A stretch of 64,000 nucleotides of DNA, from positions 257,393 to 321,392 of the forward strand of contig CAVYDL010000001.1 in the NCBI GenBank assembly GCA_963767275.1. The letters are read 5' to 3'. Positions 1 to 64,000 of this stretch are shown in pieces. The notes beneath the pieces were generated by a model. That model did not search any database, had not been told where the DNA came from, and saw only the letters and a program-made list of their open reading frames with translations. The DNA is from an uncultured delta proteobacterium. Lineage in GTDB: Bacteria > Desulfobacterota > Binatia > UBA9968. Numbering within the stretch: position 1 is the first letter of the stretch; each line of letters opens with the position of its first letter. Both the position numbers and the translations under genes were made by a program.

Positions 1-660
1 CTTTTTTGTACCAGCTTATAAACGGCTCGCGGCCGAAATAAGCCGCCACGGTTATCGCCCGGCACTGCACTTCGCCGCGTTCGAGAGCCAAGTCCTGATC
101 GGCGCCGCCGGGATAACCGGTGACGATTTGAAATTTTAAATTCAGCGTCTCTTCGAGCAGGCGCGGGAATCAAATGGCCGCTGGTGCCCACTCCCGTCGC
201 CGAACATTTCGGGCGCCTCTTTGGCCTTGCGAATGTCCTCGATGGATTTGAACGGCGCGTCGGCGCGCATGAATAACAACGTGCCGTTATGCTCCGGAGT
301 GCCGATCCAGGAAAACTTGGCCCAATCGAATTTGACTTCCTTGCCGCCGGTGAGCTGCGCCAAATAAAGCCCCGGGGCGATCGAACCGAGCGTCAGCCCA
401 TCGGGCTTGGCGACATTGTAAACGTGATTGGCCGCCACCATGGAGCCGGCTCCCGGCATATTTTGCACGACAAAGTTCGGATTGCCTGGGAGATGCTTGC
501 CCATATGGCGCGCATAAGCGCGCGCCCATAAATCATGAGTGTCGCCGGCCTGGTAGCCGACGATCAGGCGCACGGTCTTGCCTTGAAAATAGGAACTCTG
601 CGCGCCGGCGTCGGAGTGCGTCAGGAAAATGAATAACAGGATAACAGTGAGGTTTTTCAT
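1..660 (-). CDS. Bug/TctC-family periplasmic solute-binding protein. The 5' part is in frame at 142-660. An apparent frameshift lies near 170-180, and the C-terminal part continues in another frame to the window edge.
   Basis: N-terminus has a signal peptide followed by YFQGKTVRLIVGY...VVQNMPGAGSMVAANHVYNVAKPDGLTLG, the same architecture as the intact paralogs at 47478, 62124 and 38863. The reverse complement of 1-140 translates to LLEETLNLKFQIVTGYPGGADQDLALERGEVQCRAITVAAYFGREPFISW, which matches the paralogs' C-terminal TctC-like region. Confidence 0.6.
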
Positions 661-776
661 CGAAGTTAGAAAAAGCTGCGAGCGAGTCGTGGAGCGATGG
701 AATAATCAAGTGTTGCGGTTTGACAAACCCACCACTCAAAAACTTCATCAGCACCACGACTCCAATGTCAGTTGGC

Positions 777-2346
777 CTACTTTTTCGCCGGTGCCGGCTT
801 CTTGCCAATGGCGGCGAGCAAATCGCTATAAGGAACGATCCGGCCGTGGATCGGCACGATGCGGTCGACATCGATATTCAAGCGTCGGACGTTGGCCTCT
901 AGGTTAACCGAGTACGGATTGGGAACCTTGGGCGGCTCCGCTCCCGCCGCGAGCGGAGTAAACACATCGGCCTCGATCAGAAGTTTTTCCTTGCGCAAAT
1001 ATGCCATGATGATGCCATCGTGATGGGCGTTGCCGACGATCTGATAGAGCTCCACCGAGCGCGTGCCGTCGGTCAATACCATGTTGTCGCCCATGGTTTG
1101 AAACACCGGCTTTTTCTTTGACTTGGCCAAGCGATCCGGGTCGAGGTTCCAAGTATTACGGGCGGCGCGTTCGAAATACGGCCGGTTAACTTCGTGGGTA
1201 ACGATCGTGACGCCCTCGGCCGCGTAGGTACGGATTCCGGCAGCGTGATCGAAGTGATGGTGCGTGTTGACCAGATACTTGATCGGCTTGTTCGGCACCA
1301 GTTTCTTTACTTCTGCCATGACCGCCAGTTGGAGCGACGATCTCCCAGTGGGGCGCTTCGACGACGATCAAGATAATCTTTCATCTCGATCAGAACGCTG
1401 TAATGGGAGACGCCCGTGATATACCAAACCCCATCCGCCGCCTTCTCCGATTTCACCGGCATCGGGTCGTCACGAACATGGGCGGGAACTTGGATATCTA
1501 CCGGCGGATTGGCTCTGACGGCGGTAACCGTCAAATCCAAGGTCGGCTTGCCATCTTGATACTGAATGATCTTGGTCGGAAACTTAACCCCGGCAAAGTC
1601 GCGATAGGGGCCGTAATGGGTCACGACCTTGATATCGCCGACGACCGGATGGCCGTAAGATGATTCGACCCACTCGATGGCGTTCTGGTCGTTGGCGTAG
1701 GCAACCACCTTGTGTTTGCCCCGATCGGTAAATGAAATAATGGTCATCTGCCGCCCTTCGATCGTTTTCTTCGTGGCGCTCGCATTATTGGCAAACGCCG
1801 CGCGAAGTAGGCCGTGGGGCGAGATCACAATCTGATGGGCACCGGTCACTGGCCTCAAAAAGCCTCGGCTCCGTATTCTTTGCCGACCACGTTCCAGGCA
1901 GCTCGCCGCTGACGACGTAAACTGGTGTTTGCTCAGGTCCGACCGTGGCGTCTCGCCCGCCATGCGCACTGACGTCATCGCGCATCGTCCCAGCCGTGAA
2001 ATCGTAGACCCGGGTCAAGGTTTTCACGAAGAACCTCGGCCAAGGCGCGGCTGGACTCGTGCTCTCGCCAGGAATACATCGTGCCGTTGGCGGTAAACTG
2101 AAAGGTCTTGGTCGTCGACACGTCGAGAGCATCGGCGATGCGCTGAAGTTCAGTGTCCTGCGCCTCGGCGCGAAATCCCAAGAGCGCGAACAGCACGAGC
2201 GCAGCTAGGAGCTTGGTAAGCATAAACAGCCTCCTGATTTGTCGATGGAATCCTGGATCGACAACTTCATATGTCAGCCACAGGAAAGTTACAAGACAAA
2301 AAAAGACGCGAGACGCGGCCCATGCCGCGCTCGCGCCTTTGCCCAT
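777..2346 (-). pseudogene. Secreted MBL-fold metallo-hydrolase, paralog 1, broken into 4 reading frames (3 or more frameshifts near 1320-1370, 1850 and 1980-2130).
   Basis: Fragments 1975-2346 (signal peptide plus FTANG), 1785-2132, 1307-1978 and 777-1319 (HHHFDH metal motif) align collinearly with the single-frame paralog at 2358-3897. Confidence 0.6.
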
Positions 2347-2357
2347 TTACAAGGTGA

Positions 2358-3897
2358 CTACTTCGCCGGCGTCTTTTCCGTCGGGGCCTTTTCTGGCGGT
2401 GTCTTTGCCGCCGGTGCTTTTTCTGCGGGTGCTTTTTCCGGCGGTGGTTTTTTCGCCTCCGCCGGATCTTTGCCGATCGCTTTCATCAACTCGACGTACT
2501 GAACTACCGAACCATGGAGCGGTAAAATGCGCTCGACTTCGATGTTCAAGCGGCGCACGTTGGCTTCCAAGTTAACGGAGAACGGATCGGGTGTTTTGGG
2601 CACACTGCCGGGAGTGAAAGCGTCCGCTTCGATCAGCAGTTTCTCTTTGCGGAGGTACGCCATGACGATGCCATCATGGTGGGCGTTACCGACCATTTGA
2701 TAAAGCTCGACGGAACGCGTTCCATCGGTCAGCACCATATTGTCGCCCATGGCCTGGAAAACCGGCTTCTTTTTCGACTTCGCCAAACGATCGGGATTCA
2801 AGCTCCAGCTATTATTGGCAGCCCGTTCAAAAAGTGGCCGGTTAGCTTCGTGGGTCACGATGGTCACTCCGTCCGCAGCGTAGGCACGCACGCCGCCGGA
2901 GTGGTCGAAGTGATGATGGGAGTTGACCAAATACTTGATCGGCTTATTGGGCACCAGCTTCTTCACCTCGTCGATCACCGCCATCGAGCGGACATCACTG
3001 GACGGTGCTTCCACGACGATCAAATAGTCTTTCATCTCGATCAACACGGAATTATGCGAGTCGCCGCCGATAAACCAAACGCCGTCAGCGGTTTTTTCGG
3101 ACTTGACCGCCGTCGGCGTGCTGCGCACATTGGCCGGCACTTCGACATTGAAAGTCGGATTGGCGCGCACCGCCGTGACGACAACGTCCAAAGCCGGCAA
3201 GCCGTCCTGGTATTGCACGATTCGGGTGGGAAATTTGACTCCGGCAAAGTCGCGGTACGGGCCGTAGTTGGTCACGACTTTCATGTCGCCCACCACCGGA
3301 TGGCCGTAGCTCGACTCGATGCGCTCGATGGCATTCTGATCGTTGGCATAGGCGACGATCTTGCGCTTGCCCTGATCGGTAAACGAGACCACCGTCATCT
3401 CCCGCCCGTCGATCTTTTTCTTGGTTACGGCAGCATTGCTGGCAAACGCAGCCCGGACCACTCCGTGCGGCGAAGTCGCCAGGTCATGCGCCCGGGCGCT
3501 GGCCTCGTGGGGCCGGGCCGGCGTGTTTTTGCCGGCCTCATTCCAGGCGAGATCGCCGGCCGACCAAAGTTATGCTTTGCTGATCGCCCTCGAGCGGCTG
3601 ACCGCCGCCTCCGCTCGGAGGGTTCTCCCCCTGCGTGCGGACCATTTGTTGGCGCATGGCTCCAGCGGTGAAGTCGTACATGCGCGTCAAACTTTTTACG
3701 TAATATCTCGGATATGCCGCCATCGGGCTGGTCGATTGCCCGACCTGCCACATCTTGCCGTTAGCGGTGAACTGAAACGTTTTCGTCGTCGATACGTCTA
3801 ACGCGTCGGCGATCTGCTGGAGCGCCGTGTCCGCCGCCTCGGCTCTAAAACCACAAAGAAGCACCAACGCGAGCGCAGTAACAAACCTGTTTAACAT
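2358..3897 (-). CDS. Secreted MBL-fold metallo-hydrolase, paralog 2 (signal peptide, N-domain and HxHxDH domain), with one apparent -1/+1 shift near 3545-3555 and a C-terminal PEKAP-repeat tail.
   Basis: ORF 3538-3897 gives the signal peptide and N-domain. The frame of 2358-3461 stays open upstream as far as 3580 and carries the SHHHFDHSGG motif. Deleting one base in ggccggcg rejoins the two frames (LVGGDLAWNE). The C-terminus is KKPPPEKAPAEKAPAAKTPPEKAPTEKTPAK. Confidence 0.65.
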
Positions 3898-3956
3898 ACC
3901 ATCGCCTCCCTAATCTTAAGTTTATTAGGCAACCAATTCGCTATTCGGCGGCGACA

Positions 3957-4586
3957 TTATCCGATGAGCTTGGCCAGTGTCAATGTCTTTGCCGGCCTTT
4001 CATGCTCGACGTCTAATCCTTGAAGCGACCGATCCATACGCGCGAAAGCTTGAAGAAACTTCTTCACATGTTGACCGGTGTTGTCGTCAGTGAGCTTGCC
4101 GCTGGCATCGAATAGCGGCGCCGCGGAAGGAATTTTGATCTCCGGCTGGGACATGACATGGGTGTCGGTGAAGACAAACGATTGGCGCAGCGCATGCTGG
4201 CAACGAATCGTCCCGCCCAGCCCAGGAGAGCAGCCCATCAGCGCCGCCGGCTTGCGGTTGAGCACGCACTTGCCGCTCGGCCGGGACGCCCAGTCGATGG
4301 CGTTTTTTAATACCCCGGGCACACCGTAATTATATTCCGGCGAAACGATCAGCAGCGCGTCGGCAGCGGCGATAAACGCTTTCATAGCCGCCACCGGTTC
4401 CGGGTCGCCTTTGACGAATACATCGTCGTTGTACGGCGGGATATCACCCAGCCGGGTAAAAATCTGGACCTCCATCCCCGCCGGCGCCAGCTCCGCGGCC
4501 GCTCGCAGCAATCCTTTGTTTAGCGAAGCCTCGCGCAAACTCCCACAAATTCCGGCAATCCGTAGAGCCATCCGACCTCCAGGCAA
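3957..4586 (-). CDS. NADPH-dependent FMN reductase (ChrR/YieF/SsuE-like flavoprotein); probable true start at 4571.
   Basis: MALRIAGICGSLREASLNKGLL...IPPYNDD...AADALLIVSPEYNYGVPGVLKNAIDWASRP is the typical NADPH-dependent FMN reductase fold signature. Confidence 0.8.
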   Translation of the reverse strand: MPGGRMALRIAGICGSLREASLNKGLLRAAAELAPAGMEVQIFTRLGDIPPYNDDVFVKGDPEPVAAMKAFIAAADALLIVSPEYNYGVPGVLKNAIDWASRPSGKCVLNRKPAALMGCSPGLGGTIRCQHALRQSFVFTDTHVMSQPEIKIPSAAPLFDASGKLTDDNTGQHVKKFLQAFARMDRSLQGLDVEHERPAKTLTLAKLIG

Positions 4587-4646
4587 AAGTTAATCGAGAA
4601 CCATATAGGTTACAAACGACGGTAAGGTCAAGTAGGGGGGATATCC

Positions 4647-4790
4647 GTTCAAAAGTTCCAGGGTTCAAGGTTCAAGGTCGGAATTCAAGGTCACCGCGCC
4701 CGCCGGTCCGATTGAACCCTTGAACTTTGAACAACGTCGAAACCTAAACGATTGGACATTGGAACGATTGGAACGAGTTCAGGACTTTTG
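4647..4790. repeat. Intergenic array of tandem GTTCAA/TTGAAC hexamers (inverted halves, so potentially hairpin-forming).
   Basis: gttcaaggttcaaggtcggaattcaaggtc ... gaacccttgaactttgaacaacg ... ttggaacgattggaacg. Confidence 0.7.
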
Positions 4791-4791
4791 A

Positions 4792-5283
4792 CTAATTGAG
4801 ATAGCCACTGCCGCCGCCCTCGGCCTCTGCCACCGCTAAGTTGTGGCGCACGGCATCGAGATGTGGATGGATTTCCAACGCCCGGCGAAAGCATGTCGCC
4901 GCCTCGCGAAACTCACTCACCGTCAGATGACAAAGGCCTTGCCCCGCCGCCGCGCCGAAGTGATTGGGATTGCGCGCCAAGGTTTGCTGACAGTCGGCGA
5001 TCGAGCCTTTGAAATTTTTGCGCATATAGCGCACCGTCGCGCGCTTGTTCCAACCCTCGGCGAATGCCGGCAGTCTCTCGATCACGCTGCCGAACAACTC
5101 TTCCGCTTCTTCGAGCCGGCGGTTCTGCATGGCCTCGACGCCGGCGCGAAACAGCCGATCGCACTCAGCATCCGCCGAGCGGCACCAAAAGCCCCAAAGC
5201 ATCGCCTCCGCCGTCGCCGCCAACTCGGCGTCGTCGCCTTTCAAAGCGACCAGCGCTTCTTGTTCGTCGGTCGGGTAGGACAT
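4792..5283 (-). CDS. TPR-repeat protein.
   Basis: Repeated W-x-x-A/Y/F TPR-like helices (EGWNKRATVRYMRKNFKGSIADCQQTLARNPNHFGAAAGQGLCHLTVSEFREAATCFRRALEIHP). The opposite-strand ORF is Arg-rich and looks like an antisense artefact. Confidence 0.55.
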   Translation of the reverse strand: MSYPTDEQEALVALKGDDAELAATAEAMLWGFWCRSADAECDRLFRAGVEAMQNRRLEEAEELFGSVIERLPAFAEGWNKRATVRYMRKNFKGSIADCQQTLARNPNHFGAAAGQGLCHLTVSEFREAATCFRRALEIHPHLDAVRHNLAVAEAEGGGSGYLN

Positions 5284-5287
5284 GGGT

Positions 5288-6025
5288 TCAAGGCTCGATT
5301 TCTGGCGAGGAAGGCAGCAAACCGCGACTCCGCTTCGAACCTTGAAGCGAAATATTTTTGATCATCCATTGCGCCGCCTCCTCGACCGCATCGCTCAAGG
5401 CTTGTTCATCCGACTTGCGCGCGCTCTTGAGCATATGGAACGAATGATCGCCGCCCTGGACGACATGGAGCTCGGCTCCGAGTTGCTTGCACAGCGGCTT
5501 GAGCAGTTTCAAATCGGCCAAGCCGTCCCGCGAGCCCTGCAAAAACAGCATGGGAATATCGATGTTGGACAAATGCACGCCACGATCGGCGCCGGGCTTG
5601 CCCATGGCGTGGAGCGGAAAGCCGAAATAGATCAGCCCGCGCACTTCGGCCAACGGCTCATGGGACGCCGCCAACGAGGTCATGCGTCCGCCCATCGACT
5701 TGCCACCGGCAAATAGCGGCAACCCGTCGGATAATTTTAGCGCGGTCGCCACCGCCGCGCGCACCGTCTCCAACATCACCGCCTCGCTGTCCGGCCGCTT
5801 GATGCGCTTCTCCATGTAAGGGAACTGATAGCGGAAGGTTGCCACGCCGCGCGCAGCCAGCCCGGCTGCGCTGTCGTTCATGAACTTATGCCACATGCCC
5901 GCGCCGGCGCCATGGGCCAGCACCAATAGCGCTTTGGAATCCTCGGGCTTTTGCAACAGGCCGGTAACCACGCCGGCTTTAGCATTGATGATAAATTGTA
6001 TTTCTTTGACGCCTGGATGACTCAT
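5288..6025 (-). CDS. Alpha/beta hydrolase (dienelactone-hydrolase-like).
   Basis: LVLAHGAGAGMWHKFM...GGKSMGGRMTS nucleophile-elbow context and ...DHSFH. Confidence 0.65.
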   Translation of the reverse strand: MSHPGVKEIQFIINAKAGVVTGLLQKPEDSKALLVLAHGAGAGMWHKFMNDSAAGLAARGVATFRYQFPYMEKRIKRPDSEAVMLETVRAAVATALKLSDGLPLFAGGKSMGGRMTSLAASHEPLAEVRGLIYFGFPLHAMGKPGADRGVHLSNIDIPMLFLQGSRDGLADLKLLKPLCKQLGAELHVVQGGDHSFHMLKSARKSDEQALSDAVEEAAQWMIKNISLQGSKRSRGLLPSSPEIEP

Positions 6026-6043
6026 GCTGCTTTCATAGCATAA

Positions 6044-7321
6044 TCAAAACTTGAGCACACCCACTTGGTGCTTTTCTTGGTTCCAGGCGGCGAGCAAATA
6101 CCAGACAATCATCAGCAGCACAACTGCACCGACGGCCCAGGGCCAGCTAAAAAGTTGCGGCAAAAACACCGGCGTGCCCAGCTGACCAATCCACTCCATG
6201 CGTGTGAGCAACAAACGCATCGCCGATGCAGTAAGGGCAAAAAAAACCACGGCAATCCAAAGCTTCACATGCCCCTCGCCGGCGCGCCAGATCGATCCCG
6301 CGCCGCAGCCGCCGGCAAGCACCATGCCGATGCCGAAGATGACACCGCCGGTCAGAGCGCCGAACCAAAATGACGGGAACACCCACTCTGACGCGTCTTT
6401 TAAATCCGTGACTTTTAAAATCGCGAAGCCGATCACACCCATGACCAGCGCCAATGCCGCGCCGCGCGCATGCTCGCTTGCGCCGCTCATGAACGGCTCG
6501 CGAAAGGCGTTCACCAGACAAAAGCGCGAGCGCTGCAAGACGATGCCGAAAGCGCTGCCGAAGAATAAGAAAACTGCTAACCGGCCATGACCCATGAACT
6601 GATACGAATACCCCGCTACGAGCACGAGCATGAGCACCAATCCGCCAATCCCCGGTTGAAGCTTAAACGCCGTCGAGGTAACCGCCGGCCGCGGCGGCGC
6701 CTCGCAAGTTGCCATAAATGGCAATCTGCCGGACTCGATGACCTTGCCGTTCTCGCGGATCAGATAGCGCGTACCGATAAAGGCGCCGACAACTAGCCCC
6801 ATCATCATCGCCAATCCGCTCGCCGACAGCGCCGCTAGCGCGCTGAAAAACCCGCCGATGTTGCAGCCAAACGACAACACCGCACCCGCGCCCATGAGCA
6901 GACCGCCGAGCGCGCCTTTGATTAATTCCCTGCCAGGCGCCGGGCGCATGGCGAACTCACGGCTGAGCAACGCCGCTGCTAGCGCGCCGAGCAGCAAACC
7001 GATGTTCAACACCGAGCCGGAGTACAGTAGCGGCGGCAGCAAGTCCGGCTGATCGATGACGCCAAGCCAGTGGAACATGGAGTCGCCCCAGCTGCGCAAA
7101 CCATCCGACGCGGTCCATGGCTTGTCATAGGCGAAGAGAAAAACATTGAGGGCGGCAATTACCAGCGCCGAGGGCATCACCGGCCAGGGGCGGCCGAAGA
7201 TTTGATTATATTGATCGCGCAATACCGCGGCGAGGCTGCCAGGTTTGCCCGTCATAATGGCGGCAGGGCGCGCGATTCGCCCACAATAACCGGGGATTGA
7301 ATTCTCGACGCCGACAACCAT
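6044..7321 (-). CDS. YeeE/YedE-family sulfur-compound (thiosulfate-type) transporter with duplicated domains; likely start at M23 (7255).
   Basis: Two copies of the YeeE/YedE signature (GCNIGGFFSALAA ... AGGCGAGSIWRAG), highly hydrophobic, about 400 aa. Confidence 0.75.
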   Translation of the reverse strand: MVVGVENSIPGYCGRIARPAAIMTGKPGSLAAVLRDQYNQIFGRPWPVMPSALVIAALNVFLFAYDKPWTASDGLRSWGDSMFHWLGVIDQPDLLPPLLYSGSVLNIGLLLGALAAALLSREFAMRPAPGRELIKGALGGLLMGAGAVLSFGCNIGGFFSALAALSASGLAMMMGLVVGAFIGTRYLIRENGKVIESGRLPFMATCEAPPRPAVTSTAFKLQPGIGGLVLMLVLVAGYSYQFMGHGRLAVFLFFGSAFGIVLQRSRFCLVNAFREPFMSGASEHARGAALALVMGVIGFAILKVTDLKDASEWVFPSFWFGALTGGVIFGIGMVLAGGCGAGSIWRAGEGHVKLWIAVVFFALTASAMRLLLTRMEWIGQLGTPVFLPQLFSWPWAVGAVVLLMIVWYLLAAWNQEKHQVGVLKF

Positions 7322-7324
7322 GAA

Positions 7325-7669
7325 CTAGGAAAAATGCACATCGCTCTGGCCCTGATAAACTTTACCCTCGGTATCCGAAAAACTCACCGTCAGCTTGCCC
7401 GGCTTGTCGACTTTCAACGGAAAGGTAAAACTCGGATTCTGACTGACAGCCTGGGTCAGCTCCGTGCGCATCACTTCCTTGCCGTTGTACGCCACGGTCA
7501 TGGTATGAATAAATAGATAGTTCTTGGGAATAATCTTGTTCGCCTTATCGCGCTGGACGATCTCCATCGGATGGATCACCAGAGTGCGCACGCGAATCAC
7601 GTCGCCCTGCTTGATCGACGACGGCAAGCGAATACTGACTCTGCCTACCTCAGCCATAACTTTTCTCAA
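7325..7669 (-). CDS. soxZ: SoxZ thiosulfate-oxidation carrier subunit.
   Basis: VIRVRTLVIHPMEIVQRD...KIIPKNYLFIHTMTVAYNGKEVMRTELTQAVSQNPSFTFPLKV matches the SoxZ pattern (xHPMExG...IP...NGK.V...AVS.NP.F.F). Confidence 0.75.
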   Translation of the reverse strand: MRKVMAEVGRVSIRLPSSIKQGDVIRVRTLVIHPMEIVQRDKANKIIPKNYLFIHTMTVAYNGKEVMRTELTQAVSQNPSFTFPLKVDKPGKLTVSFSDTEGKVYQGQSDVHFS

Positions 7670-7674
7670 TCATT

Positions 7675-7725
7675 TTCCGAAAACGACTTGGACGTTTTGA
7701 ACGTCTGGAACGATTGGAACGCCGC
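7675..7725. repeat. TTGAAC-type intergenic repeat between soxZ and soxY.
   Basis: gacttggacgttttgaacgtctggaacgattggaacg. Confidence 0.6.
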
Positions 7726-7733
7726 GCCGCGGC

Positions 7734-8273
7734 TCAGCCCTGCGGCGGCAGATCACAGCCGCTGATGGTTACCCGCACATGCTTGCTCACCGCATAAAGC
7801 GTATCATCGCTCATCTCCGCGACCACGCGCACATCGGTGGAGGTCGCCAAACGCACGCTGGTGGCGACCGACGCCCGCCCCGACTCCGGCGTAAATGAGA
7901 ACTTCGCCAACATCGGCCGGCGGTTCTTGTCGGAAATAATATAAATACGCTTCACCTGCACCGCGCCGCTTACCGGCAAACTCGAGTCGATGGCGATCGC
8001 CACGCTACTGCCATCCTCGGCGATCTGCGGTAGTTCGACCTTAAGCTTGTCGTCACCGCTTTGGAATACGCGATTACCGAATAGCCGCTTCAAAGTCGCA
8101 TCGACCAGCTCGTCCGGCTGCGGCATGCCCAACGCGGCAACCTGAGCCTTTATCGTGCTTGGGATCAAAAGTTCTTTGAGCAAACCAGCGCCGCCAAGCA
8201 CGGTGACCAACACCCGTAGAAACCTTCTGCGACTCAGCACCGAAGAGTAAGCTACTGACTCGAATCGGCTCAT
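7734..8273 (-). CDS. soxY: SoxY-like sulfur-carrier protein with a Tat signal; the C-terminus is ...VTISGCDLPPQG, not the canonical GGCGG.
   Basis: MSRFESV...SRRRFLRVL twin-arginine motif. The body aligns to SoxY (VKRIYIISDKNRRPMLAKFSF...VRVTISGC). RBS-spaced ATG at 8271-8273. Confidence 0.7.
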   Translation of the reverse strand: MSRFESVAYSSVLSRRRFLRVLVTVLGGAGLLKELLIPSTIKAQVAALGMPQPDELVDATLKRLFGNRVFQSGDDKLKVELPQIAEDGSSVAIAIDSSLPVSGAVQVKRIYIISDKNRRPMLAKFSFTPESGRASVATSVRLATSTDVRVVAEMSDDTLYAVSKHVRVTISGCDLPPQG

Positions 8274-8414
8274 TATTGATCCGCGCATCGACTGTAATTT
8301 AGTAAATATGACTAAACCAATCAACTAGGTTTGATTTTACTTGACTTAGCCTGGGCGTTTGGTTATTCACGAAAACGACTCAACCAAACCGATCAAACTT
8401 TTGTGGAGATATCC

Positions 8415-9659
8415 ATGTCTAGATTCACGCGTAGAAGATTTCTCCAGGTTAGCGGCATGGGCGTCGCCGCGCTCAGCGCGGCGCGAGTGCCGGTGTTCGG
8501 CCAGGCGCGGCGCCGTGTCCTGGTCATCGGCGGCGGCTGGGGCGGCGCCACTGCGGCGAAGTATGTTCGTCTCACTGACCCGTCGATCGAAGTCACTGTG
8601 CTTGAACCTAACAAGGAATTCATTTCCTGTCCCTTCAGCAACCTCGTCGTGGCCGGCGTCGAATCGCTGAAGAGCCTGACCCTGAACTATAACGGCCTGA
8701 GAAAACATGGCGTGAAAATTCGCCATGAGGCTGCCGCCGCCATCGAGCCGGACAAGAAGCGCGTGCGCGTCGGCAGGGATTCACTCGAATACGACCGATT
8801 GATAGTTTCGCCGGGCGTCGATTTTCAGTGGGAACTGATCGACGGCTTGGCGCAGGCCAAAGACAAAGTACTCCACGCCTGGAAAGCCGGACCGCAGACC
8901 GTGCAGTTGGCCCAGCAGCTACAGTCCATGGCCGATGGCGGCGTTGTCGTCATGACCGTGCCGCCGGTCGCCTATCGATGCCCGCCCGGCCCCTACGAAC
9001 GGGCATCGATGATCGCTTGGTTGCTGAAAACCAAGAAACCCAAATCGAAATTGATCGTCCTCGACGCCAACAAAGACATCGTCTCAAAGACCGGGCTGTT
9101 CAAAGCGATATTCAAGGAATATGACGCCAACATCGAATACCGCCCAGCGCAAAAGGCCGAGAAGATCGATGTCGGCGCCAGAGAGATCACCACGGATACG
9201 GGCGACAAAGTGAAGTACGACGTGGTCAATGTCATTCCGCCGCAGCGCGCCGGCGCCATCGCCGTCGACGCCGATCTGGTCAGCGGCGACAAGCGCTGGT
9301 GCGAAGTCGATCATGTGAGTTATGAATCGCTGAAGCAGAAAAACATTCATGTCGTCGGCGACGCGACGATCGGCTTGCCCGTGCCCAAATCGGGCAACGT
9401 CGCCAACGCCATGGGAAAAATTTGCGCCGTCGCCGTTGCCAATTTGTTAAACGGCAAAGAGGCGCCGCAGATCGCTCCGGGCAACACCTGCTACAGTTGG
9501 GTCAGCGACAAGGAAGCGATCGCGGTGGTCAACGCGTATAAGATCGAAAACGGCAAGGTCGTTCAGATCGAGCAAAAACTCACACCGGGCAAGAGCGTCG
9601 GCACGGCGCAAAACTCGCTTTCCTGGCGCGCCAGCATCTGGAACGACATGTTAGGATGA
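8415..9659 (+). CDS. fccB: Flavocytochrome c sulfide dehydrogenase flavoprotein subunit (FccB/SoxF-like FAD oxidoreductase) with a Tat signal.
   Basis: MSRFTRRRFLQVSGMGVAALSAA, then VLVIGGGWGGATAAKY (FAD Rossmann) ...EPNKEFISCPFSN...CPPGPYER. RBS ggagat 7 nt upstream of the ATG at 8415. Confidence 0.8.
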   Translation: MSRFTRRRFLQVSGMGVAALSAARVPVFGQARRRVLVIGGGWGGATAAKYVRLTDPSIEVTVLEPNKEFISCPFSNLVVAGVESLKSLTLNYNGLRKHGVKIRHEAAAAIEPDKKRVRVGRDSLEYDRLIVSPGVDFQWELIDGLAQAKDKVLHAWKAGPQTVQLAQQLQSMADGGVVVMTVPPVAYRCPPGPYERASMIAWLLKTKKPKSKLIVLDANKDIVSKTGLFKAIFKEYDANIEYRPAQKAEKIDVGAREITTDTGDKVKYDVVNVIPPQRAGAIAVDADLVSGDKRWCEVDHVSYESLKQKNIHVVGDATIGLPVPKSGNVANAMGKICAVAVANLLNGKEAPQIAPGNTCYSWVSDKEAIAVVNAYKIENGKVVQIEQKLTPGKSVGTAQNSLSWRASIWNDMLG

Positions 9660-10276
9660 TCGAGGACACTTTCATGCGTAGATTACGATTCATGGCAGCG
9701 AGCTTATTAGGTTTATTGATGCTCACGGCGGCGGCGAGCGCCGGCCCCCTCGATTCTCCCGGCGCGCAGAAATCCCTCGTGTGCAGCGCCTGTCACGGCT
9801 TTGCCGGCAATACGCCAGGACAATACATGCCCGTGCTCGCCGGCATGAACGCCAATTATTTCAAGAAAGCCATCAAGGATTACGCCGAGGGCAAACGCCC
9901 GTCGCCGGAGATGGAACCTTACGCGAAGTATATTTTACAGTTCGGTTTGGATGAGATCGCAGATTATTTCGCCAGCCAAAAAAAGCCGGCGCCGGCCAAC
10001 CTAAAGGTCGCGGCCAAGGCACCCAGCCGTGGCTCCACCCTCGCCGCCCAGTGCATCGCCTGCCACGGTGCCAAAGGCGACGGTGACAACGAACGCGTCG
10101 TCCCGGCCCTGCGCGGACAACCCAGGGGTTTTCTGCAGACTCAGATGGCGCTGTTCGCCGGCGATAAGCGCAAATTGGAAATCGCTGAAATGGAAGAAGC
10201 GAAAAAGCGCAGCTTCAACGGACTCACCGAAGCCGACCTCACCGACCTGGCGACGTATTACGCGACGCTAAGATAA
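9656..10276 (+). CDS. fccA: Diheme cytochrome c (FccA-like cytochrome subunit); its start overlaps the fccB stop (ATGA).
   Basis: Signal peptide plus two CxxCH motifs (CSACH, CIACH), about 200 aa; ATGA overlap with the upstream stop at 9656-9659. Confidence 0.75.
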   Translation: MIEDTFMRRLRFMAASLLGLLMLTAAASAGPLDSPGAQKSLVCSACHGFAGNTPGQYMPVLAGMNANYFKKAIKDYAEGKRPSPEMEPYAKYILQFGLDEIADYFASQKKPAPANLKVAAKAPSRGSTLAAQCIACHGAKGDGDNERVVPALRGQPRGFLQTQMALFAGDKRKLEIAEMEEAKKRSFNGLTEADLTDLATYYATLR

Positions 10277-10580
10277 TCCCGAACACAGGGAGAACCCACC
10301 GGCCTGTGCGACGATGAGACCCCGTCGCAACGGTCCTTGCCCAGTAAAGGTGGAAAATTATTTCGCCGCAAGCGGATTTCGCCAGTGGCGACACCGGCTC
10401 CAAGCGGATCAGCTGATTTTTTTCGTTCGCTGAGCACCTTCGTCGATTTCTATATTGCTACACCCGGCAGCCTCGATCATCCGACCTCCATCGGGGCCTT
10501 TGAATGCAAAATATCGCCGGCTGCGGCTGGCAGCATCACGGCGAAGTTTGTATAAGAAACGTCGGAACTCGTTCAGCTTC

Positions 10581-11762
10581 ATGACTCCGGCAAACTCCGA
10601 CACCCTCTGGACCCGCGCTTTCGTACTGCTTTGCATCGTCCAGTTCTTAGGCTACGCGCAGCACTTCGTGCTGCAACCGACCTTGCCAATCTACGTGACT
10701 CACCTCGGTGCCACCCCATTCGTCGTTGGCTTGGTGATGGCTTCCTTCGCCGCCACCAGCATGATCTTGCGGCCGCTGGTGGGCTATTGGTCCGACCGCT
10801 GGAGCGAAGCCGGTGTGATGATCTCCGGCCTGCTAATCCAAGGCGCCAGCGTGTTGCTTTGCTACCTGCCGTTTGTCACCACCACCATGATCGCCAACAG
10901 CTGCCGCGGCGTCGGCTGGGCCAGCGTCAATTCCGGCGGCTACGCGCTGCTCGCCCAGAGCGCTCCCGCCGCCCGCCGCGGTGAAGCGTCGGGTTACTAC
11001 AGCGGCGCCCAGGGCAGCGCGACGATTCTTTTGCCAGCCTTGGCGCTCTGGTTGATCGATGCGCCCTTCGGCGGCTTTCACGTCGTCTTCGCGGTTTCCA
11101 TGAGTATCGCCGTCACCGGCGCCGCTCTCGGACTGCTCCTGCGCGATCGCGCCGTAAGCAGCGCGCGGCAACAGCGCAACGCCCTCGCCGGTCCCTGGTG
11201 GCGTGAGATCATTAGAATTCCCGACAAAGATATTTTGCTCGCCGCCGGCTTGCTGTTCGCATTGCATGTTTCGCTGCCCGCCGTCGCCGGCTTTCTGGTT
11301 CTCTACGCGCGCCAGTTGGGCATCGAGCATTTCGGCTGGTACTACGTTGCCAGCGGCGCGACGAGTCTAATTGCCCGCCCGCTGCTCGGCCAGCTCTCCG
11401 ACAAGATTGGCCGTGGCGCCGCTATCGGCGCCGGTTTCATTCTTGAAGCCGCGGCATTCTGCGTCGTCGTAAACGCCACCACGCTGGGCGGCATGATCGT
11501 CTCGGGAATGCTTTACATGACCGGCTCGTCAATGGGCACGGCGGCGACGTTGGCGCTCGCCCTGCAGCACGCCAACCCGGAACGGCGCGGCCAAGTGATC
11601 GCGACTTATTCGATGGCCTATCCGCTCAGCGCCGGCGTCGGCTCATTGCTCGCCGGCAGCGCCATCCAAATGGCCGGATACAGCTGGATGTTTATTTTCA
11701 TCGCCCTGCTCAATATCCCCGGCCTGTGGATCACCTGGAAAAACCGCGCGAGCTTGCAATGA
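10581..11762 (+). CDS. MFS transporter, paralog 1 of 5.
   Basis: About 390 aa, 12 predicted TM segments. N-terminus LWTRAFVLLCIVQFLGYAQHFVLQPTLPIYVTHLGATPFVVGL and the RRGEASGYYSGAQ motif are shared by all five paralogs. Confidence 0.8.
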   Translation: MTPANSDTLWTRAFVLLCIVQFLGYAQHFVLQPTLPIYVTHLGATPFVVGLVMASFAATSMILRPLVGYWSDRWSEAGVMISGLLIQGASVLLCYLPFVTTTMIANSCRGVGWASVNSGGYALLAQSAPAARRGEASGYYSGAQGSATILLPALALWLIDAPFGGFHVVFAVSMSIAVTGAALGLLLRDRAVSSARQQRNALAGPWWREIIRIPDKDILLAAGLLFALHVSLPAVAGFLVLYARQLGIEHFGWYYVASGATSLIARPLLGQLSDKIGRGAAIGAGFILEAAAFCVVVNATTLGGMIVSGMLYMTGSSMGTAATLALALQHANPERRGQVIATYSMAYPLSAGVGSLLAGSAIQMAGYSWMFIFIALLNIPGLWITWKNRASLQ

Positions 11763-11789
11763 CAATGATGAAGAAACGTTTTCACCACG

Positions 11790-11870
11790 AACGGCACCGA
11801 GTTCACGAAGGCAAGCGATATCCTATCAACGCCTATACGCACTTTCCCGGACTTCGTGTCCTTCGTTGTG
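11790..11870. repeat. CACGAAG/CTTCGTG hairpin element between MFS1 and MFS2.
   Basis: gttcacgaaggcaagcg ... cttcgtgtccttcgttgtgaac (inverted repeat). Confidence 0.55.
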
Positions 11871-11884
11871 AACGATGCTAATCC

Positions 11885-13066
11885 ATGCCCACGCCACGAT
11901 CACATACACTCTGGACGCGCACGTTTCTCTTGCTTTGCACCGCGCAGTTCTTCGGCTCGTCGCAGCATGCGCTGCTGCAGCCGACCTTTCCGCTCTACAT
12001 TACGTCCCTCGGCGGCACGCCGTTTCAAGTCGGCCTCGTGCTGGCATGCTTTGCAGTGACCAGTGTGGTGTTCCGTCCGCTGATCGGCGGATGGGCGGAT
12101 CAATGGTCGGAGGCCGGCGTCTCGTGTTGCGGCTTGTCGTTGTTATCCGCTGCCATGTTGCTCTGCTTTATTCCCTTCGCAGAGGCGATCATGTTCGCCA
12201 ATGCGCTGCGCGGGCTCGGTTGGGCGGCGATGAGCGCGGCGGGATACTCTTTGCTCGCTCTCAGCGCGCCGCCGCAACGGCGCGGCGAAGCGTCCGGTTA
12301 TTACAGCGGCGTCCAAGCGAGCGGGACGATTTTATTTCCGGCGGTGGCCCTCTGGCTGATTGACGCGCCGTTTGGCGGCTTTCATGTGGTTTTCACGGCA
12401 GCGCTTGTGCTTGCCGCCTTGGGCGCCGGCACCAGCGGGATTCTATTCCGGCGCCTGCCGAAGAAATCTCACGATCGCCACGGCGCGGAACTCGGGCCTT
12501 GGTGGCGGGAGATTCTCAATGTCCTCGATCGTGAGATTATTCTCGCCTCGGTCTTGTCGTTTCTATCCCATGTGACATTCCCGGCGCTGGCGAGCTTTCT
12601 GGTGCTCTATGCGCGTGAAATCGGCATCGAAAACCTGGGTTGGTTCTTCGTCGTCAGCGGCGCCACCAGCTTACTGTGCCGGCCGCTGCTCGGCAAAGTT
12701 TCCGATCGTATCGGCCGCGGACGCGCGCTGCTCGCGTGCTTCGCTTTGGAGAGCGTCGCCCTAGCGGCACTCGCTTTCTCATCCAGTCTTTTTGCCTTGA
12801 TGGTTTCGGGCATGCTCTACATGGTCGGCTTGGCGATGTCGAGTTCAACCACATTGGCGATAGCCATGGAACAAACCAAGCCGGAACGCCGCGGCAGGGC
12901 GATGGCAACGTTTTCCGTTGCGCTTCCCTTGAGCAACGGCATCGGCGCGCTGATCTGCGGCAGCATCGTTCAAGGGTTGGGCTTTTTCTGGATGTATCTC
13001 GCCGGCGCGGCCTTCGCCGCGGTCGGCTTGATCATCACCATCGTCAACCGGGCGCAACTGAAATGA
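11885..13066 (+). CDS. MFS transporter, paralog 2.
   Basis: LWTRTFLLLCTAQFFGSSQHALLQPTFPLYITSLGGTPFQVGL ... RRGEASGYYSGVQ. Confidence 0.8.
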   Translation: MPTPRSHTLWTRTFLLLCTAQFFGSSQHALLQPTFPLYITSLGGTPFQVGLVLACFAVTSVVFRPLIGGWADQWSEAGVSCCGLSLLSAAMLLCFIPFAEAIMFANALRGLGWAAMSAAGYSLLALSAPPQRRGEASGYYSGVQASGTILFPAVALWLIDAPFGGFHVVFTAALVLAALGAGTSGILFRRLPKKSHDRHGAELGPWWREILNVLDREIILASVLSFLSHVTFPALASFLVLYAREIGIENLGWFFVVSGATSLLCRPLLGKVSDRIGRGRALLACFALESVALAALAFSSSLFALMVSGMLYMVGLAMSSSTTLAIAMEQTKPERRGRAMATFSVALPLSNGIGALICGSIVQGLGFFWMYLAGAAFAAVGLIITIVNRAQLK

Positions 13067-13494
13067 TCTAAGGCTAGTCGGGATTGAGAATGCGGTGCCG
13101 CCGGCGTTATCACGAGACCTGCCAGTTGCATCGCCCGCCGCAAGCGCGTCGATACTCACCCTCGTAACCGCCGTTGAAATAAGTTATGAAAATCAAAACA
13201 CTTGCGCGCTGCACGTTGAGTTATCGCAAACACTTTCGCTATTACTTTCTTAGAGGTTGGCCGCCGGCGTTTGCCTCCTGGAGCTGCCGTGGCCCGCGGC
13301 ATTCCTAGCGGCAGAGCCGCCAACGAAAAAAGAAGTAGTTTAACCCAATGAGAATACTATTGCGTTAACCACTTCATTGTCCGGTCGAAAGATCGCCGGG
13401 GCGCGGCAGACGCGGCAAGTTTACTTTCCAGGCTTTCTCGATCATCCAGCTTGAAAAGTTCATGGATTGGCCGTCAGGATAACTCAGAAATCCG

Positions 13495-14477
13495 ATGAGT
13501 AGAAAATTCTGGCCGCTTGTCTTTGCGCTCTACTCTTGACCGCAAGCGTTCCGGTCCAGGCACAGCAGCCAAAGAGGATCCCGCGAGTGGGGTATCTCGC
13601 GGCCGTTTCTGCTTCCGCTGACGCGCCTCGGCTGGAGGCGTTTCGCCAAGGGCTGCGTGACTTTGGCTATATTGAGGGCAAGAACATTTTTGTTGACTAC
13701 CGACATCAAAGCCGCAGCTTCGAGCGCCTTCCCGACCTCGCCGCCGAGTTGATCGCTCTGAAAATCGACGTGCTCGTCGCAGTCACGACGAATGCGGCTC
13801 TCGCTGCCAAGAAGGCTACCACGACCGTCCCATCGTTTTTATGGGAGTGACCGATCCGATTACCGCTGGGTTGGTCGAGAGTCTGGCGCGACCCGGCGGA
13901 AACAGTACTGGGGTTACCAACATGGCGGCGATTTTGACCGGTAAACGACTGGAGTTATTGAAAGAGGCCATTCCCAAGGTGCGTCGTGTTGCCGTCCTGT
14001 GGGACCCTCAGGCCCCGGGCTCGACACCACAATGGAACGAAAGCCAGGAGCCGGCCCGGGCGCAGGGCCTGCAACTTCATTCAATGCAGGTAAGCAGCGC
14101 CGACAAATACGAGGCCGCTTTCAAAGAAGCCGTCAAGGCACGCAGCACCGCTGTCTGGATCACACTGAACCCTTTGGCCAATTCTAACCAAAAATTGCTC
14201 GCGGCGCTGGCCGTCAGTCATCGCTTGCCATCGATATGTGCGCGCGCAGATTACGCGGAAAATGGTTGTCTAATCGCCTATGGACCCGGTTACACTACCG
14301 AGGGTAAAGACGGAGCGCGCTACGTCGACAAGATCTTGAAGGGCGTGAAGCCTTCACGAGATTCCAGTGGAGCAGCCGATGAAATTCGAGCTCCTGGTTA
14401 ATTTGAAGACCGCCAAGCAGATCGGCGTCACGGTTCCGCCCTTGGTGCTTTATCGGGCCGATAAGCTGCTGAAGTAA
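13495..14477 (+). pseudogene. ABC_sub_bind-type (PF04392-like) periplasmic substrate-binding protein, broken by 3 or more frameshifts (near 13510, 13850 and 14380).
   Basis: MSRKFWPLVF (frame a), then LTASVPVQAQQPKRIPRVGYL...IEGKNIFVDYR...LKIDVLVAVTTNAALAAKKATTTVP (frame b), then GVTDPITAGLVESLARPGGNSTGV...CLIAYGPGY...YVDKILKGVKP (frame c), then FELLVNLKTAKQIGVTVPPLVLYRADKLLK* (frame d). Confidence 0.6.
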
Positions 14478-14697
14478 CAAAGCGATCGGATATTGCTCAC
14501 CGCCTGATTTTGCCCATCAGCCGGGCGCAGACGCGAGCGGCTGAAGAGCGTCGCAGATCGGTTAGCAGCCTCGCTTCCGTAGTTTTTCCATCAACTCGAT
14601 TCCAATCTCGGTTCGTGTTAGCGTGGGCGCGCTTTGCCGCCCACGTGTCGTCTTGCATTCGACAGGCCCGCGCAAAGAATTTCGCGACAATCATTTG

Positions 14698-15876
14698 ATG
14701 GCACACCAGCGGCTCGATACCATCTGGACGCGCACGTTTATTCTTTTATGTGCCGCTCAGTTGCTTAGCTACGCGCAGCATTTCATGCTCGCGCCGGTGC
14801 TACCGCTTTTCCTCACCCAACTGGGAGCGCCGCCGGTCGTCGTCGGCATCGTGCTCGCCTGCTTCGCCGTCACCAGCGTCATCGTCCGTCCGCTGGTCGG
14901 TCACTGGGCCGACCGCTGGAGCGAAGCCGGCGTAATGATCGCCGGCTCGCTGTTTCAAGCGGCGGCCATTTTTCTCTGCTTCATGCCGTTTATCTCCGCC
15001 ACGGCATTGGCCAACGGCCTGCGCGGCATCGGCTGGGCCGGATTGAACACCGGCGGCTACTCGCTCCTGGCGCTGATCTCGCCGGAGAAAAAACGCGGCG
15101 CCGCCTCGGGTCTCTACAGCGGCGTGCAAAGCTCGGCGCAAATCTTTTTTCCGCCCATCGCCCTCTGGCTGCTCTACGCCTCCTTCGGCGGCTACCGCCT
15201 GGTATTCGTCATCACCGCGATCTTTTCCGTCGCCGGAGCAATCGCCGGCTGGGCGATGGCGTCGTCGGTGCCGCATCCGGCGAAGGCGAATCGCACCGAC
15301 GAAGCAACCGATTGGTGGCGCGAAATATTTCATTTCGTCGAACCGGAGATTTTACTGCCGTCGCTGCTTTTGCTCTGGCTCAACCTGGCGCTGCCGGCGA
15401 TCACCAACTTCAGCATTCTCTACGCCAAAGAACTCGGCATCGGCAATTTCGCGCCCTACTTCGTTGTCATCGGCGCCACCAGCATGCTCGGCCGGCCGCT
15501 GCTCGGACGCCTGTCCGATCGCATTGGCCGCGCTCGTTCCATCGCCGCCGGATTCGCGCTGCAGACGGTTGCTCTGGTGCTCATTACCGCCATGACGAAT
15601 TTACTGGGTATGATTGTCTGCGGGGCGATTTACATGCTCGGCAACGCCATCGGCAGCTCGACCACGCTGGCGCTGGCCGTCGAACGCGCCGATCCCCAAC
15701 GCCGGGGTAAACAGATGGCGACTTTCTCCGTCGCTTATCCGTTAAGCTATGGCGTCGGCTCGCTGATCACCGGCAGCGCCATCGACATCGCCGGCTACAT
15801 CGGCATGTTCTTACTGCTGGCAATCACGCAAGCAGGCGGACTGTTATTTATCGTCGGGCGACGCGCCAAACTGTAA
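14698..15876 (+). CDS. MFS transporter, paralog 3.
   Basis: IWTRTFILLCAAQLLSYAQHFMLAPVLPLFLTQLGAPPVVVGIVLACFAVTSVIVRPLVGHWADRWSEAG. Confidence 0.8.
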   Translation: MAHQRLDTIWTRTFILLCAAQLLSYAQHFMLAPVLPLFLTQLGAPPVVVGIVLACFAVTSVIVRPLVGHWADRWSEAGVMIAGSLFQAAAIFLCFMPFISATALANGLRGIGWAGLNTGGYSLLALISPEKKRGAASGLYSGVQSSAQIFFPPIALWLLYASFGGYRLVFVITAIFSVAGAIAGWAMASSVPHPAKANRTDEATDWWREIFHFVEPEILLPSLLLLWLNLALPAITNFSILYAKELGIGNFAPYFVVIGATSMLGRPLLGRLSDRIGRARSIAAGFALQTVALVLITAMTNLLGMIVCGAIYMLGNAIGSSTTLALAVERADPQRRGKQMATFSVAYPLSYGVGSLITGSAIDIAGYIGMFLLLAITQAGGLLFIVGRRAKL

Positions 15877-15979
15877 ATACACGGGACTGCGAAAATTCTC
15901 TGCGCCGTTACTCCGGCACTCCAGTATTGCAATCGTCCGGCCGCATGAGTTTTTGCAGGCGCCATGCTAGACCACAACG

Positions 15980-17164
15980 ATGTCCGTTGCATCGTCGAAC
16001 CGATCCCTCTGGACGCGAGGGTTTGTGCTGCTCTGCGTGGCGGAATTTCTTTGCTATGCGCAGCACTTCGTTTTGCAGCCGGCGCTGCCCCTTTATATCA
16101 CCCACCTGGGTGGCTCGCCGTTCATCGTCGGTCTGGTTATCGCCGCTTTCGGCATTACCAGCGTCATCTCGCGACCGATCATCGGCTATTGGGTCGATCG
16201 CTGGAGCGCTCCCGGGATGATGGTTCTCGGCATGATCGGCCAGGGGCTGAGCATTTTGTTTTGCTTGCTCCCGATCAACGCCGCCGTGATCGTTTCCAAC
16301 GCGCTGCGCGGTATTGGCTGGTCGAGCATGGCGGCATCGGGTTACACGCTGCTGGCAACGTCCGCGCCGCCGCAACGTCGCGGTGAAGCATCCGGCTATT
16401 TCGGCGGCGTCCAGTCCAGCGCGACGATTATTTTTCCCGCCATAGCGCTTTGGGTCATCGACTCACCGCTGGGCGGTTTCCGCGCGGTATTTCTGTTGGC
16501 CATGACTTTCGTTTTCGCCGGCGCAATCGCCGCATGGGCTCTGGCGCGTATCGCACCGCGGCACAGCCAGGAAAGTAAAATGGACGCCGGGGAACCTTGG
16601 TGGCGCGAGATTATCAATGTCGTCGACCGCCACATTCTCACCGCGGCGTTGCTGATTTTTACTTTGAACATGTCGCTGCCCTGCTTCTCCAGCTTCATTG
16701 TGCTTTACGCCCGCGATCTCGGCGTCGGTAACTTCGGTTGGTATTACGTTGCCGTCGGCGTGACCAGTGCGTTGGGGCGCCCGCTGCTCGGCCGTTTTTC
16801 CGACAAGTTCGGCGCCGGCCGGTCATTGCTGATCGCTTTCAGTCTAGAGACTGTCGCCTTGCTGATCATGCCGCTCGCCGGCAGCCTCCCGGGCTTGATC
16901 TTGGGCGGTGCTCTTTGGTACACGGGCGCCGCCATCGGCGGCGCGCGGATCATGGCACTGGCAATGGAATCTGCGCCGGCACAGCGCCGCGGCCGGGCGA
17001 TGGCGAGCTATTCCACCGCTTTACCCCTCAGCAACGGTATTGGGGCGTTGATCAACGGCATAGTCGTCGACCTGGCCGGCTTCCGTTGGATGTTCACCAT
17101 CGCCGGCATCCTCTGCGCCGCCGGATTCGTTGTGATTTGGAAACAATGGGCGAAATTGCGCTAG
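15980..17164 (+). CDS. MFS transporter, paralog 4.
   Basis: LWTRGFVLLCVAEFLCYAQHFVLQPALPLYITHLGGSPFIVGL ... QRRGEASGYFGGVQ. Confidence 0.8.
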   Translation: MSVASSNRSLWTRGFVLLCVAEFLCYAQHFVLQPALPLYITHLGGSPFIVGLVIAAFGITSVISRPIIGYWVDRWSAPGMMVLGMIGQGLSILFCLLPINAAVIVSNALRGIGWSSMAASGYTLLATSAPPQRRGEASGYFGGVQSSATIIFPAIALWVIDSPLGGFRAVFLLAMTFVFAGAIAAWALARIAPRHSQESKMDAGEPWWREIINVVDRHILTAALLIFTLNMSLPCFSSFIVLYARDLGVGNFGWYYVAVGVTSALGRPLLGRFSDKFGAGRSLLIAFSLETVALLIMPLAGSLPGLILGGALWYTGAAIGGARIMALAMESAPAQRRGRAMASYSTALPLSNGIGALINGIVVDLAGFRWMFTIAGILCAAGFVVIWKQWAKLR

Positions 17165-17331
17165 GGCGAATTACTTTCCGCCGCGGCAATCCACCACAAT
17201 AGTCATCACTGTAGGAGCGACAGAAACCTATGATCATGAAGGCACACGAGGGAAACCGATGTGTGAATTAAGTACCCGACACTTCGCGTCGTCGCGGTGA
17301 ACATTTCAGCCGGACTGCCTTCAAAACAACC

Positions 17332-18516
17332 ATGACCATTGCCAACCACGCATCTCTTTGGACCTCCACGTTTGCCCTGCTCTGCGTAGTCCAGTCGTTG
17401 GGTTACGCGCAGCAGGCCATGCTCAACCCGACTATCCCGCTCTACATCACTCAGTTGGGCGGTTCGCCCTTCGTGGTCGGATTGACGATCTCCTCGTTTG
17501 CCGCAACCAGCGTGATAGCCCGGCCCTTTATCGGATACTGGTCCGACCGCTGGAGCGAGTGCGGCGTGTTGGGGTTCGGCCTGCTCGTGTTGGCGGCGAG
17601 CATGCTGCTGTGCTTTTTTCCCTTCGTAAGCATGGTTCTGCTCGCCAACGCCCTGCGCGGCATCGGCTGGGCCGGAGTCAACGCCGGCGGTTACGCTCTC
17701 TTGGCGCGCATCGCGCCGGAATCCCGCCGCGGCGAGGCGTCGGGATATTACAGCGGCGCGCAATCGACGCCGACGGTACTCTTTCCCGCCGTCGCACTGT
17801 GGCTGTTGCATGCGCCTTTTGGCGGTTACAATTTGGTATTTACCATCATGATCGCTTTGGGTCTCGCCGGAGCCGGCGTTTGCTTGTTCATGTCCCGGCA
17901 GGTCCCGGCGGTTGAGCGTCGGGCCGAATCATCATCAGGGTCGCTCCCTTGGTGGCGGCAAATCTTCAGCGTGGCGGAACAGGGCGTGTTGCTGCCCGCG
18001 GCTTTGATGTTCTGCAATCAGTTGAGTTTTCCGGCGATCACCAGTTTCATCGTGCTTTACGCCCGCGAGATCGGCATCGGCGCCATCGGTTCCTATTTCG
18101 TCGTCAGCGGCATCACCAGCGTGCTCGCCCGCCCATTGCTCGGTCGTGTTTGCGATCGCATCGGCATCGGCTATTCGCTGGTCGCGACTTTCACGCTGCA
18201 GGCCCTTGCCCTGCTGTTATTGGCCGCCGCGTCAAATCTCGCGACGATTTTGTCCGCGGGAGTGCTCGCCATGCTGAGCATGGCGATCGGCGGTTCGGCG
18301 ACCCTGATCATTGCCATGAATCGCGCCACGCCGGAGCGGCGCGGCCGCTTCATGGCGTCATTTTCGATCGCCTACCCGCTCGGCTACGGTGTCGGTGCGG
18401 TTATCACCGGCACTGCCGTCGAGATGATCGGATATTCTTGGACTTATCTTTTTCTCGCTGCGCTTGGCCTATCCGGACTTGTGTTGACCCTAACCAACTG
18501 GTCGGATCTTCGCTAG
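17332..18516 (+). CDS. MFS transporter, paralog 5.
   Basis: LWTSTFALLCVVQSLGYAQQAMLNPTIPLYITQLGGSPFVVGL ... SRRGEASGYYSGAQ. Confidence 0.8.
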   Translation: MTIANHASLWTSTFALLCVVQSLGYAQQAMLNPTIPLYITQLGGSPFVVGLTISSFAATSVIARPFIGYWSDRWSECGVLGFGLLVLAASMLLCFFPFVSMVLLANALRGIGWAGVNAGGYALLARIAPESRRGEASGYYSGAQSTPTVLFPAVALWLLHAPFGGYNLVFTIMIALGLAGAGVCLFMSRQVPAVERRAESSSGSLPWWRQIFSVAEQGVLLPAALMFCNQLSFPAITSFIVLYAREIGIGAIGSYFVVSGITSVLARPLLGRVCDRIGIGYSLVATFTLQALALLLLAAASNLATILSAGVLAMLSMAIGGSATLIIAMNRATPERRGRFMASFSIAYPLGYGVGAVITGTAVEMIGYSWTYLFLAALGLSGLVLTLTNWSDLR

Positions 18517-18618
18517 CAATGAATTTAATTCACAACTCATTCCGCTCGCCGGCGAACCATGGGAAGATAGCGCAAGCCGGATTGCCAGCTTTAATGCCCG
18601 GCCTATGGTAGGAGATCA

Positions 18619-19458
18619 ATGATCTATCCGGCGACAAATAACGCCGACGGCGCAGCCGTCGCCGCTCACTACGACGAGCTTGATCGGTTTTACCGAGCGG
18701 TGTGGGGAACCAATCTGCATCATGGTTATTGGCAGCACGGCGACGAGAGTACCGAAGACGCAATACTAAACCTGACCAGGCTCGTCGCGACACTGGCACA
18801 GATCACAACCGGCAGCCGAGTTTGCGACTTCGGCTGCGGCTACGGCACCCCCGCGCGGTTTTTCGCGCAAGAATACGGCGCCGATGTTACCGGCATGACG
18901 ATTTCGCGCCGCCAGCATGATCTTGCGCGCGACATAGCCGGAAATAACGTCAGCTTCTTGTTGTGCGACGGCCTGGCCAATAATTTACCTGAGGAGTCTT
19001 TCGATGCGCTGGTTGCAATCGAAAGCACCGAACACATAGGCGACAAGCCGGGCTTTTTTCACGAAGCTCATCGGTTGCTGCGCCCCCAAGGTCGCGTAGT
19101 CGTCGCCGCCTGGCTTGCGCGCGAGCAAGCTACACCTCTCGAAGCTAGATTTTTACTCGAACCGATCTGCGTAGAAGGGCGCCTGCCCAACATGGCCGCG
19201 CCGTCGGAATATCTAACCATGCTCAAGACGGCCGGATTTCGTGAGCCTGTTTTCTCGGATCTGAGCCGCAAAGTCAGCAAGACCTGGAGCATATGCGCTT
19301 ATCGCTTGATAAAAACCATTGCCTCCAATGCCGAACTCCGCCACGAGTTGTTCCGACCCGACTGGCCCAACCGTGTGTTTGCGAAAACTGTGTTTCGCAT
19401 CTGGCTCGCGTACCACACCGGTAGCATGCGCTACGGGATTTTCTCCGCCACGAAATAA
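18619..19458 (+). CDS. Class I SAM-dependent methyltransferase (gamma-tocopherol-MT/RebM-like fold).
   Basis: HYDELDRFYRAVWGTNLHHGYW ... VCDFGCGYG (motif I) ... DALVAIESTEH ... LLRPQGRVVVAAW. Confidence 0.75.
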   Translation: MIYPATNNADGAAVAAHYDELDRFYRAVWGTNLHHGYWQHGDESTEDAILNLTRLVATLAQITTGSRVCDFGCGYGTPARFFAQEYGADVTGMTISRRQHDLARDIAGNNVSFLLCDGLANNLPEESFDALVAIESTEHIGDKPGFFHEAHRLLRPQGRVVVAAWLAREQATPLEARFLLEPICVEGRLPNMAAPSEYLTMLKTAGFREPVFSDLSRKVSKTWSICAYRLIKTIASNAELRHELFRPDWPNRVFAKTVFRIWLAYHTGSMRYGIFSATK

Positions 19459-19569
19459 CCACCGATAGAACCGCATTGCCGGCAGTGGTCGATCGATGGC
19501 TATTCTCCGCGCCATGGAGTAATAACATTTTCGTTTGCAATTTTGCGATTCGACAGGAAATGGCTGGCC

Positions 19570-20572
19570 ATGAAATTCGGCATCTTCATTTTCGGCGACA
19601 ATCATCCTGAGCTCGGCCGCTCCAATCAAAAATATTACGAAGAAGTATTGACCATGGCCGAGTGGGCCGAGGAGTTGGGCTTCGACTCGTTCTGGTTGGG
19701 CGAGCATCATCTTTACTGGTACGGCACCTGCGTTTCGCCGCCGATGATCATCGCCGCCCTCGGACAGCGCACCAAACGCATTCGCTTGGGCCCGGCCATC
19801 GCCGTGCCGTCATTTCACAACCCGCTCATCGTCGCCGAAGAGTACGCCCTGGCCGACAACCTGTGCAACGGCCGTTTGGAGTTCGCCCTCGGCAGCGGTT
19901 TCTCGCCGGTGGAGTTTCAACAGTTCGGCATGGGCGTGGAGGAAGCCAAAGAAAAGTTCTGGGAAGGCACCGAGATCATCTTCAAAGCCTGGCAAGGCGA
20001 GACATTTTCCTACCATGGCAAGCATTACAACTTCGATAACATCTCGCTTTACATGCAGCCGCTGCAAAAGCCGATGCCGCCGACCTGGCTCGCCGCCTCC
20101 AGCGACGAGACCCTGATCAAAGCCGGCGCGATGGGCCTGCCGATGATGGGCATCCCGTTCGCGCGCTCGCATGATCTCGCCGACGTAAAGGTGAAAAACG
20201 ATCTCTACACCGGAGCGTTTGCCAAGGCGGGCCACAAGAACACGCCGGAGATCATGGTCGCCATGCATTTTTATCTGCACGACAACGAACAAGCCGCCGT
20301 CGACGGCGCACGGCCTTATTTCGAGCGCGCGATTTCGTTTCACCCGACCCACCGCCGCCCCGGTTCGAAGATTCCGCAATTCGACAACATCAAGCAACAA
20401 CGCACTGGCGCTGTTCACGACGCCGGAAGATACCGTTGCCATCCTGCGCGAATACGAAAAGACCGGCGTCACCCATGTCATCGCCATGGTCAACTTCGGC
20501 GGCGTGCCGATGGGCGACGTGCGACGCACCCTGGAGCTAATGTCGAAGGAAGTCTTGCCGAAGTTTAAATAG
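19570..20572 (+). CDS. LLM-class (luciferase-like) flavin-dependent oxidoreductase; apparent frameshift near 20395-20410.
   Basis: MKFGIFIFGDNHP...FDSFWLGEHH...RIRLGPAIAVPSFHNPL, then continues in a second frame ...ALALFTTPEDTVAILREYEKTGVTHVIAMVNFGGVPMGDVRRTLELMSKEVLPKF. Confidence 0.7.
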
Positions 20573-20620
20573 ATCGCTGCCGGTGTCCTCGTCCGCCTCG
20601 CCCCGGCAACTGCGGCAGCC

Positions 20621-21151
20621 TTGTCGAAAATCGTTGCCGTAACTGGTAAATCATTAGAGTCGCTTACAGTAGCGGCCGGGAAGAAACTATGCGGACTCGA
20701 CAAACACTGCATCGGCGCAATCATCGGCTTGGCAATTATGCTGGCGCCGTCACCGTCGCTCCATGCCAACGAGCCCTCGCCCGTGGGCCTATGGAAAACC
20801 ATCGACGATAGTTCGGGCCAGCCCAAGGGTTTGGTGCGCATTCGCGAAGCGAACGGCCGGTTTGAGGGCAAGATCGAACAGATCTTTCCCAAGCCGGGCG
20901 AAGATCCGGCACCCAAGTGCGATAAGTGCGATGGCGCGAGGAAAAACCAGCCGGTCCTCGGCATGACGATACTCTGGGGCCTAACCAAACAGGCCGCCGA
21001 CTACCAAGGCGGCGAGATTCTCGACCCGGAGAACGGCAAAATTTACCGCGCCAAGATGACACTGCTCGACGGCGGCAAGAAGCTCGAAGTGCGCGGCTTC
21101 ATCGGCGTGTCGCTATTTGGCCGCAGCCAAATCTGGCTGCGGGAAGAATAA
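20621..21151 (+). CDS. DUF2147 domain protein (secreted); the true start is probably internal, near the signal peptide IGAIIGLAIMLAPSPSLHA.
   Basis: GLWKTIDDSSGQPKGLVRI...GKIEQIF...CDKCDGARKNQPVLGMTILWGL...GGEILDPENGKIYRAKMTLLDGGKKLEVRGFIG...SQIWLR matches DUF2147 along its full length. Confidence 0.8.
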   Translation: MSKIVAVTGKSLESLTVAAGKKLCGLDKHCIGAIIGLAIMLAPSPSLHANEPSPVGLWKTIDDSSGQPKGLVRIREANGRFEGKIEQIFPKPGEDPAPKCDKCDGARKNQPVLGMTILWGLTKQAADYQGGEILDPENGKIYRAKMTLLDGGKKLEVRGFIGVSLFGRSQIWLREE

Positions 21152-21200
21152 ACCATTGGCGCTTTTTTGGATTTACCTGTTAGAAAATTAGGACCCAGCC

Positions 21201-22659
21201 ATGACCGAAGTTTATTTTCAAGACACCACCATCCGCGACGGCGCGCAAAGCCTGTGGGCATACAATATCCGCACCGGGATGATGGCGCCGATCTGCGCCC
21301 AACTCGACGAGGCCGGCTTCGAAGCCATCGAACTCGGCGGTCCCATCGAAATGCCCAAGTGCGTCAAAGAACTGCGCGAAGATCCCTGGGAGCGCTACCG
21401 TCTGATTATTCCCAAATTCAAACGCACGCCGTTGCGCTTGGTGCATGGCTCACGCAGCGGCTTTGCCATTTATCCGGACGCCTTGCATCAACTCTTCGAT
21501 ACCTGCATGGCCAACGTCGGCGTCAGCGAAGTGCGCATCTCGGATTCATGGAACGATGCCGCGGATTGGGCCTGGCGCGTCAAACAGGCCAAGCACGCCG
21601 GCTTGAAACCGATTATCAATTTGATCTACACCGTGTCGCCGCGCCACACCGACGAATATTACGCCGCGAAAATTCACGAAGCCAAAGCCCTCGACGTCTA
21701 CCGGATCATATTCAAGGACCCCGGCGGGATCTTGACGCCGGAGCGCACCAGGACCGCGGTGCCGGCGATCCTCAAAGCCGCCGGCGATATGACGGTGGAG
21801 CTGCACACCCACTGCACCACCGGCCTCGGCACGCTGTGCTGCCTGGAGGCGATCAAAGCCGGCATGGTGCATATCAACACGGCGATTCCGCCGCTCGCCG
21901 ATGGCTCGGGAAATCCTTCCCTGTTCAATGTCGCCATGAACGCGCGCGCTCTGGGTTATAAAACCATGATCGACGAAGCGCCGCTGCGCGAAGCTTCCAA
22001 GTTTCTCACCGCCTGCGCCAGACAAGACAATCTGCCCATCGGCAAAACGCCCGAATACGACTACGCGCAGTACGTCCATCAAATCCCCGGCGGCATGATT
22101 TCCAACCTGCGCCATCAATTGAGCCGCGTCGGCATGGACGACAAGATCGCTCAGACTTTAGAGGAAGCCGCCCAGGTGCGCGCCGATTTCGGTTATCCGA
22201 TCATGGTCACGCCGCTGTCGCAGTTCGTCGGCAGCCAAGCCGCCATCAATGTAATTGTCGGCGAGCGTTACAAACAGGTCACCGATCAGACCATCGAATA
22301 CGCCATGGGCATCTGGGGCAAGGAAGGCGCCGCAGTTCATGGACCAGAACGTCAAAGAAAAAATACTCAATCGCCCGCGCGCCAAAGAGATCGCCGGCCG
22401 CCCCCACCCCACCGACACCCTTGAGGAGCTGCGCAAAAAGTATGGCGGCAAGGACGACGAAGAACTCTTGTTGCGATTTTTTTCCAGCAAAGAGGACGTC
22501 GACCGCATGTATGCCGCCGGCCCGGCGCGGACCTATTCCAGCGGCAGTAATCCGCTGGTCAATCTCGTCGGCGAGTTGTCGAAACAAAAAGACCGCTCTA
22601 GCGTGTTCATTCAACGCCCCGGCTTAACCTTGCGCATGCAACGGCGCAGCGCAGCCTGA
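21201..22659 (+). CDS. Carboxyltransferase-domain protein (pyruvate carboxylase subunit B / oxaloacetate decarboxylase alpha / transcarboxylase 5S-like, no biotinyl domain); apparent frameshift near 22320-22340.
   Basis: FQDTTIRDGAQSL (HMGL-like) ... VELHTHCTTGLGTLCCLEAIKAGMVHINTAI (PYC_OADA), then the frame shifts to ...KEKILNRPRAKEIAGRPHPTD... Confidence 0.7.
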
Positions 22660-22680
22660 TCTAGACAACTGCAACCCCTG

Positions 22681-22766
22681 GAACGACCGGAACCCAAGCC
22701 GACGTCTTGAACGATTTGAACGGAGCAAAGCGGTTGAACGGCTTGAACGCGTTTTGCAATTCGAGG
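22681..22766. repeat. TTGAAC tandem hexamer repeat.
   Basis: cttgaacgatttgaacggagcaaagcggttgaacggcttgaacgcg. Confidence 0.65.
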
Positions 22767-22771
22767 TACTC

Positions 22772-23301
22772 ATGGCACGCGTATCGTTAATCGGCGAAGC
22801 CGATCATCCCGAGCTCGCCGACAGTCTATCGCCAAAATCAAAGGCGCCCGCGGCGGGCGGCTGATCAACGTCTATCGCTTGATGCTGCATAGTCCGACGC
22901 TGGCCAATGCCTGGTTCGAATTCAATCAAGCCGTGCGCTACGGCACCGAGATCGACGGCCAGTGCCGCGAGATCGCGGTCATTCGCGTGGCGCTATTGAA
23001 CAATGTCGAGTACGTCCAACGCGCCCATGGACCGGCCTACGCACTGAAAGAAGGCTTGACGCCCGAGCAGGTCACCGCCATTGCCGACTGGCAACCGTCG
23101 AAGCTATTCAACGACAAGCAGCGCGCCCTGCTTGCCTACACCGACGCCATGACGCGCGAAATCGAGGTACCGGACAGCCTGTTCGCCGAAGTGCGCCAAC
23201 ACTTCAACGAACGCCAAACCGTCGAACTGACCATGCTCATCGGTACCTACAACATGTTCACAAGAGTTTTACAGGCACTGAGAATCGACCCGGAACCCTG
23301 A
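22772..23301 (+). CDS. Carboxymuconolactone decarboxylase (AhpD-like) family protein; apparent 1-nt deletion near 22822.
   Basis: MARVSLIGEADHPELAD, then after a frame change SIAKIKGARGGRLINVYRLMLHSPTLANAWFEF...REIAVIRVALLNNVEYVQRAH (CMD family). RBS gaggt upstream of the ATG at 22772. Confidence 0.65.
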
Positions 23302-23304
23302 GCA

Positions 23305-23390
23305 TTCGTTCAAGGTTCAAAAGTTCAACGTTCAAGGCCAGAAACAGGAATTCAACGTTGAACTTTTGAACCGTTGAACTGTTGAACGAA
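23305..23390. repeat. GTTCAA/TTGAAC repeat, an imperfect long palindrome.
   Basis: cgttcaaggttcaaaagttcaacgttcaagg ... gaattcaacgttgaacttttgaaccgttgaactgttgaacg. Confidence 0.7.
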
Positions 23391-23394
23391 ATTT

Positions 23395-24473
23395 ATGATT
23401 AAATTCGTCGTCGAAAACGACACCTTCCTGCGCTTGATTCAAGTCGTCCTCGATCCGTCGGCATCCGCAGAACGAATGGAAGCCTTCGCGCACTTTTGCT
23501 TGCACGATTTGCCGGATTTCCGCGGCTGGTGCGACAAAATCCGCGCCCAGGCGGAAAATCTTTTTCCCGCCGATGTTCGCCTGGTCGACAGCCAGGACGA
23601 GTTATTGACGCATTTGCCCAACGCCACGGTCGCCGTCGTTGAAGAGCTTTCTTTCGGAGCGCAAGAAGTTGCCGCGCGCGGGCAAGAACCTCCGATTCGT
23701 TCAGAAGTACGGCTTCACGACGCGCAACATCGACCAAGCCGCTTGTGACCGCGCCGGTGCAAAGGTGTTAACCATCCGCCGCCGGGCAAACATCTCGACC
23801 GCGGAACAAGGCTTGATGCTCATGCTCGCGCTGGCGCGCCAAGTGACGCAGAACGCCAATCTGATTAGCAACGAACAACTCAGCAATGCCGGCTACCAGC
23901 CGACGACCTACAATCGCCGGCACACGCCCAACGGCAACTGGGCGCGCATCCCCGGCATGGTTACGCTTTATCACGCGCCAACTCGGCATCGTCGGTCTCG
24001 GCGAGATCGGCAGGGAACTGGCTTTGCGCGCCATCGCCCTCGGCATGCGCATCGTCTATCATCAGCGCACGCGCTTGCCCGCAGCAGTCGAAGAGCAATA
24101 TCAGGCGACGTACGTGAGCCTAGACGAACTGCTTGCCGGCTCGGACTTCATCAGCCTGCACTTGCCGCGCAGTCCGGCGACCGTCAACTTCATCGGTGCA
24201 GATGAGTTATCGGTCGTCAAGCCCGGCGCATTCCTAATCAACGTCTCGCAACCGAACTTGGTCGAACGCCACGCACTGCAACGCGCCCTGGAATCGCGCC
24301 GTCTCGCCGGATTCGGTCTCGACACGTTCTACGAAGAACCGGGCGACGCCAACGACCCGCTGATCCAATTCCCCAACGTCATCGTCACCCCCCACATGGG
24401 CGGGTCACCGCGCTGGAACTCGCTCGACGACATCGAGGAAGTGATCGTCAACCTCGGCCGCTTGCTCGCCTGA
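23395..24473 (+). CDS. D-isomer-specific 2-hydroxyacid dehydrogenase (NAD-binding); two apparent frameshifts (near 23650-23700 and 23940-23960).
   Basis: Three collinear frames. The last carries GIVGLGEIGRELALRA (Rossmann) ... FISLHLPRSPATVNFIG ... NVIVTPHMGG. Confidence 0.65.
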
Positions 24474-24479
24474 GAGTGT

Positions 24480-24620
24480 GTGAAAATCCATTCATGCTTC
24501 GAACCTTTGACATTGCTCAGGACAGCACGAACGGCAAATTTGTCAATGTTATCAATGCAATTTCCGTTCGCCCTGAGCTTAGTCGAAGGGCGAGTCAGAT
24601 TGTTTTACACACTCTGAGTG
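24480..24620. repeat. MITE/REP-like palindromic element of about 130 bp.
   Basis: Terminal inverted repeat gagtgtgtgaaaa ... ttttacacactc; internal arms gctcaggacagcacgaacggcaaatt / aatttccgttcgccctgagc; shares ccgttcg(c/t)cctgagc..gtcgaagg and cagattgt cores with 40500-40565 and 42785-42860. Confidence 0.6.
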
Positions 24621-24630
24621 AATTGCGAAG

Positions 24631-25410
24631 TTAGATTTTCTCGCTCGATTCGGGCGGCGCTTGCCGCTCAGCACGAACGATTTCAATCACCGCGAGCAGC
24701 GCCTGCCGCGGCGATACTTGCGGCTCATCTGAGAACTGCCCATCGGCGCCACAGCTCACGGTGAATTCAACATGGGAGTCGTCGTCGACCGCCACATGCC
24801 AGCGCAGCGAGTTTTCTCTGCCGGAGGCAATGGCGTGAGCGGTCAGCATATTGGGCATGATGAACTTGGCACCGCCGGCGGGTGGTTGTTCACCGTCGGC
24901 AATCCCTCGCAGGTAATTTTCCGCGCGCAACACTTTCGTCGGCGGACGCCCCGCCGGTTGCTCGGCGAGACATTTATAGGGCGGCAGCGCCGGCGGCTCG
25001 CCCGGCCCCATGTAAACAAAAATTATTCCGCCCGCTTCGACACAAGGATAAGACGGCTGGCCGACATCCCAGCGCCGTTCTTTCTCCGGCAGCCAGTCGC
25101 CGCGCAGCAGCACCTTGCCGCAGGTGTCGAATAGCCAGCCGTGATACATGCAGCGCAAACCGTCCGGCTCGACCCGGCCGTATATCATATCGACGCCCTG
25201 ATGCGCGCAGTAGCGCCCGATCAAAGCCGGCTTGCCCGTGCCGTCGCGAAAGAGAATCAACTCCTCGCCGAACAGTTGCACCGGGAACGGCTTGTCCGCC
25301 GGCACATCCTCCGACAACGCCGCCGGCTGCCAATAACGCCGCATCAGCGCGCCGCAAGGCGTGCCCTTGCCGGTCTGTGTCAGTAAATTATTTTCTTCTT
25401 CAGTCATCAT
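24631..25410 (-). CDS. Rieske [2Fe-2S] domain protein (ring-hydroxylating oxygenase alpha-subunit N-terminal type); short, and the catalytic domain is not evident.
   Basis: CAHQGVDM...CMYHGWLF Rieske CxH...CxxH pair; only 259 aa. Confidence 0.55.
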   Translation of the reverse strand: MMTEEENNLLTQTGKGTPCGALMRRYWQPAALSEDVPADKPFPVQLFGEELILFRDGTGKPALIGRYCAHQGVDMIYGRVEPDGLRCMYHGWLFDTCGKVLLRGDWLPEKERRWDVGQPSYPCVEAGGIIFVYMGPGEPPALPPYKCLAEQPAGRPPTKVLRAENYLRGIADGEQPPAGGAKFIMPNMLTAHAIASGRENSLRWHVAVDDDSHVEFTVSCGADGQFSDEPQVSPRQALLAVIEIVRAERQAPPESSEKI

Positions 25411-25608
25411 GAACCAAAAATCGATTCACCGCGGATTATCCAGCGCCGATGATAATCGATCGCATGGCGTAGTTCTTACCTTGGGCATCTGTCCGCCATC
25501 ATAAACACGATCGCGCCGGGATGCCAATTGTCCACGCACGCACCGTGATTGACAGCAAAAACAGCCAGACCTATAGTCCGCGGCATCTTTAGGTGTCAGG
25601 AGTACCTC

Positions 25609-26595
25609 ATGGATCGAATCGTTCCCATGATCCTATCTCTAATTATCTGCGCAACGCTGACAAGCGTCGCCACCGCTCAAGAGCGCATGCGCATCGCCTG
25701 GGCCGGCAGCACGCCGTCGAACACGCCGATCTGGGTCGCCGACCAGAAAGGGTTTTTCAAACGAAACGGCCTCAACGCCGAGGTCATCAGCATCAGCGCC
25801 AGCACGATCGTCATCCAAGCGCTGCTCACCGGCGAAGTCGATTTCATCGTCGCTCCGTCGGCGACGTTGGTTACTTCTAAACTCGCCGGCGCCGATACCG
25901 TGATGGTATCGACTAATCTGCCGCTGTTCATCGACCACATCGTTTCTCTGGGCAGCATTACGACCATCGAGCAGCTCAAGGGTAAATTCGGCGGGGTCAA
26001 CCGCTTAGGCACGACCTCCGACATGACGCTCCGGCTCGCCCTGCGCCGCTTGGGAGTGGACCCGGAGAAGGAAACCAAAATCATCGCCACGGGAGAAAAT
26101 CCCCAACGGCTCGCCGCCCTGGCCAACAACATCACCCAGTTCACGCTCTTGGGCGAACCGCTGGTGCGCGAAGCCGAAAGGCTCGGCTTTCGCGATCTAT
26201 TCGACATCGGCACGTTGAAGATTCCCTACCACGTCAACGCCATCGTCACCCGGGAAAAGACCGTCAAAGAGCGCCGGCCGCTGGTGCAAAAAGTCGTGCG
26301 CGCCTTCACCGAAGCGCTGCACTACATTAAGACCAACAAAGAGGACACCAAAGCGCTGATCGGCAAAAATCTCAAAACCAAAGACCCCGAAGGACTCGAG
26401 CGCGCCTACAAAGCCTACAACGGCGCCTTTCCCGAAGTTCCTTATCCCCACGCCGAAGGGGTCAAAACCCTGCTCGACGATATCGCCCCGCGCGACAAAA
26501 AAGCCGCTGCCGCCGATCCGAAGAGTTTTGTCGATATGAGCTTGGTGCAGGAATTGGAAGCGTCGGGATTTATCAAGCAGCTGTATAAAAGATGA
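25609..26595 (+). CDS. NMT1/THI5-like (NitT/TauT-family) ABC substrate-binding protein, orphan.
   Basis: Signal peptide, then RIAWAGSTPSNTPIWVADQKGFFKRNGLNAEVISISA... is the typical NMT1-like SBP pattern; about 330 aa. Confidence 0.7.
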   Translation: MDRIVPMILSLIICATLTSVATAQERMRIAWAGSTPSNTPIWVADQKGFFKRNGLNAEVISISASTIVIQALLTGEVDFIVAPSATLVTSKLAGADTVMVSTNLPLFIDHIVSLGSITTIEQLKGKFGGVNRLGTTSDMTLRLALRRLGVDPEKETKIIATGENPQRLAALANNITQFTLLGEPLVREAERLGFRDLFDIGTLKIPYHVNAIVTREKTVKERRPLVQKVVRAFTEALHYIKTNKEDTKALIGKNLKTKDPEGLERAYKAYNGAFPEVPYPHAEGVKTLLDDIAPRDKKAAAADPKSFVDMSLVQELEASGFIKQLYKR

Positions 26596-26637
26596 CCAAG
26601 AAATTTTGCTCAATGCACCAACGTCAATCGAAAAACC

Positions 26638-26907
26638 ATGCCTGAGATTTCTCGATTCTTTGGGATTGTCATCCGCATGTTCGTCGAGGCAGGCGGGCCG
26701 CATCACACGCCGCACTTTCACGCGTATTATCAGGACCTTGTTGCGATTTACGATATCACAAAGATCGAGCTATTGGCGGGCGCAATGCCGAGGCGGCAAG
26801 AACGGCTCGTTTTGGCTTGGGCCGAGCTTCACCAAGAGGAGTTACGGGCGAATTGGCAGACATTGCAACAGGGCCAAGCTGCGATTAAGATTGAGCCATT
26901 AAAGTAG
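26638..26907 (+). CDS. DUF4160 domain protein.
   Basis: MPEISRFFGIVIRMFVEAGGPHHTPHFHAYYQ...AWAELHQEEL matches DUF4160 along its length. Confidence 0.8.
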   Translation: MPEISRFFGIVIRMFVEAGGPHHTPHFHAYYQDLVAIYDITKIELLAGAMPRRQERLVLAWAELHQEELRANWQTLQQGQAAIKIEPLK

Positions 26908-26917
26908 AATATCATCC

Positions 26918-27235
26918 ATGACCCACCAAATTCATCGCGTTGTATCGTTTCAGAAAATCCCGCCATTCACTTTACGCGTCCAATTCGATGACGGCACATC
27001 CCAAATCGTAGATTTTCAACCCGTTCTGAAGGGGGAAGTTTACGGACCATTGCGAGATACCGCGGTTTTCGACCAAGTCAGCATCGATCCCGAAGCGCAC
27101 ACGCTCGTCTGGCCCAACGGCGCGGATTTCGATCCGGCGATTTTGCACAACTGGCCCGAATCCGGCCCGGAGCTCGAAGCCTTAGCCAACACCTGGAAGC
27201 CTCAGAACCATCGCGCAGCCGGAATTCCGACGTAA
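26918..27235 (+). CDS. DUF2442 domain protein (the usual partner of DUF4160).
   Basis: FTLRVQFDDGTSQIVDF...VWPNGADFDP; adjacent, 10-bp gap after the DUF4160 gene. Confidence 0.75.
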   Translation: MTHQIHRVVSFQKIPPFTLRVQFDDGTSQIVDFQPVLKGEVYGPLRDTAVFDQVSIDPEAHTLVWPNGADFDPAILHNWPESGPELEALANTWKPQNHRAAGIPT

Positions 27236-27254
27236 GTTACGAAGAAGCAGTTCT

Positions 27255-27360
27255 GTGCGCCAATAAAGCCGGCGCCGCTAACCAGACGATGTTCGTCGAC
27301 TTGAGCGAGGTGCAAGAACTGGCAGCATCGGGGTTTATCAAGCAGCTTTATAAAAGATGA
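27255..27360 (+). repeat. Roughly 105-bp imperfect direct repeat of the 3' end of the SBP gene at 26490-26595 (a gene-end remnant).
   Basis: gtcgacttgagcgaggtgcaagaactggcagcatcggggtttatcaagcagctttataaaagatga versus gtcgatatgagcttggtgcaggaattggaagcgtcgggatttatcaagcagctgtataaaagatga, with upstream aaagccg..gccg similarity. Confidence 0.75.
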
Positions 27361-27427
27361 CTCGTTCGAGACTTATGCAGGTATATGGTGAAATACAGGT
27401 TAATATTATCGATGGTGAAGTGGCTGA

Positions 27428-27836
27428 ATGGACATCACACTGGCAACAAATACCGACAATCCGATTCTCCAGTTTCGGAACGTGAGTCGTTCCTCGGGTG
27501 GTTCCGGATACGGAGCAGAGCTGCTTGTTCGATCTAGAGACTTCAGCGTGGAGTTCCCGTTTTACTTTGAGGTCGAACCTATGCGGGAGTTTATTGCTAA
27601 CCTGGACGAAATGGACAAGAACCTTGAAGGGGAAGGCTGTACTAAACCCAATGTATGAAGATGATTTTATCGAATTTGAGATAGACGAAAGTACCGGGCA
27701 TGTCGAAGTCCGCGGCGAAATATTCGAGCATTCTGAAATGCCACAGAGTTTGACGTTTGCGTTCCAAACAGATCAAACCTGTTTGGCTCCCCTGGTCCAA
27801 GAGCTAAAGAAATGGCAACAAATGGCCGCCAGTTAA
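27428..27836 (+). CDS. Hypothetical protein in an AT-richer islet (about 48% GC); apparent frameshift near 27630-27650.
   Basis: Two overlapping frames (27428-27658, 27498-27836) that join into one protein of about 135 aa; no recognisable domain. Confidence 0.4.
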
Positions 27837-27978
27837 CTATGCCTTTCAGCGGGCGACCAGCCGGTCGCCCTCTACAAATCCGAATTTTATCTTTGCGCCC
27901 TTTGCGTTCTTTGCGGCTAAGTCTTCCGGGTCCGAATTTTGTGACTTTTGTGCTCTTTGTGGTTAAATCATCCGACTC

Positions 27979-29079
27979 TTAATTCAGCCCGTAAAACACC
28001 CGCGGATTATCTTCGACGATTTTCTTGTGCATGCCCGCGCTGATGCCGCCGTCGTCTTTCAGCGTCGTCAAAGCATCTAATTCGGTTGACGAATCGGCAT
28101 GGCCGTAGTCGGTGCCGATCATCAAAGTATTCTCACCCATGCAGCTCTTGATCAGATACGGCACGTCGTCGCCGATCTGGCAGGTGACGAAGATGCCGGA
28201 CTGCTCCAACAGATCGTTGGGCAGTTTTTTATTCACCGTGTCCAAGCGCCGGCGCAGCTCGTAGATCACCCAGGGCACCCAGGAGGCCGCGGTTTCGATA
28301 AAGCCGAAGCGCAGCTTGGGGAACTTCTGCGGAATGCCGCAATTGAGGATGCGGAACATCGCCCCGACATTGAAAATCCGATACTGGTTGAAAAAATCGC
28401 GGCTGCCATCCGGGTTGACCATCATGTCGACCGCCGCGGCGCTGCCGTTGGCCTGATGCAGGCCGATGCAGAAATTCAGTTTCTCGGCTAATTCGTACAT
28501 CGGAAAGAAGTAAGGATCGCTGATCTGCCGCGCGCCTTCGAGGGGGCGCATGAACACGCCGCAGCCGCCGTTTTCCTTGGCGAATTTTAATTGATCCAGC
28601 GCATCCGGCATGCTCAAGAGCGGCAAGGTCGCCATCCAGCGCAGCCGCCCATTGCTCTGCTTCCAAACATCCGCCATCCAGCGGTTGTAGGCGCCGCACA
28701 ACGCCACTTCGGTATCGGCGCGCTCGGTGACCTGATCGAGAAAGATACTGGTGTAGAGCACCTGGAGATCGATTCCCAGCTCGTCCATATGCCGGATCCG
28801 TCCCGACACGTCGGCGAGATCGCGGGTCGCCATGGTCGTCGACACGTCGCGGCCGAGTTCGGCGGACTTCTTGTCGAGATCGTCTTTGCTGAAGGTAAAG
28901 CGAAACAGACCGCGAATCTTGCCGTCGATCACCCAATGGGCTTTCTGATTGTCGTCTTCCGGCTTGAATAGCTGGGGGCGAAACTTTTTTTCCGATGGCG
29001 TCAAATAATCCCAAGTCAGCGGACTTTCGACGACATGCGCGTCAGCGTCTACCCATCCCATAACGATTTCCTCCGTCAA
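27979..29079 (-). CDS. Amidohydrolase-2 family (TIM-barrel metal-dependent hydrolase, ACMSD-like).
   Basis: WVDADAHVVES ... FMRP ... IGTDYGHAD conserved His/Asp ligand positions typical of PF04909. Confidence 0.7.
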   Translation of the reverse strand: MTEEIVMGWVDADAHVVESPLTWDYLTPSEKKFRPQLFKPEDDNQKAHWVIDGKIRGLFRFTFSKDDLDKKSAELGRDVSTTMATRDLADVSGRIRHMDELGIDLQVLYTSIFLDQVTERADTEVALCGAYNRWMADVWKQSNGRLRWMATLPLLSMPDALDQLKFAKENGGCGVFMRPLEGARQISDPYFFPMYELAEKLNFCIGLHQANGSAAAVDMMVNPDGSRDFFNQYRIFNVGAMFRILNCGIPQKFPKLRFGFIETAASWVPWVIYELRRRLDTVNKKLPNDLLEQSGIFVTCQIGDDVPYLIKSCMGENTLMIGTDYGHADSSTELDALTTLKDDGGISAGMHKKIVEDNPRVFYGLN

Positions 29080-29168
29080 TCCATTTTGGATTTTTGATTT
29101 TCAATTTCCGGACGGGCGAAACATGTTTCGCCCCTACTAATATCTGTTGCCTAATGCCTATTGCCTGC

Positions 29169-29933
29169 TTAATGCAGCACGGCGCCGCCGTTGACGAGAA
29201 TCGTCTGGCCGGTGACGAAAGTGCTCAAATCGGACAGTAAGTAGAGCGCCGTCCCGACCAGATCTTCCGGCTGCTCGATGCGCTTGAGAATGCGCGTGGT
29301 CGCCGTCCGTTCATAATTCTTCAACGCTTCGTCAGTCGCTTTATCTTCGCTCATGGTCGCGCCGGGCGCCAGCGTGTTGACACGAATATTATCCCCGCCC
29401 AACTCGCGCGCGAGCACGCGGCTGAACCCCACCACCGCCGCCTTCGAAGTCACATAGTGCATCATCGTCAAGCCGCCGTTGAATGCCATGTTGGACGAGA
29501 TATTGACGACGCTTCCTTGTTTACGTTTCTGCATGGCGGGAACCACAGCCCGGCTGGATAGCCACAGCCCTTTGACGTTTACCGCCATGATGCGGTCCCA
29601 GGCTTCTTCGGTGATATCCTGCCAGCTGCCCTTTTCCGCCGGCACGCTCATAAAGATCGCCGCGTTGTTGATCAAGCCGTCGATCTGGCCATAGGCGCCG
29701 AGAGCTTTTGCCGCCATCTCCTGGCAGCTGGGAAAATTCGCCACGTCGACTCTGGTCGCCAGCGCTTTGCCGCCCTTGTCGGCGATCGCTTTGGCAACGC
29801 CGTCGGCGGCCTTATCATCGATATCGGCGACCACTGCCGTGCCGCCTTCGCGGGCGATCCCCATGCAATAGGCACGGCCAATGCCATGTCCGCCGCCGGT
29901 CACCACCACTACTTTGCCGTCCAATAAACCCAT
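29169..29933 (-). CDS. SDR-family short-chain dehydrogenase/reductase.
   Basis: GKVVVVTGGGHGIGRA (TGxxxGxG) ... NNAA ... S...YVTSKAAV (YxxxK). Confidence 0.85.
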   Translation of the reverse strand: MGLLDGKVVVVTGGGHGIGRAYCMGIAREGGTAVVADIDDKAADGVAKAIADKGGKALATRVDVANFPSCQEMAAKALGAYGQIDGLINNAAIFMSVPAEKGSWQDITEEAWDRIMAVNVKGLWLSSRAVVPAMQKRKQGSVVNISSNMAFNGGLTMMHYVTSKAAVVGFSRVLARELGGDNIRVNTLAPGATMSEDKATDEALKNYERTATTRILKRIEQPEDLVGTALYLLSDLSTFVTGQTILVNGGAVLH

Positions 29934-29979
29934 ATCACGCTCTCCCCTACCGCTATTACTTATCGCAAGTACTGGCCAT

Positions 29980-30040
29980 CGTTCAACGCTACGAACCGCG
30001 AGCGACCTTAACTTTGACCTTTGAACCTTGAACGGGCAAA
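29980..30040. repeat. TTGAAC-type repeat.
   Basis: cgttcaacgctacgaaccgcgagcgaccttaactttgacctttgaaccttgaacg. Confidence 0.6.
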
Positions 30041-30041
30041 A

Positions 30042-31109
30042 TTACGGTTTGAGAATCTTTTTCAATTTCGCCTTCAGCTCCGCCGGCAAGCCAAAAAACT
30101 CGTTGACCAGCTTCTGTACCTGCGTCGCCGACACCGGATCGATGTCGAGCTTGCCCTTGTCCGCCTCGGCGAGGAATTCTTTGTCGGCAAAGGTTCTGGT
30201 CAACGCCGACTCCAATGCCGCGGCACGGTCGGCCGGCGTCCCCGGTGGAACTGTGTAGACTTTGGCGAATTGATTGGGCGCGTAGGCGCCGAATCTGAGC
30301 AGCTGTTGTTGCTCTTCGGTCTTGCCGATCTGCCCAATGGTCGGCACGTTTTTGACCGGCAGCGCCGCGATCGGCTGATCGCCGACCTGCGCGAGGATTT
30401 GCCAATCGCCGTTTTTGACCCTGTCCAGCGACGTAACCTTGGTCGATTCCCAGCTATTGAAAAATCCGTCTAGCTCGCCGCTCTCCATTGCCAGGCGCAC
30501 GTCGGCAGTGCCCTTGTAACCGCTAACGACCTTGATGTTCGCGCCCAGCAGATCTCGCAACAGCATCGGCCCCTGTTCCACCGTGGAGCCAGGGATTCCG
30601 CCGATGGTGAGCTGCTTGGACTTGGCCCCGATCAGTTCGTCAAACTTTGCGATGCCGGATTTTTTTGTCGCCAGCAACAAATAGGTCTCCCCGATCGGCA
30701 CGCCGAGAAACCGAAACTTCGCTAGATCGAATTGCACGGCTGGATTGCCGAACTGCTGCTCCAAGATAATCTGGCCGCTGAAATTGCCGATCACCGTGCC
30801 GTCTTTGGGCGCTGCGTTAAACATGTGGTTGGCCAGGATAATGCTGCCGGCGCCGGCCATGTTTTCGACCATGATAGTGGGATTGCCGGGAATGTGTTTG
30901 TGCAGGTGGCGGCCGATCAGCCGCGAGTACGCGTCGTAGCCGCCGCCGGCGGAGAAGCCGACAATGATTTTTACCGTCTTGCCACGGTAAAAATCCGCCA
31001 CGGTCTTGTCATCCGCGGCGGCAGCCCAAGCTTGCCGGGCCGCGCCCAAGAGGGCGCTGAAAGTTAGCAGCGCAAATACTGCGAATAACTTTTTCACGAG
31101 TACCTCCAT
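30042..31109 (-). CDS. Bug/TctC-family periplasmic solute-binding protein, orphan.
   Basis: FYRGKTVKIIVGFSAGGGYD...IMVENMAGAGSIILANHMFNAAPKDGTVIG ... SGYKGTADVRLAMESGELDG ... NVPTIGQ ... VPPGTPADR ... IDPVSATQVQKLV follows the TctC pattern. Confidence 0.7.
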   Translation of the reverse strand: MEVLVKKLFAVFALLTFSALLGAARQAWAAAADDKTVADFYRGKTVKIIVGFSAGGGYDAYSRLIGRHLHKHIPGNPTIMVENMAGAGSIILANHMFNAAPKDGTVIGNFSGQIILEQQFGNPAVQFDLAKFRFLGVPIGETYLLLATKKSGIAKFDELIGAKSKQLTIGGIPGSTVEQGPMLLRDLLGANIKVVSGYKGTADVRLAMESGELDGFFNSWESTKVTSLDRVKNGDWQILAQVGDQPIAALPVKNVPTIGQIGKTEEQQQLLRFGAYAPNQFAKVYTVPPGTPADRAAALESALTRTFADKEFLAEADKGKLDIDPVSATQVQKLVNEFFGLPAELKAKLKKILKP

Positions 31110-31267
31110 CGAGAGACTCTGTTGTTAAACTGGGCTATCACTGCGCTCCGACGGCTGTCAACCGTCGTCCGCATCCAGCGGAAACAGCATTAGCCTCTGG
31201 ACAGCGGTTTATAAGTGAGATACCGAATCGGATCTGACGCGAAAAACGGATCGCGAACCCGGAGGAA

Positions 31268-32068
31268 ATGACTATGGCCGGCGCCGAACACAAATTCACC
31301 GAAGTCCAGGGTATTAAACTACACTATTTGGAATGGGGCGAGGCCGGCAAACCCGACCTGCTGCTCGTCCACGGTTGGACCAACTTCTCAGCGAGCTGGA
31401 CCGGGGTCGCCGAAAATTTTCGCGACCGTTATCATATCGTCGCGCCGGACTTGCGCGGCCACGGCGAATCCGACAAACCGCAAACCGGCTACCGCTTGCG
31501 GGATTTCGCAGAAGACATCCGTGAGTTGATTAAGAATTTAGAATTGACCAAGCCCGCCTACGTCGGCCATTCCTGGGGCGGCAATATCGGCACGATCCTC
31601 GCCGCCGACTCGCCGGCATTGATCTCGCGAGCGTTCCTGGAAGATCCGGTCTACTGGCGCATGATTCACGCCTTCATGACCAGCCTGCCCGGCGCGCTGG
31701 CACGGAGCGCCAAACCGGAAGCGGAGATCCGCGCCGAAGCGCAGCAAAAAGGATTGTCAAAAGCAGACGAAAACCTGGAGGTCTATAAAGCGCATCACTT
31801 CTCGCCCCACGCTCTGACTCGCCTCCAGACCGATAACCGCGACTGGGCCATTGAGTTTGAGACTTACTTCAAGCGCATCGCCGTGCCGACGACCATCTTG
31901 GTCGCCGACCACAAAGCCGGCGGCGCCATCATGCGCGAGGAAATGACCTACCTCCAAACACTCGCACCGCCGCAGGTAAAATTAGAATTCTGGGAAAACA
32001 TCGGCCACGGCATGAAGGCGGCCAAGCCGGCGGAATACAATAGAGCATTGGAAATTTGGCTTGGCTAA
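31268..32068 (+). CDS. Alpha/beta-fold hydrolase.
   Basis: LLLVHGWTNFSASW...LRGHGESDKP...VGHSWGG nucleophile elbow. Confidence 0.8.
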   Translation: MTMAGAEHKFTEVQGIKLHYLEWGEAGKPDLLLVHGWTNFSASWTGVAENFRDRYHIVAPDLRGHGESDKPQTGYRLRDFAEDIRELIKNLELTKPAYVGHSWGGNIGTILAADSPALISRAFLEDPVYWRMIHAFMTSLPGALARSAKPEAEIRAEAQQKGLSKADENLEVYKAHHFSPHALTRLQTDNRDWAIEFETYFKRIAVPTTILVADHKAGGAIMREEMTYLQTLAPPQVKLEFWENIGHGMKAAKPAEYNRALEIWLG

Positions 32069-32084
32069 TCAACAGAGAGCCGAC

Positions 32085-33220
32085 TTACTCCGATCGCGTC
32101 CCGAGGCGAAATCCGGGCAACAAATAGAGCAATCCCGCCAGCGGTACCAGCGGCGGCAGGTGCGGGAATACCAGCGTGTTTATTAGAGGCAAAGCTCCGA
32201 CCAACACCAGAGTCAACGCTACGCAAACCGGCACTTCGTCCCCGCCGATTTTCAAGATAAATGCCGCCGGAAGAGTAAACAGGGTCATATCATGGTCGTG
32301 AAAGTGGGGTGCGATGAGAATGATGCCGATAAGAATCTTCACCCACGCAGGAAATGAATCTGCTTCAAGTCCGAAGCGGGCGGCGGCACTGAAATAGCGA
32401 CCACAGTGAGCACACCAGCGGTCAAGCCGTACCAGAAGTAATCACGCCAGGCTGGTGCGGCGAAGAAATAGGCCAAAGCACGCAGATTATGCATCCGGTC
32501 CGGTCGTATGCTCAGTGTGGCTTCGCCGGCTGTGGCCCGCTGCGAAATGTCCAGATACGCTCGTAGATCCTTCTAAGCCGATCATGAAGTAGGAAATTGC
32601 GCCTAGTCCGAGGATCACCAACAGCAAGACGCTGATTCCGCGCCAGGATTTTTTCGCCAACAGTAGCAGCGCCGGTACAGCCAAGAGCGGCGGTTTGAAT
32701 AGTAAAAGCCCACACCACCAACCAGCGCGGCGCTGGCGATTATCGACAAAAGCTGAGACAAACAGCACCAACAGGAGGAGTGCCAAAAAAGAGGTCTGCG
32801 CCTGTAACACTGCATAATAAACACCATAGTTGCAGACAGTCGCGAGCACCAGCCGATTTTTTCTGCGCGAAATTGAACTCAAGTTGGCGCATGAGCACAC
32901 TCAATGCCAGCGCCAGCAGCACAATGTTAACCAAGGTCATCAATGCGAACGCAACGGAAAAGGAAAATCCTGCGAGCGGCGCCAACGCCAGTGCGAAAAA
33001 AGGTGGATAAAAAAATGGCAGCACCCAGCTGCCGCGTGATGGATCGATCGGCTGTTGCACCTGGCGCTGCCGTTCCAAATCGTAGAGCGCCGACGGATCG
33101 CTAGTCACCAGCACCGCACCAGTATAGAGACTTATGAAATCGGGCTTATATCCACTGCAACTCGGACTCTGGTAGCGAGATAAATCGTCCAGCAGCAAAG
33201 GACCGATTAACCAAACTCAT
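32085..33220 (-). pseudogene. Decayed integral membrane protein (DUF2029/GT87-like), broken into 3 or more frames; lower-GC region.
   Basis: Overlapping hydrophobic ORFs 32085-32342, 32487-32900 and 32740-33198, with PFFYPPFFALALAPLAGFSF typical of DUF2029 membrane glycosyltransferases. Confidence 0.35.
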
Positions 33221-33424
33221 GGCAATTCCTAAGCCCAGACGATAGACAGTTTGGCTGCACATGCGGGTCTCGAGCGAAGAAATCTATGAATCGGACGGTC
33301 AAATTGGTCCAGGAATTTTGAAAAGCCAATGAAAGGATTACCTCTAGACCGTCTAAAATTACCGATTGACTAGTGGAGCGTCTCGCGCTGTCGTTAGTTT
33401 ATCGAGCACAACTCACCACCAAGG

Positions 33425-33495
33425 ACACGAAAGGTTCGGATGACCAAATCTTTGAACTTCGTGCTTTTCGTGCCCTTCGTGGGAAAAAACTATTT
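33425..33495. repeat. CACGAAG/CTTCGTG repeat element.
   Basis: aaggacacgaaaggttcgg ... cttcgtgcttttcgtgcccttcgtggg. Confidence 0.5.
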
Positions 33496-34428
33496 CTCAT
33501 TGAGTTGCGTGGGAGCCGCACTAGGATATCTGTGACCCTGTGGGATAGTTCGCGTGCCAGAGCGAAACAGACGAGTAGTTTTGATCTGAACCGGTCTCGC
33601 CATTAGGTGCTTCTTAACCCATTCAAGAATGACCGCATTAGTCTCCTCCGGCGCCTGCCAGAAAAAACCATGGGACTGGCCCTTGAGCATTTTCATTTCG
33701 GCACCGCGAATGCGCTCCATCAGCACTTGAGCCTGCGCCCGGTGATTGCTGCCAACCGTGTCGGCCTCGCCGATCAGCACCAACGTCGGCGCCTGGACAT
33801 CGCCGAGTCGGTGCGTGCCTTCGAAGTTATGACGCGCGATGCACAGATGAATGAACGGATCGAGCTTGGCGTGGGTCGCCCAGGCTACTTTGAAAAATGC
33901 TTCCACCTGATCGCGGTGCGCCGTGCGATAGTCCTTGGTAAAAAATGTGTCCGACTCGACGATCTCTTCGTAGATAAATTTCTCGAAGCCCATCTCGACC
34001 ATGTCGTATACCATGCGGTGCGGCAAACCCGGCACGCAATCCGAACCGGCCCGGCCCGCGGTGCCCGAACCGCTGGCCGCCATGATCAGACTTTTTACTT
34101 TGCCAGGGAAATTTTGCGCCAGCGATAACGCGATGCGCCCGCCCATGGAGTGGCCGATGAAGTGGGCCGCCGGCAATTTCAAGTGATCCATCATCGCGAC
34201 GATGTCCAAGGCCATCTGCTCGATGGTGTAAACGGATTGCGTCGGCACCGAACGGCCGCAGCCGCGCGGATCGTGGAAGATCAATTGCAGAGAACTCGCC
34301 AGCGGCATCTGCCACGGCTTCCAAACCTCGCCGGAATAAGCCGTCGACGGCACGAAAATCAACGGCTCTCCGCTGCCGTGGGTTTCATAGTAGAAGTCGA
34401 CACCCGTCGGTAATTTTACATTGGGCAT
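33490..34428 (-). CDS. Alpha/beta-fold hydrolase.
   Basis: PLIFVPSTAYSGEVW...FIGHSMGGRIAL... Confidence 0.75.
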   Translation of the reverse strand: MPNVKLPTGVDFYYETHGSGEPLIFVPSTAYSGEVWKPWQMPLASSLQLIFHDPRGCGRSVPTQSVYTIEQMALDIVAMMDHLKLPAAHFIGHSMGGRIALSLAQNFPGKVKSLIMAASGSGTAGRAGSDCVPGLPHRMVYDMVEMGFEKFIYEEIVESDTFFTKDYRTAHRDQVEAFFKVAWATHAKLDPFIHLCIARHNFEGTHRLGDVQAPTLVLIGEADTVGSNHRAQAQVLMERIRGAEMKMLKGQSHGFFWQAPEETNAVILEWVKKHLMARPVQIKTTRLFRSGTRTIPQGHRYPSAAPTQLNEK

Positions 34429-34439
34429 GGGTTACCTCT

Positions 34440-34545
34440 CCTTCGCAGAAAGGTTTCTCGCTGCGCTCGAAATGACAAGACGTTAGTGGATGTCATCCGT
34501 GCATTGACTGTCATCTCGAACGATGTGAGAGATCTCTCCGAGTTT
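34440..34545. repeat. MITE/REP-like palindromic element (same family as 38935-39060).
   Basis: ggtttctcgctgcgctcgaaatgacaagac...tgtcatctcgaacgatgtgagagatctc versus gatttctcgccttgctcgaaatgacagac...tgtcatcccgaacgaagtgagggatctc at 38960. Confidence 0.65.
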
Positions 34546-34548
34546 CAT

Positions 34549-35526
34549 TTACTTGGCAGCACCGCTCTTGTAAAACCCTTCCTTCTCCAACTGCGCGACA
34601 AAGCGCGTGTCGAGAAAATCTTCCGGCTTAGCGGTCTTGGCCTTGGGCTCGGTGGGCAGCAACTCGCCGATGATCGTTTCCATGCCTTTGCGCGTCACGT
34701 ACGGAATCGTCTCGATGTAAGCACGCGCTTCGCCGTAAGTCGCTTCGAGAATCTCCGGATCTTTGATGCGCGCGTATTTCTGAATCGCGCGGATGCCGGC
34801 GGCTTTGTTCGCCTTCAACAGCTGCACGCCTTCGCTATAGCCGCGCATAAAACGGCGCGTCATCTCTTCGTTGGCCTTGACGAACGACCGGGTCGAACCG
34901 ATGGCGACGGAGACATACTCCGGGCCGTCCTTGGTCACGTCCATCAATTCGCTCAAGCCGGCTTTACGGGCGCGAAAGTTGGTCGGCGGCGAGAGCGCAC
35001 CGGCGTCGACTTGGCCGGCCGCGATGGCGGTAAAAATATTCGGCACGTCGACCAATTGCAGCATCTGATAGTCATCGGGTTTGAAGCCCGCTTTGTTCAT
35101 CACCCAAAGCGTCACGCTGTGAGTTGACGATCCCAGCCTGGTAATGCCGATTTTCTTGGCGCGCATTTCAGTTAAACTCTTGATCTCCGGCCGTGCCATG
35201 AACGAGAACACCAAGCGGTTGGCCACGCCGGCGATAATCGCTACGTCGGCGCCCTTGAGCGCCGCCGTCACCGAATTGCGCCCGTCCATGTAAGTATAGT
35301 GAAGTTCGCCGGCGAGCATCACTTGAATCGCCCGCGAAGTCGAAGGAATATGCACGAGTTCGACTTCAAGGCCGTTCTTCCGGAACAGCCCTTCCTCTTG
35401 CGCCACCCAAGTGCCGCTCATGTTGCTGGCGAACGAAGTCCACGCCACCCGCGCCTTCATCTGCGTCGAGCCGGCGCTCGGCAAGAGCAGCAAAGCCAGC
35501 GCAGGAATTAACGACCGGAGCAACAT
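34549..35526 (-). CDS. NMT1-like (NitT/TauT-family) ABC substrate-binding protein, orphan.
   Basis: Signal peptide, then KARVAWTSFASNMSGTWVAQEEGLFRKNGLEVELVHIPS... Confidence 0.7.
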   Translation of the reverse strand: MLLRSLIPALALLLLPSAGSTQMKARVAWTSFASNMSGTWVAQEEGLFRKNGLEVELVHIPSTSRAIQVMLAGELHYTYMDGRNSVTAALKGADVAIIAGVANRLVFSFMARPEIKSLTEMRAKKIGITRLGSSTHSVTLWVMNKAGFKPDDYQMLQLVDVPNIFTAIAAGQVDAGALSPPTNFRARKAGLSELMDVTKDGPEYVSVAIGSTRSFVKANEEMTRRFMRGYSEGVQLLKANKAAGIRAIQKYARIKDPEILEATYGEARAYIETIPYVTRKGMETIIGELLPTEPKAKTAKPEDFLDTRFVAQLEKEGFYKSGAAK

Positions 35527-35679
35527 TTTAAGACAAGCTTTATCGGCATTCCCGGACTTTTCATAAATAAAGATTTGGCCGCAAAGAACGCAAAAGCCAC
35601 AGACCCCTCATCGAATTATCCGCAGCGAAGGGCTGGCAACCTTCCCACGCCCTCCGACGGAAGCTAAGATGTAAATCCG

Positions 35680-35712
35680 GCCTTGAACCTTGAATGTTTG
35701 AACCTTGAACCG
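35680..35712. repeat. TTGAAC-type repeat.
   Basis: ccttgaaccttgaatgtttgaaccttgaacc. Confidence 0.6.
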
Positions 35713-35734
35713 CGCGGCGCGAAAAGCGCCGCGC

Positions 35735-36746
35735 TTAATTCGGCAACCAGCACACCGCCGCGATCTCGCTCAGCTCTCTGCGCAGCTTCGTCCACGACGC
35801 GCCGCTGTCATCGCTGCGGTAGAGATAACCGTAGCGGCTCGCGGCAAACATAACCTTTGGGTCGTCGGAATTGGTCGCGAACGTCCACATCGTCGAGTTG
35901 GGTTCCTGGGGCAGCGGCAAGAGCTTCCAGCTCTTACAGAAATCATCGCTTTGCGCGATTGCGCCTGAGGTTCCCGGCGTGAAGTCGCCGAAGCTCACCA
36001 TGATTTTTTTCGGATTGGCTGGGTCGACGGCAATGCCGCGCAGATAGTTTTCTTTGCGCGGATACTCCCACGGCAAACACTTCTGCATGTCGCGCGGCTC
36101 CCAGCTCTTGCCATTATCCGTGCTCGCATATATCTCCCGGTTGGCCATGATGAATGCCGTCTTGGGCGGGCCGGCGGTGACCGCAACGTTGTGAATATCG
36201 CGCCGCCCGGTCACCTCGACGATATTCCAGGTGTCGCCGCCGTCGCTGCTGTGACGGGCGCCGTCCACTTCGAGACCCGCCCAGATATGATTGGGCTCGA
36301 CAGGATCGACGGCGATGCCGGTGAACCTCGGCGTGCCCACCGCCTCACATTCCGTCGCCACTTCCACCGGCCGCTTGTCGAAGCTGCGGCCGCCATCCTT
36401 CGAACGAAAGAGCATCGCCGGCAGTCGGCGTGCCGGTGCCGACAAAAATGTTATCCGGATTCACCGGATCGATGCCGATCGCCCAGACATAGTGCGGATT
36501 GAGCGCCGAGTCGAGGTACTGCCAATTGGCGCCGCCGTCGGCGCTGCGATAAAGCCCGCGCTCGGTACCGGCAAAGAGAATATTGTGCTGCTTCGGATTC
36601 ATCGCGATGCAGCGCACCGAAGCCTCGTAAGCAAATCCCCGCCGCGGCCCGATGCGCGCCCAAGTCTGGCCATTGTCTTCGCTGCGCATGATGCTTTGTC
36701 CGATAGTTCCGACAACGATAGTTACGTCTCGCATATTTCCTCCCAA
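35735..36746 (-). CDS. BNR/Asp-box repeat protein (Ycf48-like/sialidase-like beta-propeller); apparent frameshift near 36350-36440.
   Basis: Seven S-x-D-x-G-x-T/S-W boxes (SEDNGQTW, SADGGANW, SKDGGRSF, SSDGGDTW, STDNGKSW, SDDFCKSW, SDDSGASW) spread across two frames. Confidence 0.65.
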
Positions 36747-36775
36747 GACGACTTGAACGTTTTGAACTAAGTCTT

Positions 36776-37757
36776 CTAGATGTTGACCCGATGCATATCC
36801 TTGGTCCGCGGTCCCGCCGCCACTCCCGGCGGAAAGATTGCATCGAGCCGGGCTAAATCTTCTTTGGTTAATTTAATCTCCGTCGCTTTGATGTTCTCTT
36901 CCAAATGGGCCCGCGTCTTATTGCTGGGGATCGGAATCACACCGCTGCCCTGAGCCATCAACCACGCCAGCGCCAGCTGCGCCGGCGTGCAATGTTTCTC
37001 CCGCGCCAGCTCTTCGAAGCGCGCCAGCAGAGCCAGATTCTTCGCCAGATTGTCGCCTTGGAATCGCGGATGGTTGATCCGGCCGTCGCCTTCGCTCATG
37101 TCTTTGGCATCATGCACGGCGCCGCCGAAAAAGCCTCGGCCCAGCGGCGAGTACGCCATAAAGCCCATGTCGTTTTCGCGGCACGCCTGGAGGTTGCCGC
37201 CCTTCGGGATCCCGCGACCACAGCGAATATTCCATCTGCAATGACACTATCGGATGAACCTTGCGCGCGCGCCGGATCGAGTTGGCGCTCGCTTCCGAAA
37301 GGCCGATATAACGCGTCAGACCGCGCTCGACCAACTTTGCCATCGCGCCCACCGACTCCTCAACCGGAATATCCGGATCTACCCGCGACATGCAGAATAC
37401 ATCAAGAGCGTCGATCCCCAACCGCTTGACGCTTTGCTCGCAATTCTGGGTTAGATATTCCGGCGTGCTGCCGCTGCGATTGCCGGCGGCGTCCGGCGCC
37501 CGTGGGCTGCCGGATTTGGAGTGAATCACGATGCGCTCGCGCCGCCCCTGCAGCGCCTTGTTGATCAACTCATGGTTGTGACCCTGGCCGTAGCTCGCCG
37601 AGGTATCGAGAAAGTTGATGCCGAGATCGAATGCCTTGTGCAACGTCGCGATCGATTCGTTATCGTCCGCCGGCCCATAGGCGCCAGACATGCTCATGCA
37701 GCCCAAAGCCAAGCGCGAGACTTTGAATTCCGTCGAGCCGAATTGAACGTAATCCAT
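36776..37757 (-). CDS. Aldo/keto reductase; apparent frameshift near 37110-37170.
   Basis: FGSTEFKVSRLALGCMSMSG...LGINFLDTSASYG...IGLSEAS, then a second frame GFMAYSPLGRGFF...ALAWLMAQGSGVIPIPSNKTRAHLEEN. Confidence 0.7.
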
Positions 37758-37812
37758 GCTGCCTCCGTACTGAGGTCAGAGTTACCGCAGGTGGACGGAG
37801 CAAGTCAAACCG

Positions 37813-38863
37813 CTATTTGCCCAACAACTTCTTCATCCGTTCGATCACTTCAGTGTCTTTGGTCATCACTTCCTTGGCGAGCCGATCGAGCTCCTCGCCC
37901 GAAGTGTATTCGATGTCGATGCGGCGCCGCTTCGCGTCGGCCAAGAGTTCCGGATCATTGAGCGTGCGCATGAAGGATTCGCGCAGGATCTTTACGTACT
38001 CGGGCGGCGTCGCCGGCGGCAGCACATAGGGTCGGCCGAAAGAATTGGAAGCGATCAACAAGCTCGCCAGCTTCTTGATCTGCTCCGAGCGCTTTGAACT
38101 CATCGAGCAGCTCATAGACTGTCGGCACGTCGGCGAGGCGCGCATCGCGCTTGCGATGGCTCTGCACCACAGCGCGGGCAAAGCCGGTCTTGCGCCAATT
38201 GGCGTAGAGATCGCCCGTGAACCAACCGGCGATGGTGAAGGAGCGGCACTGCACTTCGTTGCGCTCCACCGCCAGATCGATTTCCGGTCCGCCCGGATAC
38301 CCGGTGACGACATGGAACTTCGTGCCGATACCGTCGTTCAATAGCGTCGGCAGATAGTGGCTGGTTGTGCCGGTGCCGGTCGAGCCGCACTTGGGACCTT
38401 CGGCAGCCTTGCGCACGTCAGCCACAGTCTTGAACGGCGCGTCGCCGCGCATGTACATCAAATCTTCAGAGCGATCCGGGCTGCCGACGTAAATATATTT
38501 CGACCAATCAAACTGGACATCTTTGTTGCCGCCCAGTTGATTGAAGTACAACGCCGCGTTGACGGTGCCGAACGTCAAGCCGTCGGGCTTGGCCACCGAG
38601 TAAATATAGTTCGCGCCGACAATGTTGCCGCCGCCCGGCATGTTTTGCACGACCACTTCCGGTTTTCCCGGAATGTGCCTGCCGATATACTGCCCCACCA
38701 ATCGGCCATAGAGGTCGTAGTTACTGCCCGCCGTGCTGCTGACGATCAGCCGAACCGTCTTGCCTTGATAATAAGGCGTCTGCGCGTGCAACTCGATCGT
38801 CCACAACAAAACCACTGGAAGCGAAGCCAGAAGCGCTCTCATTGCAGTCTCCTTATGATTCAC
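37813..38863 (-). CDS. Bug/TctC-family periplasmic solute-binding protein; apparent frameshift near 38075-38095.
   Basis: YYQGKTVRLIVSSTAGSNYD...VVVQNMPGGGNIVGANYIYSVAKPDGLTFG...LADVPTVYELLDEFK, then a frame change to ...FGRPYVLPPATPPEYVKIL...EYTSGEELDRLAKEVM; collinear with the intact paralog at 62124. Confidence 0.65.
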
Positions 38864-38934
38864 GGATTCCTTCTATCCATTGCTCTCATATCACCACCCA
38901 TGTTTAATCAACAACAGAGCGCATCGTTGCGCTG

Positions 38935-39060
38935 CACGATGGTGGTTCAGATTGATTGTGGCGATCGAGAAAGATTTCTCGCCTTGCTCGAAATGACAGA
39001 CAAAAAGCGAGTGTCATCCCGAACGAAGTGAGGGATCTCGACCGAAAGCAACCACAATCA
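38935..39060. repeat. MITE/REP-like palindromic element.
   Basis: ggttcagattgattgtggcgatcgagaaagatttctcgccttgctcgaaatgacagacaaaaagcgagtgtcatcccgaacgaagtgagggatctc; the two arms are about 25 bp of imperfect inverted repeat. Confidence 0.65.
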
Positions 39061-39141
39061 CGGTAATGCGACATTGACAGCAGCGCGCGTTCTCATCTAA
39101 AAGGAATCCCAACAACCGGCGGACAATTGAAGGAGAACCAT

Positions 39142-40159
39142 ATGCGCAATCGTTTGTTAGTCTCGTTTTTCGGACTCGCTCTCGCGCTATCCGTGCCGCT
39201 GCGCGCCCAATCGCTGGCTGCTGCCGAGAAACTCGATAAGGTTCGCTTCACCTACGCCCCGCTGTCCGCCAGTGGATTTCTCTGGTTCATCGCCAAAGAC
39301 GCCGGCTATTTCGAGAAAAACCGCCTCGACGTCGACATGTATTTCGAAGGCGCATCGCCGATCATGGTGCAGTCGATTCTCGCGGGCGAGAATCAGCTCG
39401 CCGGCGGCTTGGGGCCCACCGTAGTCACCAACGTCTTACAGGGAGGAGATGTCATTCCCGTCGCCTGTATCACGCACACGTTTACCACCCCCATGTATGT
39501 CCAACCGTCGATCACCAGCTTGCAGCAACTCCGCGGCAAAAAAGTCGGGGTAAGCCGTATCGGTGCCGTATCGCACCTGACCGCCGATTCGATTCTGCGC
39601 CGTGCCCGAGTCGGCGATGTAACGATCATCCAAACCGGTGGCATTCCTGAATCCATGGCGGCGATCATGACCGGCAACCTCGATGGCGCCATGGTCAACC
39701 CGCCGAACAACATAATTCTTAGAGAAAAAGGCTTCCGCGAGATCGTCGGCGCGAAACAACTCAAAGAATTGAACCTGCGTTTTCCCGAGAACGGCGTCAT
39801 GGCCAAGCGCACCTGGGCCGAGAAAAATTCCGACGTCGTCAAAAGATTTATCAAATCCATCGCTGAAGGCTTGAAGCGCATGCATGACGATAAAGACTTT
39901 GCGATCAAGACTCTCGGTAAATACACCAAGGTCACCGACGCGAAATCGCTCGAAGAAAGCTATCGCTGGGGCATCGATAGCTTTTTCAAGGATTTCAAAA
40001 CCTCACCCGACGGCGATGCGGCTCATGGTCGACCAGCTGGCCTCCTCGCGCATGATTGATCCGAACCTCGCGCAAAAAACCCCGCTCACGGCCTACTATG
40101 AAAATCGCTACGTCGAGGAGCTGGAGCGGGAGGGATTCTTCAAGAAGCTGTGGCAGTAA
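39142..40159 (+). CDS. NMT1-like ABC substrate-binding protein; apparent frameshift near 40000-40030.
   Basis: RBS aaggagaacc 5 nt before the ATG at 39142. Signal peptide, then KVRFTYAPLSASGFLWFIAKDAGYFEKNRLDV..., and the C-terminus resumes in a second frame ...NLAQKTPLTAYYENRYVEELEREGFFKKLWQ. Confidence 0.7.
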
Positions 40160-40210
40160 TTCAAAGAGTTTCCGAAACGCCAAGGTGGAGCATGCCTCGA
40201 CAAGCTCAGC

Positions 40211-40501
40211 ATGAACGGATTTAGTTCAATAGCTAAGACAATCGGATTCGCAACCACGTTTATGGAAATTAAAGTTGATCAAGTTACTCAGAGCAGCGGG
40301 GCGCGTGTCGCCTGCGGTTTCTGCAGAAAAACACGCAACGAAGTTAGTATTCTTATGATCTCAAATGAAAGCGTAATTTGTGAAGAATGCATTGCAACTG
40401 GATTGGAAGTATTCGTCCGTGAGTCTCGCCGTCTTTCCCTGAGGCTCGCTTTCTCGGTATTTAAGATCATCGCCTCGATTGGTCGGTTCCTCAGAATTTA
40501 G
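40211..40501 (+). CDS. Small protein with a ClpX-type C4 zinc-ribbon (ZB domain) and no AAA+ domain; AT-richer islet.
   Basis: CGFCRKTRNEVSILMISNESVICEECI parallels the ClpX N-terminus [26 protein letters not shown]; 96 aa. Confidence 0.45.
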   Translation: MNGFSSIAKTIGFATTFMEIKVDQVTQSSGARVACGFCRKTRNEVSILMISNESVICEECIATGLEVFVRESRRLSLRLAFSVFKIIASIGRFLRI

Positions 40502-40565
40502 ACAGAAAGAGATCGAATGCAAATCTTTTTCCGTTCGTCCTGAGCCCGTCGAAGGCCTCTGAGAT
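40500..40565. repeat. MITE/REP-like element fragment.
   Basis: ttccgttcgtcctgagcccgtcgaaggcctctgagattgtgttcagcg, compare 24555-24600. Confidence 0.55.
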
Positions 40566-40633
40566 TGTGTTCAGCGATTTGCGTAACTTTCCAGGAAAAT
40601 GAAAGTCACGCTCCAGCGCGTTTGGAGATCAGT

Positions 40634-41620
40634 ATGAAAGCTCGTGTCTTTGCCGCAATCCTGACAACGCTATCGGTGTTCCTCACACCACCCGCGCCCG
40701 CCCAGGACAAACCGAAGATCTATGTCGGCCCTTCAAGCAAGACTCTAGGCTACAGTCCGCTGTGGGTCGGCGCGAAGAAAGGGTTTTTCGAACAACAAGG
40801 ATTGGACGTGCAAGTGGTGGTGCTGCGCGGCATGCCTATGGTCGTCCAAGCCCTCGCGGCGGGATCGATCCACTTCGGTTCCGGCGGGCCCGAGCCGTTC
40901 ATGGAGTCGAGCGACCGCGGCCTCGATTTCATCATCACCGGCGGGGTCATTAACGGCATGACAGCGGCCATCGTCGCCGGCAAGAAATATAAAAGCTTCG
41001 AAGATTTGCGCGGCACGACGGTGGGCTCGTCTTCATTGACCGGCGGCACCGTCACCGCCTTTCGCGAGGCAATGAAACAGAAAGGACTCGAATATCCCCG
41101 CGACTACAAGATTCTAGTGGTCGCCGGCGGTTCATCCGGCAATCTCGCCGCGCTCCAATCCGGCCAGATCTCCGCCACGACGGTCGCCGTGCCGCTCAAC
41201 TACGCCGCCGAGGAATTGGGATTTCATAGCATCGGCCGTCTGCTCGACGCCGTGCCGCAGTTTCAATCGGCGGCGTTGGCCACGCGCCGTTCCTGGGCCG
41301 AGAAAAATCGCCCGCTCATGGTGCGCTTCATGAAAGGCATGGTGCAGTCGCTGCGCTGGATGCACAACAACAAAGACGCCACGGTGGAGTTCTTGACCAA
41401 GGAGATCCAGCTAAAACCAGTCCACGCCCTGAAAGGCTGGGAGTACTATACGCAGAACCGCATCTGGCCCTACGACGGCGAACCCAACATGGAAGGCATG
41501 AAACACAACATTCGCGTCTACTACGACCAGACCGGCGCCAAAGCCCCGGTGCCGGATGTGTCTAAATTTGTCGAGATGAGTTATCTCAACGACGCGTTGA
41601 AGGAGTTTGGCAAAAAATAG
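40634..41620 (+). CDS. NMT1-like ABC substrate-binding protein, orphan.
   Basis: MKARVFAAILTTLSVFLTPPAPAQ signal peptide, then KIYVGPSSKTLGYSPLWVGAKKGFFEQQGLDVQVV... Confidence 0.7.
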   Translation: MKARVFAAILTTLSVFLTPPAPAQDKPKIYVGPSSKTLGYSPLWVGAKKGFFEQQGLDVQVVVLRGMPMVVQALAAGSIHFGSGGPEPFMESSDRGLDFIITGGVINGMTAAIVAGKKYKSFEDLRGTTVGSSSLTGGTVTAFREAMKQKGLEYPRDYKILVVAGGSSGNLAALQSGQISATTVAVPLNYAAEELGFHSIGRLLDAVPQFQSAALATRRSWAEKNRPLMVRFMKGMVQSLRWMHNNKDATVEFLTKEIQLKPVHALKGWEYYTQNRIWPYDGEPNMEGMKHNIRVYYDQTGAKAPVPDVSKFVEMSYLNDALKEFGKK

Positions 41621-41652
41621 AACCGATCACGAATCGGTTTGCCGATTACTGT

Positions 41653-42729
41653 CTAGTATCGCCGTAACACCGGCATTACTTCTTGAGAGAACAGCCGCAT
41701 CGACTGCAGCACCTTGTCCTGCGCCAAGCTGCCCGACGCAATGTTGAGCATCACCTGCTCGGGGTGCATCGCGTCGACGTAAAATTTGATCTTCTCGACG
41801 CACTCCGCCGGCGTGCCCCACACCGCCATGACGTTGGGCCATTCTGTTGCGACGGCTTGTCTGGCCTTTTCCGGCGTGCAGAGTTTTTCGAAGGCTTCGC
41901 GCGAGGCGCTCTTGCTGGCGTAGGTTTGAATCTTTTCAGTCTCCACCGGACGGCTCAGCCTGCCGCGCAGAAACACATCCGCCTGGCTCGACAGCGCTAT
42001 GGCGCCCTGTTCGATTGCTTCCTCGCGGGTCCGCGCAACGTGGCAATGAATACCCAGCACGACATCGCTTGATTTGCCCGCCGGCAAATTCTTTCGATAG
42101 GTTTCGGTCAAGCTGCGAACCAGTTCGAAGGGAATGCCCAAGTATCCCGGTTGCACCAGACCTTGGCCAACTTTCCCCGCAAAGCTCGCGCTGTCCGGCG
42201 TCGTCGCGGCCGCGGTGTAGATCGGCGGATGGGGCTGCTGTACCGGCGGCGGGCTCAGTTTGAAGTCACGGATCCGCCAATATTCGCCGTCGAGTCTTTC
42301 GATATAATCGCCCTTGAATATCTCGACCAGCATGCGGATGCCTTCTTCGAAGCGCGCCGTGCTGGTGGCAGCGTCGACGTTCATGCGATTGATAACCCAG
42401 GGATGGCCGCGGCCGAGGCCGAGCATGATTCGACCTTCGGTCAATAAATCAGCGGCGGCGACTTGGCTCGCCAACATCGCCGGATGGTGAATCGGCATGC
42501 TGATGATGCCGGTGAGAAAGCGAATCCGCCGCGCCCGCTGCGCCGCGGCGACGTAAACTCCCAGCGGAAATGGCGAACATGAGAACAGATCCTTGCCGTA
42601 ACTCTCGGTGATCGAGAAGAAATCGTAGCCAAGTTCATCGGCGACGGCGATCTGTTCCAACACCTCGGCGTAAAGTTGATGCTCCGACTTGCCCGGATAG
42701 GAAAACTCGGTGAATAATCCAATTTTCAT
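41653..42729 (-). CDS. LLM-class flavin-dependent oxidoreductase.
   Basis: MKIGLFTEFSYPGKSEHQ...GYDFFSITESY...RIRFLTGIISMPIHHPAMLA... Confidence 0.75.
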   Translation of the reverse strand: MKIGLFTEFSYPGKSEHQLYAEVLEQIAVADELGYDFFSITESYGKDLFSCSPFPLGVYVAAAQRARRIRFLTGIISMPIHHPAMLASQVAAADLLTEGRIMLGLGRGHPWVINRMNVDAATSTARFEEGIRMLVEIFKGDYIERLDGEYWRIRDFKLSPPPVQQPHPPIYTAAATTPDSASFAGKVGQGLVQPGYLGIPFELVRSLTETYRKNLPAGKSSDVVLGIHCHVARTREEAIEQGAIALSSQADVFLRGRLSRPVETEKIQTYASKSASREAFEKLCTPEKARQAVATEWPNVMAVWGTPAECVEKIKFYVDAMHPEQVMLNIASGSLAQDKVLQSMRLFSQEVMPVLRRY

Positions 42730-42784
42730 ATAGCGCACAACAAATAAGGGCGGGTTTGAAACCCGCCCCTACGAATTCGATTAT

Positions 42785-42860
42785 GTGCCGTTGACTTTCT
42801 AACGCCCGATCGCCCTGAGACTCGTCGAAGGGTGCGGCCAACCGATCCGAAATTTCGGCC
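42785..42860. repeat. MITE/REP-like element fragment.
   Basis: cgcccgatcgccctgagactcgtcgaagggtgcggcc. Confidence 0.5.
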
Positions 42861-43940
42861 TTATTTCGTACGCCGCTGCACGCCGAAAGTCCGGTTAAAG
42901 TGATCGATGACGTCGTTCAAGTTCGGTCCGATCGACGCCGGGCTCAAGAACACGAAATCTTTCTGAAATAGCTCCTGCACCCAGGGGCGGTGCTTGATGC
43001 CTCGGCGCACGGATAAACGCCCGACCTCGGCCATGCGCGTCTGGCCTTCTTCCGAGAGCATCCAGTCGATAAACAGGACCGCTGCGAACGGATGGGGTGC
43101 CCGCTGCATCAAGGTGACGAAGTTGGGTTCGCCGGCATAGGGATCGAGCACGCGGTAATCGATGGGCGCGCCCTGCTGCTTGTATTCCGACACGCGCCGG
43201 CCGCGCGCCGCGATAGCGATGGCCGACTCGCCGGCGAGCATGAGCTGCACGCGCATGACGCTGCTTGAACCGGGCATGGCGAGATCCTGCTTAGCCAGTC
43301 CTTGCATTAACTCGTTGCCCTTGGCCTTGCCCATGGTTTCAAGAAGAACGTTGAACCAAGTGTACTCCTCGGTGCCCAAACTCATCTTGCCCTTCCACTT
43401 GGGATGCAACAAGTCGGCATAGCTGCGCGGCGCGTCCGCGGCGGGAACCTGCTTGGTATTGAAACCCAGCACCAGCGGCGTCACGTCGAAAGCCTGCCAA
43501 AAGCCCTCGGGATCGAACGCGCCAGCCTGGAGCGCGCGCCGCTCAGGCGAGAGATACGGCGCCGATAGCTTGCGCTGCTTGAGCTGCCACATCTCCACCG
43601 GCGCCGAGCCGATCACGTCGGCGGCGAATCTGCCGGCGCGCGCTTCGGTGTCCACCCGCGTGAACAAGCCGGACGGCGTCGCGCGATAAGTATTGGTCTT
43701 GAGAAAGGGGTAGGCTTTTTCAAAATGCGGCAGGATCTTCGGGTAATCGGTCAAGCTCAGCGAAGTATAGAAGACGATCTCGCCTTCTTTCTTCGCCCCT
43801 GCTTCGAGAAAAGTCTTGCGCTCGGCGCCGGACAGCGCCGAGGCTTTTTTGACGACTTCCTCGACGGTGGCAGCGACTCCGCTCCCCGACCACCCGACTA
43901 TTAACCAGCCAACAAGCAGCAGACGAATGATTTTCTGCAT
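42861..43940 (-). CDS. Family-1 extracellular solute-binding protein (Fe3+/polyamine PotD/AfuA-like), orphan.
   Basis: Signal peptide, then KKEGEIVFYTSLSLTDYPKILPHFEKAYPFLKTNTYRA..., about 360 aa. Confidence 0.7.
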   Translation of the reverse strand: MQKIIRLLLVGWLIVGWSGSGVAATVEEVVKKASALSGAERKTFLEAGAKKEGEIVFYTSLSLTDYPKILPHFEKAYPFLKTNTYRATPSGLFTRVDTEARAGRFAADVIGSAPVEMWQLKQRKLSAPYLSPERRALQAGAFDPEGFWQAFDVTPLVLGFNTKQVPAADAPRSYADLLHPKWKGKMSLGTEEYTWFNVLLETMGKAKGNELMQGLAKQDLAMPGSSSVMRVQLMLAGESAIAIAARGRRVSEYKQQGAPIDYRVLDPYAGEPNFVTLMQRAPHPFAAVLFIDWMLSEEGQTRMAEVGRLSVRRGIKHRPWVQELFQKDFVFLSPASIGPNLNDVIDHFNRTFGVQRRTK

Positions 43941-43955
43941 AGACCGTCGCCGCGC

Positions 43956-44333
43956 TTACAGATCGTTGCGGCGAACCGGGCCCCAGCCCGTCGTCGAGAT
44001 GTCGATCAAGTTGCCATCGGGATCGGCGGCCCGCCCTTCGGCGTAAGTCGCAATGCGATCCTTGGGCGCGCCCTCGGGATAGACGTCCATGATCCGCTTG
44101 GTGGTTTCCTGAGCATCGTCGATATGGAAGCCGAAGTGATACAGCCCCGCCGGATGGCCGGGCTCTTTGGGATCGTTGGCGTTCAAGATCGCGAGATTGA
44201 CCTCGCCGTCGGACAGATGCACCGAGCCGTTTTTGGTCCGATACAACTCCTGCATGTCGAAGACACGCTTGTAATAATCCGCCAATTTGTCCGGCTGATG
44301 CGTCAGCAGCGCCAAGTGTCGAAGCTTTGCCAT
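43956..44333 (-). CDS. VOC-family (glyoxalase/bleomycin-resistance fold) protein.
   Basis: LRHLALLTHQPDKLADYYKRVFDMQ...LYHFGFHIDD. Confidence 0.7.
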   Translation of the reverse strand: MAKLRHLALLTHQPDKLADYYKRVFDMQELYRTKNGSVHLSDGEVNLAILNANDPKEPGHPAGLYHFGFHIDDAQETTKRIMDVYPEGAPKDRIATYAEGRAADPDGNLIDISTTGWGPVRRNDL

Positions 44334-44540
44334 GATCGTCCCTCCTGTTTATTTGCAAGACATGCCAGCGCTATCACCGCAGAAATAGCCTGTCAACGTA
44401 GTCGGCAAGGGCGTTCCAACCGTTCCAGCCGTTCAAACCTTTCCAATCGTCTTCGGAAACGCAAACGGGATAGTTGCGACTCTGACGCGCGAGTGTCCTG
44501 GTTTCGCCTAAATTTGTTGTAACCTCCTGTTTCCGACACG

Positions 44541-44588
44541 GCTTGAACGGAGCGCAGGGGTTGAACGGCTTGAACGATTTGAACGCCT
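44541..44588. repeat. TTGAAC tandem hexamer repeat.
   Basis: ggcttgaacggagcgcaggggttgaacggcttgaacgatttgaacgcc. Confidence 0.65.
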
Positions 44589-44605
44589 GTAGCGCGCGAT
44601 GCGCG

Positions 44606-45553
44606 CTAGATGACCATCGTCGTGCCAACACTGTTCGGCGTGAACGCCTCGGGAAACTCGCGCGCGATCAGATGCGTCGCCTTCCAGCCGGTGCAATGCT
44701 GCGGCACGATGACGCCGGGATTGAATTCTTTCAGCGCCTGCACCGTCGGTTGAACGATCGGCTCGAAGATCGGTCCGGTCAAGTGAAACCCGCCGATGAC
44801 CGCGTGAATTTGCTTCACTCCGGTCATGTCGCGCGCGCATTTCAACGTGTTGACCACCCCGGCGTGGCCGCAGCCGGTAAGCACGACGAGTCCCTTATTC
44901 TTCACATTGATAACGATCGCTTGATCGTCGTGAATCCACGGATCGGGCTGCCACTTGCCATCGATCAGCGCGACTTGGTTGGGGCTGCCTTTCTCGAAGG
45001 TTGTCGTCCGCGGGATCTGCCCGGTGACAAGCGCGTTGCCGCCGATCAACATGGTCGGCCCGCGTTCCTCGACGATCTGAATATCCTCGCCTTCGAGATC
45101 CTTTTTGCTCGGCGGAATATGCTCCGACTCGTGGCCGTCGCCCTGAATATTTTTTCTTTTCAGATAGGCGTCGGGATGGAGAACGATCGGCACTTGGGGC
45201 CGGCCATAGCGCTTGATGAATCCAAGCAAACCGCGCGTGTGGTCGGTGTGGCCATGGCTCAAGACGACGGCGTGAAGCTCGTTGCCCTTGATGTCGAGCA
45301 CGTCCATGTTGTGCAGCACGCCGTCGACGGTCACGCCGGTATCGAAGAGAAACGAATCTTTTTGGCCGGCGGAGTAAGTCGTCACCAGCATCGACACGCC
45401 GTGCTCGGCGCGCAACTGCGGCCGCGCATGGGCGTTGCTGCCGCGCTGGTGGCGCTTGGCCACCGGCGTGTTGCCCATCAGCACGTCGATGGAATTATCC
45501 ATCACGCTCAAGATTTCGACGCGGTCGACTTCATTCAGCGGCAAGGTCACCAT
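44606..45553 (-). CDS. MBL-fold metallo-hydrolase (COG1237-like).
   Basis: MVTLPLNEVDRVEILSVMDNSIDVLMG...VVLSHGHTDHTRGL. Confidence 0.75.
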   Translation of the reverse strand: MVTLPLNEVDRVEILSVMDNSIDVLMGNTPVAKRHQRGSNAHARPQLRAEHGVSMLVTTYSAGQKDSFLFDTGVTVDGVLHNMDVLDIKGNELHAVVLSHGHTDHTRGLLGFIKRYGRPQVPIVLHPDAYLKRKNIQGDGHESEHIPPSKKDLEGEDIQIVEERGPTMLIGGNALVTGQIPRTTTFEKGSPNQVALIDGKWQPDPWIHDDQAIVINVKNKGLVVLTGCGHAGVVNTLKCARDMTGVKQIHAVIGGFHLTGPIFEPIVQPTVQALKEFNPGVIVPQHCTGWKATHLIAREFPEAFTPNSVGTTMVI

Positions 45554-45561
45554 AGCGCCTC

Positions 45562-46416
45562 CTATTTTACTTCGTAGAGAAAAGGCTTTTTCAGCATCCA
45601 GTTGACGATCTGCTCGACCGTCTCGGATTCCTTGCCGAGAAAACCATGCTGGCTGCGCGCTTCGCAGGGCGTCGACTGCGGCGGCAAACCGCCCCACACG
45701 GTGATCAACGGATACTTTTCGGAATAGCGCGCGGCGTCGCCGTAGGGCGTGTAACGGCATTGATCGCTGACATGGTGTGCAAACAAGAGCGGGATTTGAA
45801 TCGTCGCGAAGTCGAATCGGCTGAGGCCGGGGCCGGGCTCGTTGCTGTTTCGCCCGACCTCGCGAAACATCGTCGCCGTGAGCACGGCGCCGGCGATTCT
45901 TGGACCGAAACGGGCGCCGAGCGCCGCCGCCGATATGGTGCCGCGGCTGGTGCCGATGAGAAACACAGCCACGCCGGGGAAGCGCTTATTGAGATCGGCG
46001 ACTACGGCGGAGATATCCGTGAAGTGATCGCCGCCGAGGCGAAACTCATCGCTCATGCCCCAGCCGCTTTGCAGGTCCGAGGGCGCGTCGAGGATGGCCG
46101 CGATGACGCCGCGCTTGATGAACTCGGAACGGCTGCGGACCAGAAAATTGCCGCCGGCAAACTTCGGCTGGCCGCCTTCGCTGCGCAGCTGAATCAAGCC
46201 GCCGGAGCCGGGAAACAAGACGGCAATCGCTTGCAGCTGTTTCGGCGAGCTGGTGAGAAAATAGGACTGGGTCACGTTGGCGCGCGTCGGCAAGGTGACA
46301 ATTTCCTGGGCGCCAACGGACATCACAAAGACTGGCAACCCAGCAGGCAACGACAATGCGATTAAGGTGCACCCATGAACACGCGATTGAAACGTTACTT
46401 CTTGACGACCTTCCAC
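45562..46416 (-). CDS. Alpha/beta hydrolase (dienelactone-hydrolase-like), secreted.
   Basis: Signal peptide; VFLIGTSRGTISAA nucleophile context. Confidence 0.6.
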   Translation of the reverse strand: MEGRQEVTFQSRVHGCTLIALSLPAGLPVFVMSVGAQEIVTLPTRANVTQSYFLTSSPKQLQAIAVLFPGSGGLIQLRSEGGQPKFAGGNFLVRSRSEFIKRGVIAAILDAPSDLQSGWGMSDEFRLGGDHFTDISAVVADLNKRFPGVAVFLIGTSRGTISAAALGARFGPRIAGAVLTATMFREVGRNSNEPGPGLSRFDFATIQIPLLFAHHVSDQCRYTPYGDAARYSEKYPLITVWGGLPPQSTPCEARSQHGFLGKESETVEQIVNWMLKKPFLYEVK

Positions 46417-47308
46417 GCCTGTTCAATATTCACCGGCAGGCGATCTTGCCCCTGCCAGTCGGCATACTCAGGCATCTTGAGCTCTTTCTTAATCTCGATC
46501 GAGAGATCATTCCCTGCGCCGCCATCTCGCCCACCCGTTTCATCAGCAAGGTGTAATAGCCTTCGTACTCGTCGAAGATTTTGGTCGTGGTCGGCTGGCC
46601 ATGGCCGGCAACGACGATTTCCGGATTAAACGACTTCATCAATTTATAACTCGCCAGCACGTCGGGGATCACCACCGACGGCCGCAGATTGATAAAAGTT
46701 CTGACGTTGGCCGCCGAGGATGCGAACAGCACGCGCTCCTTGGGCATCCATACCGCGGTGTCGGCATAACTGTGAACGTTTTTCAGATAGATCAATTCAA
46801 AGGTGCGTTCGCCGACGATTGAGAGTCATGCGATCTTTATACTCGATATGGGGCACGAATCATTTTTTCGCCCTTCAACGCCTCGCGCATCTCCGGCGAT
46901 TGCGCCGCCAGTGTCTCGGCGCGCTTGGGATTGTATTCCTTTTTCATCCCGGCTCCCGCCCCCTCGGCATTGATGATCCTCGCCGGCGGGGAAAAGACAA
47001 AATGGTTACCGGTATGATCGCTGTGGGTTTCGGTATCGATGAGAAACAAAATCGGCTTGTCGGTAACCTTTTTGATCGCCGCCAACATGTTGCGCGAGTG
47101 CAGCGGGCTGTTGCAGGCGTCGATCATCACGACGCCTTCCTCGGTCACGACAAAACTGCACGTCGTTGTACCTTGGTCTGGGCGCAAAGGTGTAAATACC
47201 ATCCTTGATCTTGTGAAACCCAGGGCCGAGGTCCTGCGCGCCCGCTGCGCCTGCCCATAAGAACACCGCGACGGCGGCCGCGCCAAGCGTACCCAGTGTC
47301 GATTTCAT
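46395..47308 (-). pseudogene. Secreted MBL-fold metallo-hydrolase broken into 4 frames.
   Basis: 47006-47308 (signal peptide plus GIYTFAP), 46837-47286 (IDACNSPLHSRNM...THSDHTGN), 46430-46795, and a C-terminal piece at 46395-46500 (...IEQAWKVVKK*). Confidence 0.55.
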
Positions 47309-47477
47309 AGTTGTTCCTTCTTAAACCAGAGAGATTTCAAATCCACGCCTAAGCTAACCGAAACTCGCGGAGAGCGTCAAGCAACTAAAGTCCGAATGTT
47401 TGGCATTGACCATTGAACTCAGGTTGTACTAAAGAGGCCCAATCTAAGGCGCATTCGCTATGACGATCGGAGGCTAT

Positions 47478-48503
47478 ATGAAACTATCGTTTCTAGCTGT
47501 TGTTGTCCTGCTCGCCGTCTCGGCTGCCCAAGCCCAGACACCGTTTTTTCAAGGCAAGACGATTCGCATCGTTACCGGCTATCCCGCCGGCGATGTCAAC
47601 GATCTTTGGCCGCGCCTCATCGCCCGCCATATGGGCAAGTATATTCCCGGCAATCCCAGTTTCATCGTTCAGAACATGCCCGGCGCCAGCGCCATGATCG
47701 CGGCCAATTACGTCTACGGCGTTGCCAAGCCGGACGGCCTCACTCTCGGTTGGATCGCGCCGACCCTTTATTTCGATCAGCTGGTGCGCCGCCCGGAAGC
47801 GCGATACGATTGGGCCAAGTACAGCTTCATCGGCTCGCCGGCCCAAAGCGAGCATCATCTCTACATGCGCACCGATAGTCCGTACAAAACCATCGAAGAT
47901 GTGCGCAAAGCCAGTGAGCCGCCGAAATGCGGCTCCGGCGGCGCCACCGGCACTGGATTTTATTTTCCCAAACTGCTCGAAGAAACCGTTGGCGCCAAAT
48001 TCAATATCGTTCTCGGTTATCAAGGCGGCGGCCCCATCGACCTGGCTGTGGAAAAGGGCGAGATTCACTGCCGCGCCATGACGATCGAATCTTTCATGGC
48101 CCGCGAGCCGTTTCATACCTGGCGTAAAAATAATTTCGTCCGAAGCCTGGCCCAATCGGGGCGCAAGCGCGACCCGCGTCTGCCCGACACGCCGACCATC
48201 TACGAACTGATGGATCAGTATAAAACTGCCGACCAATCGCGCCGGGTCGCCACGGTGATCCTCGCCGGCGGCGTCTTCGGCCGCCCGCTGGTCGGTCCAG
48301 CCGGCATCCCGCCGGAAACAGTGAAAACCTTACGGGCCGGCGTAGCCAGCGCCCTCAAAGATGGCGAGCTCAAAGCCGAGGCGGAAAAACGCAACTACGA
48401 ACTCGACCCGGTGAGCGGCGAGGAAATGCAGCGTCTGGCCAAGGAAGTCATGAGCCAACCGCCGGCGGTGTTGGAGCGAATGAAGAAAGTGTTGGGCGAG
48501 TAG
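47478..48503 (+). CDS. Bug/TctC-family periplasmic solute-binding protein, intact.
   Basis: FFQGKTIRIVTGYPAGDVND...IVQNMPGASAMIAANYVYGVAKPDGLTLG...LGYQGGGPIDLAVEKGEIHCRAMT...LPDTPTIYELMDQYK...LDPVSGEEMQRLAKEVM. Confidence 0.75.
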   Translation: MKLSFLAVVVLLAVSAAQAQTPFFQGKTIRIVTGYPAGDVNDLWPRLIARHMGKYIPGNPSFIVQNMPGASAMIAANYVYGVAKPDGLTLGWIAPTLYFDQLVRRPEARYDWAKYSFIGSPAQSEHHLYMRTDSPYKTIEDVRKASEPPKCGSGGATGTGFYFPKLLEETVGAKFNIVLGYQGGGPIDLAVEKGEIHCRAMTIESFMAREPFHTWRKNNFVRSLAQSGRKRDPRLPDTPTIYELMDQYKTADQSRRVATVILAGGVFGRPLVGPAGIPPETVKTLRAGVASALKDGELKAEAEKRNYELDPVSGEEMQRLAKEVMSQPPAVLERMKKVLGE

Positions 48504-48555
48504 CTAAGATGAATTTCACTGCGAAGCAAGTGCGACGGGATCGCAATTGCGCAGC

Positions 48556-49560
48556 CTATTTGCCAAACGTGTCCTGAAATAGTTTTACGTAGCGGTCGAA
48601 ATTCTCATACACCTGTTCGGCGGTGAATACCGCGGTAAAGCCTTGCGCCAGCTTGGGCGGATCGGGCAGCACATCGATGCGGTCGGGCACGCGTCGCTGC
48701 GCGCGAATAGTTTCCTGACCGGCTTTCGATAATACGAAATCGATAAACAACTTGCCGGCGTTGGAACGCGGCGACTTGGCGGAGAGACCCATCGGATTCA
48801 GGTTGGCATAGACAGGATCGAGCGGCACCCAGTCCACCGGGGCGCCATCGCGCTTGAGACTCTCGAAGTTCTGCGAGTAAGCCGCCAGTGCCGAATTGAC
48901 TTCCCCCGCCGCCACCAATTGCGCCAGGAGTGTGCGGCCGTTGCGCAATTGCGGCTGTTGTTTCGCCAGCTCGCGCATGAACGCCATACCTTTTTCCTGT
49001 CCCATCGCCTGCAACATCACCGCAAACCATTCGTAGGCGGTCTGCACGATGCCGACCTGGCCGCGCCAAAGAGGCTTTAGCAAGTCAGCATGTGATTTCG
49101 GCACATTATCCCGGCTCACCAACCGGCTGTTGTAACCGAGCACGGTGTAGTTGGTATAGATCGACGTCCACATCGCCTGCGGATCTTTATGGCCGGCACG
49201 AATGAACTTGCGCTCCGGCGAATCGTACGCCGCCAACATGCCGCGCTTTTTAAGATTGTGTGCGTAAAAGCCGGTGGTGCTCACGACATCCCATTCGAAC
49301 TTGCCCGCCCGCGACTCGGCGAGGATCCGTTCCATCAACGTGGCATCGCCGGCGCGGTAAAACTGCGCGTCGATCTTTGGATAAAGCTCTTTGAAGCGAT
49401 CGATAATCCGCCGCGCATCGGTCGCGCCGAGAGAAGCGTACCAGGTCAGTTTTCCTTCCGCTTCGGCTTTGTCTTTCCACTCGGAACCGTGTGCGGATGA
49501 AAACCCCAGGCTGAAGACCAGAAACATCATCTGGATGATCTGCAGGAATATATTACGCAT
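48556..49560 (-). CDS. Family-1 extracellular solute-binding protein (Fe3+/polyamine type), orphan.
   Basis: Signal peptide, then EAEGKLTWYASLGATDARRIIDRFKELYPKI... Confidence 0.7.
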   Translation of the reverse strand: MRNIFLQIIQMMFLVFSLGFSSAHGSEWKDKAEAEGKLTWYASLGATDARRIIDRFKELYPKIDAQFYRAGDATLMERILAESRAGKFEWDVVSTTGFYAHNLKKRGMLAAYDSPERKFIRAGHKDPQAMWTSIYTNYTVLGYNSRLVSRDNVPKSHADLLKPLWRGQVGIVQTAYEWFAVMLQAMGQEKGMAFMRELAKQQPQLRNGRTLLAQLVAAGEVNSALAAYSQNFESLKRDGAPVDWVPLDPVYANLNPMGLSAKSPRSNAGKLFIDFVLSKAGQETIRAQRRVPDRIDVLPDPPKLAQGFTAVFTAEQVYENFDRYVKLFQDTFGK

Positions 49561-49594
49561 CTCGGCTGATCGTTGGTTGTACTAAGGCGGCCTA

Positions 49595-50383
49595 TCAAGC
49601 TTTAAGAAACCCGTGCTTCTTGAGAAAATCCAGAACGTGCGAATCGAATGTCGCCGGATCCTCCAGACAGCATGCATGCCCGGCACCTTGGATGGTCCGA
49701 TGCTCGGCGCCGGCGATACGCGTGCTCATTTCTTTGCTGCGCTTGAGCGAATTGTCGAACTCGCCGTTCATGATCAGAACCGGCATTTTCAACTCCGGCA
49801 AGCGCGCCGTCAGGTCGCGGTGCTGCAGAGCATCGAAAATCTCAGCGATGGCGTTTGCGTTGAGACGTGAATCCATTTCAGTATGCATGCTCAACAAGTA
49901 ATTACCGAGCTTGGTCTGCGGGAATTCTTTACTGACCAGATCGGTCAAATGCTGAATGTGAAATTTACCGACACCTTGCCCCACATAACCGTCGATGCGG
50001 CTTTGGTAACGGTCGCCCGGCATGCTGCTGCAGCCGACTAGAATCAACGCTTTAAACAACTCCGGGTGATCGAGGCCCAGCTGTAAACCCATCACGCCGC
50101 CAACACTGACACCGGCAAACACCGCCTGACTCGCACCCTCCTGCCGGCACACCGCAACCACGTCATCGCACAGATCGGTCATGGCCACCGGCGTCGCCGG
50201 CTTGTCGGAGTAGCCGTACGCGCGCAGATCGATGTTGATGACTTTCATGAACGTGGAGAAGTGCGCCACCTGATAAAGAAACATGCGCCGATCGAATGGA
50301 TTGGCATGCATCAACACCAGCGGGAAACCTTCGCCGGAGACTTCGTAATAGTTCTTAACGCCGTTTCTAATGCTATAGGGCAT
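49595..50383 (-). CDS. Alpha/beta-fold hydrolase.
   Basis: PLVLMHANPFDRRMF...FAGVSVGGVMGLQLGL. Confidence 0.75.
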   Translation of the reverse strand: MPYSIRNGVKNYYEVSGEGFPLVLMHANPFDRRMFLYQVAHFSTFMKVINIDLRAYGYSDKPATPVAMTDLCDDVVAVCRQEGASQAVFAGVSVGGVMGLQLGLDHPELFKALILVGCSSMPGDRYQSRIDGYVGQGVGKFHIQHLTDLVSKEFPQTKLGNYLLSMHTEMDSRLNANAIAEIFDALQHRDLTARLPELKMPVLIMNGEFDNSLKRSKEMSTRIAGAEHRTIQGAGHACCLEDPATFDSHVLDFLKKHGFLKA

Positions 50384-50454
50384 GTAGACCTCCGGAGGTT
50401 ACAGACATACGGAACTCACTGCGTAGAGCCGATGAGCTTCTACTCGCCTACAGA

Positions 50455-50590
50455 GCATACAAATGGTTCGTATTCCCAGAACATGCGCCCATCCTCGATT
50501 CCTCATACCCGCGCACGCGGGAATCCAGGTTTGTCTGCGCTGAATTAGCCTGGATACCCACTTTTGCGGGTATGACGGAGATCTCAAGAC
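50455..50590. repeat. Nested palindromic intergenic element.
   Basis: tcatacccgcgcacgcgggaatccagg ... cctggatacccacttttgcgggtatga; each unit is internally palindromic (cccgcgcacgcggg, cccacttttgcggg). Confidence 0.5.
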
Positions 50591-50630
50591 TTTGCGTTGT
50601 CCATATCATCCCCTCACATGGATTTTCAAA

Positions 50631-50665
50631 GAAGCCACGAAGGACACGAAGGGTTCAGATTGAAA
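50631..50665. repeat. CACGAAG repeat unit.
   Basis: gaagccacgaaggacacgaagggttcagattg. Confidence 0.5.
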
Positions 50666-50672
50666 GGTCTGC

Positions 50673-51500
50673 TTAATCGTTGGCGTGGGCCGCAAACGTC
50701 GCCGAGTCTTCGTTGGTGATTTGCAGGCGAAAGCCGCTGGGCTCCCTGAAATAGGTCCCCAACTGATCGTCGCGCCGGCCTTCGCGCTCGCCGTGATCGT
50801 CTCGCTCTTCGATGCCCGCCGCATGGAGCTTCGCGACGATGGCGTGGAAGTCGTCGTTGGTCACGTTGAGGGCAAAGTGGCGGCCGCGCCAGGTCGCCTT
50901 GGTCACGTCACTCAGATCATCGACTTTGTTAACAATCACGCTTTGCCCCGTCGGAAAAACGATTTCCGCCATGGCATCATGCCGCGTTCCCACCGTGCAG
51001 TTCAGAAATTTCTTGTAGAAATCCAGACTGGCGTCGATATCGGTGCTGTCAAAATGCAAATGGTGCAAGCGCGTCTTGGCGATGCCGCTGGCTTTGGTAA
51101 TCTCGAAGAAGTTGCCTTCGGAATCTTGGAAGACCAACCCTTGGTTCCAACAACAACCCAAAGCGCTTTCCGATTTGATCTCGCGCGTGAATACGCCGGC
51201 GCCGCGAATCTTCGCGACCATCGAGTCGTACTCGCCCGCCGGCACTTCGAACGAATGGCGCGGATAGGAATTGGCGCTGTCGCGCTTGGGCAACTGGTTC
51301 TTTCCTTGGGAAAACAGCCCGACATGATTCTCGCCGAGTTTCATGAAAATGCGCGTCATATTCGGCGCGTTCTGGGTTTTCAAAGTGCGCGCGCCGAGCA
51401 CCTCGGTGTAGAATTTTTCGGCCCGGTCCGGCTCCATCACCGCGACCACGAAGTGATCGAGATGATGGACATCGCCATTGGCTTTTGCATTGCCGCTCAT
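50673..51500 (-). CDS. Two-domain VOC-family protein (glyoxalase/extradiol-dioxygenase fold).
   Basis: HHLDHFVVAV...FYTEVLG and a second copy HHLHFDSTDIDASLDFYKKFL. Confidence 0.65.
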   Translation of the reverse strand: MSGNAKANGDVHHLDHFVVAVMEPDRAEKFYTEVLGARTLKTQNAPNMTRIFMKLGENHVGLFSQGKNQLPKRDSANSYPRHSFEVPAGEYDSMVAKIRGAGVFTREIKSESALGCCWNQGLVFQDSEGNFFEITKASGIAKTRLHHLHFDSTDIDASLDFYKKFLNCTVGTRHDAMAEIVFPTGQSVIVNKVDDLSDVTKATWRGRHFALNVTNDDFHAIVAKLHAAGIEERDDHGEREGRRDDQLGTYFREPSGFRLQITNEDSATFAAHAND

Positions 51501-51521
51501 AACTTTCCCTCCTTCTCACGC

Positions 51522-52625
51522 TTATTTTGCTTGCAACGACTGGATCGACTCCGTCGCGGGGAAAATCACCATGCGCTGCTTCGGCAAATGGAGCGTCACA
51601 GTGCCCGTCACCTTGGCATCGGCGTCGTCAGGCAAACTCTTGACGTTGATAATCGTCTCGCCGATCCTAACTTCGCTCATGACATGATCGCCAAGAAAAA
51701 ACGACCCGACCACATTCCCCGCCGGACAATTCTCCGCCGCACCCGGCTGCGCGATCAATTTAACATCTTCGGGGCGAATACCGACGACTACAGCCCCTTC
51801 ATACTGCCGCGCCGCGGCGATGACAAGCGGGCCGATCTCGGTGTCGATGCGGCCGTCGGCAAGCACCTTGCCGTGCAGCCAGTTGATCGAACCGAAAAAC
51901 TCAGCGATCTGCGAATTAGCCGGCGCGCGGTAGAGCTCGAACGGGTTGCCGATCTGTAAAATTTCGCCATGGGCCATCACCGCGATGCGGTCGGCGAGCA
52001 CCATCGCCTCGACTTGATCATGGGTGACATAGAGCGCGGTAATGCCCAATCGGGTGGCGAGTTTCTTGATATTGGTGCGCACCTCTTCGCGCAAACGCGC
52101 GTCCAAATTGCTCAGCGGCTCGTCCATCAGCAGCAAGGCCGGATTGACCGCTAAAGCCCGCGCCAGCGCGACCCGTTGCTGTTGCCCGCCGCTCAACAGG
52201 CGCGCCGGCCGGTTTTCGAAATCGTCCAATTGCACCAAGCTGAGCGCGTAAGCGATCCGAGCTTGCGCCTCGTTTTTGGACAGACGCCTGCGGCCATGGG
52301 TCAGCACCAAGCCGATATTTTCGGCAACGGTGAGGTGGGGCCATATCGCATAGGACTGAAACACCATGCCGATGCCGCGCGCTTCCGGCGGTTCCGAAAT
52401 CCGCCGGCTGCTGGAGAAGACCAGCTTGTCATCGAGTAAAATCTCGCCGCTATCGGGTTTCTCCAACCCGGCGACGCTGCGCAACAGCGTCGTCTTCCCC
52501 GATCCGCTCGGCCCGAGCAGCACGAAGAACTCGCCGCGCTTCACATCCAGGTCAATGCCTTGCAGCGCCGCCACGGCGTGATCGCCGGACTGAAAATTCT
52601 TGCGCAGGCCGGTGATCGAAATCAC
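51522..52625 (-). CDS. ABC transporter ATP-binding protein (PotA/FbpC-like, with a C-terminal TOBE-like domain); GTG start overlaps the permease stop (GTGA).
   Basis: Walker A GPSGSGKTT, signature LSGGQQQRVALARAL, Walker B LLMDEP; RBS ggaggtg upstream of the GTG at 52625. Confidence 0.85.
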   Translation of the reverse strand: MISITGLRKNFQSGDHAVAALQGIDLDVKRGEFFVLLGPSGSGKTTLLRSVAGLEKPDSGEILLDDKLVFSSSRRISEPPEARGIGMVFQSYAIWPHLTVAENIGLVLTHGRRRLSKNEAQARIAYALSLVQLDDFENRPARLLSGGQQQRVALARALAVNPALLLMDEPLSNLDARLREEVRTNIKKLATRLGITALYVTHDQVEAMVLADRIAVMAHGEILQIGNPFELYRAPANSQIAEFFGSINWLHGKVLADGRIDTEIGPLVIAAARQYEGAVVVGIRPEDVKLIAQPGAAENCPAGNVVGSFFLGDHVMSEVRIGETIINVKSLPDDADAKVTGTVTLHLPKQRMVIFPATESIQSLQAK

Positions 52626-54325
52626 GATGACACCTCCGAGAAGCGGCTGCGCCGGCCGAAATAGAGATAGAGAATCACCGCCGGCAGCATGAAGGCGAGC
52701 ACGACGAGATTCGCCGCCGCGGCTTGATTGAGACTGCCGCCCAGCCACAAACCCCAAACGATCATCGGCAAGGTTACGTTGGCCTGGCTCGTCACCAGCA
52801 CCGAAGCCATAGTCAGCTCGCGAAAACACAACAACGCCATCCACAACCAGGCGTAAACCAACGCCGGCCGGAGCAGCGGCAAGAGAATCTTGCGCATTAC
52901 CTGCCAGAGCGGCAGACCGCCGACAAACGCCGCTTCTTCCAGCTCGGGATGAATCTGCGCCAGCGAGTTATTGATGATGCGGGTGGCGAAGCTAATCCGG
53001 CTGATGGTGTAGACAATAATCAGAATCGCCAAGCTGCCGTAGAGCGCCGCCACATCGCGCAAAAGAAACAGCGAGGCGAACACCGCGGCGATGGCGAGAA
53101 TCAGATGCGGCACGGCGTGGGGCAAAAACGCCACGGCGTCGAAGCCGACGCGCCATCTAAGTCCCGAGCGCAGCACCGTCCAGGAAATCGCCAGGCACAG
53201 TATCAACGTCACGGTCGGCACCGTCACCATCAGCACCACGGTATTCCACGCGCCTTGGAAAAGCAGATTCCAGGGCAAGCCGTAAAAATTTCTCAGCGAC
53301 ACCTGTTCCAACGCCGCCCACGAGGGCGGCTGGAAATAGCGCAACAGCGATGCCCAGACCAGCAGGAGAAACGGCAGCAACTTGGCGACGGTAAAATAGC
53401 CGCCTAAAAACAGCCAGGCGAGCAACCAACCGCGCCGGCCCAACTCCACCAGCCGCGGCCGGTAGCCCTTGCCGGTCACCACCGCGTAGCGATGAGAAAA
53501 TTTAAGCGTGCGAAAGTAGCCCCAACTCAACAGCAGCGCCAAAACCACCAACAGGCTGCTCACCGCGCCTGCCATGCCGTAGCTCGGCAGCTCTTCCTGC
53601 GGCTGGATTTTGTAAAAAATAAACGTCGAAAAAGTAAAGATCTTATTCGACATGCCGATGATCGCCGGAACTTCGAACGCCGACAAGCCGATGGTGAAGA
53701 TATAAATCGCCGCGGCGACGATGCCGGGAAACGTCAGCGGCAGAGTGACATAGCGCAACGTGCGCAGGATGCCCAAGCCATGCACCCGCGCCGCTTCTTC
53801 CAGCGCCGGGTCCATGCTGCGATAGGTCGCCACGATCATAATGAAGGCGATCGACGAAAGGCCCAGCCCTTCGACCCAACCCATGCCGACCAGCGAGGCG
53901 ATGTTGAACGGCGCCTGCGCCAAGCCGAAAAGGTCAATGAGAAATTTATTGATGATGCCGATGCGCGGATGGAGCAAGAACACCCAGCCCATGGCGGTAA
54001 AAAACGTCGGCACCAAAGCGCCTATGGTCGCGAGAGCAAAAATCAAATTTTTGCCAGGCAAATCCGTGCGCTCGACTAGCCACGCCATCGGCACGGCGAA
54101 AAACAGCGCGATCAAGACCGTCGTGGTGGCGAAGCCTAAGGTGTTGAGCAGGGTGCGGTAGGTGGAGCCGTCGGTGAAAAGCTCGCGATAATGCTTCAGC
54201 GTGTAAACAACCGGATCGCCCGGACTGCCTTGCCAAAACCCCATCCAAAAGATAATCAGCAGAAACGCCAGCACCGGCAGCAGACTCGCCACCGACACCG
54301 CGACAAACAACCAGCGACCCTTCAA
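52622..54325 (-). CDS. ABC transporter permease, fused double domain (Fe3+ FbpB/PotBC-like).
   Basis: 567 aa, about 12 TM segments, two EAA-like loops (ALEEAARVHGL..., ELEEAAFVGG...). Confidence 0.8.
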   Translation of the reverse strand: MKGRWLFVAVSVASLLPVLAFLLIIFWMGFWQGSPGDPVVYTLKHYRELFTDGSTYRTLLNTLGFATTTVLIALFFAVPMAWLVERTDLPGKNLIFALATIGALVPTFFTAMGWVFLLHPRIGIINKFLIDLFGLAQAPFNIASLVGMGWVEGLGLSSIAFIMIVATYRSMDPALEEAARVHGLGILRTLRYVTLPLTFPGIVAAAIYIFTIGLSAFEVPAIIGMSNKIFTFSTFIFYKIQPQEELPSYGMAGAVSSLLVVLALLLSWGYFRTLKFSHRYAVVTGKGYRPRLVELGRRGWLLAWLFLGGYFTVAKLLPFLLLVWASLLRYFQPPSWAALEQVSLRNFYGLPWNLLFQGAWNTVVLMVTVPTVTLILCLAISWTVLRSGLRWRVGFDAVAFLPHAVPHLILAIAAVFASLFLLRDVAALYGSLAILIIVYTISRISFATRIINNSLAQIHPELEEAAFVGGLPLWQVMRKILLPLLRPALVYAWLWMALLCFRELTMASVLVTSQANVTLPMIVWGLWLGGSLNQAAAANLVVLAFMLPAVILYLYFGRRSRFSEVSS

Positions 54326-54422
54326 GATTGGGCTCCGCGCGTAGAGTCGGAGTGATGGAGTATTGGAGTGCCGGGTTTCAATTGCATCACTCCATCATGC
54401 CAAAACCCCGCGCTTCTGCGTT

Positions 54423-55478
54423 TCAGTTCCCTGCCAATATTTTCTGAAACTTCTGGCGGATGCGCGAATGTTCCTCGGCGTTCTTGAAGACTTCCGATAC
54501 CGAATAGGCGGTGAACTTGACGCCGCGCTTTTCCTGCTCGGCGACAAATTTCTGCATCGGCGTGCCCTTGACCAGATGGGAACTGCTGCGCTCGGTGTTG
54601 TAAAGAATATCCTGGCCGTCTTTACTGAGCAAAAACGCGGCAAGCAATGTTGCGGCGTTGGCATTCCGCGCGTTAGTCGGCACCGTCACGTACCAATAGG
54701 AAAGAATTCCGGCGTCGCGAAAAACCTGGCCATCCACCGGCCCGCCCTTTTCCTTGGCTTCCTGGGGCGCGGCGAGATCGCAGTTAAAGACCAGCATGGC
54801 GAACTCGCCCGCGGCGATGCGGTCATCTTCGCCGCAGCGAATCAACCCGGTGACCTGCTTGACGAATTTCTCCAAGAACGCGGTGGTTTTTTCCTCGCCC
54901 CAAATCATCGCCAGCCGATCGAAAGACGCCGCATAGGGCGTCGACGCGATCTTGCCTTTCCATTTGGGGTTGAGCACATCCTCGACCCGCTGCGGGATAT
55001 CCTTGCCGACCACCATCTTCGAGTTGAAAGTGAAGCCGGGCGTGCGCGTCGTGACGATCAAGACTTTGTTGTCGAAATCGATCATCGGCGCGGTGATATG
55101 ATTGAAAGTCTTGCTCCACTCCACGCTTTTGAGCGACATGCGCGCGACGTGATTCTCCGACCCGACAAATAAATCCGATGACGACGGCTGCCCGGCTTTC
55201 GCTTCTTGAATAATTCGGCTGGCAAACTGCGGCATCGCAGGACCTGGGGTGTACTTGAATTGGAGGTTCAATCCGTACGCCTTGTTAAACGCCTTCTCCA
55301 GCGTCGCCGCTCCCTCGATACCGCCCATAGTCCCTGTGCCCCAGCTCAGAATCAGCTGGCCTTCCTTCTTCGCCCCCTCGATCAATTGGGCCCGTGTCTG
55401 GGTAAAACCATCGGTCGGCGAAAGCGCAAGCGCGATAGTCAAAGCACTCAGCACCCACAGTAATCTCGGTCTAAGCAT
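54423..55478 (-). CDS. Family-1 extracellular solute-binding protein, cognate to the downstream permease and ATPase.
   Basis: Signal peptide plus KKEGQLILSWGTGTMGG...; first gene of the SBP-permease-ATPase triplet. Confidence 0.75.
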   Translation of the reverse strand: MLRPRLLWVLSALTIALALSPTDGFTQTRAQLIEGAKKEGQLILSWGTGTMGGIEGAATLEKAFNKAYGLNLQFKYTPGPAMPQFASRIIQEAKAGQPSSSDLFVGSENHVARMSLKSVEWSKTFNHITAPMIDFDNKVLIVTTRTPGFTFNSKMVVGKDIPQRVEDVLNPKWKGKIASTPYAASFDRLAMIWGEEKTTAFLEKFVKQVTGLIRCGEDDRIAAGEFAMLVFNCDLAAPQEAKEKGGPVDGQVFRDAGILSYWYVTVPTNARNANAATLLAAFLLSKDGQDILYNTERSSSHLVKGTPMQKFVAEQEKRGVKFTAYSVSEVFKNAEEHSRIRQKFQKILAGN

Positions 55479-55500
55479 GGCAATTCTCCTCTGTGCCTAA

Positions 55501-55572
55501 CTGGAACGGTTAGAACACGTGGAACTCTTCGATCTTCCGACCTTGAACTTTGAACCTTGAACCTTTGAACGA
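55501..55572. repeat. TTGAAC tandem hexamer repeat.
   Basis: ccttgaactttgaaccttgaacctttgaacg. Confidence 0.7.
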
Positions 55573-55575
55573 TCT

Positions 55576-56538
55576 TTAGAGATCCATCTTCTTCCCCAGC
55601 CCGCGCTGCACCGCTTCATCATAAAGCCACGCCGCCAACGCCATGTCACCGTAGCCGCCCTGGGACTCGCGAAAAATGTTAATTTCGTCGCGGCTGGCGC
55701 GCCCGACCGCCTGACCGGTGACCAATTCGCCGAGCTCGGGCACCCGGCTCCAAGAAAGCTTGCCTTCGGCAGCGAGCTCGACCAATGGCAGCGCCGCCGA
55801 TTTATCGGCGTAGTTGCGCTCCTGCTCTTGGCTGCCGACCACGGTGCGCGCGGCTTTCAAATGCAGATCGCGGCTCAACTCCGTCGGCTTACCCATGCTG
55901 CTGACATGGGTGCCCGGCTCGACCCAATCTTCGGGAAAGATCGGCGTCAGCGAATTGGTCGCGGTGAGAATAACGTCCATGCCGCGCACTGCTTGCTCCG
56001 GCCGGTCGACACCGCGCACCGTGATGCCGAGTAACTGTTCGCCCTCGGCGCAAAATTTCTTGCGCCGCTCGGGGTCGCGGCTCGACACATAGATCTCATT
56101 AATCGGCCGCACGGTTTGCAGCGCCTTGAGAATGCCGAAGGCATTACGGCCGACGCCAAACAAGCCGAGCTTCTTGGAGTCTTGCCGCGCCATATGCTTG
56201 GCCGCGATGGCAACCACGGCCGCGGTACGAAGTGTGCCGAAGGGAAATCCCATGAACGCCAACAGCTCGCCGCTATCGGCATCGAACAAGGTTGCGTACA
56301 TTTTATCGCCGCCGCCGAGTCCGCTGTTGGGCCCCATTCGAACGCCGACTCGATGCTGTTTGAGCACCGCGCCGGACACGATGCGCAATCCTTTGCTCGG
56401 CCCGACGGTCACATGATACGGCGCATGGGGCACAATCTGGCCATTGACCTGTTGCCGGTGGGCATCCTCGATCAACTCGATGGCCTGAGTAAGGCCGAGC
56501 AGCGGTTTCAATTCATCGCGACTTAGAAATAAAGCCAT
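55576..56538 (-). CDS. Ornithine cyclodeaminase/mu-crystallin-family protein, paralog 1.
   Basis: LGLFGVGRNAFGILKAL (Rossmann) ... about 320 aa, OCD_Mu_crystall architecture. Confidence 0.75.
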   Translation of the reverse strand: MALFLSRDELKPLLGLTQAIELIEDAHRQQVNGQIVPHAPYHVTVGPSKGLRIVSGAVLKQHRVGVRMGPNSGLGGGDKMYATLFDADSGELLAFMGFPFGTLRTAAVVAIAAKHMARQDSKKLGLFGVGRNAFGILKALQTVRPINEIYVSSRDPERRKKFCAEGEQLLGITVRGVDRPEQAVRGMDVILTATNSLTPIFPEDWVEPGTHVSSMGKPTELSRDLHLKAARTVVGSQEQERNYADKSAALPLVELAAEGKLSWSRVPELGELVTGQAVGRASRDEINIFRESQGGYGDMALAAWLYDEAVQRGLGKKMDL

Positions 56539-56579
56539 CGTAACTCCGATTTTGCAGCAGACTATCTCGAGCAGGTCCG

Positions 56580-56613
56580 ACGTTGAACTTTTGAACCTTG
56601 AACCTTTGAACGG
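56580..56613. repeat. TTGAAC repeat.
   Basis: cgttgaacttttgaaccttgaacctttgaacgg. Confidence 0.7.
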
Positions 56614-56616
56614 CAG

Positions 56617-57835
56617 TTATTTCTGCGTAACCGCCAGTTCATGCGCCCGCTTGCCTAACCGTCGCCCACCGTTCTTGGTCACGACCACGGTATCGCCCCA
56701 CTGGCAGATATATTCGCCGTCCGCCGAAATCGCCGACGGCTTGCAGATAAAAACCATGTTCTCGCGCATCGCCACCGCGAGCTGGCGCGGGCTCTTGGCG
56801 TGGGGCGTAATGATCGGTCCGTCGTCCCCCTGGCCGCGGCCATGCATGTTGAGGACGCCTTGGGCGCCCGCCGCCGGGCCCCTTTTCGGCGCGGCACTTT
56901 GCACCGCACTCCTAGTCAACTCGGCGAGCTCGCCGACGGTGACGCCGGGCTTCAGATTTTCCACCACGCGATTGAACACTTCGCGCTGTACTTTGATCAA
57001 CTCGGCCTGCACCGGATCGATCACTTCGACAAACACCGGCTGCACGCCCTGGGCCCGGTACCCGATCCACGACGCTTCGATCTCATTGATGATCGCGTCG
57101 CCGCGCTCGAGCAGCCGCATGCTCGGCCGGGTCAAGGTGCGCTTGGGATTTTTTCCGGACACCCAGAAACAGTGCACCGGCAACTCGGAACCGTTGCGCG
57201 TCATGGCGTAATGCATCGCCGCCCAGACTTCCCAATCCTTGACGCCGACTTTGGCCGCTTCGATTTCCGCTTGAATCGCCAGTTCGTTGATTTCCATTGA
57301 CTTGGTGAGCACGCCGATTTCTTCGTCGCTTTTCACATAACGCACTTCGTCGAGGATTGCCGTGGCGTCGACCAATTGCGCCTGCGGGAAGCCTTCGCGG
57401 ATCTGCTTCCAGGTGCCGTAGAAAATCGTTCCTTCCGGCGTGCGCGTGCCTTCGACCTCGCCCAGACCGGTTATGCCGATACGGCCGCGATCGATCGCCC
57501 AATTCTTTCAACCGCTCGACAATGACCTTGCCATAATTACGCCGCGCCTCGCGCACGTCGGTGACCCAGTCCTGCACCGTCGGCCAACGCGGCGCCGGCG
57601 AAGTCGCGATCGCCGTCACTTCGCCGTCAATCGGAAAAACCGCCGCGAGATCGGGTTCGCCGCCGCCGCAATGCGTCAGGTAGCGCGTGTTGGCTTGATA
57701 GTCCGCCGAATGGCCGCTGTTCTGCGGCGTGACGATGACGTCAAGATTCTGCTGGCGCATCAGCTCACGGACAGCTTGCCAACGCCGGTCCCGTTCAGCG
57801 AGTGAAAAACGCGGATAGGGATAAAGTTCTGCCAT
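56617..57835 (-). CDS. M24-family metallopeptidase (creatinase/prolidase/ectoine-hydrolase-like), paralog 1; apparent frameshift near 57480-57520.
   Basis: The N-domain frame 57083-57835 and the catalytic frame 56617-57375 align collinearly with the intact paralog at 57962-59140. Confidence 0.65.
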
Positions 57836-57869
57836 GAATTATGTTCTGAGGGTCAATGAAATATTTTTC

Positions 57870-57950
57870 TCACCACGAAGGCACGAAGAGCACAAAGTTC
57901 GGAGGTTATTTATCCGAACCCTTCGTGCCTTCGTTGGTGAACAATCCTCT
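57870..57950. repeat. CACGAAG/CTTCGTG hairpin element.
   Basis: caccacgaaggcacgaagagcacaaagttcgg ... ccgaacccttcgtgccttcgttggtgaa. Confidence 0.6.
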
Positions 57951-57961
57951 TTTTTTTGCGG

Positions 57962-59140
57962 TCAAACATCGATTACAACCAATTTCATATCGCGCTTGCC
58001 CAAACGGCGCGCGCCGTTTGCGGTCACCGTCACGGTATCACCGACGCTGGCGCGGCCTTTGCCCTGGGTCGGCCGTACTTGTGGTTTGAGTATGAAAGTC
58101 ATGCCGGCCTTAAGCTCAATCTTGGCAAATCGCTCGAGATCCTTGTCACCCATCAGCGCCGGCCCATCGTCACCGAGCCCGCGCGCGTGCATCATCGGAT
58201 GGCTCCAAGAATATGGCCCGGCGCCTTCCACCGTGCGCGTGTAGGTATCGAACAACGTGCCGAAAGTCACGCCTGGTTTCATGGCAGCGAGAATCGCATC
58301 GAAACAGGCATGCGAGACTTCGACCATCGCTTGATAAGCCGGATCGGGTTTACCGACCACCGCCGGACTCACCGCCTGCGCCGCATAACCGCCATATTTG
58401 GCTTCGATCTCACCGACAAGATTGTCGCCGTTTTGAATCACGTAATCGGTGGGCACAAAAGAGCTATTGAACAGATTGGGGCCGGCGCTGAGAAAAAATA
58501 AGGTCGGCAACTCGCCGCCGTTGGATAACATGGCATGAAGCATGGTCGCATAGACTTCTTTTTCGCTCACGCCCGGCTTGGCGGTTTGCTTCATCGCATC
58601 AATGGCTTTCTCGATAATCGCCGCAGAGCGCTCTAGAAAAGACACTTCCTCTGAGCTCTTGATGGCACGAATCTCCTGCATCATCTCGGTGGCGTTGACC
58701 AGCTTGGCATGGGGAAACGCCTCTTGAATCGCCTTGACCGACGTATAAGGAATGATCCCCTCCGGCGCGCGCACCAAACCGGCAAGCCCGGAAACTCCGA
58801 TGGTGCCTTTGTCGAGGCCCAATTCTTTGATGCGCTCGATGGCGTTTTGACTCCAGCGGTTGCGCCCGTCACGCACGTCCGCCACCCAATTCTGCGCCTT
58901 CTGCCACCAGCCGGCGCGATTGAAAACATATGCAGTAACGTCGCCCTGGGCGGGGAAAACGGTAAACATCTCGGTGGCGAAACCGCCGATGTTGGTCAGA
59001 TAGCGCGAGTCGCCTTGCAGCTGCTCCCAGCGCCCCGTGTTCGCCGGCAGCAGCAACACATCGATGCCGCGCTGGGCCATCTCCGCGCGCACCAGTTGGT
59101 AACGCCGATCTCTTTCTTGAATCGATAACTGTGGAATCAT
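57962..59140 (-). CDS. M24-family metallopeptidase (creatinase N-domain plus pita-bread catalytic domain), intact.
   Basis: 392 aa; ...HARGLGDDGP... metal-ligand region and creatinase-like N-domain. Confidence 0.75.
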   Translation of the reverse strand: MIPQLSIQERDRRYQLVRAEMAQRGIDVLLLPANTGRWEQLQGDSRYLTNIGGFATEMFTVFPAQGDVTAYVFNRAGWWQKAQNWVADVRDGRNRWSQNAIERIKELGLDKGTIGVSGLAGLVRAPEGIIPYTSVKAIQEAFPHAKLVNATEMMQEIRAIKSSEEVSFLERSAAIIEKAIDAMKQTAKPGVSEKEVYATMLHAMLSNGGELPTLFFLSAGPNLFNSSFVPTDYVIQNGDNLVGEIEAKYGGYAAQAVSPAVVGKPDPAYQAMVEVSHACFDAILAAMKPGVTFGTLFDTYTRTVEGAGPYSWSHPMMHARGLGDDGPALMGDKDLERFAKIELKAGMTFILKPQVRPTQGKGRASVGDTVTVTANGARRLGKRDMKLVVIDV

Positions 59141-59185
59141 CGTTTCCTCACTTGTTCGGAATCTCAGATTTAAAATGTTCAGTCA

Positions 59186-59232
59186 CGACTTGAACGAAGC
59201 GCAGCGGTTGAACGGCTTGAACGTTTTGAACG
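59186..59232. repeat. TTGAAC tandem hexamer repeat.
   Basis: cgacttgaacgaagcgcagcggttgaacggcttgaacgttttgaacgcg. Confidence 0.7.
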
Positions 59233-59236
59233 CGCT

Positions 59237-60355
59237 TCATTTTCCCGACCGCTGCCGCGCGGCATTGATCAAATCGCCCACCGGTTTCCACTCCATCCAG
59301 TCGTGCCGGCTGATTTCTATGTAGTTGACATCTTTCTTGCGCCGCGCCGCTTCGGGGACATACTCCAGCGGCAAGTCTTCACGCATCGACGTCGTGATTT
59401 CGTCCTCGATGGTGTTATTCGCCTGGCGAAAGGCGATCTGCCCTTCGCGCGAGAGATACCAATTGATAAAAACTTTCGCGGCGTTGGCATGGGGCGCATT
59501 GTTCATTAAGGCAATCGCGCCGTTGTTGGCGCCGATACCGGGAGCCTCTTTGAAGTGATAGACGCTGGCTTCCTCCACCGGTAAACCTTGTTCGTGAGCA
59601 CGGCGCAGGCGGCAGAGGAAACAAATCGGCGCTTTGCCGGCGGCGAGCCAGTCGGTGCCCTGGCGAAAATCGCTGAAATAGGTCACGTCCATTTCGCTGT
59701 AAAAGCGCTCGAGAAACTTCGGCCCAATCTGCGGATGATGATACATGAACAGCAATGCCGTCGAGACGTAGTTGGCCCGCGGCCACAAGCCGATCATCTT
59801 GCCTTTCCATTTGGCATCGAGGAGATCCCAGACCGATTTGATCGAATCGAGATTGACCAGCTTGGTATTGTAATAAACCGGCGGGCCATACTTGGTGCTC
59901 TGGTAGACGAAGACATATTGCCCTTCAGGATCGACATACCGGTGTTTGCTTTTCCACCACTTCGACAGATCGGTCACCTCGGCCAGCATCAGCGCCGGCG
60001 CCAGCGGATCGAGAGTCTTGCCGCGGTGCAGACTGTTGTACGTCGCGCCCGGTGCGCCGAGCACGACATCGGGGTAATATTGGCTCGCCCGTCGCTCCGC
60101 CATGATCTTGGTGACGATTTCGCTGGTGGTGCTGATCGCCACGGCGTTCAACTTGATTTTGGGAAATCGCTTTTTGAAGGCATCCCAAATCACCTGAAGC
60201 TCGCCGACGGAGTTGGTCGCATAGACGCTGACCTCACCTTCCTTCTCCGCCGCCCGCACGGCATCGTCCCAACGCGCCTGCGCCGCCATAACGTCCTGGC
60301 CAAATAACAGGGTCACGAATGCTAGTGGCAACCAACTCTTCATCCAAATCTTCAT
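59237..60355 (-). CDS. Family-1 extracellular solute-binding protein.
   Basis: Signal peptide, then ...EKEGEVSVYATNSVGELQVIWDAFKKRFPKIKL... Confidence 0.7.
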   Translation of the reverse strand: MKIWMKSWLPLAFVTLLFGQDVMAAQARWDDAVRAAEKEGEVSVYATNSVGELQVIWDAFKKRFPKIKLNAVAISTTSEIVTKIMAERRASQYYPDVVLGAPGATYNSLHRGKTLDPLAPALMLAEVTDLSKWWKSKHRYVDPEGQYVFVYQSTKYGPPVYYNTKLVNLDSIKSVWDLLDAKWKGKMIGLWPRANYVSTALLFMYHHPQIGPKFLERFYSEMDVTYFSDFRQGTDWLAAGKAPICFLCRLRRAHEQGLPVEEASVYHFKEAPGIGANNGAIALMNNAPHANAAKVFINWYLSREGQIAFRQANNTIEDEITTSMREDLPLEYVPEAARRKKDVNYIEISRHDWMEWKPVGDLINAARQRSGK

Positions 60356-60392
60356 TTTTTATAGCTCTTTATAGCTCCTGATCTCTGAGGCG

Positions 60393-61370
60393 CTACTCAG
60401 TGCTGATCTCCTCGCCCAAGCCGCGCCGCTTAGCCTCCTCGAAGGCGTACACCGCCAAAGTTAGGTCGCCATAACCGCCCTGGGAGTCGCGAAAGATTCT
60501 CAAGCTGCGCGCCAAATCCGGCACCGCCACTTTACCGGTCACGACATCGCAAAATTCCGCGACGCCGTCCCAGGAAAGCTTGCCCTGCTGCGACAAGCGA
60601 ATCAGTGGCTGATCGAGCTTGGTGTCGTAATAGTTGAGTTCATGAGTTTTGCTGGGGACGCTCACCAGGTCAGCCATGAGATAAACGTCATCGTCAAACT
60701 CATTGGGCCGGCCGATGCCGAACACCGCTAGCCCAGGCCGAAGCCATTGGCCATGCAGGGCCGGCGCCGGCGAGTTAGTGCTCACTAGGACAAAATCGGC
60801 TTGCGCGATGGCCGCTTGCGGCGAGGCAACTGCGATCACCGAAGTTTTCAGCAGCGCACTGGCCGTACGCGCGAAGCCCTCGCGATTCTCCGCGCTGCGG
60901 CTGTAAACCAACACGCGCTCGATGGGACGCAACGCGCAGGCCGGCTCGAGAATCGGCAACGCCAGCCGGCCGCTGCCGATCATCGCCACGGTTTTCGCTT
61001 TGGCATCGGTGAAGCGCTCGATGGCCAGGCCGACAGTGGCGCTGATACGCAACTCGCTAAACGGGTAGCCCATTAACGACAGCAGCTTGCCCGAGCTGAT
61101 CTCAAACAACAAAGCCAACGCGCCGCCGCCGGTAACGCTGACCCGCAAACCGTTTCTATCCTGCGCCTGCAAGCCGCCGACGACCATACGCATGCCGCGA
61201 TTCATAAACCGCAGCGGCGCCACTTGCTGCACCTGACCGGCCGCTTGTTCGCGAAATGTTTGTTCGAGCACCGCCATCGCTTGGCGCAGATCCAACAAAC
61301 CCGAAACTACAGATCGTTTTAGCAGCAGCGTCACGACGCGCAACTTATCGCTGTCGAGGAAATCACACAA
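60393..61370 (-). CDS. Ornithine cyclodeaminase/mu-crystallin-family protein, paralog 2 (start uncertain).
   Basis: VAMIGSGRLALPILEPA ... FRDSQGGYGDLTLA, parallel to paralog 1 (FRESQGGYGDMALA). Confidence 0.7.
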   Translation of the reverse strand: MCDFLDSDKLRVVTLLLKRSVVSGLLDLRQAMAVLEQTFREQAAGQVQQVAPLRFMNRGMRMVVGGLQAQDRNGLRVSVTGGGALALLFEISSGKLLSLMGYPFSELRISATVGLAIERFTDAKAKTVAMIGSGRLALPILEPACALRPIERVLVYSRSAENREGFARTASALLKTSVIAVASPQAAIAQADFVLVSTNSPAPALHGQWLRPGLAVFGIGRPNEFDDDVYLMADLVSVPSKTHELNYYDTKLDQPLIRLSQQGKLSWDGVAEFCDVVTGKVAVPDLARSLRIFRDSQGGYGDLTLAVYAFEEAKRRGLGEEISTE

Positions 61371-61397
61371 CCTATCGACAAACGCCGCCCTGCGCCG

Positions 61398-62072
61398 TCA
61401 GTGCTGAATCTCATGAACCATGCTTTTTCCAGGGCAATACGTGTAGGTGTGATGGTCGTAGCGTTTTTTCTCGGACCTGTCGGTCACGCTCCAGTAGAAT
61501 TCCAGACAATGGGGCTCATTACCCAATATGAAGTCGATCTGCTTGATCGTGACCGATTCCACCCTTTCAGAATCCCTCGATCCCTCATAAATCTTATAGC
61601 CATGCTTTTTGGTTTCGCCTTCTTTCCACAAGCCGAGGGGAAATTTAAGACCGCCCGACGATGTCCGAGTGTCTTGATTGGGCCGTCCATCGTAAAGCCG
61701 GCCGAGACCGGTGCGTTCTTCGTTAATGACAAACAGTTGCCATTTTGCACCGCCCCTTTGAGGATTAATTCGCTCATAGACGGCATGGTTCTGCCCGGTC
61801 GCTGGATGTTTCCAGTCGGTAGGCCCTTTGATCGAGTAAGCGGCTTTATTGTGCCGATAGTTACCGTCGACCTTCGGCATTTTAAGTTCCTGCTTGCCAT
61901 CCCACTCGGCGCCGGTCCAAAGCTCCACCGGAATGAACCGTTCTTTTGTTTCCACATTCGTCGCGTCGTCCCATGGATTCGCTGCCGCCGTGACGGGCGC
62001 GGTAGTCGAAACCAACAGGCCCAGGATCAAACCACTCGAAATAATCCCGTACGTGCTAATCGCGCGTTTCAT
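61398..62072 (-). CDS. Secreted hypothetical protein (signal peptide, Trp/Tyr-rich, lower GC).
   Basis: MKRAISTYGIISSGLILGLLVSTTAPVTAAANPW...; no recognisable domain. Confidence 0.45.
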   Translation of the reverse strand: MKRAISTYGIISSGLILGLLVSTTAPVTAAANPWDDATNVETKERFIPVELWTGAEWDGKQELKMPKVDGNYRHNKAAYSIKGPTDWKHPATGQNHAVYERINPQRGGAKWQLFVINEERTGLGRLYDGRPNQDTRTSSGGLKFPLGLWKEGETKKHGYKIYEGSRDSERVESVTIKQIDFILGNEPHCLEFYWSVTDRSEKKRYDHHTYTYCPGKSMVHEIQH

Positions 62073-62123
62073 AGCGCACCGCCAATGGTTACGCTGTTGC
62101 ATTTGAAGTTGTCTTAAATAATT

Positions 62124-63152
62124 TCATTGCGCCAATATCTTTTTGATCCGCTCGACCACTTCTGCCGGCTGTTCGATGACTTCTTTCGCGATCTTGGCGA
62201 GTTGCTCGCCGCTAACCGGTGTAATATCGAGTTTCTTTTGCTTCGCCTCATCGAGCAGCGCTGGATCGAGCATTGCTTTTGCAAATCCGTCACGCAATAG
62301 CTTCGTTCTATCCGGCGGCGTCGCCGGATGGGTCACCATCGGCCGGCCAAGCTCACCGGAGCCGAGCATGACGACGGCGACACGGCGGCTCAACTCCGGG
62401 GTTTTGTATTCGTTCATGAGGTCTTTGAGCAGCGGCGTATCGGGCAACTGCGGGTCTTTCTTCTCGCCGGTTTGCATGAGTATCCGCACCAGGTTGGTTT
62501 TGCGCCAGGTGTGATAGGGCTCGCGGGAAAAATATGCCTGGGTGGTGAATGACCGGCAGACGACTTCGTTGCGCTCCGTGGCGATGTCGATTTCATTGCC
62601 GCCGGCATAGCCGGTGACGATGGTGAACTTGGTCCCGAGCAGCTCTTCGAGCAGGCGCGGAATGTAATGGCCGCTGGTGCCGGTGCCGGTGGCGCCGCAC
62701 TTGGGCGGCTCCTTGGCGTTGCGAATATCCTGCATGCTCTTATACGGCGCATCGCTGCGCATATAGAGCAGATGCTCCGACTTATCCGGACTGGCGAGCC
62801 AGGTGAACTTCGTCCAGTCGAATTTGATTTCTTTGTTACCCTGGAGCTGATTGAAATAGTGCGCCGGATTGATCGACGCGATGGTCAAGCCGTCCGGCTT
62901 GGCGACGCTGTAAACATAGTTGGCCGCGACGATGCCGCCGGCCGCCGGCATGTTTTGCATGATCACATTCGGATTGCCAGGAATATGTTTGCCAATATGG
63001 TTCGCCAATAGGCGCGAATAAATATCGTAGGCCGTGCCGGTCCCCGATCCGACAATAAAATTGATAGTCTTGCCCTGATAATAGGGTGTTTGCGCGCTCG
63101 CCTCCGCGCCCGGGACTAACAGTAATACCGCCAACAAAAGCAGTCGTTTCAT
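62124..63152 (-). CDS. Bug/TctC-family periplasmic solute-binding protein, intact.
   Basis: YYQGKTINFIVGSGTGTAYD...IMQNMPAAGGIVAANYVYSVAKPDGLTIA...TGYAGGNEIDIATERNEVVCRSF...LPDTPLLKDLMNEYK...ITPVSGEQLAKIAKEV. Confidence 0.75.
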   Translation of the reverse strand: MKRLLLLAVLLLVPGAEASAQTPYYQGKTINFIVGSGTGTAYDIYSRLLANHIGKHIPGNPNVIMQNMPAAGGIVAANYVYSVAKPDGLTIASINPAHYFNQLQGNKEIKFDWTKFTWLASPDKSEHLLYMRSDAPYKSMQDIRNAKEPPKCGATGTGTSGHYIPRLLEELLGTKFTIVTGYAGGNEIDIATERNEVVCRSFTTQAYFSREPYHTWRKTNLVRILMQTGEKKDPQLPDTPLLKDLMNEYKTPELSRRVAVVMLGSGELGRPMVTHPATPPDRTKLLRDGFAKAMLDPALLDEAKQKKLDITPVSGEQLAKIAKEVIEQPAEVVERIKKILAQ

Positions 63153-63785
63153 CTCATTTTCCTTTCCATAAAAAGCTTGCCAAGTCTATTCGATCCTCGC
63201 GCCGCTACTCGTTACCATCAATTGAGTTAAATTGCCAAACCAGCCGCCGCGTCAGTCGCCAGGAGTCCCATTCAAATTCTTGCAGTCGATGAAAACGCGG
63301 TGACGCAATCGAGCCGGTTTGAACGACGGGAAGCGCCGCTGACCGCCTCGCGCTCTGGCGCCTGGCCTCCGGTTATCGTGAACAAGACAAGGATCGTTAT
63401 CAGTCGAAGACTATCGCACCGAAAGAATTTACTTCTTGTTCAAGTCGGGTCGTTTGCTGCACCGTCGCGATACCCCAATTCTCGAGCCAAGCCAACATGA
63501 TTCCTAGGACACAACAAATTCGCTCGCAGTGTCGTCGCAGCATCGAAAACTGTTCACCGTATCCAGCGGGACCCGCCTGCACCGAATGGAAAGCGCTTGC
63601 CATTGATTGACAACCCGGCCATAAATACTGTTGCCTGAGGGAGCAAGTTTTCCCGCGATAGATCGAAGATTCTCGGCTAGGTCCGATTGGCAGGAGTTTC
63701 GCCAAATGAGGTAGTTTGGCCTGTCATGACCGGTATGCAACTTGCTCCAATTCCGGCCTACTAAACTTTCACTGGGAATTTATTG

Positions 63786-64000
63786 ATGGATCATAACGAC
63801 AACTGCAAAGGATGGTTGGGCAAAGGCTCCATCGTTCTGGGGCTGGGACTACTTGTATTTGGCGCGATCTTCTACAGCACGGGTGGCGGTACGAAGACTT
63901 CGACGAAACCGGCGGCAGCGCCGCTCGATCGAAATGCGCAAAGGCCGGTGCGCATCATGAACATGGCCCTCGGCCCGATGGTATTCCTCGCCCGCGAACT
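63786..64000 (+). CDS. 5' fragment of a hypothetical membrane-anchored protein; runs off the window.
   Basis: ATG at 63786, MDHNDNCKGWLGKGSIVLGLGLLVFGAIFYSTGGG... one TM helix; open to the window end. Confidence 0.3.
   Translation, partial: MDHNDNCKGWLGKGSIVLGLGLLVFGAIFYSTGGGTKTSTKPAAAPLDRNAQRPVRIMNMALGPMVFLARE

Follow-up and report, generated by a model that had tools for sequence, protein, structure and literature searches.

Most frameshifts in a 64,000-nucleotide stretch of a soil Candidatus Binatia genome are very probably consensus errors, with one genuine pseudogene among them

In the stretch of DNA analysed here (64,000 nucleotides, hereafter the window, taken from a contig of 644 kb in the MAG of a soil bacterium, a member of Candidatus Binatia), most of the frameshifts are, with high probability, errors that arose in the consensus of its own assembly and not mutations. 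About 18 of the ~60 genes are frame-disrupted, and one of them, ABC_sub_bind, is a genuine pseudogene. The window is ordinary biology behind a noisy consensus, with only this one gene demonstrably dead, and its gene calls need correcting. The initial annotation had leaned towards assembly indel error over decay, a view borne out in at least 13 of the 18 genes (18 events) but not in ABC_sub_bind. Its hedge that true decay might still be involved was justified for ABC_sub_bind, on the evidence of four assemblies; in the BNR gene the insertion is missing on the same haplotype.

The references were two sister metagenome assemblies ~99 % identical to the window, ENA contig_266 (2.86 Mb) and contig_15981 (538 kb), both of which represent strains other than that of the window, together with short Logan contigs. 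Proteins of the sister assemblies align to the window as successive HSPs with the frame changing between them, and a profile search showed that Pfam coordinates run on from piece to piece in the broken genes; both support the initial description of 16 genes as collinear pieces in different frames, and all 16 are indeed disrupted. With FMN_red (4041) and DUF2147 (20693) added to these, the earlier estimate of about 18 broken genes is reached. A comparison with close relatives, which had been suggested at that stage, revealed 18 frame-breaking events in 13 genes that are private to the window. Three-way alignments (27.4 kb) yielded the private coding indels at 20403, 20693, 22824-5, 23677, 23974 and 40015, and pairwise comparison those at 164, 210, 3560, 4041, 36422, 37200, 38090, 46496, 46506, 46818, 46855 and 47183. 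The features concerned are:

1..660, minus strand: TctC, cut off by the window start; private +1 insertions at 164 and 210
2358..3897, minus strand: MBL2; private +1 (C) at 3560, GCCGG[C]CGA
4011..4571, minus strand: FMN_red; private +1 (C) at 4041, close to the C-terminus; absent from the initial list
19570..20572, plus strand: LLM monooxygenase; private +1 at 20403
20684..21151, plus strand: DUF2147; private +1 (G) at 20693; absent from the initial list
22772..23301, plus strand: CMD; private +2 (GT) at 22824-22825, GACA[GT]CTAT
23395..24473, plus strand: 2-hydroxyacid dehydrogenase; private +1 (C) at 23677 and 23974
35735..36734, minus strand: BNR/PSII_BNR-like; private +1 (C) at 36422
36776..37757, minus strand: aldo-keto reductase (AKR); private +1 (C) at 37200
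37813..38842, minus strand: TctC; private +1 (C) at 38090
39142..40159, plus strand: NMT1-type solute-binding protein (SBP); private +1 (G) at 40015
46395..47308, minus strand: MBL3; five private +1 insertions at 46496, 46506, 46818, 46855 and 47183

Each of the 18 private events is an insertion, of a single base in 17 cases and of two bases in the remaining one (sign test 8e-6), and neither deletions nor nonsense codons nor larger lesions were found among them. The inserted single base is C or G in 14 of 17 cases, and a new CpG arises at nine of the 17, where the expectation is 17 % (P = 6e-4). A concentration of errors in homopolymers, the classic Nanopore signature, was not observed, as only 3/17 extend a homopolymer versus 45 % expected, and the runs concerned measure merely 1-3 bases. 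At two sites the frame had originally been said to be restored by a single-base deletion in a short run, a description that has to give way to one of C/G insertions at non-homopolymer sites. One of the two examples offered for it, near 3550, was recovered as the extra C at 3560 in MBL2; the other, a change of gaaca to gaca near 22822 in CMD, was mistaken, since the event is a +2 insertion, no single-base deletion mends the frame, and no 'gaaca' occurs there.

Deleting the private bases in silico returned ten genes to the exact length of their orthologues (LLM 333, CMD 175, 2-hydroxyacid dehydrogenase 358, SBP 338, FMN_red 185, MBL3 302, MBL2 512, BNR 332, AKR 326 and TctC at 37813..38842 342 aa), with no further stops and 0-21 amino-acid differences from the orthologues. 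The base at 3560 is missing from contig_266, and its removal gives MBL2 the length of P0077; repaired FMN_red equals in length all members listed for its cluster. The contig_266 copy of MBL3 is intact, as are the contig_15981 copies of AKR and the second TctC, from each of which the repaired window protein differs by one amino acid, a distance also seen for LLM against its orthologue and for the SBP. The insertions in DUF2147, the 2-hydroxyacid dehydrogenase and the SBP are missing from both sister assemblies, and P0114 of contig_15981 is 100 % identical to DUF2147 from residue 3 on. For the truncated TctC at the window start, an extra C is present in the window at each of the two sites, the contig_266 orthologue is intact (343 aa), and the window fragments P0074 and P0075 were found only on a 644,244-bp contig. 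Exact copies of the repaired proteins were found in the sequence collection for BNR (P0122, in Logan and ENA) and CMD (P0121, on contig_15981); exact copies of the other eight of the ten were not found there, which is uninformative and not contrary.

As contig_266 and contig_15981 stem from other strains, any private indel might in principle be a genuine strain-specific mutation. A check against a Logan contig of the same haplotype was possible at one of the 18 private sites, 36422 in the BNR gene, and there the insertion is missing from L006 (ERR11593888), which equals the window at 12/12 strain-variable positions in 33610-35124, as well as from L013 of a second run (ERR11593400) and from contig_15981, the match in haplotype being shown for L006. 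The other 17 events are missing from one or two sister-strain assemblies. Besides, the substitutions relative to intact orthologues fall on the three codon positions as 19/16/96 in broken genes and 15/10/53 in intact controls (P = 0.64), so that 73 % of those in broken genes lie at the third position, as in the intact neighbours. Judged by this codon-position pattern, the genes with private insertions are shown to be still evolving under purifying selection.

These observations bear directly on massive recent pseudogenisation, in which ~18 genes, mainly redundant paralogues of SBPs, MBL-fold hydrolases and oxidoreductases, would really have been lost by frameshift. Many of the broken genes do come from families with several copies, of which intact ones lie close by, ABC_sub_bind is demonstrably a pseudogene, and four frameshifts are common to more than one assembly. 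Against such a loss stand the exclusively insertional lesions, the equal codon-position bias in broken and intact genes, and the two Logan contigs, one of proven window haplotype, that do not carry the BNR insertion. Several insertions accumulate in one gene with no other decay, five in MBL3 and two each in the 2-hydroxyacid dehydrogenase and the first TctC, and the sister strains, whose divergence equals that of the window, show 0-2 such events across the same DNA. We therefore regard pseudogenisation on this scale as very unlikely, and attribute the private events to consensus artefacts on the grounds of insertion-only polarity, ORF repair, purifying selection and the Logan contigs free of the 36422 insertion.

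It is similarly improbable that the inserted bases are real and come from a minority sub-population, with frameshift alleles segregating in the soil and picked up by the assembler. Close strains do co-occur in the same runs (L008 differs from L009, and L005/L006 from contig_266), and the HMGL insertion at 22332 is found on two haplotypes differing at 17 SNPs in the gene. This reading, however, requires that about 18 loss-of-function alleles arose independently, each by insertion, and are linked on one haplotype, and the sole testable site is insertion-free on that haplotype and again in the contig of a second run. Programmed ribosomal frameshifting or phase-variable contingency loci have nothing but the frame changes themselves in their favour and a negligible probability, given that the shift sites lack slippery heptamers or repeat tracts and lie in heterogeneous contexts, and that the orthologues are single-frame in the sister strains and in relatives with at least 90 % protein identity.

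For the preferred reading, consensus error, the position of the insertions relative to strain variation is informative as to a possible origin. Of the 13 insertions that could be tested, 12 fall into 500-bp bins that contain two or more SNPs between strains (Mann-Whitney P = 0.005, Fisher P = 0.016), and 7/18 lie within 8 nt of an individual SNP versus 3.7 expected, a marginal excess (P = 0.057). At 20403 in the LLM gene the window reads CGCACTGG where contig_266 has CGACTGG and contig_15981 CGCCTGG, so that both strain alleles stand in tandem in the window. The sister assemblies have private frameshifts of their own in other conserved genes, contig_266 in SoxY, MBL2 and an abhydrolase, and contig_15981 in an MFS gene and an LLM gene. 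At least three strains ~99 % identical would co-occur in the samples, and their differences may produce a mixed read signal at consensus or polishing, resulting in a spurious extra base, usually C or G and often forming a new CpG.

The artefact probably stems from Nanopore/Flye/Medaka metagenome assembly. The closest public relatives of the window are Flye-named contigs (contig_N) of Microflora Danica (MFD) long-read MAGs, related GTDB records are MFD*.bin MAGs whose contigs bear contig_N names, and we infer that the window was presumably produced like the MFD MAGs (Nanopore-only, one Medaka round). The MFD long-read study used Flye and one round of Medaka, screened its catalogue for Nanopore-associated errors, and found that some of the MAGs with lower coverage had a reduced coding density. 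It is known that Nanopore assemblies with less than about 40x coverage yield frameshifted gene calls.

A different artefact, arising not from strain mixture but from context- or modification-driven basecalling or polishing errors (e.g., at methylated or GC-rich motifs) or from low-coverage noise, is less likely, yet it retains an appreciable chance. It would be in line with the strong bias to C/G and to CpG creation, with the several sites that adjoin GATC or GANTC-like sequences, and with recurrent changes, namely GGCGCCC to GGCGCCGC at 22332 (two assemblies) and at 42006, and GGCATC to GGCGATC at 40015 and probably also at 57497 (two assemblies). On the other hand, the counts are small (GGCGCC occurs 86 times in the window, about eight of these as GGCGCCC), most copies of these contexts are unaffected, no one motif fits all 18 sites, and neither pure context nor coverage noise predicts that the insertions crowd in strain-divergent bins. 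Within a strain-mixture origin, too, some contexts such as these two seem to be repeatedly affected, which could account for the frameshifts common to two assemblies in HMGL and M24.

ABC_sub_bind departs from the private set in its lesion spectrum of two deletions and one insertion:

13495..14477, plus strand: ABC_sub_bind; -1 at ~13502 (A5 to A4), -1 at ~13827 (TT to T), +1 at ~14355

Pfam coordinates run on through its three pieces (6-83, 81-255 and 255-291), in agreement with the three shifts initially assigned to this gene, one of which lies directly behind the ATG at 13495. The resulting fragments (87, 186 and 32 aa) have the same sequence in the window, in contig_266 and in Logan contig L008; those of 186 and 32 aa are found again in L009 (ERR11593400), which carries the haplotype of the window and aligns to it without gaps across the entire gene. 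In contig_15981 the last shift alone is present (302 + 32 aa); intact relatives have 327 aa. The lesions are thereby nested along the strains, with the last shift in all three and the two deletions in the window and contig_266, supported by Logan. The shift at ~14355 has the same 'C before G' look as the private insertions, yet it appears real. Four independent assemblies, among them de Bruijn-graph contigs with the haplotype of the window, reproduce the frameshifts, and ABC_sub_bind is thus a true pseudogene. Its history would comprise one older frameshift common to three strains and two later 1-base deletions in short runs, common to the window, contig_266 and two Logan contigs.

Four +1 events are common to more than one assembly (22332, ~27629, ~57497 and the ~14355 shift), and two further genes, MBL1 and GT87, lack a close reference. 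The features, other than ABC_sub_bind, are:

777..2346, minus strand: MBL1 (MBL-fold hydrolase paralogue); three frame switches
21201..22659, plus strand: HMGL/PYC_OADA carboxyltransferase; +1 (G) at 22332, also in contig_15981
27428..27836, plus strand: WapI-like immunity gene, initially a 'hypothetical'; +1 in a G-run (GGG to GGGG) at ~27629, also in contig_266
32085..33220, minus strand: GT87 glycosyltransferase in a strain-variable island; three frame switches
56617..57835, minus strand: M24 peptidase/creatinase-like; +1 at ~57497 (GGC[G]ATC), also in contig_266

At 22332 in HMGL, GGCGCC[G]CAG is found in the window as well as in contig_15981, on haplotypes 17 SNPs apart in that gene; contig_266 is intact (485 aa), and the repaired window ORF is clean at the same length. 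The change, GGCGCCC to GGCGCCG, arises independently at 42006 in contig_15981. The M24 change equals the private error at 40015; window and contig_266 share an identical 252-aa fragment of the gene, Pfam places the upstream piece in Creatinase_N (1-85) and the downstream one in Peptidase_M24 (4-208), as the domains are ordered in the intact paralogue, and the JGI protein P0147, 93 % identical, continues across the junction with KELGVDHGRVG. In the WapI-like gene the downstream piece corresponds to Pfam WapI positions 67-132, and the contig_266 ORF stops at the same false stop; the window fragment was found on the window's contig only. For MBL1, the three shifts reported initially were confirmed by tblastn with MBL2-type proteins (frames -1/-2/-3/-2). 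This gene has no close reference; the contig_266 allele is ~10 % diverged with a single shift of its own, and the divergence between the two alleles favours the third codon position (83/131). In GT87, Pfam matches 1-50 and 57-148 lie in different frames, with the middle segment IRPDRMHNLRAL in a third; no close reference was found in the sister assemblies, the GT87 of contig_266 being 34-41 % identical in amino acids and contig_15981 having none.

We tentatively consider a disjunction that is possible, if doubtful: either a minority of frameshifts beyond ABC_sub_bind is genuine (HMGL, M24, WapI-like, GT87, MBL1), or CpG-creating non-homopolymer +1 insertions are an undescribed Nanopore error mode. 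If the shifts were real, they would indicate that soil Binatia are currently shedding redundant transporter and hydrolase paralogues at the level of strains. In the second case, a +1 insertion of this kind, tied to strain-variable segments, would be a distinct and so far undescribed systematic fault of Nanopore metagenome consensus.

The window resembles the split genes of Nanopore and other long-read assemblies (IDEEL test; Sereika et al. 2022, PMC9262707) in its single-base consensus indels and collinear ORF pieces, in orthologues that are full length elsewhere, in contigs of which some are worse than their sisters, and in lesions that can be removed in silico. It differs from the classic long-read indels, i.e., homopolymer deletions and insertions, in that 14 of the 17 single-base events lie outside homopolymers and only insertions occur, mostly of C/G, often creating CpG and clustered where strains differ. 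Bacterial pseudogenes decaying by frameshift are matched by ABC_sub_bind only, with its small indels in short runs, nested and reproducible across strains, whereas the other broken genes lack mixed lesions and relaxed selection and are not reproduced at the one testable site. Strain-collapse consensus artefacts, as known from the microdiversity of soil MAGs (PMC12313526), share with the window the ~99 % identical strains, the errors in strain-variable segments and, at one site, the alleles in tandem, although here the pattern is seen in assemblies and not at read level, and its SNP-adjacency is marginal.

We translated the gene calls of the two sister metagenome assemblies, contig_266 (ENA ERZ25039516, 2.86 Mb) and contig_15981 (ENA ERZ25039485, 538 kb), and mapped them onto the window. 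The 16 genes described as frame-disrupted in the initial annotation each map as consecutive pieces lying in different frames and, with about 18 of some 60 genes broken in total, the observation is confirmed. Pfam profile coordinates continue from piece to piece across the frames in ABC_sub_bind (13495-14477) and in the GT87 glycosyltransferase gene (32085-33220), and in the M24 peptidase gene (56617-57835) Creatinase_N is followed by Peptidase_M24, the expected domain order. Two broken genes had been missed, FMN_red (4041) and DUF2147 (20693); the 'hypothetical' at 27428-27836 matches a WapI-like immunity protein in Pfam, and three frame switches each were counted in GT87 and in MBL1, an MBL-fold hydrolase gene (777-2346). 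The repair of CMD by a single-base deletion did not hold, the lesion being a 2-base insertion (GACA[GT]CTAT) that no single-base deletion mends.

Exact-protein look-ups placed the window genes on three related metagenome contigs (the window's own, contig_266 and contig_15981), related proteins carrying the source names Candidatus Binatia or Binatota. The fragments P0074, P0075, P0086 and P0137 are window-specific and lie on the window's own contig, which is 644,244 bp long in NCBI and ENA. The three contigs are three strains, with 126 (window), 95 (contig_266) and 143 (contig_15981) private SNPs over a 27.4 kb three-way alignment (about 0.3-0.5 % each), and divergence hot spots alternate with long identical stretches between them. 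The GTDB scan returned no same-species genome, and was of no help for GT87 or MBL1 because its best match has only ~92 % nucleotide identity. No match to a 20-kb part of the window was found in a plasmid database. The window has a G+C content of 57-60 % and a strong GC3 signal. Periplasmic solute-binding genes (six TctC, five NMT1, four SBP_bac) are very dense throughout, as are MBL-fold hydrolases, LLM monooxygenases and alpha/beta hydrolases, which is apparently typical of such Binatia MAGs. Compared with contig_266, the short intergenic stretches 57842-57960 and 4756-4792 are hypervariable, with many small indels and mismatches between flanking genes that are 100 % identical, and the Pro/Glu/Lys/Ala-rich C-terminal tail of MBL2 (2358-3897) carries a 15-bp in-frame tandem duplication at 2413-2427 (GGTGCTTTTTCTGCG) that looks like a genuine length polymorphism.

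Indels present in the window and absent from the sister assemblies are here called private. Those within genes in the three-way alignment are all insertions (20403, 20693, 22824-5, 23677, 23974 and 40015), and the only two private deletions are both intergenic. Pairwise comparison added private insertions at 164, 210, 3560, 4041, 36422, 37200, 38090, 46496, 46506, 46818, 46855 and 47183. In total, 18 private events affect 13 genes, and 18 of 18 are insertions (sign test, 8e-6). At each of them a sister assembly has one full-length ORF.

Intact sister ORFs at private events
LLM, 333 aa
CMD, 175 aa
2-hydroxyacid dehydrogenase, 358 aa
NMT1, 338 aa
MBL3 (MBL-fold hydrolase, 46395-47308), 302 aa
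TctC, 343 and 342 aa
AKR, 326 aa
BNR, 332 aa

Five lines of evidence point to the private insertions being errors rather than mutations. Deleting the inserted bases in silico yields ORFs that equal their orthologues exactly in length and contain no other stop, a clean repair also obtained for the five separate insertions of MBL3. When ten repaired proteins were looked up for exact matches, BNR and CMD were present verbatim in the public collection; the other 8 of 10, and the repaired M24, WapI-like and TctC versions of a second batch, were not found, which is uninformative because the Logan contigs are short. Searching with the TctC gene next to MBL3 for a Logan contig that spans 47183 returned contig_266 alone.

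If the insertions were mutations, selection on the broken genes would be expected to have relaxed. Set against intact orthologues, their substitutions number 19/16/96 at codon positions 1/2/3 (88 synonymous, 43 non-synonymous), indistinguishable from the 15/10/53 of intact neighbour genes (P = 0.64). Purifying selection has acted on the broken genes for as long as the strains have been diverging, and a gene with time enough to gain five frameshifts should not show so intact a pattern. Logan de Bruijn-graph contigs L002, L005 and L006 agree with the window at all the strain-variable positions that were compared, window-private alleles included, and thus carry its haplotype; the extra C at 36422 is absent from L006 (ERR11593888) and from L013 of a second run (ERR11593400), both of which encode an intact BNR protein. 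The bases inserted are C or G in 14 of 17 single-base events, 9 of the 17 create a new CpG (17 % expected, P = 6e-4), and only 3 extend a homopolymer against an expected 45 %, a non-biological signature. Insertions adjoin a third codon position in 12 of 17 cases, with no enrichment over the two-thirds expected. The sister assemblies have breaks of their own in other genes: SoxY, MBL2 and an abhydrolase in contig_266, an MFS transporter and an LLM monooxygenase in contig_15981. Private events within the 64-kb window are most frequent in the window's contig, at ~0.3 per kb vs roughly 0.1 or less for the two sisters. SoxY, split in contig_266 by indels of that assembly at 7951 and 8257, is complete in the window, where it belongs to a sulfur-oxidation cluster (6044-10276) of Sulf_transp permease, SoxZ, SoxY, FCSD-type flavocytochrome c sulfide dehydrogenase and cytochrome c. 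Nothing pointed to phase variation or programmed frameshifting. Most of what was observed is an assembly artefact and not a biological feature; one ordinary pseudogene makes up the rest.

That pseudogene is ABC_sub_bind. The window and contig_266 carry identical breaks in it and do not differ by any indel there. Logan contig L008 contains its fragments of 87, 186 and 32 aa, and L009, which is the window's own haplotype, contains the latter two; both Logan contigs align gap-free to the window across the gene. The copy in contig_15981 is intact at ~13502 (A5) and ~13827 (TT) and has the last shift in common, giving 302 + 32 aa, and relatives measure 327 aa. The lesions are nested and reproducible and are in part run-associated deletions, as in a genuinely decaying gene; ABC_sub_bind is a real pseudogene, and it doubles as the positive control for the comparison with Logan contigs. 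It is flanked by five tandem MFS transporter paralogues of ~380-394 aa (10455-18516), one of which is broken in contig_15981 only (+1 at 15437).

Other frameshifts are shared or lack a close reference. The insertion at 22332 in the HMGL carboxyltransferase gene (21201-22659) is common to the window and contig_15981 and absent from contig_266. Dating it by neutral-rate expectation downstream yielded no result, because SNPs were too few and divergence mosaic, and the window's 407-aa HMGL fragment was not on record when looked up. The change there (GGCGCCC to GGCGCCGC, in two assemblies) arose independently at 42006, a recurrent context that argues for an artefact. The M24 frameshift at ~57497 is common to the window and contig_266, and in a JGI relative with 93 % identity the reading frame continues across the junction. 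On at least five further long contigs in ENA (37-218 kb) this gene is present only as 109-199-aa fragments (cluster of P0140, 56617-57375), which would reflect either repeated assembly error or clade-wide decay. In the WapI-like gene, GGG to GGGG is common to the window and contig_266. This gene and DUF2442 occupy a variable spot (26600-27900), and in contig_15981 the neighbour of DUF2442 is instead a Cys-rich protein of 251 aa that matches no Pfam family (L011 15973-16728). MBL1 lies within a ~10 % diverged hot spot, is broken at different places in the window and contig_266, and shows divergence biased to the third codon position despite the breaks. GT87 belongs to a strain-variable island (32064-33320, lower G+C of 0.53) for which there is no closely related reference: the GT87 of contig_266 at this place is only 34-41 % identical in amino acids, and neither contig_15981 nor the more distant MAG L015 has a gene here.

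The private insertions are unevenly distributed. In 500-bp bins, 12 of 13 testable insertions fall where at least 2 SNPs separate the window from contig_266, and the 50 bins of low divergence contain only one (Mann-Whitney P = 0.005, Fisher P = 0.016). This coarse test is significant; at finer scale, adjacency of insertions to individual SNPs was marginal (P = 0.057) and is not relied on. At 20403 the window reads CGCACTGG vs CGACTGG or CGCCTGG in the sisters, so that both alleles stand side by side in the window.

31-mer pair at 20403
With inserted base, CAAGCAACAACGCACTGGCGCTGTTCACGAC
Insertion-free, versions with CGACTGG or CGCCTGG

Several strains co-occur within the same sequencing runs, and the simplest interpretation is that strain variation, once collapsed, misleads the consensus or polishing step into emitting an extra base. 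A sequence-context effect may add to that of the strain mixture. GGCATC became GGCGATC at 40015 and, judged by the junction, also in M24 at ~57497, and the repeated appearance of one insertion at one motif in different assemblies hints at consensus error tied to sequence context.

The biological interest of the finding is low and its value practical. About 30 % of the genes in the 64-kb stretch are mis-called as fragments or pseudogenes in the deposited MAG, and metabolic reconstruction, pseudogene census and protein-family counts on this contig will be distorted. Exact coordinates are provided for the 18 insertions to be removed and the gene calls at the listed sites need correcting, ABC_sub_bind being the sole gene singled out for pseudogene annotation. 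As non-homopolymer C/G insertions in strain-variable segments would escape homopolymer-focused quality control, such MAGs need to be polished with short reads or in a strain-aware way.

We infer that the window probably comes from the long-read project Microflora Danica from the titles of related GTDB MAGs, which follow the pattern MFDxxxxx.bin.x.y ... contig_N; the run and assembly accessions led to no relevant literature. That catalogue is Nanopore-only, assembled with Flye and given one round of Medaka, and its authors inspected it for Nanopore consensus-indel errors. Consensus indels that split genes are well documented in Nanopore assemblies, chiefly below ~40x coverage, and the window resembles them in its collinear gene pieces. 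It differs from the textbook description in that its errors are non-homopolymer C/G insertions in microdiverse segments.

Follow-up and report, generated by a model that had tools for sequence, protein, structure and literature searches.

Tandem GTTCAA repeats form a dispersed, strand-oriented family in intercistronic spacers of a soil bacterium of the class Binatia

The intergenic spacers of a soil bacterium, known from a MAG of the class Binatia, contain a real and strand-oriented family of tandem GTTCAA repeats. The DNA analysed (the window) was a stretch of 64 000 nt, of which 82% is credibly coding. It is well supported that the element is a dispersed, strand-oriented short tandem repeat, that each unit combines a conserved hexamer, GTTCAA or its variant GTTCCA, with 1–3 variable bases, usually in three to four copies, and that it occupies intercistronic spacers and 3′ untranslated regions; co-transcription with the flanking genes is therefore most likely. 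Tandem TTGAAC or GTTCAA with a period of 7–9 nt, listed at 12 loci in a preliminary description of this DNA, was present at all 12. The component arrays are as follows.

4647–4675, plus strand: GTTCAA units in the spacer from TPR to FMN-reductase (minus-strand genes), forming the distal arm of an inverted pair; GGTCGGA follows.
4712–4732, minus strand: stop-proximal arm and pair partner of 4647–4675; three units, GUUCAA in the mRNA sense.
4747–4776, minus strand: degenerate GTTCCAA units with a 9 nt period, beginning 17 nt past the stop codon at 4792–4794.
7688–7720, minus strand: single array of four units (GTTCCAA, GTTCCA, GTTCAA and GTCCAA in the mRNA sense) in the SoxY to SoxZ spacer, 13 nt past the stop codon.
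22681–22748, minus strand: array with the GGAGCAAAGCGG module; relative to the plus-strand genes on either side it reads UUGAAC.
23308–23335, plus strand: 5′ arm, four units, 6 nt past the stop codon of a CMD-family gene.
23358–23387, minus strand: 3′ arm, four units; its spacers and those of the 5′ arm (23308–23335) are complementary.
30012–30033, minus strand: three units, one degenerate, 8 nt past the stop codon of a TctC-family gene.
35683–35710, minus strand: four units, one degenerate, 23 nt past the stop codon and immediately after a G+C-rich hairpin.
36753–36767, minus strand: two units, 8 nt past the stop codon of an aldo/keto reductase gene.
44413–44450, plus strand: degenerate GTTCCA/GTTCAA units with a 9 nt period; as the distal arm they form an inverted pair, over a long range, with 44543–44584.
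44543–44584, minus strand: stop-proximal arm with the CCCCTGCGCTCC module, 21 nt past the stop codon of a metallo-beta-lactamase gene; pairs with 44413–44450.
55502–55570, minus strand: four perfect units, 5 nt past the stop codon of an OCD gene, and three degenerate downstream units (GTTCCA, GTTCTA, GTTCCA).
56583–56611, minus strand: four units, 5 nt past the stop codon of an M24 peptidase gene; the orthologous spacer keeps the array in six other contigs.
59190–59231, minus strand: composite array GTTCAAaacGTTCAAgccGTTCAA-CCGCTGCGCTTC-GTTCAA, 5 nt past the stop codon of an SBP gene.

A lone unit in the opposite orientation was also seen at 29981–29986, near the array at 30012–30033.

TTGAAC occurs 79 times on the two strands of the window, as against 31.5 ± 5.1 expected from dinucleotide shuffles, none of 100 shuffles reaching 79. 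Approximately 46 of the 79 copies lie inside the named loci and the remainder are at the expected level, so the excess is wholly derived from the arrays. Seven exact TTGAAC/GTTCAA arrays (at least three copies, gaps of 1–3 nt) were found, together with one exact array each of CACGAA, CTTTGC, TTTGTG and ATTGGA at four loci, the last core being a TTGGAAC variant; shuffled sequence gave 0.08 such arrays for all hexamers pooled. No array falls within the credible coding regions of the window.

Flanking genes were co-directional in every window case. The co-oriented spacers given in the preliminary description were therefore borne out, while the convergent ones were not, no convergent-gene spacer in the window holding an array. 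In the mRNA sense the window arrays read GUUCAA and begin 5, 5, 5, 6, 8, 8, 13, 17, 21 and 23 nt past the upstream stop codon, which upholds the proximity to stop codons originally reported, with one exception at 47 nt (22707). The exceptional array, 22681–22748, has the opposite sense, stops 23 nt short of the CMD-family ATG and is the only partnerless array of start-proximal orientation in the window. A correction to the preliminary description is that array orientation is not free but tracks the sense of the upstream gene. Across Binatia spacers nearly all stop-proximal arrays are GUUCAA in sense and lie 4–23 nt past the stop codon, and only a single array is opposite and start-proximal. 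In a set of 120 independent loci from metagenomes, 42 arrays had a long ORF ending at most 25 nt upstream on the GUUCAA-sense strand, compared with 2 on the other strand, and across phyla arrays within 25 nt of a gene 3′ end favoured the GUUCAA sense by 35 to 10. Single arrays in co-directional spacers were unbiased in orientation overall across phyla (27 versus 22), position alone differing. Within one genome, polarity relative to transcription could not be told apart from polarity relative to replication.

Loci with both orientations had been described as long imperfect palindromes, and hairpin folds were indeed computed for three spacers with inverted pairs. Region 23299–23412 folds at −43.6 kcal/mol (z = −6.85) and 4640–4740 at −33.2 kcal/mol (z = −1.74); loci 44410–44450 and 44541–44588 make up a single element, each supplying one arm (z = −3.54). 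Paired forms gave −26 to −46 kcal/mol with z = −4.7 to −9.4, and the best window hairpin has 25 contiguous pairs. Window arrays outside these three spacers are single and unstructured, including the RNA of 55502–55570 and 56583–56611, and z for single arrays ran from −0.14 to +1.76. Of the inverted pairs, 24 had GTTCAA first and 2 had TTGAAC first. Elements bridging stop to start (L031, L042, L075, L062, L090, L106 and window 23308–23387) begin −1 to 6 nt past the stop codon and end 0–9 nt before the ATG, leaving no space for a Shine-Dalgarno sequence; arm 23358–23387 ends 7 nt ahead of the next ATG, where Shine-Dalgarno is absent. The bridged gene pairs include L13–S9, RpoA–L17 and YbaB–RecR (hairpin form, Acidobacteriota).

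In related genomes, where a search had been suggested, arrays were kept in the same two spacers, past the same stop codons, in seven of eight contigs, with identity at four-fold sites of 0.40–0.73 against 0.31 by chance (synonymous sites near saturation). A third orthologous spacer retained the start-proximal arm, contig L129 included; L129 lacks arrays in the two other orthologous spacers, with no visible consequence. In Binatia the core was exact in 64 of 75 units, the 1–3 nt spacers varied in length and sequence, and neighbouring spacers were identical in 0 of 35 cases. Arrays with the same orientation and stop anchoring were found in Acidobacteriota, Desulfobacterota, Bacteroidota, Cyanobacteria and soil metagenomes; as a second correction to the preliminary description, the family is not genome-specific. 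No Rfam family matched the arrays.

GTTCAA arrays are probably an intercistronic RNA element concerned with translational coupling, processing or stability, and action on RNA is, tentatively, the best explanation overall, the mechanism being one that we infer. The onset of a GUUCAA array 0–10 nt past the stop codon would approximate to the mRNA entry position of a terminating ribosome. With a later inverted UUGAAC array it could form a hairpin of up to ∼35 paired bases, whose base would juxtapose the stop codon and the next start codon, the latter often without Shine-Dalgarno; the downstream cistron might then be translated only if the upstream ribosome melts the stem, amounting to obligate translational coupling. 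Long array duplexes would also be plausible sites for RNase III processing or stability. The single arrays, a majority in the window, are structure-free and A+U-rich and lack start and stop codons in all frames; they may hold the spacer open or offer a landing site to a factor that binds single-stranded RNA. Genes downstream of window single arrays have their own Shine-Dalgarno 44–67 nt away. As most window arrays are single, so that no hairpin can form, and a downstream Shine-Dalgarno is present, coupling cannot be the general role.

Several unrelated families of 7–9 nt repeats occupy the same spacers as the GTTCAA arrays, which counts against an RNA element and favours a general repeat-generating process over a dedicated signal; the unbiased cross-phyla orientation of single arrays and the two empty L129 spacers also count against an RNA element. 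The arrays may be functionless neutral or selfish DNA, made and spread at the DNA level by slippage, inverted duplication or copying as in REP/REPIN and MITEs, and surviving only where harmless, just past stop codons and in an orientation harmless to the mRNA; this is a serious rival, if a less likely one. Long perfect arrays of 10–20 units in other phyla are typical of slippage, the composite module GTTCAA-YCGCTGCGCTCC-GTTCAA recurs in 26 unrelated contexts in the manner of a dispersed repeat, other repeats are inserted within the arrays of L122, and two L129 spacers are empty. Among the long repeats of many bacteria, the heptamer simple-sequence kind is also the commonest (Mrazek 2007, as cited in PMC4679880). 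Against this stand the persistence in orthologous spacers across near-saturated synonymous divergence, the conservation of the core alone in Binatia, where the lack of identical neighbouring spacers is the opposite of fresh slippage, the tight 5 nt stop offset repeated at unrelated loci, and paired elements in which direct reading of the sequence revealed no target-site duplication.

It is less probable, and on balance unlikely, that GUUCAA is a single-stranded RNA site for a widely conserved multimeric or multi-domain protein (the candidates being ribosomal protein S1, RNase E and a cold-shock protein), which when bound past the stop codon would control processing, decay or re-initiation. RNase E prefers to cleave at RN↓WUU, to which the junction R-G↓UUC is similar. 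A conserved core with a 1–3 nt variable spacer, a modal three to four copies, unstructured RNA, and a core common to phyla sharing such proteins fit a binder of this kind, and similar candidates were put forward for TAACTGA repeats (PMC4679880). However, each coexisting repeat core would require its own binder, the hexamers are buried in duplex in the paired form, and single arrays show the unbiased cross-phyla orientation given above. Action on double-stranded DNA, as iterated operator or iteron-like sites, ECF-type promoters or replication-oriented polar sequences, is very improbable. Every window single array is TTGAAC on the plus strand, the strand of negative GC skew, and direct reading places GAAC 17 nt before CG in the 9 nt arrays (GAAC-N17-CG, ECF-type). 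The period, however, changes between 7, 8 and 9 nt within one array, putting sites out of helical phase; a rigid double-stranded-DNA binder is therefore unlikely, and of the binding array for a genome-specific protein first suggested, the genome specificity is weakened by the presence of the same arrays in many phyla. Promoters would be antisense to the flanking genes at six of seven single loci, array orientation goes with the genes in oppositely oriented loci, and the ORF-end polarity is 42 to 2. No sigma-70-like site coincided with an array. Least probable of all is a role in transcription termination or attenuation. The hairpins of the paired forms are strong, and in Xanthomonas G4-forming repeats are more often sites of transcript starts or stops than control repeats are, but a U tract is absent, no terminator-like match coincides with an array, single arrays are unstructured, and elements sit within operons for ribosomal proteins and ABC transporters, where expression of the downstream genes is required. 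The original exclusion of a rho-independent terminator was correct, as was that of a CRISPR array, CRISPR-like spacer structure being absent.

The family belongs to a little-studied known class of intergenic repeats of heptamer type, which takes in STRR and long simple-sequence repeats. The short tandemly repeated repetitive sequences (STRR), attributed to Mazel et al. in 1990, are reportedly uniform heptamers of heterocystous cyanobacteria. GTTCAA arrays resemble them as dispersed intergenic tandem heptamers, and GTTCAA-type heptamers are present at cyanobacterial loci L027, L056 and L065; we know of no report of stop-codon anchoring or a polarity rule for STRR. REP/BIME/REPIN elements of enterobacteria and pseudomonads are 3′ untranslated or intercistronic, often occur as inverted hairpin pairs and are retained at orthologous sites across species; REPs stabilize upstream mRNA (malE-malF) and affect translation if within ∼15 nt of the stop codon. 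GTTCAA arrays share the dispersed intercistronic sites, the hairpin-forming inverted pairs and the orthologous-site retention. REPs, however, each consist of one imperfect palindrome, carry a GTAG head and are linked to a RAYT transposase, whereas GTTCAA arrays are tandem hexamers and RAYT was not seen here. The G-rich tandem heptamers GGGAATC of Xanthomonas and GGGGA(C/T)T of Nostoc, mostly of four units, are described by Rehm et al. (2015, PMC4692102), where Calothrix heptanucleotides, of the STRR kind, are also cited. GGGAATC-type repeats, at ∼180 dispersed loci per genome, are scarce in coding DNA, prefer co-directional ORF spacers, include some inverted pairs and are transcribed in the majority of copies (PMC4692102). 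The positional rule of the Xanthomonas repeats is that of the GTTCAA arrays; unlike the G-rich repeats, the GTTCAA core is A+T-rich, making a G-quadruplex impossible, periods of 7, 8 and 9 nt are mixed inside single arrays, the core is common to many phyla and a 12 nt module exists in many copies. TAACTGA direct repeats of marine Beggiatoaceae, Cyanobacteria and Bacteroidetes, with a proposed post-transcriptional role and S1, Csp or CsrA as candidate binders (MacGregor 2015, PMC4679880), are similarly oriented, abundant between genes at 2–6 heptamer copies per locus and scattered over distant phyla, and like UUGAAC-sense arrays contain stop codons in all three frames. They lie directly upstream of starts, over the ribosome-binding region, whereas GTTCAA arrays lie past stops, and among TAACTGA repeats only a single inverted case has been described. 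In Geobacter metallireducens, four-heptanucleotide elements (GGACCGG, MTYCTGA; 4–5 tandem copies, dozens of loci), annotated as putative regulatory, differ in core, GGACCGG also occurs within genes, and no positional rule is reported (Aklujkar et al. 2009, PMC2700814). GTTCAA arrays are thus a variant within a known category and not a new one, some copies being paired in a REP-like manner. Of the three roles initially proposed for them, an intercistronic mRNA element is the best supported, because of the sense-strand polarity, the stop-codon anchoring, the position in conserved operons and the conservation in orthologous spacers.

The hexamer TTGAAC was found 79 times in the window, counting both strands, compared with 31.5 ± 5.1 times in dinucleotide-preserving shuffles, and none of 100 shuffles reached 79. 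The preliminary description had listed 12 tandem loci with a 7–9 nt period, and these were borne out; each locus was read individually and contained 2–5 units, and most were also picked up independently by Tandem Repeats Finder. Approximately 46 of the 79 copies lie inside these 12 loci and the remainder are at chance level, therefore the arrays account for the entire excess. When all hexamers were screened for runs of three or more copies separated by 1–3 nt, TTGAAC and its complement GTTCAA yielded seven arrays, four other loci yielded one array each (cores CACGAA, CTTTGC, TTTGTG and ATTGGA, the last of these a TTGGAAC variant) and shuffled sequence yielded 0.08 arrays for all hexamers together.

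A gene map was constructed from long open reading frames (ORFs) with high GC3 and Pfam support. On this map every array in the window sits in a spacer between co-directional genes and none lies within credible coding sequence, which represents 82% of the window. The preliminary description had likewise placed the loci in spacers, between co-oriented or convergent genes. Four genes are split by frameshifts, these being a carboxylase (21201–22659), a member of the CMD family (22772–23301), a BNR repeat protein (35735–36730) and an M24 peptidase (56617–57835). The frameshifts are probably indel errors of a long-read assembly, with pseudogenes as the alternative; they displace the apparent stops and starts beside the arrays, and the placement of these was corrected manually. 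The arrays do not stem from assembly errors, since short-read assemblies produced in other projects contain the same elements.

Read in the direction of the flanking genes, almost every array in the window has GUUCAA units and begins shortly 3′ of the upstream stop codon. Inverted pairs were found in three or four of the 11 spacers, and the single unit is itself non-palindromic.

Arrays in the window: locus of the array and its distance from the upstream stop codon, followed by the exception and the paired elements
55543: 5 nt
56583: 5 nt
59208: 5 nt
23308: 6 nt
30033: 8 nt
36767: 8 nt
7720: 13 nt
4776: 17 nt
44584: 21 nt, preceded by a small G+C-rich hairpin
35710: 23 nt, preceded by a small G+C-rich hairpin
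22707–22748: the sole exception, UUGAAC in sense, ending 23 nt 5′ of the next start codon
23308–23387: paired element, fold −43.6 kcal/mol, z = −6.85, variable spacers complementary between the arms
4647–4732: paired element, fold −33.2 kcal/mol, z = −1.74
44413–44584: paired element, long-range pair, z = −3.54

The GTTCAA arm comes first in all three spacers that hold both orientations. As 44413–44584 forms a long-range pair, the eighth and ninth loci of the preliminary description are one element. Single arrays showed no structure above that of shuffled sequence (z from −0.14 to +1.76). Two sub-types of unit were distinguished, one of 7–8 nt, consisting of GTTCAA and one or two purines, and one of 9 nt, GTTCAANNC. 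The latter often carries a 12-nt module, GTTCAA-YCGCTGCGCTCC-GTTCAA, with three copies in the window (22716, 44543 and 59190) and 26 copies among the Binatia and soil-metagenome loci listed, in the same place within the array every time. Many arrays in the window and in Binatia relatives end with GGTCGGA, as read from the sequence. TTGAAC includes TGA, so that on the strand reading TTGAAC a run of three units with a period of 7 or 8 nt (for example at 55543–55570) generates stops in all three frames together with UUG starts; the opposite GTTCAA strand is free of start and stop codons in every frame. The arrays thus produce spurious ORF ends and starts, such as an 85-aa ORF at 44374–44631.

One window protein has its closest homologues, at identities of up to 95%, in entries that their sources assign to Candidatus Binatia. 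Orthologues of the OCD gene (83–95% amino-acid identity) were compared on eight contigs, which retained the gene order M24 peptidase, OCD, SBP, permease. In seven of the eight genomes the M24-to-OCD and OCD-to-SBP spacers both open with GTTCAA/GTTCCA arrays, 4–10 nt past the stop codon, and between these genomes the arrays vary in copy number, period and A/C variants, and an inverted partner is present in some and absent from others. In one relative (contig L129) the arrays are absent from both spacers, and a degenerate start-proximal arm is retained at a third orthologous spacer. Identity at four-fold degenerate sites of the OCD gene is 0.40–0.73 between genomes, against 0.31 by chance; unconstrained hexamers would be lost at this synonymous divergence. 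Among 75 units in 20 Binatia arrays, 64 were exact GTTCAA and five were GTTCCA; periods of 9, 8 and 7 nt occurred 24, 16 and 15 times respectively, and adjacent spacers were identical in none of 35 cases. The mixed period and the lack of identical neighbouring spacers speak against recent replication slippage in Binatia. Uniform units of the slippage type do occur in some other phyla, as perfect arrays of 10–20 units. The Binatia data indicate constraint on, or continual renewal of, the hexamer core alone.

When one genome per GTDB species was scanned for three units, at least 120 loci were returned, and a separate metagenome scan for the 9-nt type also returned at least 120, mainly from soil samples; these scans show the spread of GTTCAA and not an excess over other cores outside Binatia. 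The genome matches listed included Binatia, 'delta proteobacterium' MAGs, Acidobacteriota, Desulfobacterota, Bacteroidota, Verrucomicrobiota, Cyanobacteria and others, and 115 of 151 arrays among them were intergenic. Among the same matches, where an array lay no more than 25 nt from the 3′ end of a gene, its sense was GUUCAA in 35 cases and UUGAAC in 10, several of the latter being artefacts because TTGAAC contains TGA and a 7/8-nt period stops all frames. Inverted pairs among the matches listed were GTTCAA-first in 24 cases and TTGAAC-first in two; a requirement for a hairpin alone predicts equal numbers. In the metagenome matches listed, 42 arrays had a long high-GC3 ORF ending no more than 25 nt upstream on the GUUCAA-sense strand, and two had one on the other strand. 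Single arrays in co-directional spacers across phyla exhibited no overall orientation bias (27 versus 22 among the matches listed), and GUUCAA-sense arrays lay at a median of 17 nt from the stop and UUGAAC-sense arrays at 73.5 nt, again among the matches listed. Viral contigs were scanned with TTGAAC and with two hexamers of matched composition; each scan gave at least 120 matches, mostly 9-nt coding repeats, and was uninformative on relative abundance. No syntenic match for the window proteins was found in random genome loci.

Several of the loci retrieved for comparison carry GTTCAA within larger units. A Desulfobacterales MAG (L054, 1076–1679) has a GTTCAA array within 110-nt inverted arms that also hold GTTTTCN heptamer arrays, and an Acidobacteriota MAG (L120, 2317–2779) has a unit of ∼100 nt with three to four copies of GTTCAAA, itself present four times in tandem. 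Larger composites were observed in L123 (9812–10000), L124 (9825–10000) and L127 (9817–10000), and in L492, L528, L532 and L539, in the order GTTCAA arm, G+C-rich hairpin (CCTCCCCCGCG-loop-CGCGGGGGAGG) and TTGAAC arm with GGAGCGCAGCGG. The G+C-rich hairpin module of L123, L124, L127 and the metagenome copies was not present in the window.

In six elements from other genomes, and at 23308–23387 in the window, the paired form occupies the whole spacer. These bridging elements start −1 to 6 nt after the stop codon and end 0–9 nt before an ATG, so that a Shine-Dalgarno sequence cannot be accommodated; another element from outside the window, the seventh (L037), begins at the stop codon and has no ATG nearby. 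Three flanking gene pairs were identified by Pfam, namely YbaB-RecR, ribosomal L13-S9 and RpoA-L17. The hairpins fold with −26 to −46 kcal/mol (z = −4.7 to −9.4), and removal of the element would leave spacers of 1–15 nt, as is typical for coupled genes. Since they lie within essential operons that need read-through, the bridging elements are not terminators.

Many distinct 7–9 nt repeat cores were noted in these genomes. The SBP-permease spacer of the window (54326–54422) contains inverted arrays of another 8-nt unit, three copies of GGAGTRAT followed by ATCACTCC-type copies, which form a hairpin and are kept at the orthologous spacer in three relatives (L122, 2827–2931; L124, 12087–12183; L127, 12105–12193). 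Tandem or inverted 8-nt units CACGAAGG / CCTTCGTG are intergenic at 57862–57946, 11786–11867, 33456–33481 and 50636–50652, the first of these being an inverted pair within the same operon as TTGAAC arrays; the count of this motif in the window is not above chance and only its clustering is unusual. Further short repeats lie in the spacers 27891–27961 and 29083–29166 (CTTTGCGYY ×3, TTTTGTGNY ×3; ATTTTGG ×3, TGCCTAW ×3), and AGGCAAT and ATTCCAT arrays begin immediately past stop codons in the relative L124 (5015–5083 and 7179–7352). A dispersed repeat of ∼80 nt, which has no relation to the TTGAAC family, includes CTCGAAATGACA together with an inverted partner (GTCATC...GAGATCTC) and occurs at 34429–34548 and 38864–39126, with similar copies in L122 (1368–1770) and L125 (8300–8722). 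The spacer motif CCTGAGC-NN-GTCGAAGG is dispersed at 24474–24630, 40539–40555 and 42739–42860, and in L122 (1368–1770) a copy is inserted inside the orthologous GTTCAA array; repeat families therefore nest in each other.

The preliminary description had set aside a classical rho-independent terminator and a CRISPR array, and rightly so. The stems are A+U-rich and lack a following U tract, and in scans of the window none of the terminator-like or sigma-70-like sites coincided with any array; the units are of 6 nt with 1–3 nt gaps, as against CRISPR repeats of 24–48 nt with unique spacers of similar length. No match to Rfam 15 was found across the whole window at the gathering threshold, a permissive Rfam search with the paired element returned only miRNA-like hairpins far below threshold, and the window contained no tRNA or tRNA-like genes. 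A MITE was rejected, for the inverted arms are present but the flanks of seven paired elements show no target-site duplication, and the GTAG head of REP/REPIN was not seen in the array sequences. An RNA with GGA repeats titrating CsrA/RsmA was discounted because the sense strand is GUUCAA/GUUCCA, with GGA only opposite the GTTCCA variant, and an ECF promoter in the 9-nt arrays (GAAC-N17-CG) would point antisense to the flanking genes. By-eye comparison with the consensus motifs for CsrA, Hfq ((ARN)n), Rho (YC-rich) and IHF gave no fit to the unit.

Intergenic repeats of the heptamer type have been on record since 1990 and, to our knowledge, have no proven function; the finding is a variant of this known kind, which is poorly understood as a class. 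The arrays share the features of heptamer-type SSR/STRR sequences, with head-to-tail units in the range 5–11 nt, dispersed loci (12 in 64 kb) and intergenic enrichment. Cyanobacterial STRR and enterobacterial REP/BIME are relatives in kind, and families of four heptanucleotide repeats in Geobacter metallireducens are comparable. The closest description is that of Xanthomonas GGGAATC and Nostoc GGGGAYT (Rehm 2015; PMC4692102), repeats mostly of four units between co-directional ORFs, which lie either on the sense strand, no more than 50 bp from the stop, or on the antisense strand ahead of ORFs, occur in some cases as inverted pairs and are transcribed. The window arrays are of the Xanthomonas type in being on the sense strand, <50 bp from the stop, between co-directional ORFs and typically of four units. 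However, the properties of those repeats were ascribed to G-quadruplex formation (Rehm 2015; PMC4692102), and the GTTCAA(N1–3) unit has no G-tract and so forms no G-quadruplex. TAACTGA repeats (MacGregor 2015) are alike in their scattered phylogenetic distribution and proposed post-transcriptional role, but sit upstream of start codons. GTTCAA tandem strings in a bacterial context were not encountered in the literature covered by a full-text search.

The arrays thus form a genuine intergenic family that follows the orientation of the upstream gene, is anchored to stop codons, is kept at orthologous spacers and is either unstructured or a long hairpin. The observation in the preliminary description stands, and its interpretation, which had proposed a protein-binding array, an intercistronic mRNA element or a selfish repeat, is supported in part. 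Action at the RNA level is tentatively favoured. The first unit would sit approximately where mRNA enters the terminating ribosome, and in the paired form the base of the stem would set the stop beside the following start, which might be released only once the upstream ribosome melts the stem, giving obligate translational coupling. Long perfect RNA duplexes are also plausible substrates for RNase III. Single arrays, being A+U-rich and unable to self-pair, may prevent the spacer from closing up, or may be bound by a factor specific for single-stranded RNA. That the arrays are neutral or selfish repeats appears somewhat unlikely; it is favoured by the dispersal of the composite module across loci, by the coexistence of other repeat families in the same spacers and by the fact that other phyla have long perfect arrays. 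A dedicated protein-binding array is unlikely, and a rigid binder of double-stranded DNA is disfavoured by a period varying between 7, 8 and 9 nt. DNA-level roles and terminators, taken together, are very improbable.

A more far-reaching reading is that GUUCAA arrays are a cross-phylum cis signal read by the translation machinery at termination, which we consider quite unlikely as a whole. The paired hairpin would join the stop to a start without a Shine-Dalgarno sequence, enforcing termination-reinitiation coupling over 70–100 nt even in ribosomal-protein operons, and in the single form a conserved factor that binds single-stranded RNA would recognize the hexamers. The tRNA T-loop consensus GUUCRANNC is identical to the 9-nt unit GUUCAANNC, and GTTCAANNC fits G53-T-T-C-R-A-N-N-C61, thus recognition by T-loop-binding enzymes might be a further possibility. 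Only units after an 'aaC' spacer could form a 4-bp stem and 7-nt loop (compare the fold of 59122–59240). T-loop-like units were noted at 59208–59231 and 44561–44584, and in the relative L127 at 10968–11000. T-arm mimicry is only remotely possible, and the likeness may be a coincidence.

Because the arrays close all three frames of one strand and give rise to spurious ORFs, they have an effect on the annotation of soil MAGs. The polarity rule of the GTTCAA family is independent of a quadruplex and extends across at least five phyla, and the family persists at orthologous spacers despite near-saturating synonymous divergence; because the rule holds under these circumstances, the quadruplex explanation is not general. 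The rule points to the termination of translation or to the 3′ end of the cistron. The bridging hairpins of the Acidobacteriota L13-S9 and RpoA-L17 pairs suggest translational coupling over a long spacer, which is testable in cultured organisms.

Follow-up and report, generated by a model that had tools for sequence, protein, structure and literature searches.

Why does a genome of the class Binatia, abundant uncultured bacteria of soil and sediment, carry five similar transporter genes side by side, and what do these transporters serve? In the window (the whole 64 kb stretch of DNA that was analysed) we identified an array of five genes for MFS_1 transporter paralogues (M1 to M5; Table 1). 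All five proteins match Pfam MFS_1 (PF07690) with 147-182 bits against a cutoff of 33.4 bits, and 97 columns of their alignment are invariant; the array is real and far beyond chance. The genes lie head-to-tail on one strand with spacers of 122, 1631, 103 and 167 bp, and 102 bp separate M5 from a methyltransferase gene, which is followed by a gene for a luciferase-like (LLM) flavin enzyme. This is the layout given in the preliminary description, as are the common N-terminus and the RRGEASGYYSG-Q loop (slightly deviant in M3 and M4) visible in the alignment. The protein lengths, given there as identical, are nearly so (392-394 aa). The array is interrupted once, between M2 and M3, by about 430 bp without a gene and by an ABC_sub_bind gene with three frameshifts, also as described.

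Table 1. Features of the transporter array and its surroundings (positions are those of the window).
Feature	Position	Strand	Assignment and evidence
FMN reductase	3957..4586	-	NADPH-dependent, divergently placed; PF03358 133 bits
TPR protein	4792-5283	-	Conserved divergent neighbour; Pfam, synteny
Abhydrolase_11 hydrolase	5288-6025	-	Conserved divergent neighbour; Pfam, synteny
M1	10581..11762	+	MFS_1 transporter paralogue, 393 aa; Pfam MFS_1 147 bits
M2	11885..13066	+	MFS_1 paralogue, 393 aa; Pfam MFS_1 149 bits
Intergenic stretch	13067..13495	.	About 430 bp, 5' of the ABC_sub_bind gene; no gene
ABC_sub_bind gene	13496..14477	+	Solute-binding protein (PF04392); fragments match consecutive parts of PF04392
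M3	14698..15876	+	MFS_1 paralogue, 392 aa; Pfam MFS_1 149 bits
M4	15980..17164	+	MFS_1 paralogue, 394 aa; Pfam MFS_1 182 bits
M5	17332..18516	+	MFS_1 paralogue, 394 aa; Pfam MFS_1 161 bits
Methyltransferase	18619..19458	+	Class I SAM-dependent small-molecule methyltransferase, 279 aa; Pfam CMAS 83 bits, Methyltransf_11
LLM enzyme	19570..20572	+	Luciferase-like flavin-dependent oxidoreductase; Bac_luciferase 203-217 bits
DUF2147 protein	20690..21151	+	Conserved downstream neighbour; PF09917 113 bits, synteny
OadA-like protein	21201..22659	+	OadA / pyruvate carboxylase subunit B-like carboxyltransferase; HMGL-like, PYC_OADA

The array had been read as a recent five-fold local amplification. Pairwise identity among the five copies is 46-54% for protein and 59-63% for DNA, and a neighbour-joining tree built from 121 members of the family places them in five separate orthologue clades across Binatia, one per paralogue. 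All five genes recur in unchanged order at related loci in four other assemblies (L005, L009, L010 and L012; the L005 orthologue of M1 is 97% identical), and more distant relatives carry one to four of the five with the relative order kept. Purifying selection acts on all copies (dN/dS 0.07-0.15; 0.135 for M1, 0.066 for M2, 0.090 for M3, 0.148 for M4 and 0.127 for M5). Judged from the DNA identity, the five clades and the order repeated in four assemblies, the array is old and inherited. The tandem layout and the equal gene lengths are all that speak for recent tandem amplification under dosage selection, or for expansion or collapse during assembly, and both are extremely improbable given how far the copies have diverged and that independent assemblies contain the same array.

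The clades differ in distribution. The host and all compared loci belong to Binatia. M3 and M4 are the two most widespread clades of the array, and the M3-M4 pair is its commonest form. M2 is the most conserved and most widespread clade (76-98% identity to its database relatives among the 120 matches listed, and more than 1000 close relatives in metagenomes), and in many relatives it is a single copy in other and unrelated contexts. The M1 clade is confined to closer relatives, as are all seven members of the M5 clade. The common order, the widespread M3-M4 core and the occurrence of M2, M1 and M5 mainly in closer relatives suggest that the array began as one or two genes and expanded. Arrays of tandem secondary-transporter paralogues are a general phenomenon in bacterial genomes. 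Like others, this one is head-to-tail on one strand with short spacers, and each copy is kept by selection. Unlike the usual tandem pair, it has five members, whose orthologue groups can be traced and whose order is kept throughout a class-level lineage, and is thus larger and more stable.

The five proteins are predicted to be 12-helix MFS_1 secondary transporters. The AF2 model of M2, the sole paralogue modelled, has 12 long helices plus a short loop helix (pLDDT 86.7, pTM 0.86), and Foldseek aligns it to VMAT2 and NorA with TM scores of 0.77-0.83. NorA of Staphylococcus aureus, human VMAT2 and VAChT, DHA1-type antiporters of solved structure with this 12-helix fold (TM of about 0.8 to the M2 model), are also the best PDB sequence matches (56 bits), although identity is just 18-20%. 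Shared with them are loops resembling motif A that follow TM2 and TM8, and the motif B arginine, readable in TM4 of the alignment of the five. The loops between TM2 and TM3 and between TM8 and TM9 are of the motif A type (G-x-x-x-D-R/K-x-G-R). That of the N-domain is invariant and atypical (G68-x-W70-x-D72-x-W74-S75, with W-S for G-R); that between TM8 and TM9 reads R266-P-L-L-G270-x-x-x-D274-x-x-G277. In contrast to NorA, antiporter motif C (G-x-x-x-G-P-x-x-G-G) is absent from TM5 in a HMMER alignment, where ILGPGIGGF of NorA aligns with ilFPav and a 9-residue insertion before GGF, so that FP and the insertion stand in place of GPxxGG. The protonatable, membrane-embedded coupling residues of NorA, E222 (TM7) and D307 (TM10), are replaced by small neutral residues (A/A/T/S/T and S/A/A/A/A in M1 to M5). 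Unlike for DHA1 antiporters, there is no drug-resistance context or regulator at the array.

The best-scoring named NCBIfam models are PRK05122, PRK12382 and the staphylopine exporter CntE (NF047574), proteins of similar size (about 390-405 aa). Scores are 31-66 bits for the first two (cutoffs 374 and 364) and 36-70 bits for CntE (cutoff 235). Thus, by NCBI criteria, the transporters are not members of these families. We take PRK05122 and PRK12382 to be YfcJ and YhhS of Escherichia coli, the functions of which are poorly defined. Opine or metallophore biosynthesis genes, expected for a CntE system, are absent at the array, and cnt-like genes were not identified in the window. The five proteins form an MFS subfamily of ordinary kind. 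At thirteen positions, each orthologue group has a fixed residue of its own; most of these positions lie in transmembrane helices (including TM1, TM4, TM7 and TM11), and it is thus plausible that substrate specificity has diverged among the paralogues. Of the two benefits first proposed for the array, diversified specificity therefore stands as plausible; dosage does not fit such old, diverged copies.

The constant partner of the array is the LLM enzyme. Orthologues at least 65% identical adjoin the array as 22 full-length copies and 2 split ones. The gene encodes 333 aa in L005, has a 1-bp insertion near 20405 in the window, and is under constraint (dN/dS 0.124). The protein is matched best by the MupA/Atu3671 LLM model and by 7BIP, an LLM structure to which a paper on rishirilide biosynthesis refers. 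The adjacent methyltransferase, in contrast, appears from its distribution to be an accessory, optional gene. Its assignment to the class I SAM-dependent enzymes is borne out, but its reading as an integral cap is not supported: we found it in 14 of 80 non-duplicate loci, and it is missing from most M3-M4-LLM loci, as well as from L009 and L010 despite their complete set of five transporters. Its best PDB matches are MitM and 3BUS, and its best specific matches are MitM, RebM, CMAS-type enzymes and sarcosine/dimethylglycine N-methyltransferase, with all NCBIfam scores below cutoffs. Gamma-tocopherol methyltransferase, to which it had been likened, did not appear among its profile or PDB matches.

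Several other neighbours recur. The divergent trio of FMN reductase, TPR protein and Abhydrolase_11 hydrolase lies beside the array in at least 12 loci, and adjoins M3 orthologues in distant Binatia. The FMN reductase is a possible flavin supplier for the LLM enzyme. The OadA-like gene (with a 1-bp insertion near 22330) is a neighbour in 23 loci; its product scores 315 bits against NCBIfam PRK09282, below the cutoff of 402, and no biotin-carrier domain is among its Pfam matches. Also recurrent in relatives are genes for DUF2147 proteins, NMT1 (SsuA-like) binding proteins, an ABC ATPase and permease, CMD proteins and 2-hydroxyacid dehydrogenases. In about 17 loci, the gene for the SsuA-like protein immediately follows that of the last transporter. 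Genes for the SsuA-like protein and the ABC components are not present in the window's own cluster. Neither core genes for PKS, NRPS or terpene pathways nor regulators of the TetR or MarR type were identified at the array. The conserved neighbours look suited to catabolism or uptake, not to biosynthesis. The window as a whole is rich in transport genes, with 14 binding-protein genes in 64 kb.

This neighbourhood in Binatia matches the parts list of the alkanesulfonate utilisation operon ssuEADCB (FMN_red-family reductase, LLM enzyme, NMT1 binding protein, ABC permease and ATPase). However, scores fall well short of the Ssu families: the LLM enzyme reaches 52 bits against a cutoff of 518 for SsuD, the FMN reductase 27.5 against 164 for SsuE, and the binding proteins of relatives 64-81 against 163.5 for SsuA. 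The window cluster also lacks the binding protein and ABC genes of ssu operons, which in turn lack MFS permeases. For transporters, LLM enzyme, FMN reductase and binding proteins alike, all family-level matches to characterised equivalogs are far below cutoff.

The explanation that we favour, as somewhat better than an even prospect, combines an old inherited array, solute permeases serving the LLM pathway, and frameshifts due to assembly error. Five diverged transporters, each functional on its own and vertically inherited in this Candidatus Binatia genome, would move a set of related small organic solutes over the inner membrane, with specificity divided among them. They would serve a pathway containing a two-component flavin enzyme, and substrate uptake would be more likely than drug-type efflux. 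Counting against uptake, the nearest matches among solved structures and named models are exporters (NorA, VMAT, CntE, MxcK and BcbE).

Those same matches underlie the main alternative, which retains the earlier idea of an efflux-and-modification module: five proton-coupled MFS exporters would carry out of the cell a small metabolite that the methyltransferase and the LLM enzyme produce or modify. We consider it a tentative option, with about one chance in four left to it in our judgement. The nearest structures and models are DHA1-type exporters (NorA and VMAT2, with CntE, MxcK and BcbE below threshold), the methyltransferase is closest to natural-product tailoring enzymes, and the LLM enzyme has the matches noted above, one of them linked to rishirilide biosynthesis. 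However, the essential acidic residues of NorA and antiporter motif C are missing, there is neither a biosynthetic core gene nor an efflux-type regulator nearby, the methyltransferase is absent from most M3-M4-LLM loci and from two genomes with the complete array, and what is conserved nearby encodes binding proteins, an ABC importer, hydrolases and dehydrogenases. It is possible that a hydrophobic metabolite is exported.

A slightly less probable alternative is that transporters and LLM cluster are neighbours by descent only, i.e., that the array holds unrelated general permeases and its synteny is functionally meaningless. Conserved synteny in one class may indeed reflect shared ancestry rather than functional coupling, and all loci come from Binatia. 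In addition, accessory genes come and go, M2 orthologues stand alone in several unrelated contexts, and the window is packed with transport genes. Against this, adjacency is kept where transporter identity has dropped to 55-65% and LLM identity to 65-70%, and it survives the insertion of a sulfur-oxidation island and other surrounding rearrangements. The frequent occurrence of M2 orthologues alone elsewhere, and the lack of SsuA-like and ABC genes in the window cluster, also count against a role of the permeases in the LLM pathway.

The third component of the favoured explanation concerns the ABC_sub_bind gene, previously described as decayed. Relative to the intact L005 orthologue, it has three uncompensated 1-bp indels (near 13506, 13828 and 14353). 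The orthologue is intact in L005, L006 and L011 (327 aa in the first two), an intact copy in a relative is about 94% identical in DNA, and the gene lies between M2 and M3 in four genomes. With the frame corrected, the gene has a dN/dS of 0.07, its differences are spread 8/4/54 over the three codon positions (54 of 66 at the third), and in-frame stop codons were not found; the corrected gene does not have the signature of relaxed selection. Uncompensated 1-bp indels also occur in two lactamase_B genes and in the FMN reductase, LLM and OadA-like genes of the window. Its genes for 2-hydroxyacid dehydrogenase and TctC are also split or cut short, so that at least six other window genes are affected. 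Related long-read MAG loci commonly contain split genes as well. Indels in so many conserved neighbouring genes argue for assembly error, and the frameshifts are most likely single-base errors of long-read assembly rather than gene decay. A genuine, very recent pseudogene in this strain is unlikely, though the three indels in 1 kb exceed the local rate of about 0.4 per kb (Poisson P of about 0.01), the 5.9 kb of transporter genes contain none, and the gene is dispensable, as it is absent in L009, L010 and L012. The stretch preceding it is poorly conserved and indel-rich relative to L005 (the corresponding gap is 468 bp in L005 and 446 bp in L006), and neither an Rfam match nor a convincing promoter or terminator was identified in it.

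The presence of ABC_sub_bind and SsuA-like NMT1 proteins raises the idea that periplasmic binding proteins assist the MFS permeases in uptake that feeds a two-component flavin monooxygenase. Among secondary transporters, those of the TRAP and TTT types are established to depend on binding proteins; we know of no such case for MFS, and consider the idea highly improbable.

This locus reveals no new principle in transport or gene organisation. Its main value is corrective: the array is inherited rather than amplified, and the methyltransferase is optional. The indels of the ABC_sub_bind gene, most likely artefacts, are a warning on pseudogene calls in this assembly. For Binatia, five orthologue groups stably linked to the LLM enzyme provide a defined target for work on uptake or release.

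The five tandem transporter genes (M1 to M5, numbered 5' to 3') followed by a methyltransferase gene and a gene for a luciferase-like flavin-dependent oxidoreductase (LLM), the arrangement given in the preliminary description, were recovered by ORF calling, Pfam matches and alignment. All five transporters match Pfam MFS_1 (147-182 bits; gathering score 33.4). The spacers are 122 bp (M1-M2), 1631 bp (M2-M3), 103 bp (M3-M4) and 167 bp (M4-M5), with a further 102 bp between M5 and the methyltransferase gene. The M1-M5 alignment has 97 invariant columns and shows the N-terminal and RRGEASGYYSG-Q signatures reported earlier. An Rfam scan of 9500-21500 (E up to 1) gave zero matches, with no riboswitch or leader in any spacer or within the 430-bp stretch upstream of the binding-protein gene (13067-13495). 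Promoter-like sites occurred at chance level in a promoter scan, nothing terminator-like was found in any spacer separating transporter genes, and a repeat search identified coding-sequence paralogy alone, with no intergenic motif common to the spacers. The spacers between the genes of the array change much faster than the genes themselves: the M4-M5 spacer (17165-17331) corresponds to 361 bp in the related locus L005 (15324-15684), and the two do not align.

Features of the transporter array in the window (transporters from the ORF list)
Feature	Coordinates	Strand	Remark
M1	10581-11762	+	393 aa
M2	11885-13066	+	393 aa
ABC_sub_bind (PF04392) gene	13496-14477		in fragments, interrupts array
M3	14698-15876	+	392 aa
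M4	15980-17164	+	394 aa
M5	17332-18516	+	394 aa
Class I SAM-dependent methyltransferase	18619-19458		LLM flavin enzyme gene next

Pairwise identities among M1-M5 are 46-54% (protein) and 59-63% (DNA), and all five genes, in unchanged order, are present in four other, independent assemblies (L005, L009, L010 and L012). This divergence and recurrence rule out the recent amplification suggested initially. They also rule out mis-assembly, because an assembler can neither merge nor multiply copies that differ this much. A tree of 121 family members, built by neighbour joining from 83 input sequences (the window and 82 loci), contains five clades, one per paralogue. The M3 and M4 clades are the most widespread and those of M1 and M5 include closer relatives only. 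M2 forms the most conserved clade (76-98% identity across the 120 database relatives listed), and its orthologues are often solitary and located elsewhere than in an array. The copy number in relatives is one, two, three, four or five, and the relative order never changes. For each of M1-M5, dN/dS relative to L005 is 0.07-0.15; thus, we conclude that all five transporters are selectively maintained. The window encodes five MFS permeases that are functional, diverged long ago and form a conserved array beside an orthologous LLM enzyme.

Nearly all related loci are from MAGs named Candidatus Binatia or, in older naming, 'Deltaproteobacteria', many of them long-read soil MAGs. A few carry other-phylum labels yet show the same synteny, and these are probably mis-binned. 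DNA identity to L009 is 92% for M1 and 88-90% for M3-M5, but just 77.5% for M2; identity to L006 is 73% for M1, 81% for M2 and 80% for the binding-protein gene. The dS of the latter relative to L005 (0.257) is about twice that of neighbouring genes. By these sequence comparisons the ancestry of the array is mosaic, and the segment carrying M2 and the binding-protein gene (11852-14478) was apparently replaced through recombination with a different Binatia lineage.

Orthologues of the LLM gene (at least 65% identity) adjoin the array as 22 full-length and two split copies. The methyltransferase, previously described as capping the array, was identified in only 14 of 80 non-duplicate loci and is missing from L009 and L010, despite their five transporters. 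Thus, the conserved partner is the LLM enzyme, not the methyltransferase. Among close relatives the methyltransferase gene is variable (present in the window, L005 and L012), and M5 almost abuts the LLM gene in L009 (16853-16930) and L010 (16441-16517). LLM genes also lie beside single-copy M2 genes, but we rejected these as a second MFS-LLM link because they are 22-28% identical or undetectably similar to the array LLM and because Binatia have many LLM genes. A second, unrelated LLM gene in the window (41653-42738, minus strand) lies beside NMT1-type genes (39127-40059 and 40565-41620), so that 39127-42738 is another pairing of LLM and SsuA-like genes.

ORF clustering over all loci, with annotation of representatives, revealed a recurring layout. 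On the divergent upstream side are genes for TctC, lactamase_B, NADPH:FMN reductase, a TPR protein and Abhydrolase_11, followed by one to five MFS genes. Downstream, and partly optional, are an NMT1 (SsuA-like) binding protein, the methyltransferase and the LLM gene, in some loci with a second NMT1 binding protein, ABC ATPase and permease after the LLM gene. Farther downstream are DUF2147, an OadA-like carboxyltransferase, a CMD-family protein and 2-hydroxyacid dehydrogenase. This parts list is similar to that of uptake clusters for two-component flavin monooxygenases, such as ssuEADCB, but scores against the Ssu models are far too low (SsuD 52 vs a cutoff of 518, SsuE 27.5 vs 164, SsuA family 81 vs 163.5), and in the window itself the cluster has neither the SsuA-like binding protein nor the ABC genes. 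Across all neighbours, each specific NCBIfam model scored below cutoff. A sulfur-oxidation gene set (YeeE/YedE-like Sulf_transp, SoxZ, SoxY, flavocytochrome c sulfide dehydrogenase FccB and cytochrome c) lies between the Abhydrolase_11 gene and M1 (6044-10276). It looks like an inserted block, as it is present in L005, L010, L013, L015 and L058 and absent from the corresponding position in L006, L012 and L019.

AF2 predicts M2 to be a canonical MFS protein with 12 helices (pLDDT 86.7, pTM 0.86); helix number was taken from this model because Kyte-Doolittle counts were too noisy. The structures that match it best are VMAT2 and NorA (TM about 0.8, identity 18-20%), and NorA also ranks first among PDB entries by sequence (56 bits). 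Unlike NorA, the proteins have FP and a 9-residue insertion in place of antiporter motif C (GPxxGG) in the NorA alignment, and A/S/T and A/S at the positions of the essential E222 and D307. Named NCBIfam models (CntE, PRK05122, PRK12382) scored 31-70 bits on M1-M5, below their cutoffs of 235-374. A profile search of 1.84 billion representatives returned 669 clusters at E up to 1e-30, including distant Firmicutes members; the only names recovered were 'MFS transporter' and 'MFS family permease', and thus the search brought up no characterised relative. Literature searches on transporters or MFS proteins of Binatota/Binatia, and on MFS systems that depend on binding proteins, yielded nothing relevant to this family.

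Each permease may carry a related small solute for a pathway of the LLM enzyme and FMN reductase, probably by uptake. We favour this direction because the neighbours are catabolic or uptake-type genes and because a biosynthetic core gene, an efflux regulator and the DHA1 coupling features are all missing. Export is less likely on these grounds but is a serious rival, because the nearest known relatives of the transporters are exporters. Synteny without functional meaning is a slightly less probable explanation. Solute-binding-protein genes are very dense in the 64-kb window, which has about 14 (five TctC, four NMT1 (SsuA-like), four SBP_bac type and one ABC_sub_bind), and thus a binding-protein gene lying beside an MFS gene is by itself weak evidence. 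For most of these genes a membrane-component partner is not obvious.

The binding-protein gene within the array had been considered decayed. Relative to L005, to which the window is 91.5-96% identical (DNA) over large aligned blocks, it shows uncompensated 1-bp indels at three places (near 13506, 13828 and 14353). Its orthologues in L005 and L006 were called intact (327 aa), and L011 has one unbroken match (87% identical). With the L005 frame projected, dN/dS is 0.07, third codon positions hold 54 of the 66 differences from L005, and there are no stop codons; decay is therefore not upheld. Further uncompensated 1-bp indels occur in the LLM (20405), OadA-like (22330), lactamase_B (3560) and FMN reductase (4041) genes, a second lactamase_B gene is apparently in pieces, the 2-hydroxyacid dehydrogenase gene is split, and one of the TctC genes is truncated. 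Indel or split sites in the window, which affect many genes that are otherwise conserved, are at 777-3900, 4041, 20405, 22330, 23395-24473 and 37813-38863, and split transporter and LLM genes were also found in other long-read MAG loci. Assembly error is the simplest reading of the binding-protein gene indels. A real, very recent inactivation is retained because three indels in 1 kb exceed the local rate of about 0.4 per kb (Poisson P about 0.01), but it is improbable given the dN/dS, third-position bias, lack of stops, intact orthologues and indel-hit neighbours. Indel errors in this assembly appear to occur at about 0.4 per kb, making pseudogene calls anywhere in the window suspect. An antisense ORF of 392 aa (19810-20988, minus strand) opposite the LLM and DUF2147 genes is what a greedy ORF caller selects in place of the LLM gene with its frameshift. 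This ORF is almost certainly spurious and a possible trap for automatic annotation.

The feature is of an ordinary kind, a conserved array of several paralogues from an MFS subfamily that is centred on Binatia and uncharacterised. The N-terminal domain is strongly conserved, and 13 alignment positions, including sites in TM1, TM4, TM7 and TM11, are fixed differently in each group. This pattern in the alignment fits a division of specificity among paralogues that may operate on a common mechanism.

Follow-up and report, generated by a model that had tools for sequence, protein, structure and literature searches.

Few non-coding features of bacterial genomes are as common as REP-type repeats and, to our knowledge, the GTAG class is the only REP class with a known enzyme (RAYT). 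In the REPIN–RAYT system, GTAG-tagged REP doublets are accompanied by a Y1 transposase present in one copy (Bertels and Rainey, 2011, PMC3116915; Nunvar, 2010, PMC2817692). A super-family of REPs tagged with CGTC or TGTC was defined in a survey by Di Nocera, De Gregorio and Rocco (2013, PMC3733652); it comprises four families, is stated by the authors to include dRS3 of Neisseria and RPE-4 and RPE-6 of Rickettsia, and in the closing words of the survey 'apparently lacks a dedicated transposase'. Furthermore, hairpins of class 3 TnpA_Y1 are present in ~600 copies in Solibacter usitatus (Quentin et al., 2018, PMC6006769).

In this study, two types of hairpin repeat, A and B, were analyzed in a window of 64,000 nt from Candidatus Binatia (GC 57.5%). 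In other genomes, each arm type directly flanks a GIY-YIG gene, often as terminal inverted repeats, with one clade of the nuclease per type. In soil and sediment MAGs, this Binatia genome among them, assembly and recombination breakpoints are likely to fall at such arms.

Repeat copies in the window

The five loci listed in the initial annotation all exist as described there and are intergenic, lying between ORFs with Pfam hits. The A-arm pattern TGTCATYYCGARC-NNN-GYGAGRRA occurs four times in the window, with zero expected by chance, and the arms of E2 and E3 give four exact matches to TGTCATYYCGARCNNNGYGAGRRA, for which 100 dinucleotide shuffles of the window yielded no match with two mismatches allowed. 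The B core CTGAG-N3-5-GTCGARG likewise occurs four times (0.03 expected), namely in the three loci for which a second core had been claimed (E1, E4 and E5) and in a fourth, overlooked copy at 40195–40209 on the minus strand. The copies and their parts are as follows.

24474–24614, no strand assigned: E1, B-type head-to-head doublet
24474–24486: left tail of E1, GAGTGTGTGAAAA
24488–24534: degenerate reverse B arm of E1, CCATTCATGCTTCGA..GCTCAGGACAGCACGAACGG
24535–24563: AT-rich spacer of E1, 29 nt
24564–24598: forward B arm of E1, CCGTTCGCCCTGAGCTTAGTCGAAGGGCGAGTCAG
24603–24614: right tail of E1, TTTTACACACTC
34447–34538, no strand assigned: E2, A-type head-to-head doublet
34454–34477, minus strand: reverse arm of E2, TGTCATTTCGAGCGCAGCGAGAAA
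34490–34497: partial 'stutter' copy in E2, TGTCATCC
34509–34532: forward arm of E2, TGTCATCTCGAACGATGTGAGAGA
38968–39042, no strand assigned: E3, A-type head-to-head doublet
38975–38998, minus strand: reverse arm of E3, TGTCATTTCGAGCAAGGCGAGAAA
39012–39035: forward arm of E3, TGTCATCCCGAACGAAGTGAGGGA, after a 13-nt spacer
40191–40218, minus strand: B-type single arm, CCGTTCATGCTGAGCTTGTCGAGGCATG, missed in the initial annotation
40531–40557, plus strand: E4, B-type single arm, CCGTTCGTCCTGAGCCCGTCGAAGGCC, 3' half degenerate
42806–42837, plus strand: E5, B-type single arm, CCGATCGCCCTGAGACTCGTCGAAGGGTGCGG
59144–59161, minus strand: weak intergenic A-like arm (TTCC.GAACAAGTGA.GGAA) that lacks the TGTCAT tag

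What is repeated is a hairpin arm of 25–35 nt and not an element of 100–130 bp. The A arms measure 24–30 nt and the B arms 25–35 nt, both being imperfect palindromes that form a stem-loop, and their density is 9–10 arms per 64 kb. Singlets are represented by E4, E5 and 40191–40218 and inverted doublets by E1, E2 and E3, E1 being counted among the latter because it also holds a degenerate inverted B arm. The A-like copy at 59144–59161 is uncertain, since the same scan gave 77 hits in shuffled loci against 335 in real ones.

E1 lies one base past the TGA stop of a 2-Hacid_dh gene, between convergent genes, and folds into one long hairpin (RNA z = -7.1 on the plus and -4.7 on the minus strand; DNA z = -5.6). 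E2 is located within a pair of minus-strand genes, with the stop of an NMT1-type binding-protein gene (34549) on one side and the start of an alpha/beta hydrolase gene (34428) on the other, and E3 between divergent TctC-like (minus) and NMT1-like (plus) genes. The homology claimed for 34440–34545 and 38935–39060 holds, with E2 and E3 aligning over ~90 nt at 73–87% identity; E3 is also 77% identical to locus L053 over 88 nt. The RNA fold z values on the two strands are -4.6 and -3.5 for E2 and -3.6 and -4.3 for E3. A ClpX-zinc-ribbon ORF had been described as flanked by one element; it is indeed flanked, but by two inverted B arms, 40191–40218, which overlaps its first ATG (40211), and E4. The GC content of the interval 40219–40530 is 43%, compared with 57.5% for the window. 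E5, downstream of a minus-strand binding-protein gene that stops at 42861, is adjoined by a separate intrinsic terminator hairpin (42744–42772, minus strand), which lies outside the arm itself. As had been stated, none of the elements encodes a transposase, and the six-frame translation of the window contains no Y1 or GIY-YIG ORF.

Hairpin architecture, spread and turnover

The cores of the two types have a common architecture, in which a stem is followed by GA, 2 bp, a short loop, 2 bp, GA and the returning stem. Type A consists of a TGTC tag followed by AT-YCC, GA, RC, a 3-nt loop, GY, GA and GGR-AT, while type B reads CCGTTCG-YCC-T, GAGC, YT, GTCGA and A-GGR-YGAACGG. Among the matches listed, the three A-arm pairs left free by the search pattern are complementary in 138/139, 134/139 and 138/139 arms, and the loop is GNA in 107/139. 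The free B pair is C-G in 90 of the listed matches, T-A in 26, T.G in 13 and C.A in two, and at B stem position 7 G.T prevails over G-C (17 versus 3, again among those listed). This almost perfect covariation of the stem positions indicates that the hairpin is under selection. By nearest-neighbour DNA energies, no unusual stability is predicted for single DNA arms. Most A arms have GCGNAGC at their centre, or else ACGNAGT, in which the change is compensated; this centre can be compared with the d(GCGNAGC) DNA mini-hairpin, which is reportedly a biophysical observation made by Hirao and colleagues on oligonucleotides and is not a genomic family.

A scan of genomes with the A pattern gave at least 120 loci, the 120 listed containing 139 arm matches, and a scan of metagenomes with a 22-base B pattern also gave at least 120 loci, with GC contents of 38–72%; the abundance and taxonomic spread derived from these scans are lower bounds. 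The A matches listed come from Acidobacteriota, Chloroflexota, Bacteroidota, Nitrospirota, Proteobacteria and Omnitrophota, as well as CPR, Verrucomicrobiota, Firmicutes and one Nanoarchaeota MAG. IMG/VR contigs contain 72 A stretches and 111 B stretches, and six B cores are found inside loci that were selected for A (~0.03 expected). A and B appear to be multi-copy repeats, and their sequence hardly differs between genomes of many phyla. Of the A arms among the matches listed, 73 stand alone, 54 are arranged tail-to-tail (TT, with the tags on the outside) and 12 head-to-head (HH, with the tags towards each other), and the B arms comprise 70 TT, 30 HH and 38 single, with spacers of ~29–33 nt. 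The arms also yield many spurious ORF extensions, such as VRPELVEG, PSTSSGRT and ADPSLRSG.

Arm content turns over between related genomes. The same subtype is found in unrelated gene contexts across Binatia genomes, as with E5 and L121:13419–13450, which are 94% identical over 33 nt in different gene contexts. The presence/absence polymorphism proposed for orthologous sites was observed upstream of one hydrolase gene, where an A doublet, a B singlet, another A doublet or nothing is found, depending on the relative. Furthermore, the near-identical loci L251, L252 and L253 differ in arm content. The elements are neither single-copy nor conserved UTRs.

GIY-YIG genes and the origin of the arms

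In 3.3 Mb of arm-selected loci, six PF01541 ORFs were found, four of which are flanked on each side by a cognate arm no more than 36 nt away. The flanked nuclease is a stand-alone GIY-YIG protein of ~95 aa resembling UPF0213 / COG2827 (YhbQ); besides PF01541, it matches the UPF0213 structures 1ZG2 (E = 5e-13) and 1YWL (E = 2e-10). No function or repeat link is recorded for UPF0213 / COG2827 in the sources searched. When homologues of both clades were retrieved by protein similarity alone, 59 of 76 long members of one clade read into B arms and none into A arms, while in the other clade 56 of 102 read into A arms and none into B arms; no read-through into arms was found among 120 control proteins. 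At five further GIY-YIG loci, whose proteins lack the scanned arm-translation motifs, the DNA shows arms of the cognate framework in 5/5. The stop codon of the nuclease gene often lies inside an arm (...ADPSLRSG*, from GGGATGACA). In L254, the gene at 4001–4312 is bounded by perfect 32-bp inverted repeats, TGTCATTCCGAACGAAGTGAGGAATCTGCTTC, which are A arms with their tags outermost. Neither target-site duplications nor pairs of empty and filled sites with clean borders were found. A GIY-YIG gene is absent from the window and from ~110 kb of related Binatia loci (L121–L127), so the link between nuclease and arms rests on other genomes. The Y1 gene of L125 belongs to an IS200-type insertion with unrelated hairpins, and that of L230 is RAYT-like, with its own REP, GGGGACAGACCCGAGGTCAGTCCCC.

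With slightly better than even confidence, we regard the loci of the window as orphan copies of two related REP-like hairpin repeats that are partners of an 'arm, GIY-YIG gene, inverted arm' element; the arm-flanked genes elsewhere make an orphan, non-autonomous status the best reading of the window copies. We infer that the GIY-YIG nuclease spreads the arms. The autonomous form of this compact selfish element would be the arm, the gene and the inverted arm. The nuclease may recognize the arm as a single-stranded hairpin or an extruded cruciform, with the tandem G.A pairs, the G(N)A mini-loop and the conserved G.T wobble as the features that it reads. It might nick near the 5' tag, after which break repair or strand transfer would copy arms into new intergenic sites. 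Solo arms and gene-less doublets, as in the window, would be non-autonomous derivatives or remnants on which a nuclease encoded at another site of the genome acts in trans, and any effect on the host, such as stabilization of mRNA 3' ends or insulation of adjacent genes, would be secondary. The TT doublets of other genomes are laid out like an 'arm, GIY-YIG gene, arm' unit from which the gene has been removed; however, the doublets of the window are HH, whereas an internally deleted unit predicts TT.

Physical association is compatible with either partner moving the other, and the nuclease gene could instead home into pre-existing doublets. GIY-YIG enzymes include classical homing endonucleases, and the arms might be an older, independently maintained REP family that serves as the target, and not the product, of a free-standing enzyme landing in arm doublets. 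The gene does sit exactly at the spacer place of a TT doublet in L254, L081, L163 and L239, and only six nuclease genes were seen for several hundred arms. This account nevertheless seems unlikely to us: it leaves the spread of the arms and their sequence conservation across phyla unexplained, the strict pairing of clade and arm type and the stop codons within arms fit co-evolving partners at least as well, and the partial-arm arrays beside the genes of L251, L253 and L257 suggest local generation of arms. The survey of CGTC-tagged REPs by Di Nocera et al. (PMC3733652) bears on two explanations at once: that no transposase is flanked by these repeats agrees with homing, and that no RAYT or IS200 gene is flanked by them speaks against classical REPs or REPINs mobilized by a RAYT (a Y1 HUH transposase) or a class 3 TnpA_Y1 from another part of the genome. 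In favour of a Y1 enzyme, the arms match REP/REPIN elements in their extragenic inverted doublets forming long hairpins, the unpaired 5' tag, the conserved stem wobble and the coexistence of HH and TT dimers (PMC3116915, PMC3733652), and the hairpins flanking class 3 TnpA_Y1 also carry tandem G.A pairs, CnGAG-CCGCGACC-GTAA-GGGAGCGG (PMC6006769, supplementary table). We consider such an enzyme improbable, as the GT[AG]G tag is replaced by TGTCAT (A) or CCGTTCG (B), the class 3 hairpin differs in sequence from both arm types and the Y1_Tnp ORFs of L125, L173, L230 and L041 have no flanking A or B arms.

REPs of E. coli stabilize upstream mRNA, and the arms could similarly be host-selected structured RNA or DNA (3'-end stabilizers, intercistronic processing or insulation hairpins, or binding sites of a conserved host protein) kept by function and not by mobility. 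As RNA, doublets fold significantly better than their shuffles whichever strand is taken (z from -3.5 to -7.1), arms lie ~60 nt downstream of ORF ends with 20 convergent versus 12 divergent contexts, and G.U-type wobbles are tolerated on one strand (13 versus 2). However, arm orientation is unbiased with respect to flanking genes (A, 28 to 26; B, 17 to 16), the arm type differs or arms are missing among orthologous intergenic regions, and the specific flanking of GIY-YIG genes is left unexplained, which makes this origin a doubtful one. Rfam covariance models gave no match to the arms at E values up to 10 and the arms contain no U-tract; the suggestion of structured sRNA or terminator modules in the initial annotation is not supported. 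It is extremely improbable that the loci are conventional MITEs, descended from a DDE-type insertion sequence and bearing TIRs and target-site duplications. E1 has outer inverted repeats of 12–13 nt (GAGTGTGTGAAAA / TTTTACACACTC) and a possible 5-bp direct repeat, CTGAG, at both flanks; yet the repeat taken for a MITE TIR at 24480–24620 is a recurrent tail module, found after B arms in L127 and L170 as well, and no target-site duplication is present at E2–E5 or at the L254 unit. The common unit is just 25–35 nt, and clustering of the ORFs of 120 genome loci (the matches listed) revealed no arm-associated DDE transposase. What survives of the earlier 'MITE/REP-like' reading is its REP-like half, that of hairpin-forming, multi-copy, non-coding sequences that behave as non-autonomous; the MITE of 100–130 bp does not.

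Returning to the element of arm, GIY-YIG gene and inverted arm, we tentatively propose, at rather less than even confidence, that the A and B arms are non-autonomous partners of an unrecognized class of selfish element, a 'REPtron' without a Y1 transposase, whose sole protein is the ~95-aa UPF0213 GIY-YIG nuclease. If true, this would supply the missing enzyme of the CGTC/TGTC-tagged REPs and a function for UPF0213, and would explain the recurrence of the same 25–35 nt hairpins in over ten phyla. That small GIY-YIG genes are flanked by arms in a clade-specific way provides a concrete, bench-testable candidate enzyme for the CGTC/TGTC class and suggests a role for the uncharacterized UPF0213 family.

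Comparison with known systems

The A arm resembles the CGTC/TGTC-tagged REPs, as compared through the description in the paper (PMC3733652). Both have an unpaired 5' TGTC (given as a variant of CGTC, the other being CCTC), a stem that opens with A and then T, an occurrence in several phyla as extragenic inverted dimers and 'no dedicated transposase'. The stem described is 8–9 bp and the loop 4–5 nt; the A arm reaches nine stem positions only if both G.A mismatches are counted, and its loop is 3 nt, or 5 nt with the closing C-G. The A arms differ from these REPs in their tandem G.A mismatches and 3-nt GNA loop, in a tail of TCT or CCT instead of CCA, and in orientation, since TT outnumbers HH by 54 to 12 among the matches listed (the window copies being HH), whereas the CGTC/TGTC REPs are mostly head-to-head. 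The B arms have no such tag.

With class 3 TnpA_Y1 hairpins, the arms have in common the order of outer stem, tandem G.A, 2 bp, short loop, 2 bp, G.A and outer stem, as well as the CnGA 'foot'; the class 3 hairpins reach a high copy number (Quentin et al., 2018, PMC6006769). Only the architecture is common, however, as the class 3 sequence is CCGCGACC-GTNA-GGGAGCGG and the enzyme is Y1 (PMC6006769).

As in the REPIN–RAYT system, the repeats are short imperfect palindromes, doublets fold into one long hairpin, singlets are likely remnants, and the enzyme gene is flanked by its own repeats (a 'REPtron'), with the enzyme clade matching the repeat type (Bertels and Rainey, 2011, PMC3116915; Nunvar, 2010, PMC2817692). 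The flanked enzyme is, however, a GIY-YIG nuclease of ~95 aa and not an HUH-Y1 protein, the GT[AG]G tag is absent, and the sequence of the A and B arms is nearly constant across phyla, whereas REPINs are lineage-specific.

Repeat copies in the window

The intergenic repeat loci of the window are members of two families of covarying, hairpin-forming repeats that cross phyla, and in other genomes these families are linked specifically, clade by clade, to small GIY-YIG genes. The unit of each family is an arm of ∼25–35 nt, either a TGTC-tagged hairpin (A arm) or a CCGTTCG-type hairpin (B arm), which occurs singly or in inverted doublets that are head-to-head (HH, tags facing) or tail-to-tail (TT, tags outermost). 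Unprefixed coordinates refer to the window, and L numbers denote stretches retrieved for comparison from other genomes, metagenomes and viral contigs.

Arm-bearing loci of the window and their neighbours
E1, 24474–24614: B arms, flanked by two genes in convergent orientation, 2-hydroxyacid dehydrogenase (+) and Rieske (−)
E2, 34447–34538: two inverted A arms, flanked by minus-strand genes for an NMT1-type binding protein and an alpha/beta hydrolase
E3, 38968–39042: two inverted A arms, between divergent TctC-like and NMT1-like genes
40191–40218, minus strand: fourth B copy
E4, 40531–40557, plus strand: B arm, 3′ of a small zf-C4_ClpX ORF
E5, 42806–42837: B arm, after a solute-binding-protein gene and adjoining a separate intrinsic terminator

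The five loci E1–E5 claimed in the initial annotation are present as described, and each lies between ORFs with clear Pfam hits, which bears out their intergenic position. The sequence similarities noted between them were confirmed by BLAST within the window; they resolve to a short arm unit and not to a whole element, leaving the proposed MITE of 100–130 bp unsupported. The outer inverted repeats of E1, previously read as MITE termini, are instead a tail (TTTTCACACAGTC-like), found after B arms of L127 and L170 too.

The A-arm pattern, TGTCATYYCGARC-NNN-GYGAGRRA, is matched exactly four times in the window, whereas 100 shuffles gave no match even when two mismatches were tolerated. The B core, CTGAG-N3-5-GTCGARG, is carried by E1, E4, E5 and the copy at 40191–40218, which had been missed (four in the window against 0.03 expected). 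Since E1 holds a second, degenerate B arm in inverted orientation, each of E1–E3 is an inverted doublet, and the singlets are E4, E5 and the additional copy. A and B arms have a common architecture, namely an outer stem of 3–6 bp, GA, 2 bp, a short loop, 2 bp, GA and the outer stem. Folded as RNA, each doublet gives a single long hairpin whichever strand is used (z = −3.5 to −7.1), and no unusual stability was predicted for single arms by nearest-neighbour rules.

Several further features were observed in the window. The zf-C4_ClpX ORF (plus strand, start 40211 or 40262, end 40501) lies within a 312-nt stretch of 43% GC, compared with 57.5% for the window, and is bracketed by the inverted B arms at 40191–40218 (−) and 40531–40557 (+), an 'arm, ORF, arm' arrangement shared with the GIY-YIG gene of L187. 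This stretch and its arms may be a small cargo cassette, or the arrangement may be a coincidence. The dehydrogenase 5′ of E1 appears to be split over overlapping ORFs in different frames (23395–23748, 23639–24205 and 23886–24473), the last of which has the C-terminal NAD-binding domain as its only domain; a frameshift or a pseudogene may account for this. At 10455–18516, five paralogous genes in tandem, each of ∼400 amino acids, appear as repeats spaced by ∼1.3 kb, and a duplicated gene pair is found near the window start (777–3461). TTGAAC-rich heptamer-type repeats (e.g. TTTGAACCTTGAACCTTTGAACG) occupy many intergenic regions (4711, 22704, 23350, 30013, 35682, 44531, 55549, 56590 and 59178) as well as L121:9785–9980, are often close to hairpin arms in Binatia relatives and are probably another of the repeat families in the initial annotation.

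Turnover, base pairing and spread of the arms

The hydrolase adjoining E2 has homologues named Candidatus Binatia, the best of which are 88–93% identical, and the region 5′ of its gene varies between related Binatia contigs.

Arm content 5′ of the hydrolase gene
Window: A HH doublet
L121, L122 and L126: B singlet
L123: A TT doublet
L124, L125 and L127: no arm

Furthermore, E5 is 94% identical to an arm of L121 that lies between unrelated genes. Taken together, these observations exclude both outcomes named at the outset as arguing against mobility: the elements are not single-copy, and they are not conserved UTRs. The regions 5′ of the hydrolase gene were too diverged or rearranged for a clean alignment of empty and filled sites, and no target-site duplication (TSD) was found. 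Between the Binatia contigs L124 and L125, which are 99.75% identical, a 525-bp IS200-like insertion (L125:15394–15918) was observed inside an ornithine cyclodeaminase-like gene; it encodes a 141-amino-acid Y1_Tnp protein, and its end hairpins (ccccgtggcaagaccacgggg) are unrelated to A and B arms. An IS3-like insertion in L124 is absent from L125.

At three pairs, where the A pattern left the pyrimidine/purine combination free, the bases were complementary in 138, 134 and 138 of the 139 arms listed. The stem variants comprise GC..GC versus AC..GT, together with CCC..GGG, TCC..GGA, TTC..GAA and CTC..GAG, and the loop is GNA in 107 of these 139 arms. Among the B arms listed, the free pair is C-G in 90, T-A in 26, T.G in 13 and C.A in two, and in hairpins extended as far as CCGTTCG/YGAACGG a G.T wobble prevails over G-C (17 versus 3), an asymmetry suggesting that one strand may act single-stranded. 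Arms show no preferred orientation relative to neighbouring ORFs (A, 28 versus 26; B, 17 versus 16) when the 'inside ORF' classes, which are unreliable owing to crude ORF calling in GC-rich DNA, are left out. No arm from the window or from eight diverse loci matched Rfam, either at gathering thresholds or at E up to 10, and no arm resembles a promoter or a terminator with a U-tract. It is therefore unlikely that the arms are riboswitches or strand-specific RNA genes; a strand-specific RNA function was dropped, and the earlier suggestion of sRNA or terminator modules, like a promoter function, is unsupported. Reading the core as hammerhead-like, boxB-like or tRNA T-arm-like was also rejected, as the defining nucleotides are absent by eye and Rfam gave no match.

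Among the arms listed, 73 A arms are single, 54 TT and 12 HH, and 70 B arms are TT, 30 HH and 38 single. Doublet spacers are ∼29–33 nt, except in A-type HH pairs (median ∼45 nt). Beside full arms, partial arms are frequently arrayed at a period of 21–28 nt among the loci listed; these arrays, referred to here as stutter arrays, were seen in L014, L030, L069, L086, L251/L253 and L257, and E2 has one partial copy (34490–34497).

A genome scan with the A pattern gave at least 120 loci, including complete chromosomes, against ∼16 chance matches expected by our own estimate. Hosts among the matches listed are Acidobacteriota, Chloroflexota, Bacteroidota, Nitrospirota, several proteobacterial classes, Omnitrophota, CPR, Verrucomicrobiota, Gemmatimonadota, Firmicutes and one Nanoarchaeota MAG. 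A metagenome scan with a 22-base B pattern likewise gave at least 120 loci, with a GC content of 38 to 72% among the matches listed. Both scan counts are lower bounds from which proportions are not derivable. In addition, loci selected by A arms contain six B cores (∼0.03 expected), and contigs classed as viral in IMG/VR (L258–L409 and further loci) yielded 72 A and 111 B stretches.

GIY-YIG genes between inverted arms

Among ORFs between the inverted arms listed, a ∼95-amino-acid ORF with a GIY-YIG domain was found (PF01541, E = 1e-12 to 2e-17). There are six such ORFs in 3.3 Mb of arm-selected loci, four of which have a cognate arm no more than 36 nt away on each side. Clustering of neighbouring ORFs at 120 of the loci listed gave no recurrent family and missed these ORFs, probably because longer overlapping ORFs displaced them.

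In an arm-independent test, homologues of two GIY-YIG proteins (37% identical to each other) were retrieved by protein similarity alone. In the B-adjacent clade, translations of B arms (VRPELVEG, PSTSSGRT, LRQAQGER and FDKLRANG) occur in 59 of the 76 homologues long enough to reach flanking DNA, and A-arm translations in none. In the A-adjacent clade, 56 of 102 homologues contain A-arm translations (ADPSLRSG-stop, IPRFARDD and LGMT) and none contains B-arm translations. Neither kind was present in 120 hydrolase homologues used as a control.

The DNA was also inspected around five further GIY-YIG genes whose proteins contain no scanned arm-translation motif. In L254, a 3.95-Mb contig, the gene encodes a protein of 103 amino acids, has folA and an apaH-like gene as its neighbours and carries perfect 32-bp inverted repeats (TGTCATTCCGAACGAAGTGAGGAATCTGCTTC) on either side, tags outermost, forming a unit of ∼375 bp. 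L251, L252 and L253 have B-arm arrays on both sides of the gene, with the stop codon inside an arm; the three loci are near-identical apart from an arm-bearing segment of 142 nt and the number of tandem stutter units (four in L251, five in L253). A B arm lies 28 nt 5′ of the gene in L248–L250, and L257 has several B arms and ten 21-nt partial units. The flanking arms in L256 (2900–3700) keep an A-like outer frame (TGTCATCCCGA ... GAGGGAYCTG) and have a longer inner stem-loop in place of the GCGNAGC mini-hairpin, which suggests that the outer frame with its tandem G.A pairs may be the conserved recognition part.

Among structures, the GIY-YIG protein matches 1ZG2 and 1YWL, both structural-genomics entries for UPF0213; it matches none of the curated NCBIfam models. 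One paper mentions that Caulobacter has several small COG2827 endonuclease genes whose role is unknown, and our literature search turned up no publication that connects GIY-YIG proteins with REP-type repeats.

Origin of the repeats and relation to known classes

The 'arm, gene, arm' unit could be an autonomous selfish element whose nuclease would recognize the folded arm, with solo arms and gene-less doublets as its putative non-autonomous derivatives. The main rival explanation is that the nuclease gene homes into doublets that are already present. The selfish-element reading has these weak points: a GIY-YIG gene is absent from the window and from ∼110 kb of Binatia relatives, the window doublets are HH whereas internal deletion predicts TT, and neither a TSD nor a clean empty site was seen. 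Taken by themselves, the window copies are ordinary REP-type repeats in a Binatia genome, and the initial reading of REP-like non-autonomous elements was broadly right, given multi-copy hairpin arms whose content differs between relatives. The interest lies in the GIY-YIG association, which touches the open question of orphan REPs and is directly testable.

Searches of the literature by arm sequences and arm translations returned nothing relevant. Class 3 Y1 proteins are flanked by hairpins (Quentin et al., PMC6006769) with the same tandem-G.A architecture as A and B arms but a different sequence. A Y1/RAYT protein as the enzyme of the arms was dropped, as the Y1 genes within the retrieved loci have hairpins unrelated to the arms. 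In L230, a RAYT-like Y1_Tnp gene (232 amino acids, 980–2030) is flanked by its own REP family (GGGGACAGACCCGAGGTCAGTCCCC) and a B-arm doublet lies 7.5 kb away on the same contig, so that two different REP systems coexist there.

Di Nocera et al. (PMC3733652) sort REPs into GTAG-tagged and CGTC-tagged super-families; as they describe it, the tag of the latter is often changed to TGTC, its stems begin with A, T, it occurs in five phyla and as inverted dimers, and it 'apparently lacks a dedicated transposase'. The A arms resemble this class in tag, AT start, multi-phylum spread and orphan status, but do not share its CCA tail or its predominance of HH dimers. Judged by these described features, the A arms are close relatives of the CGTC class and are not filed as members of it.
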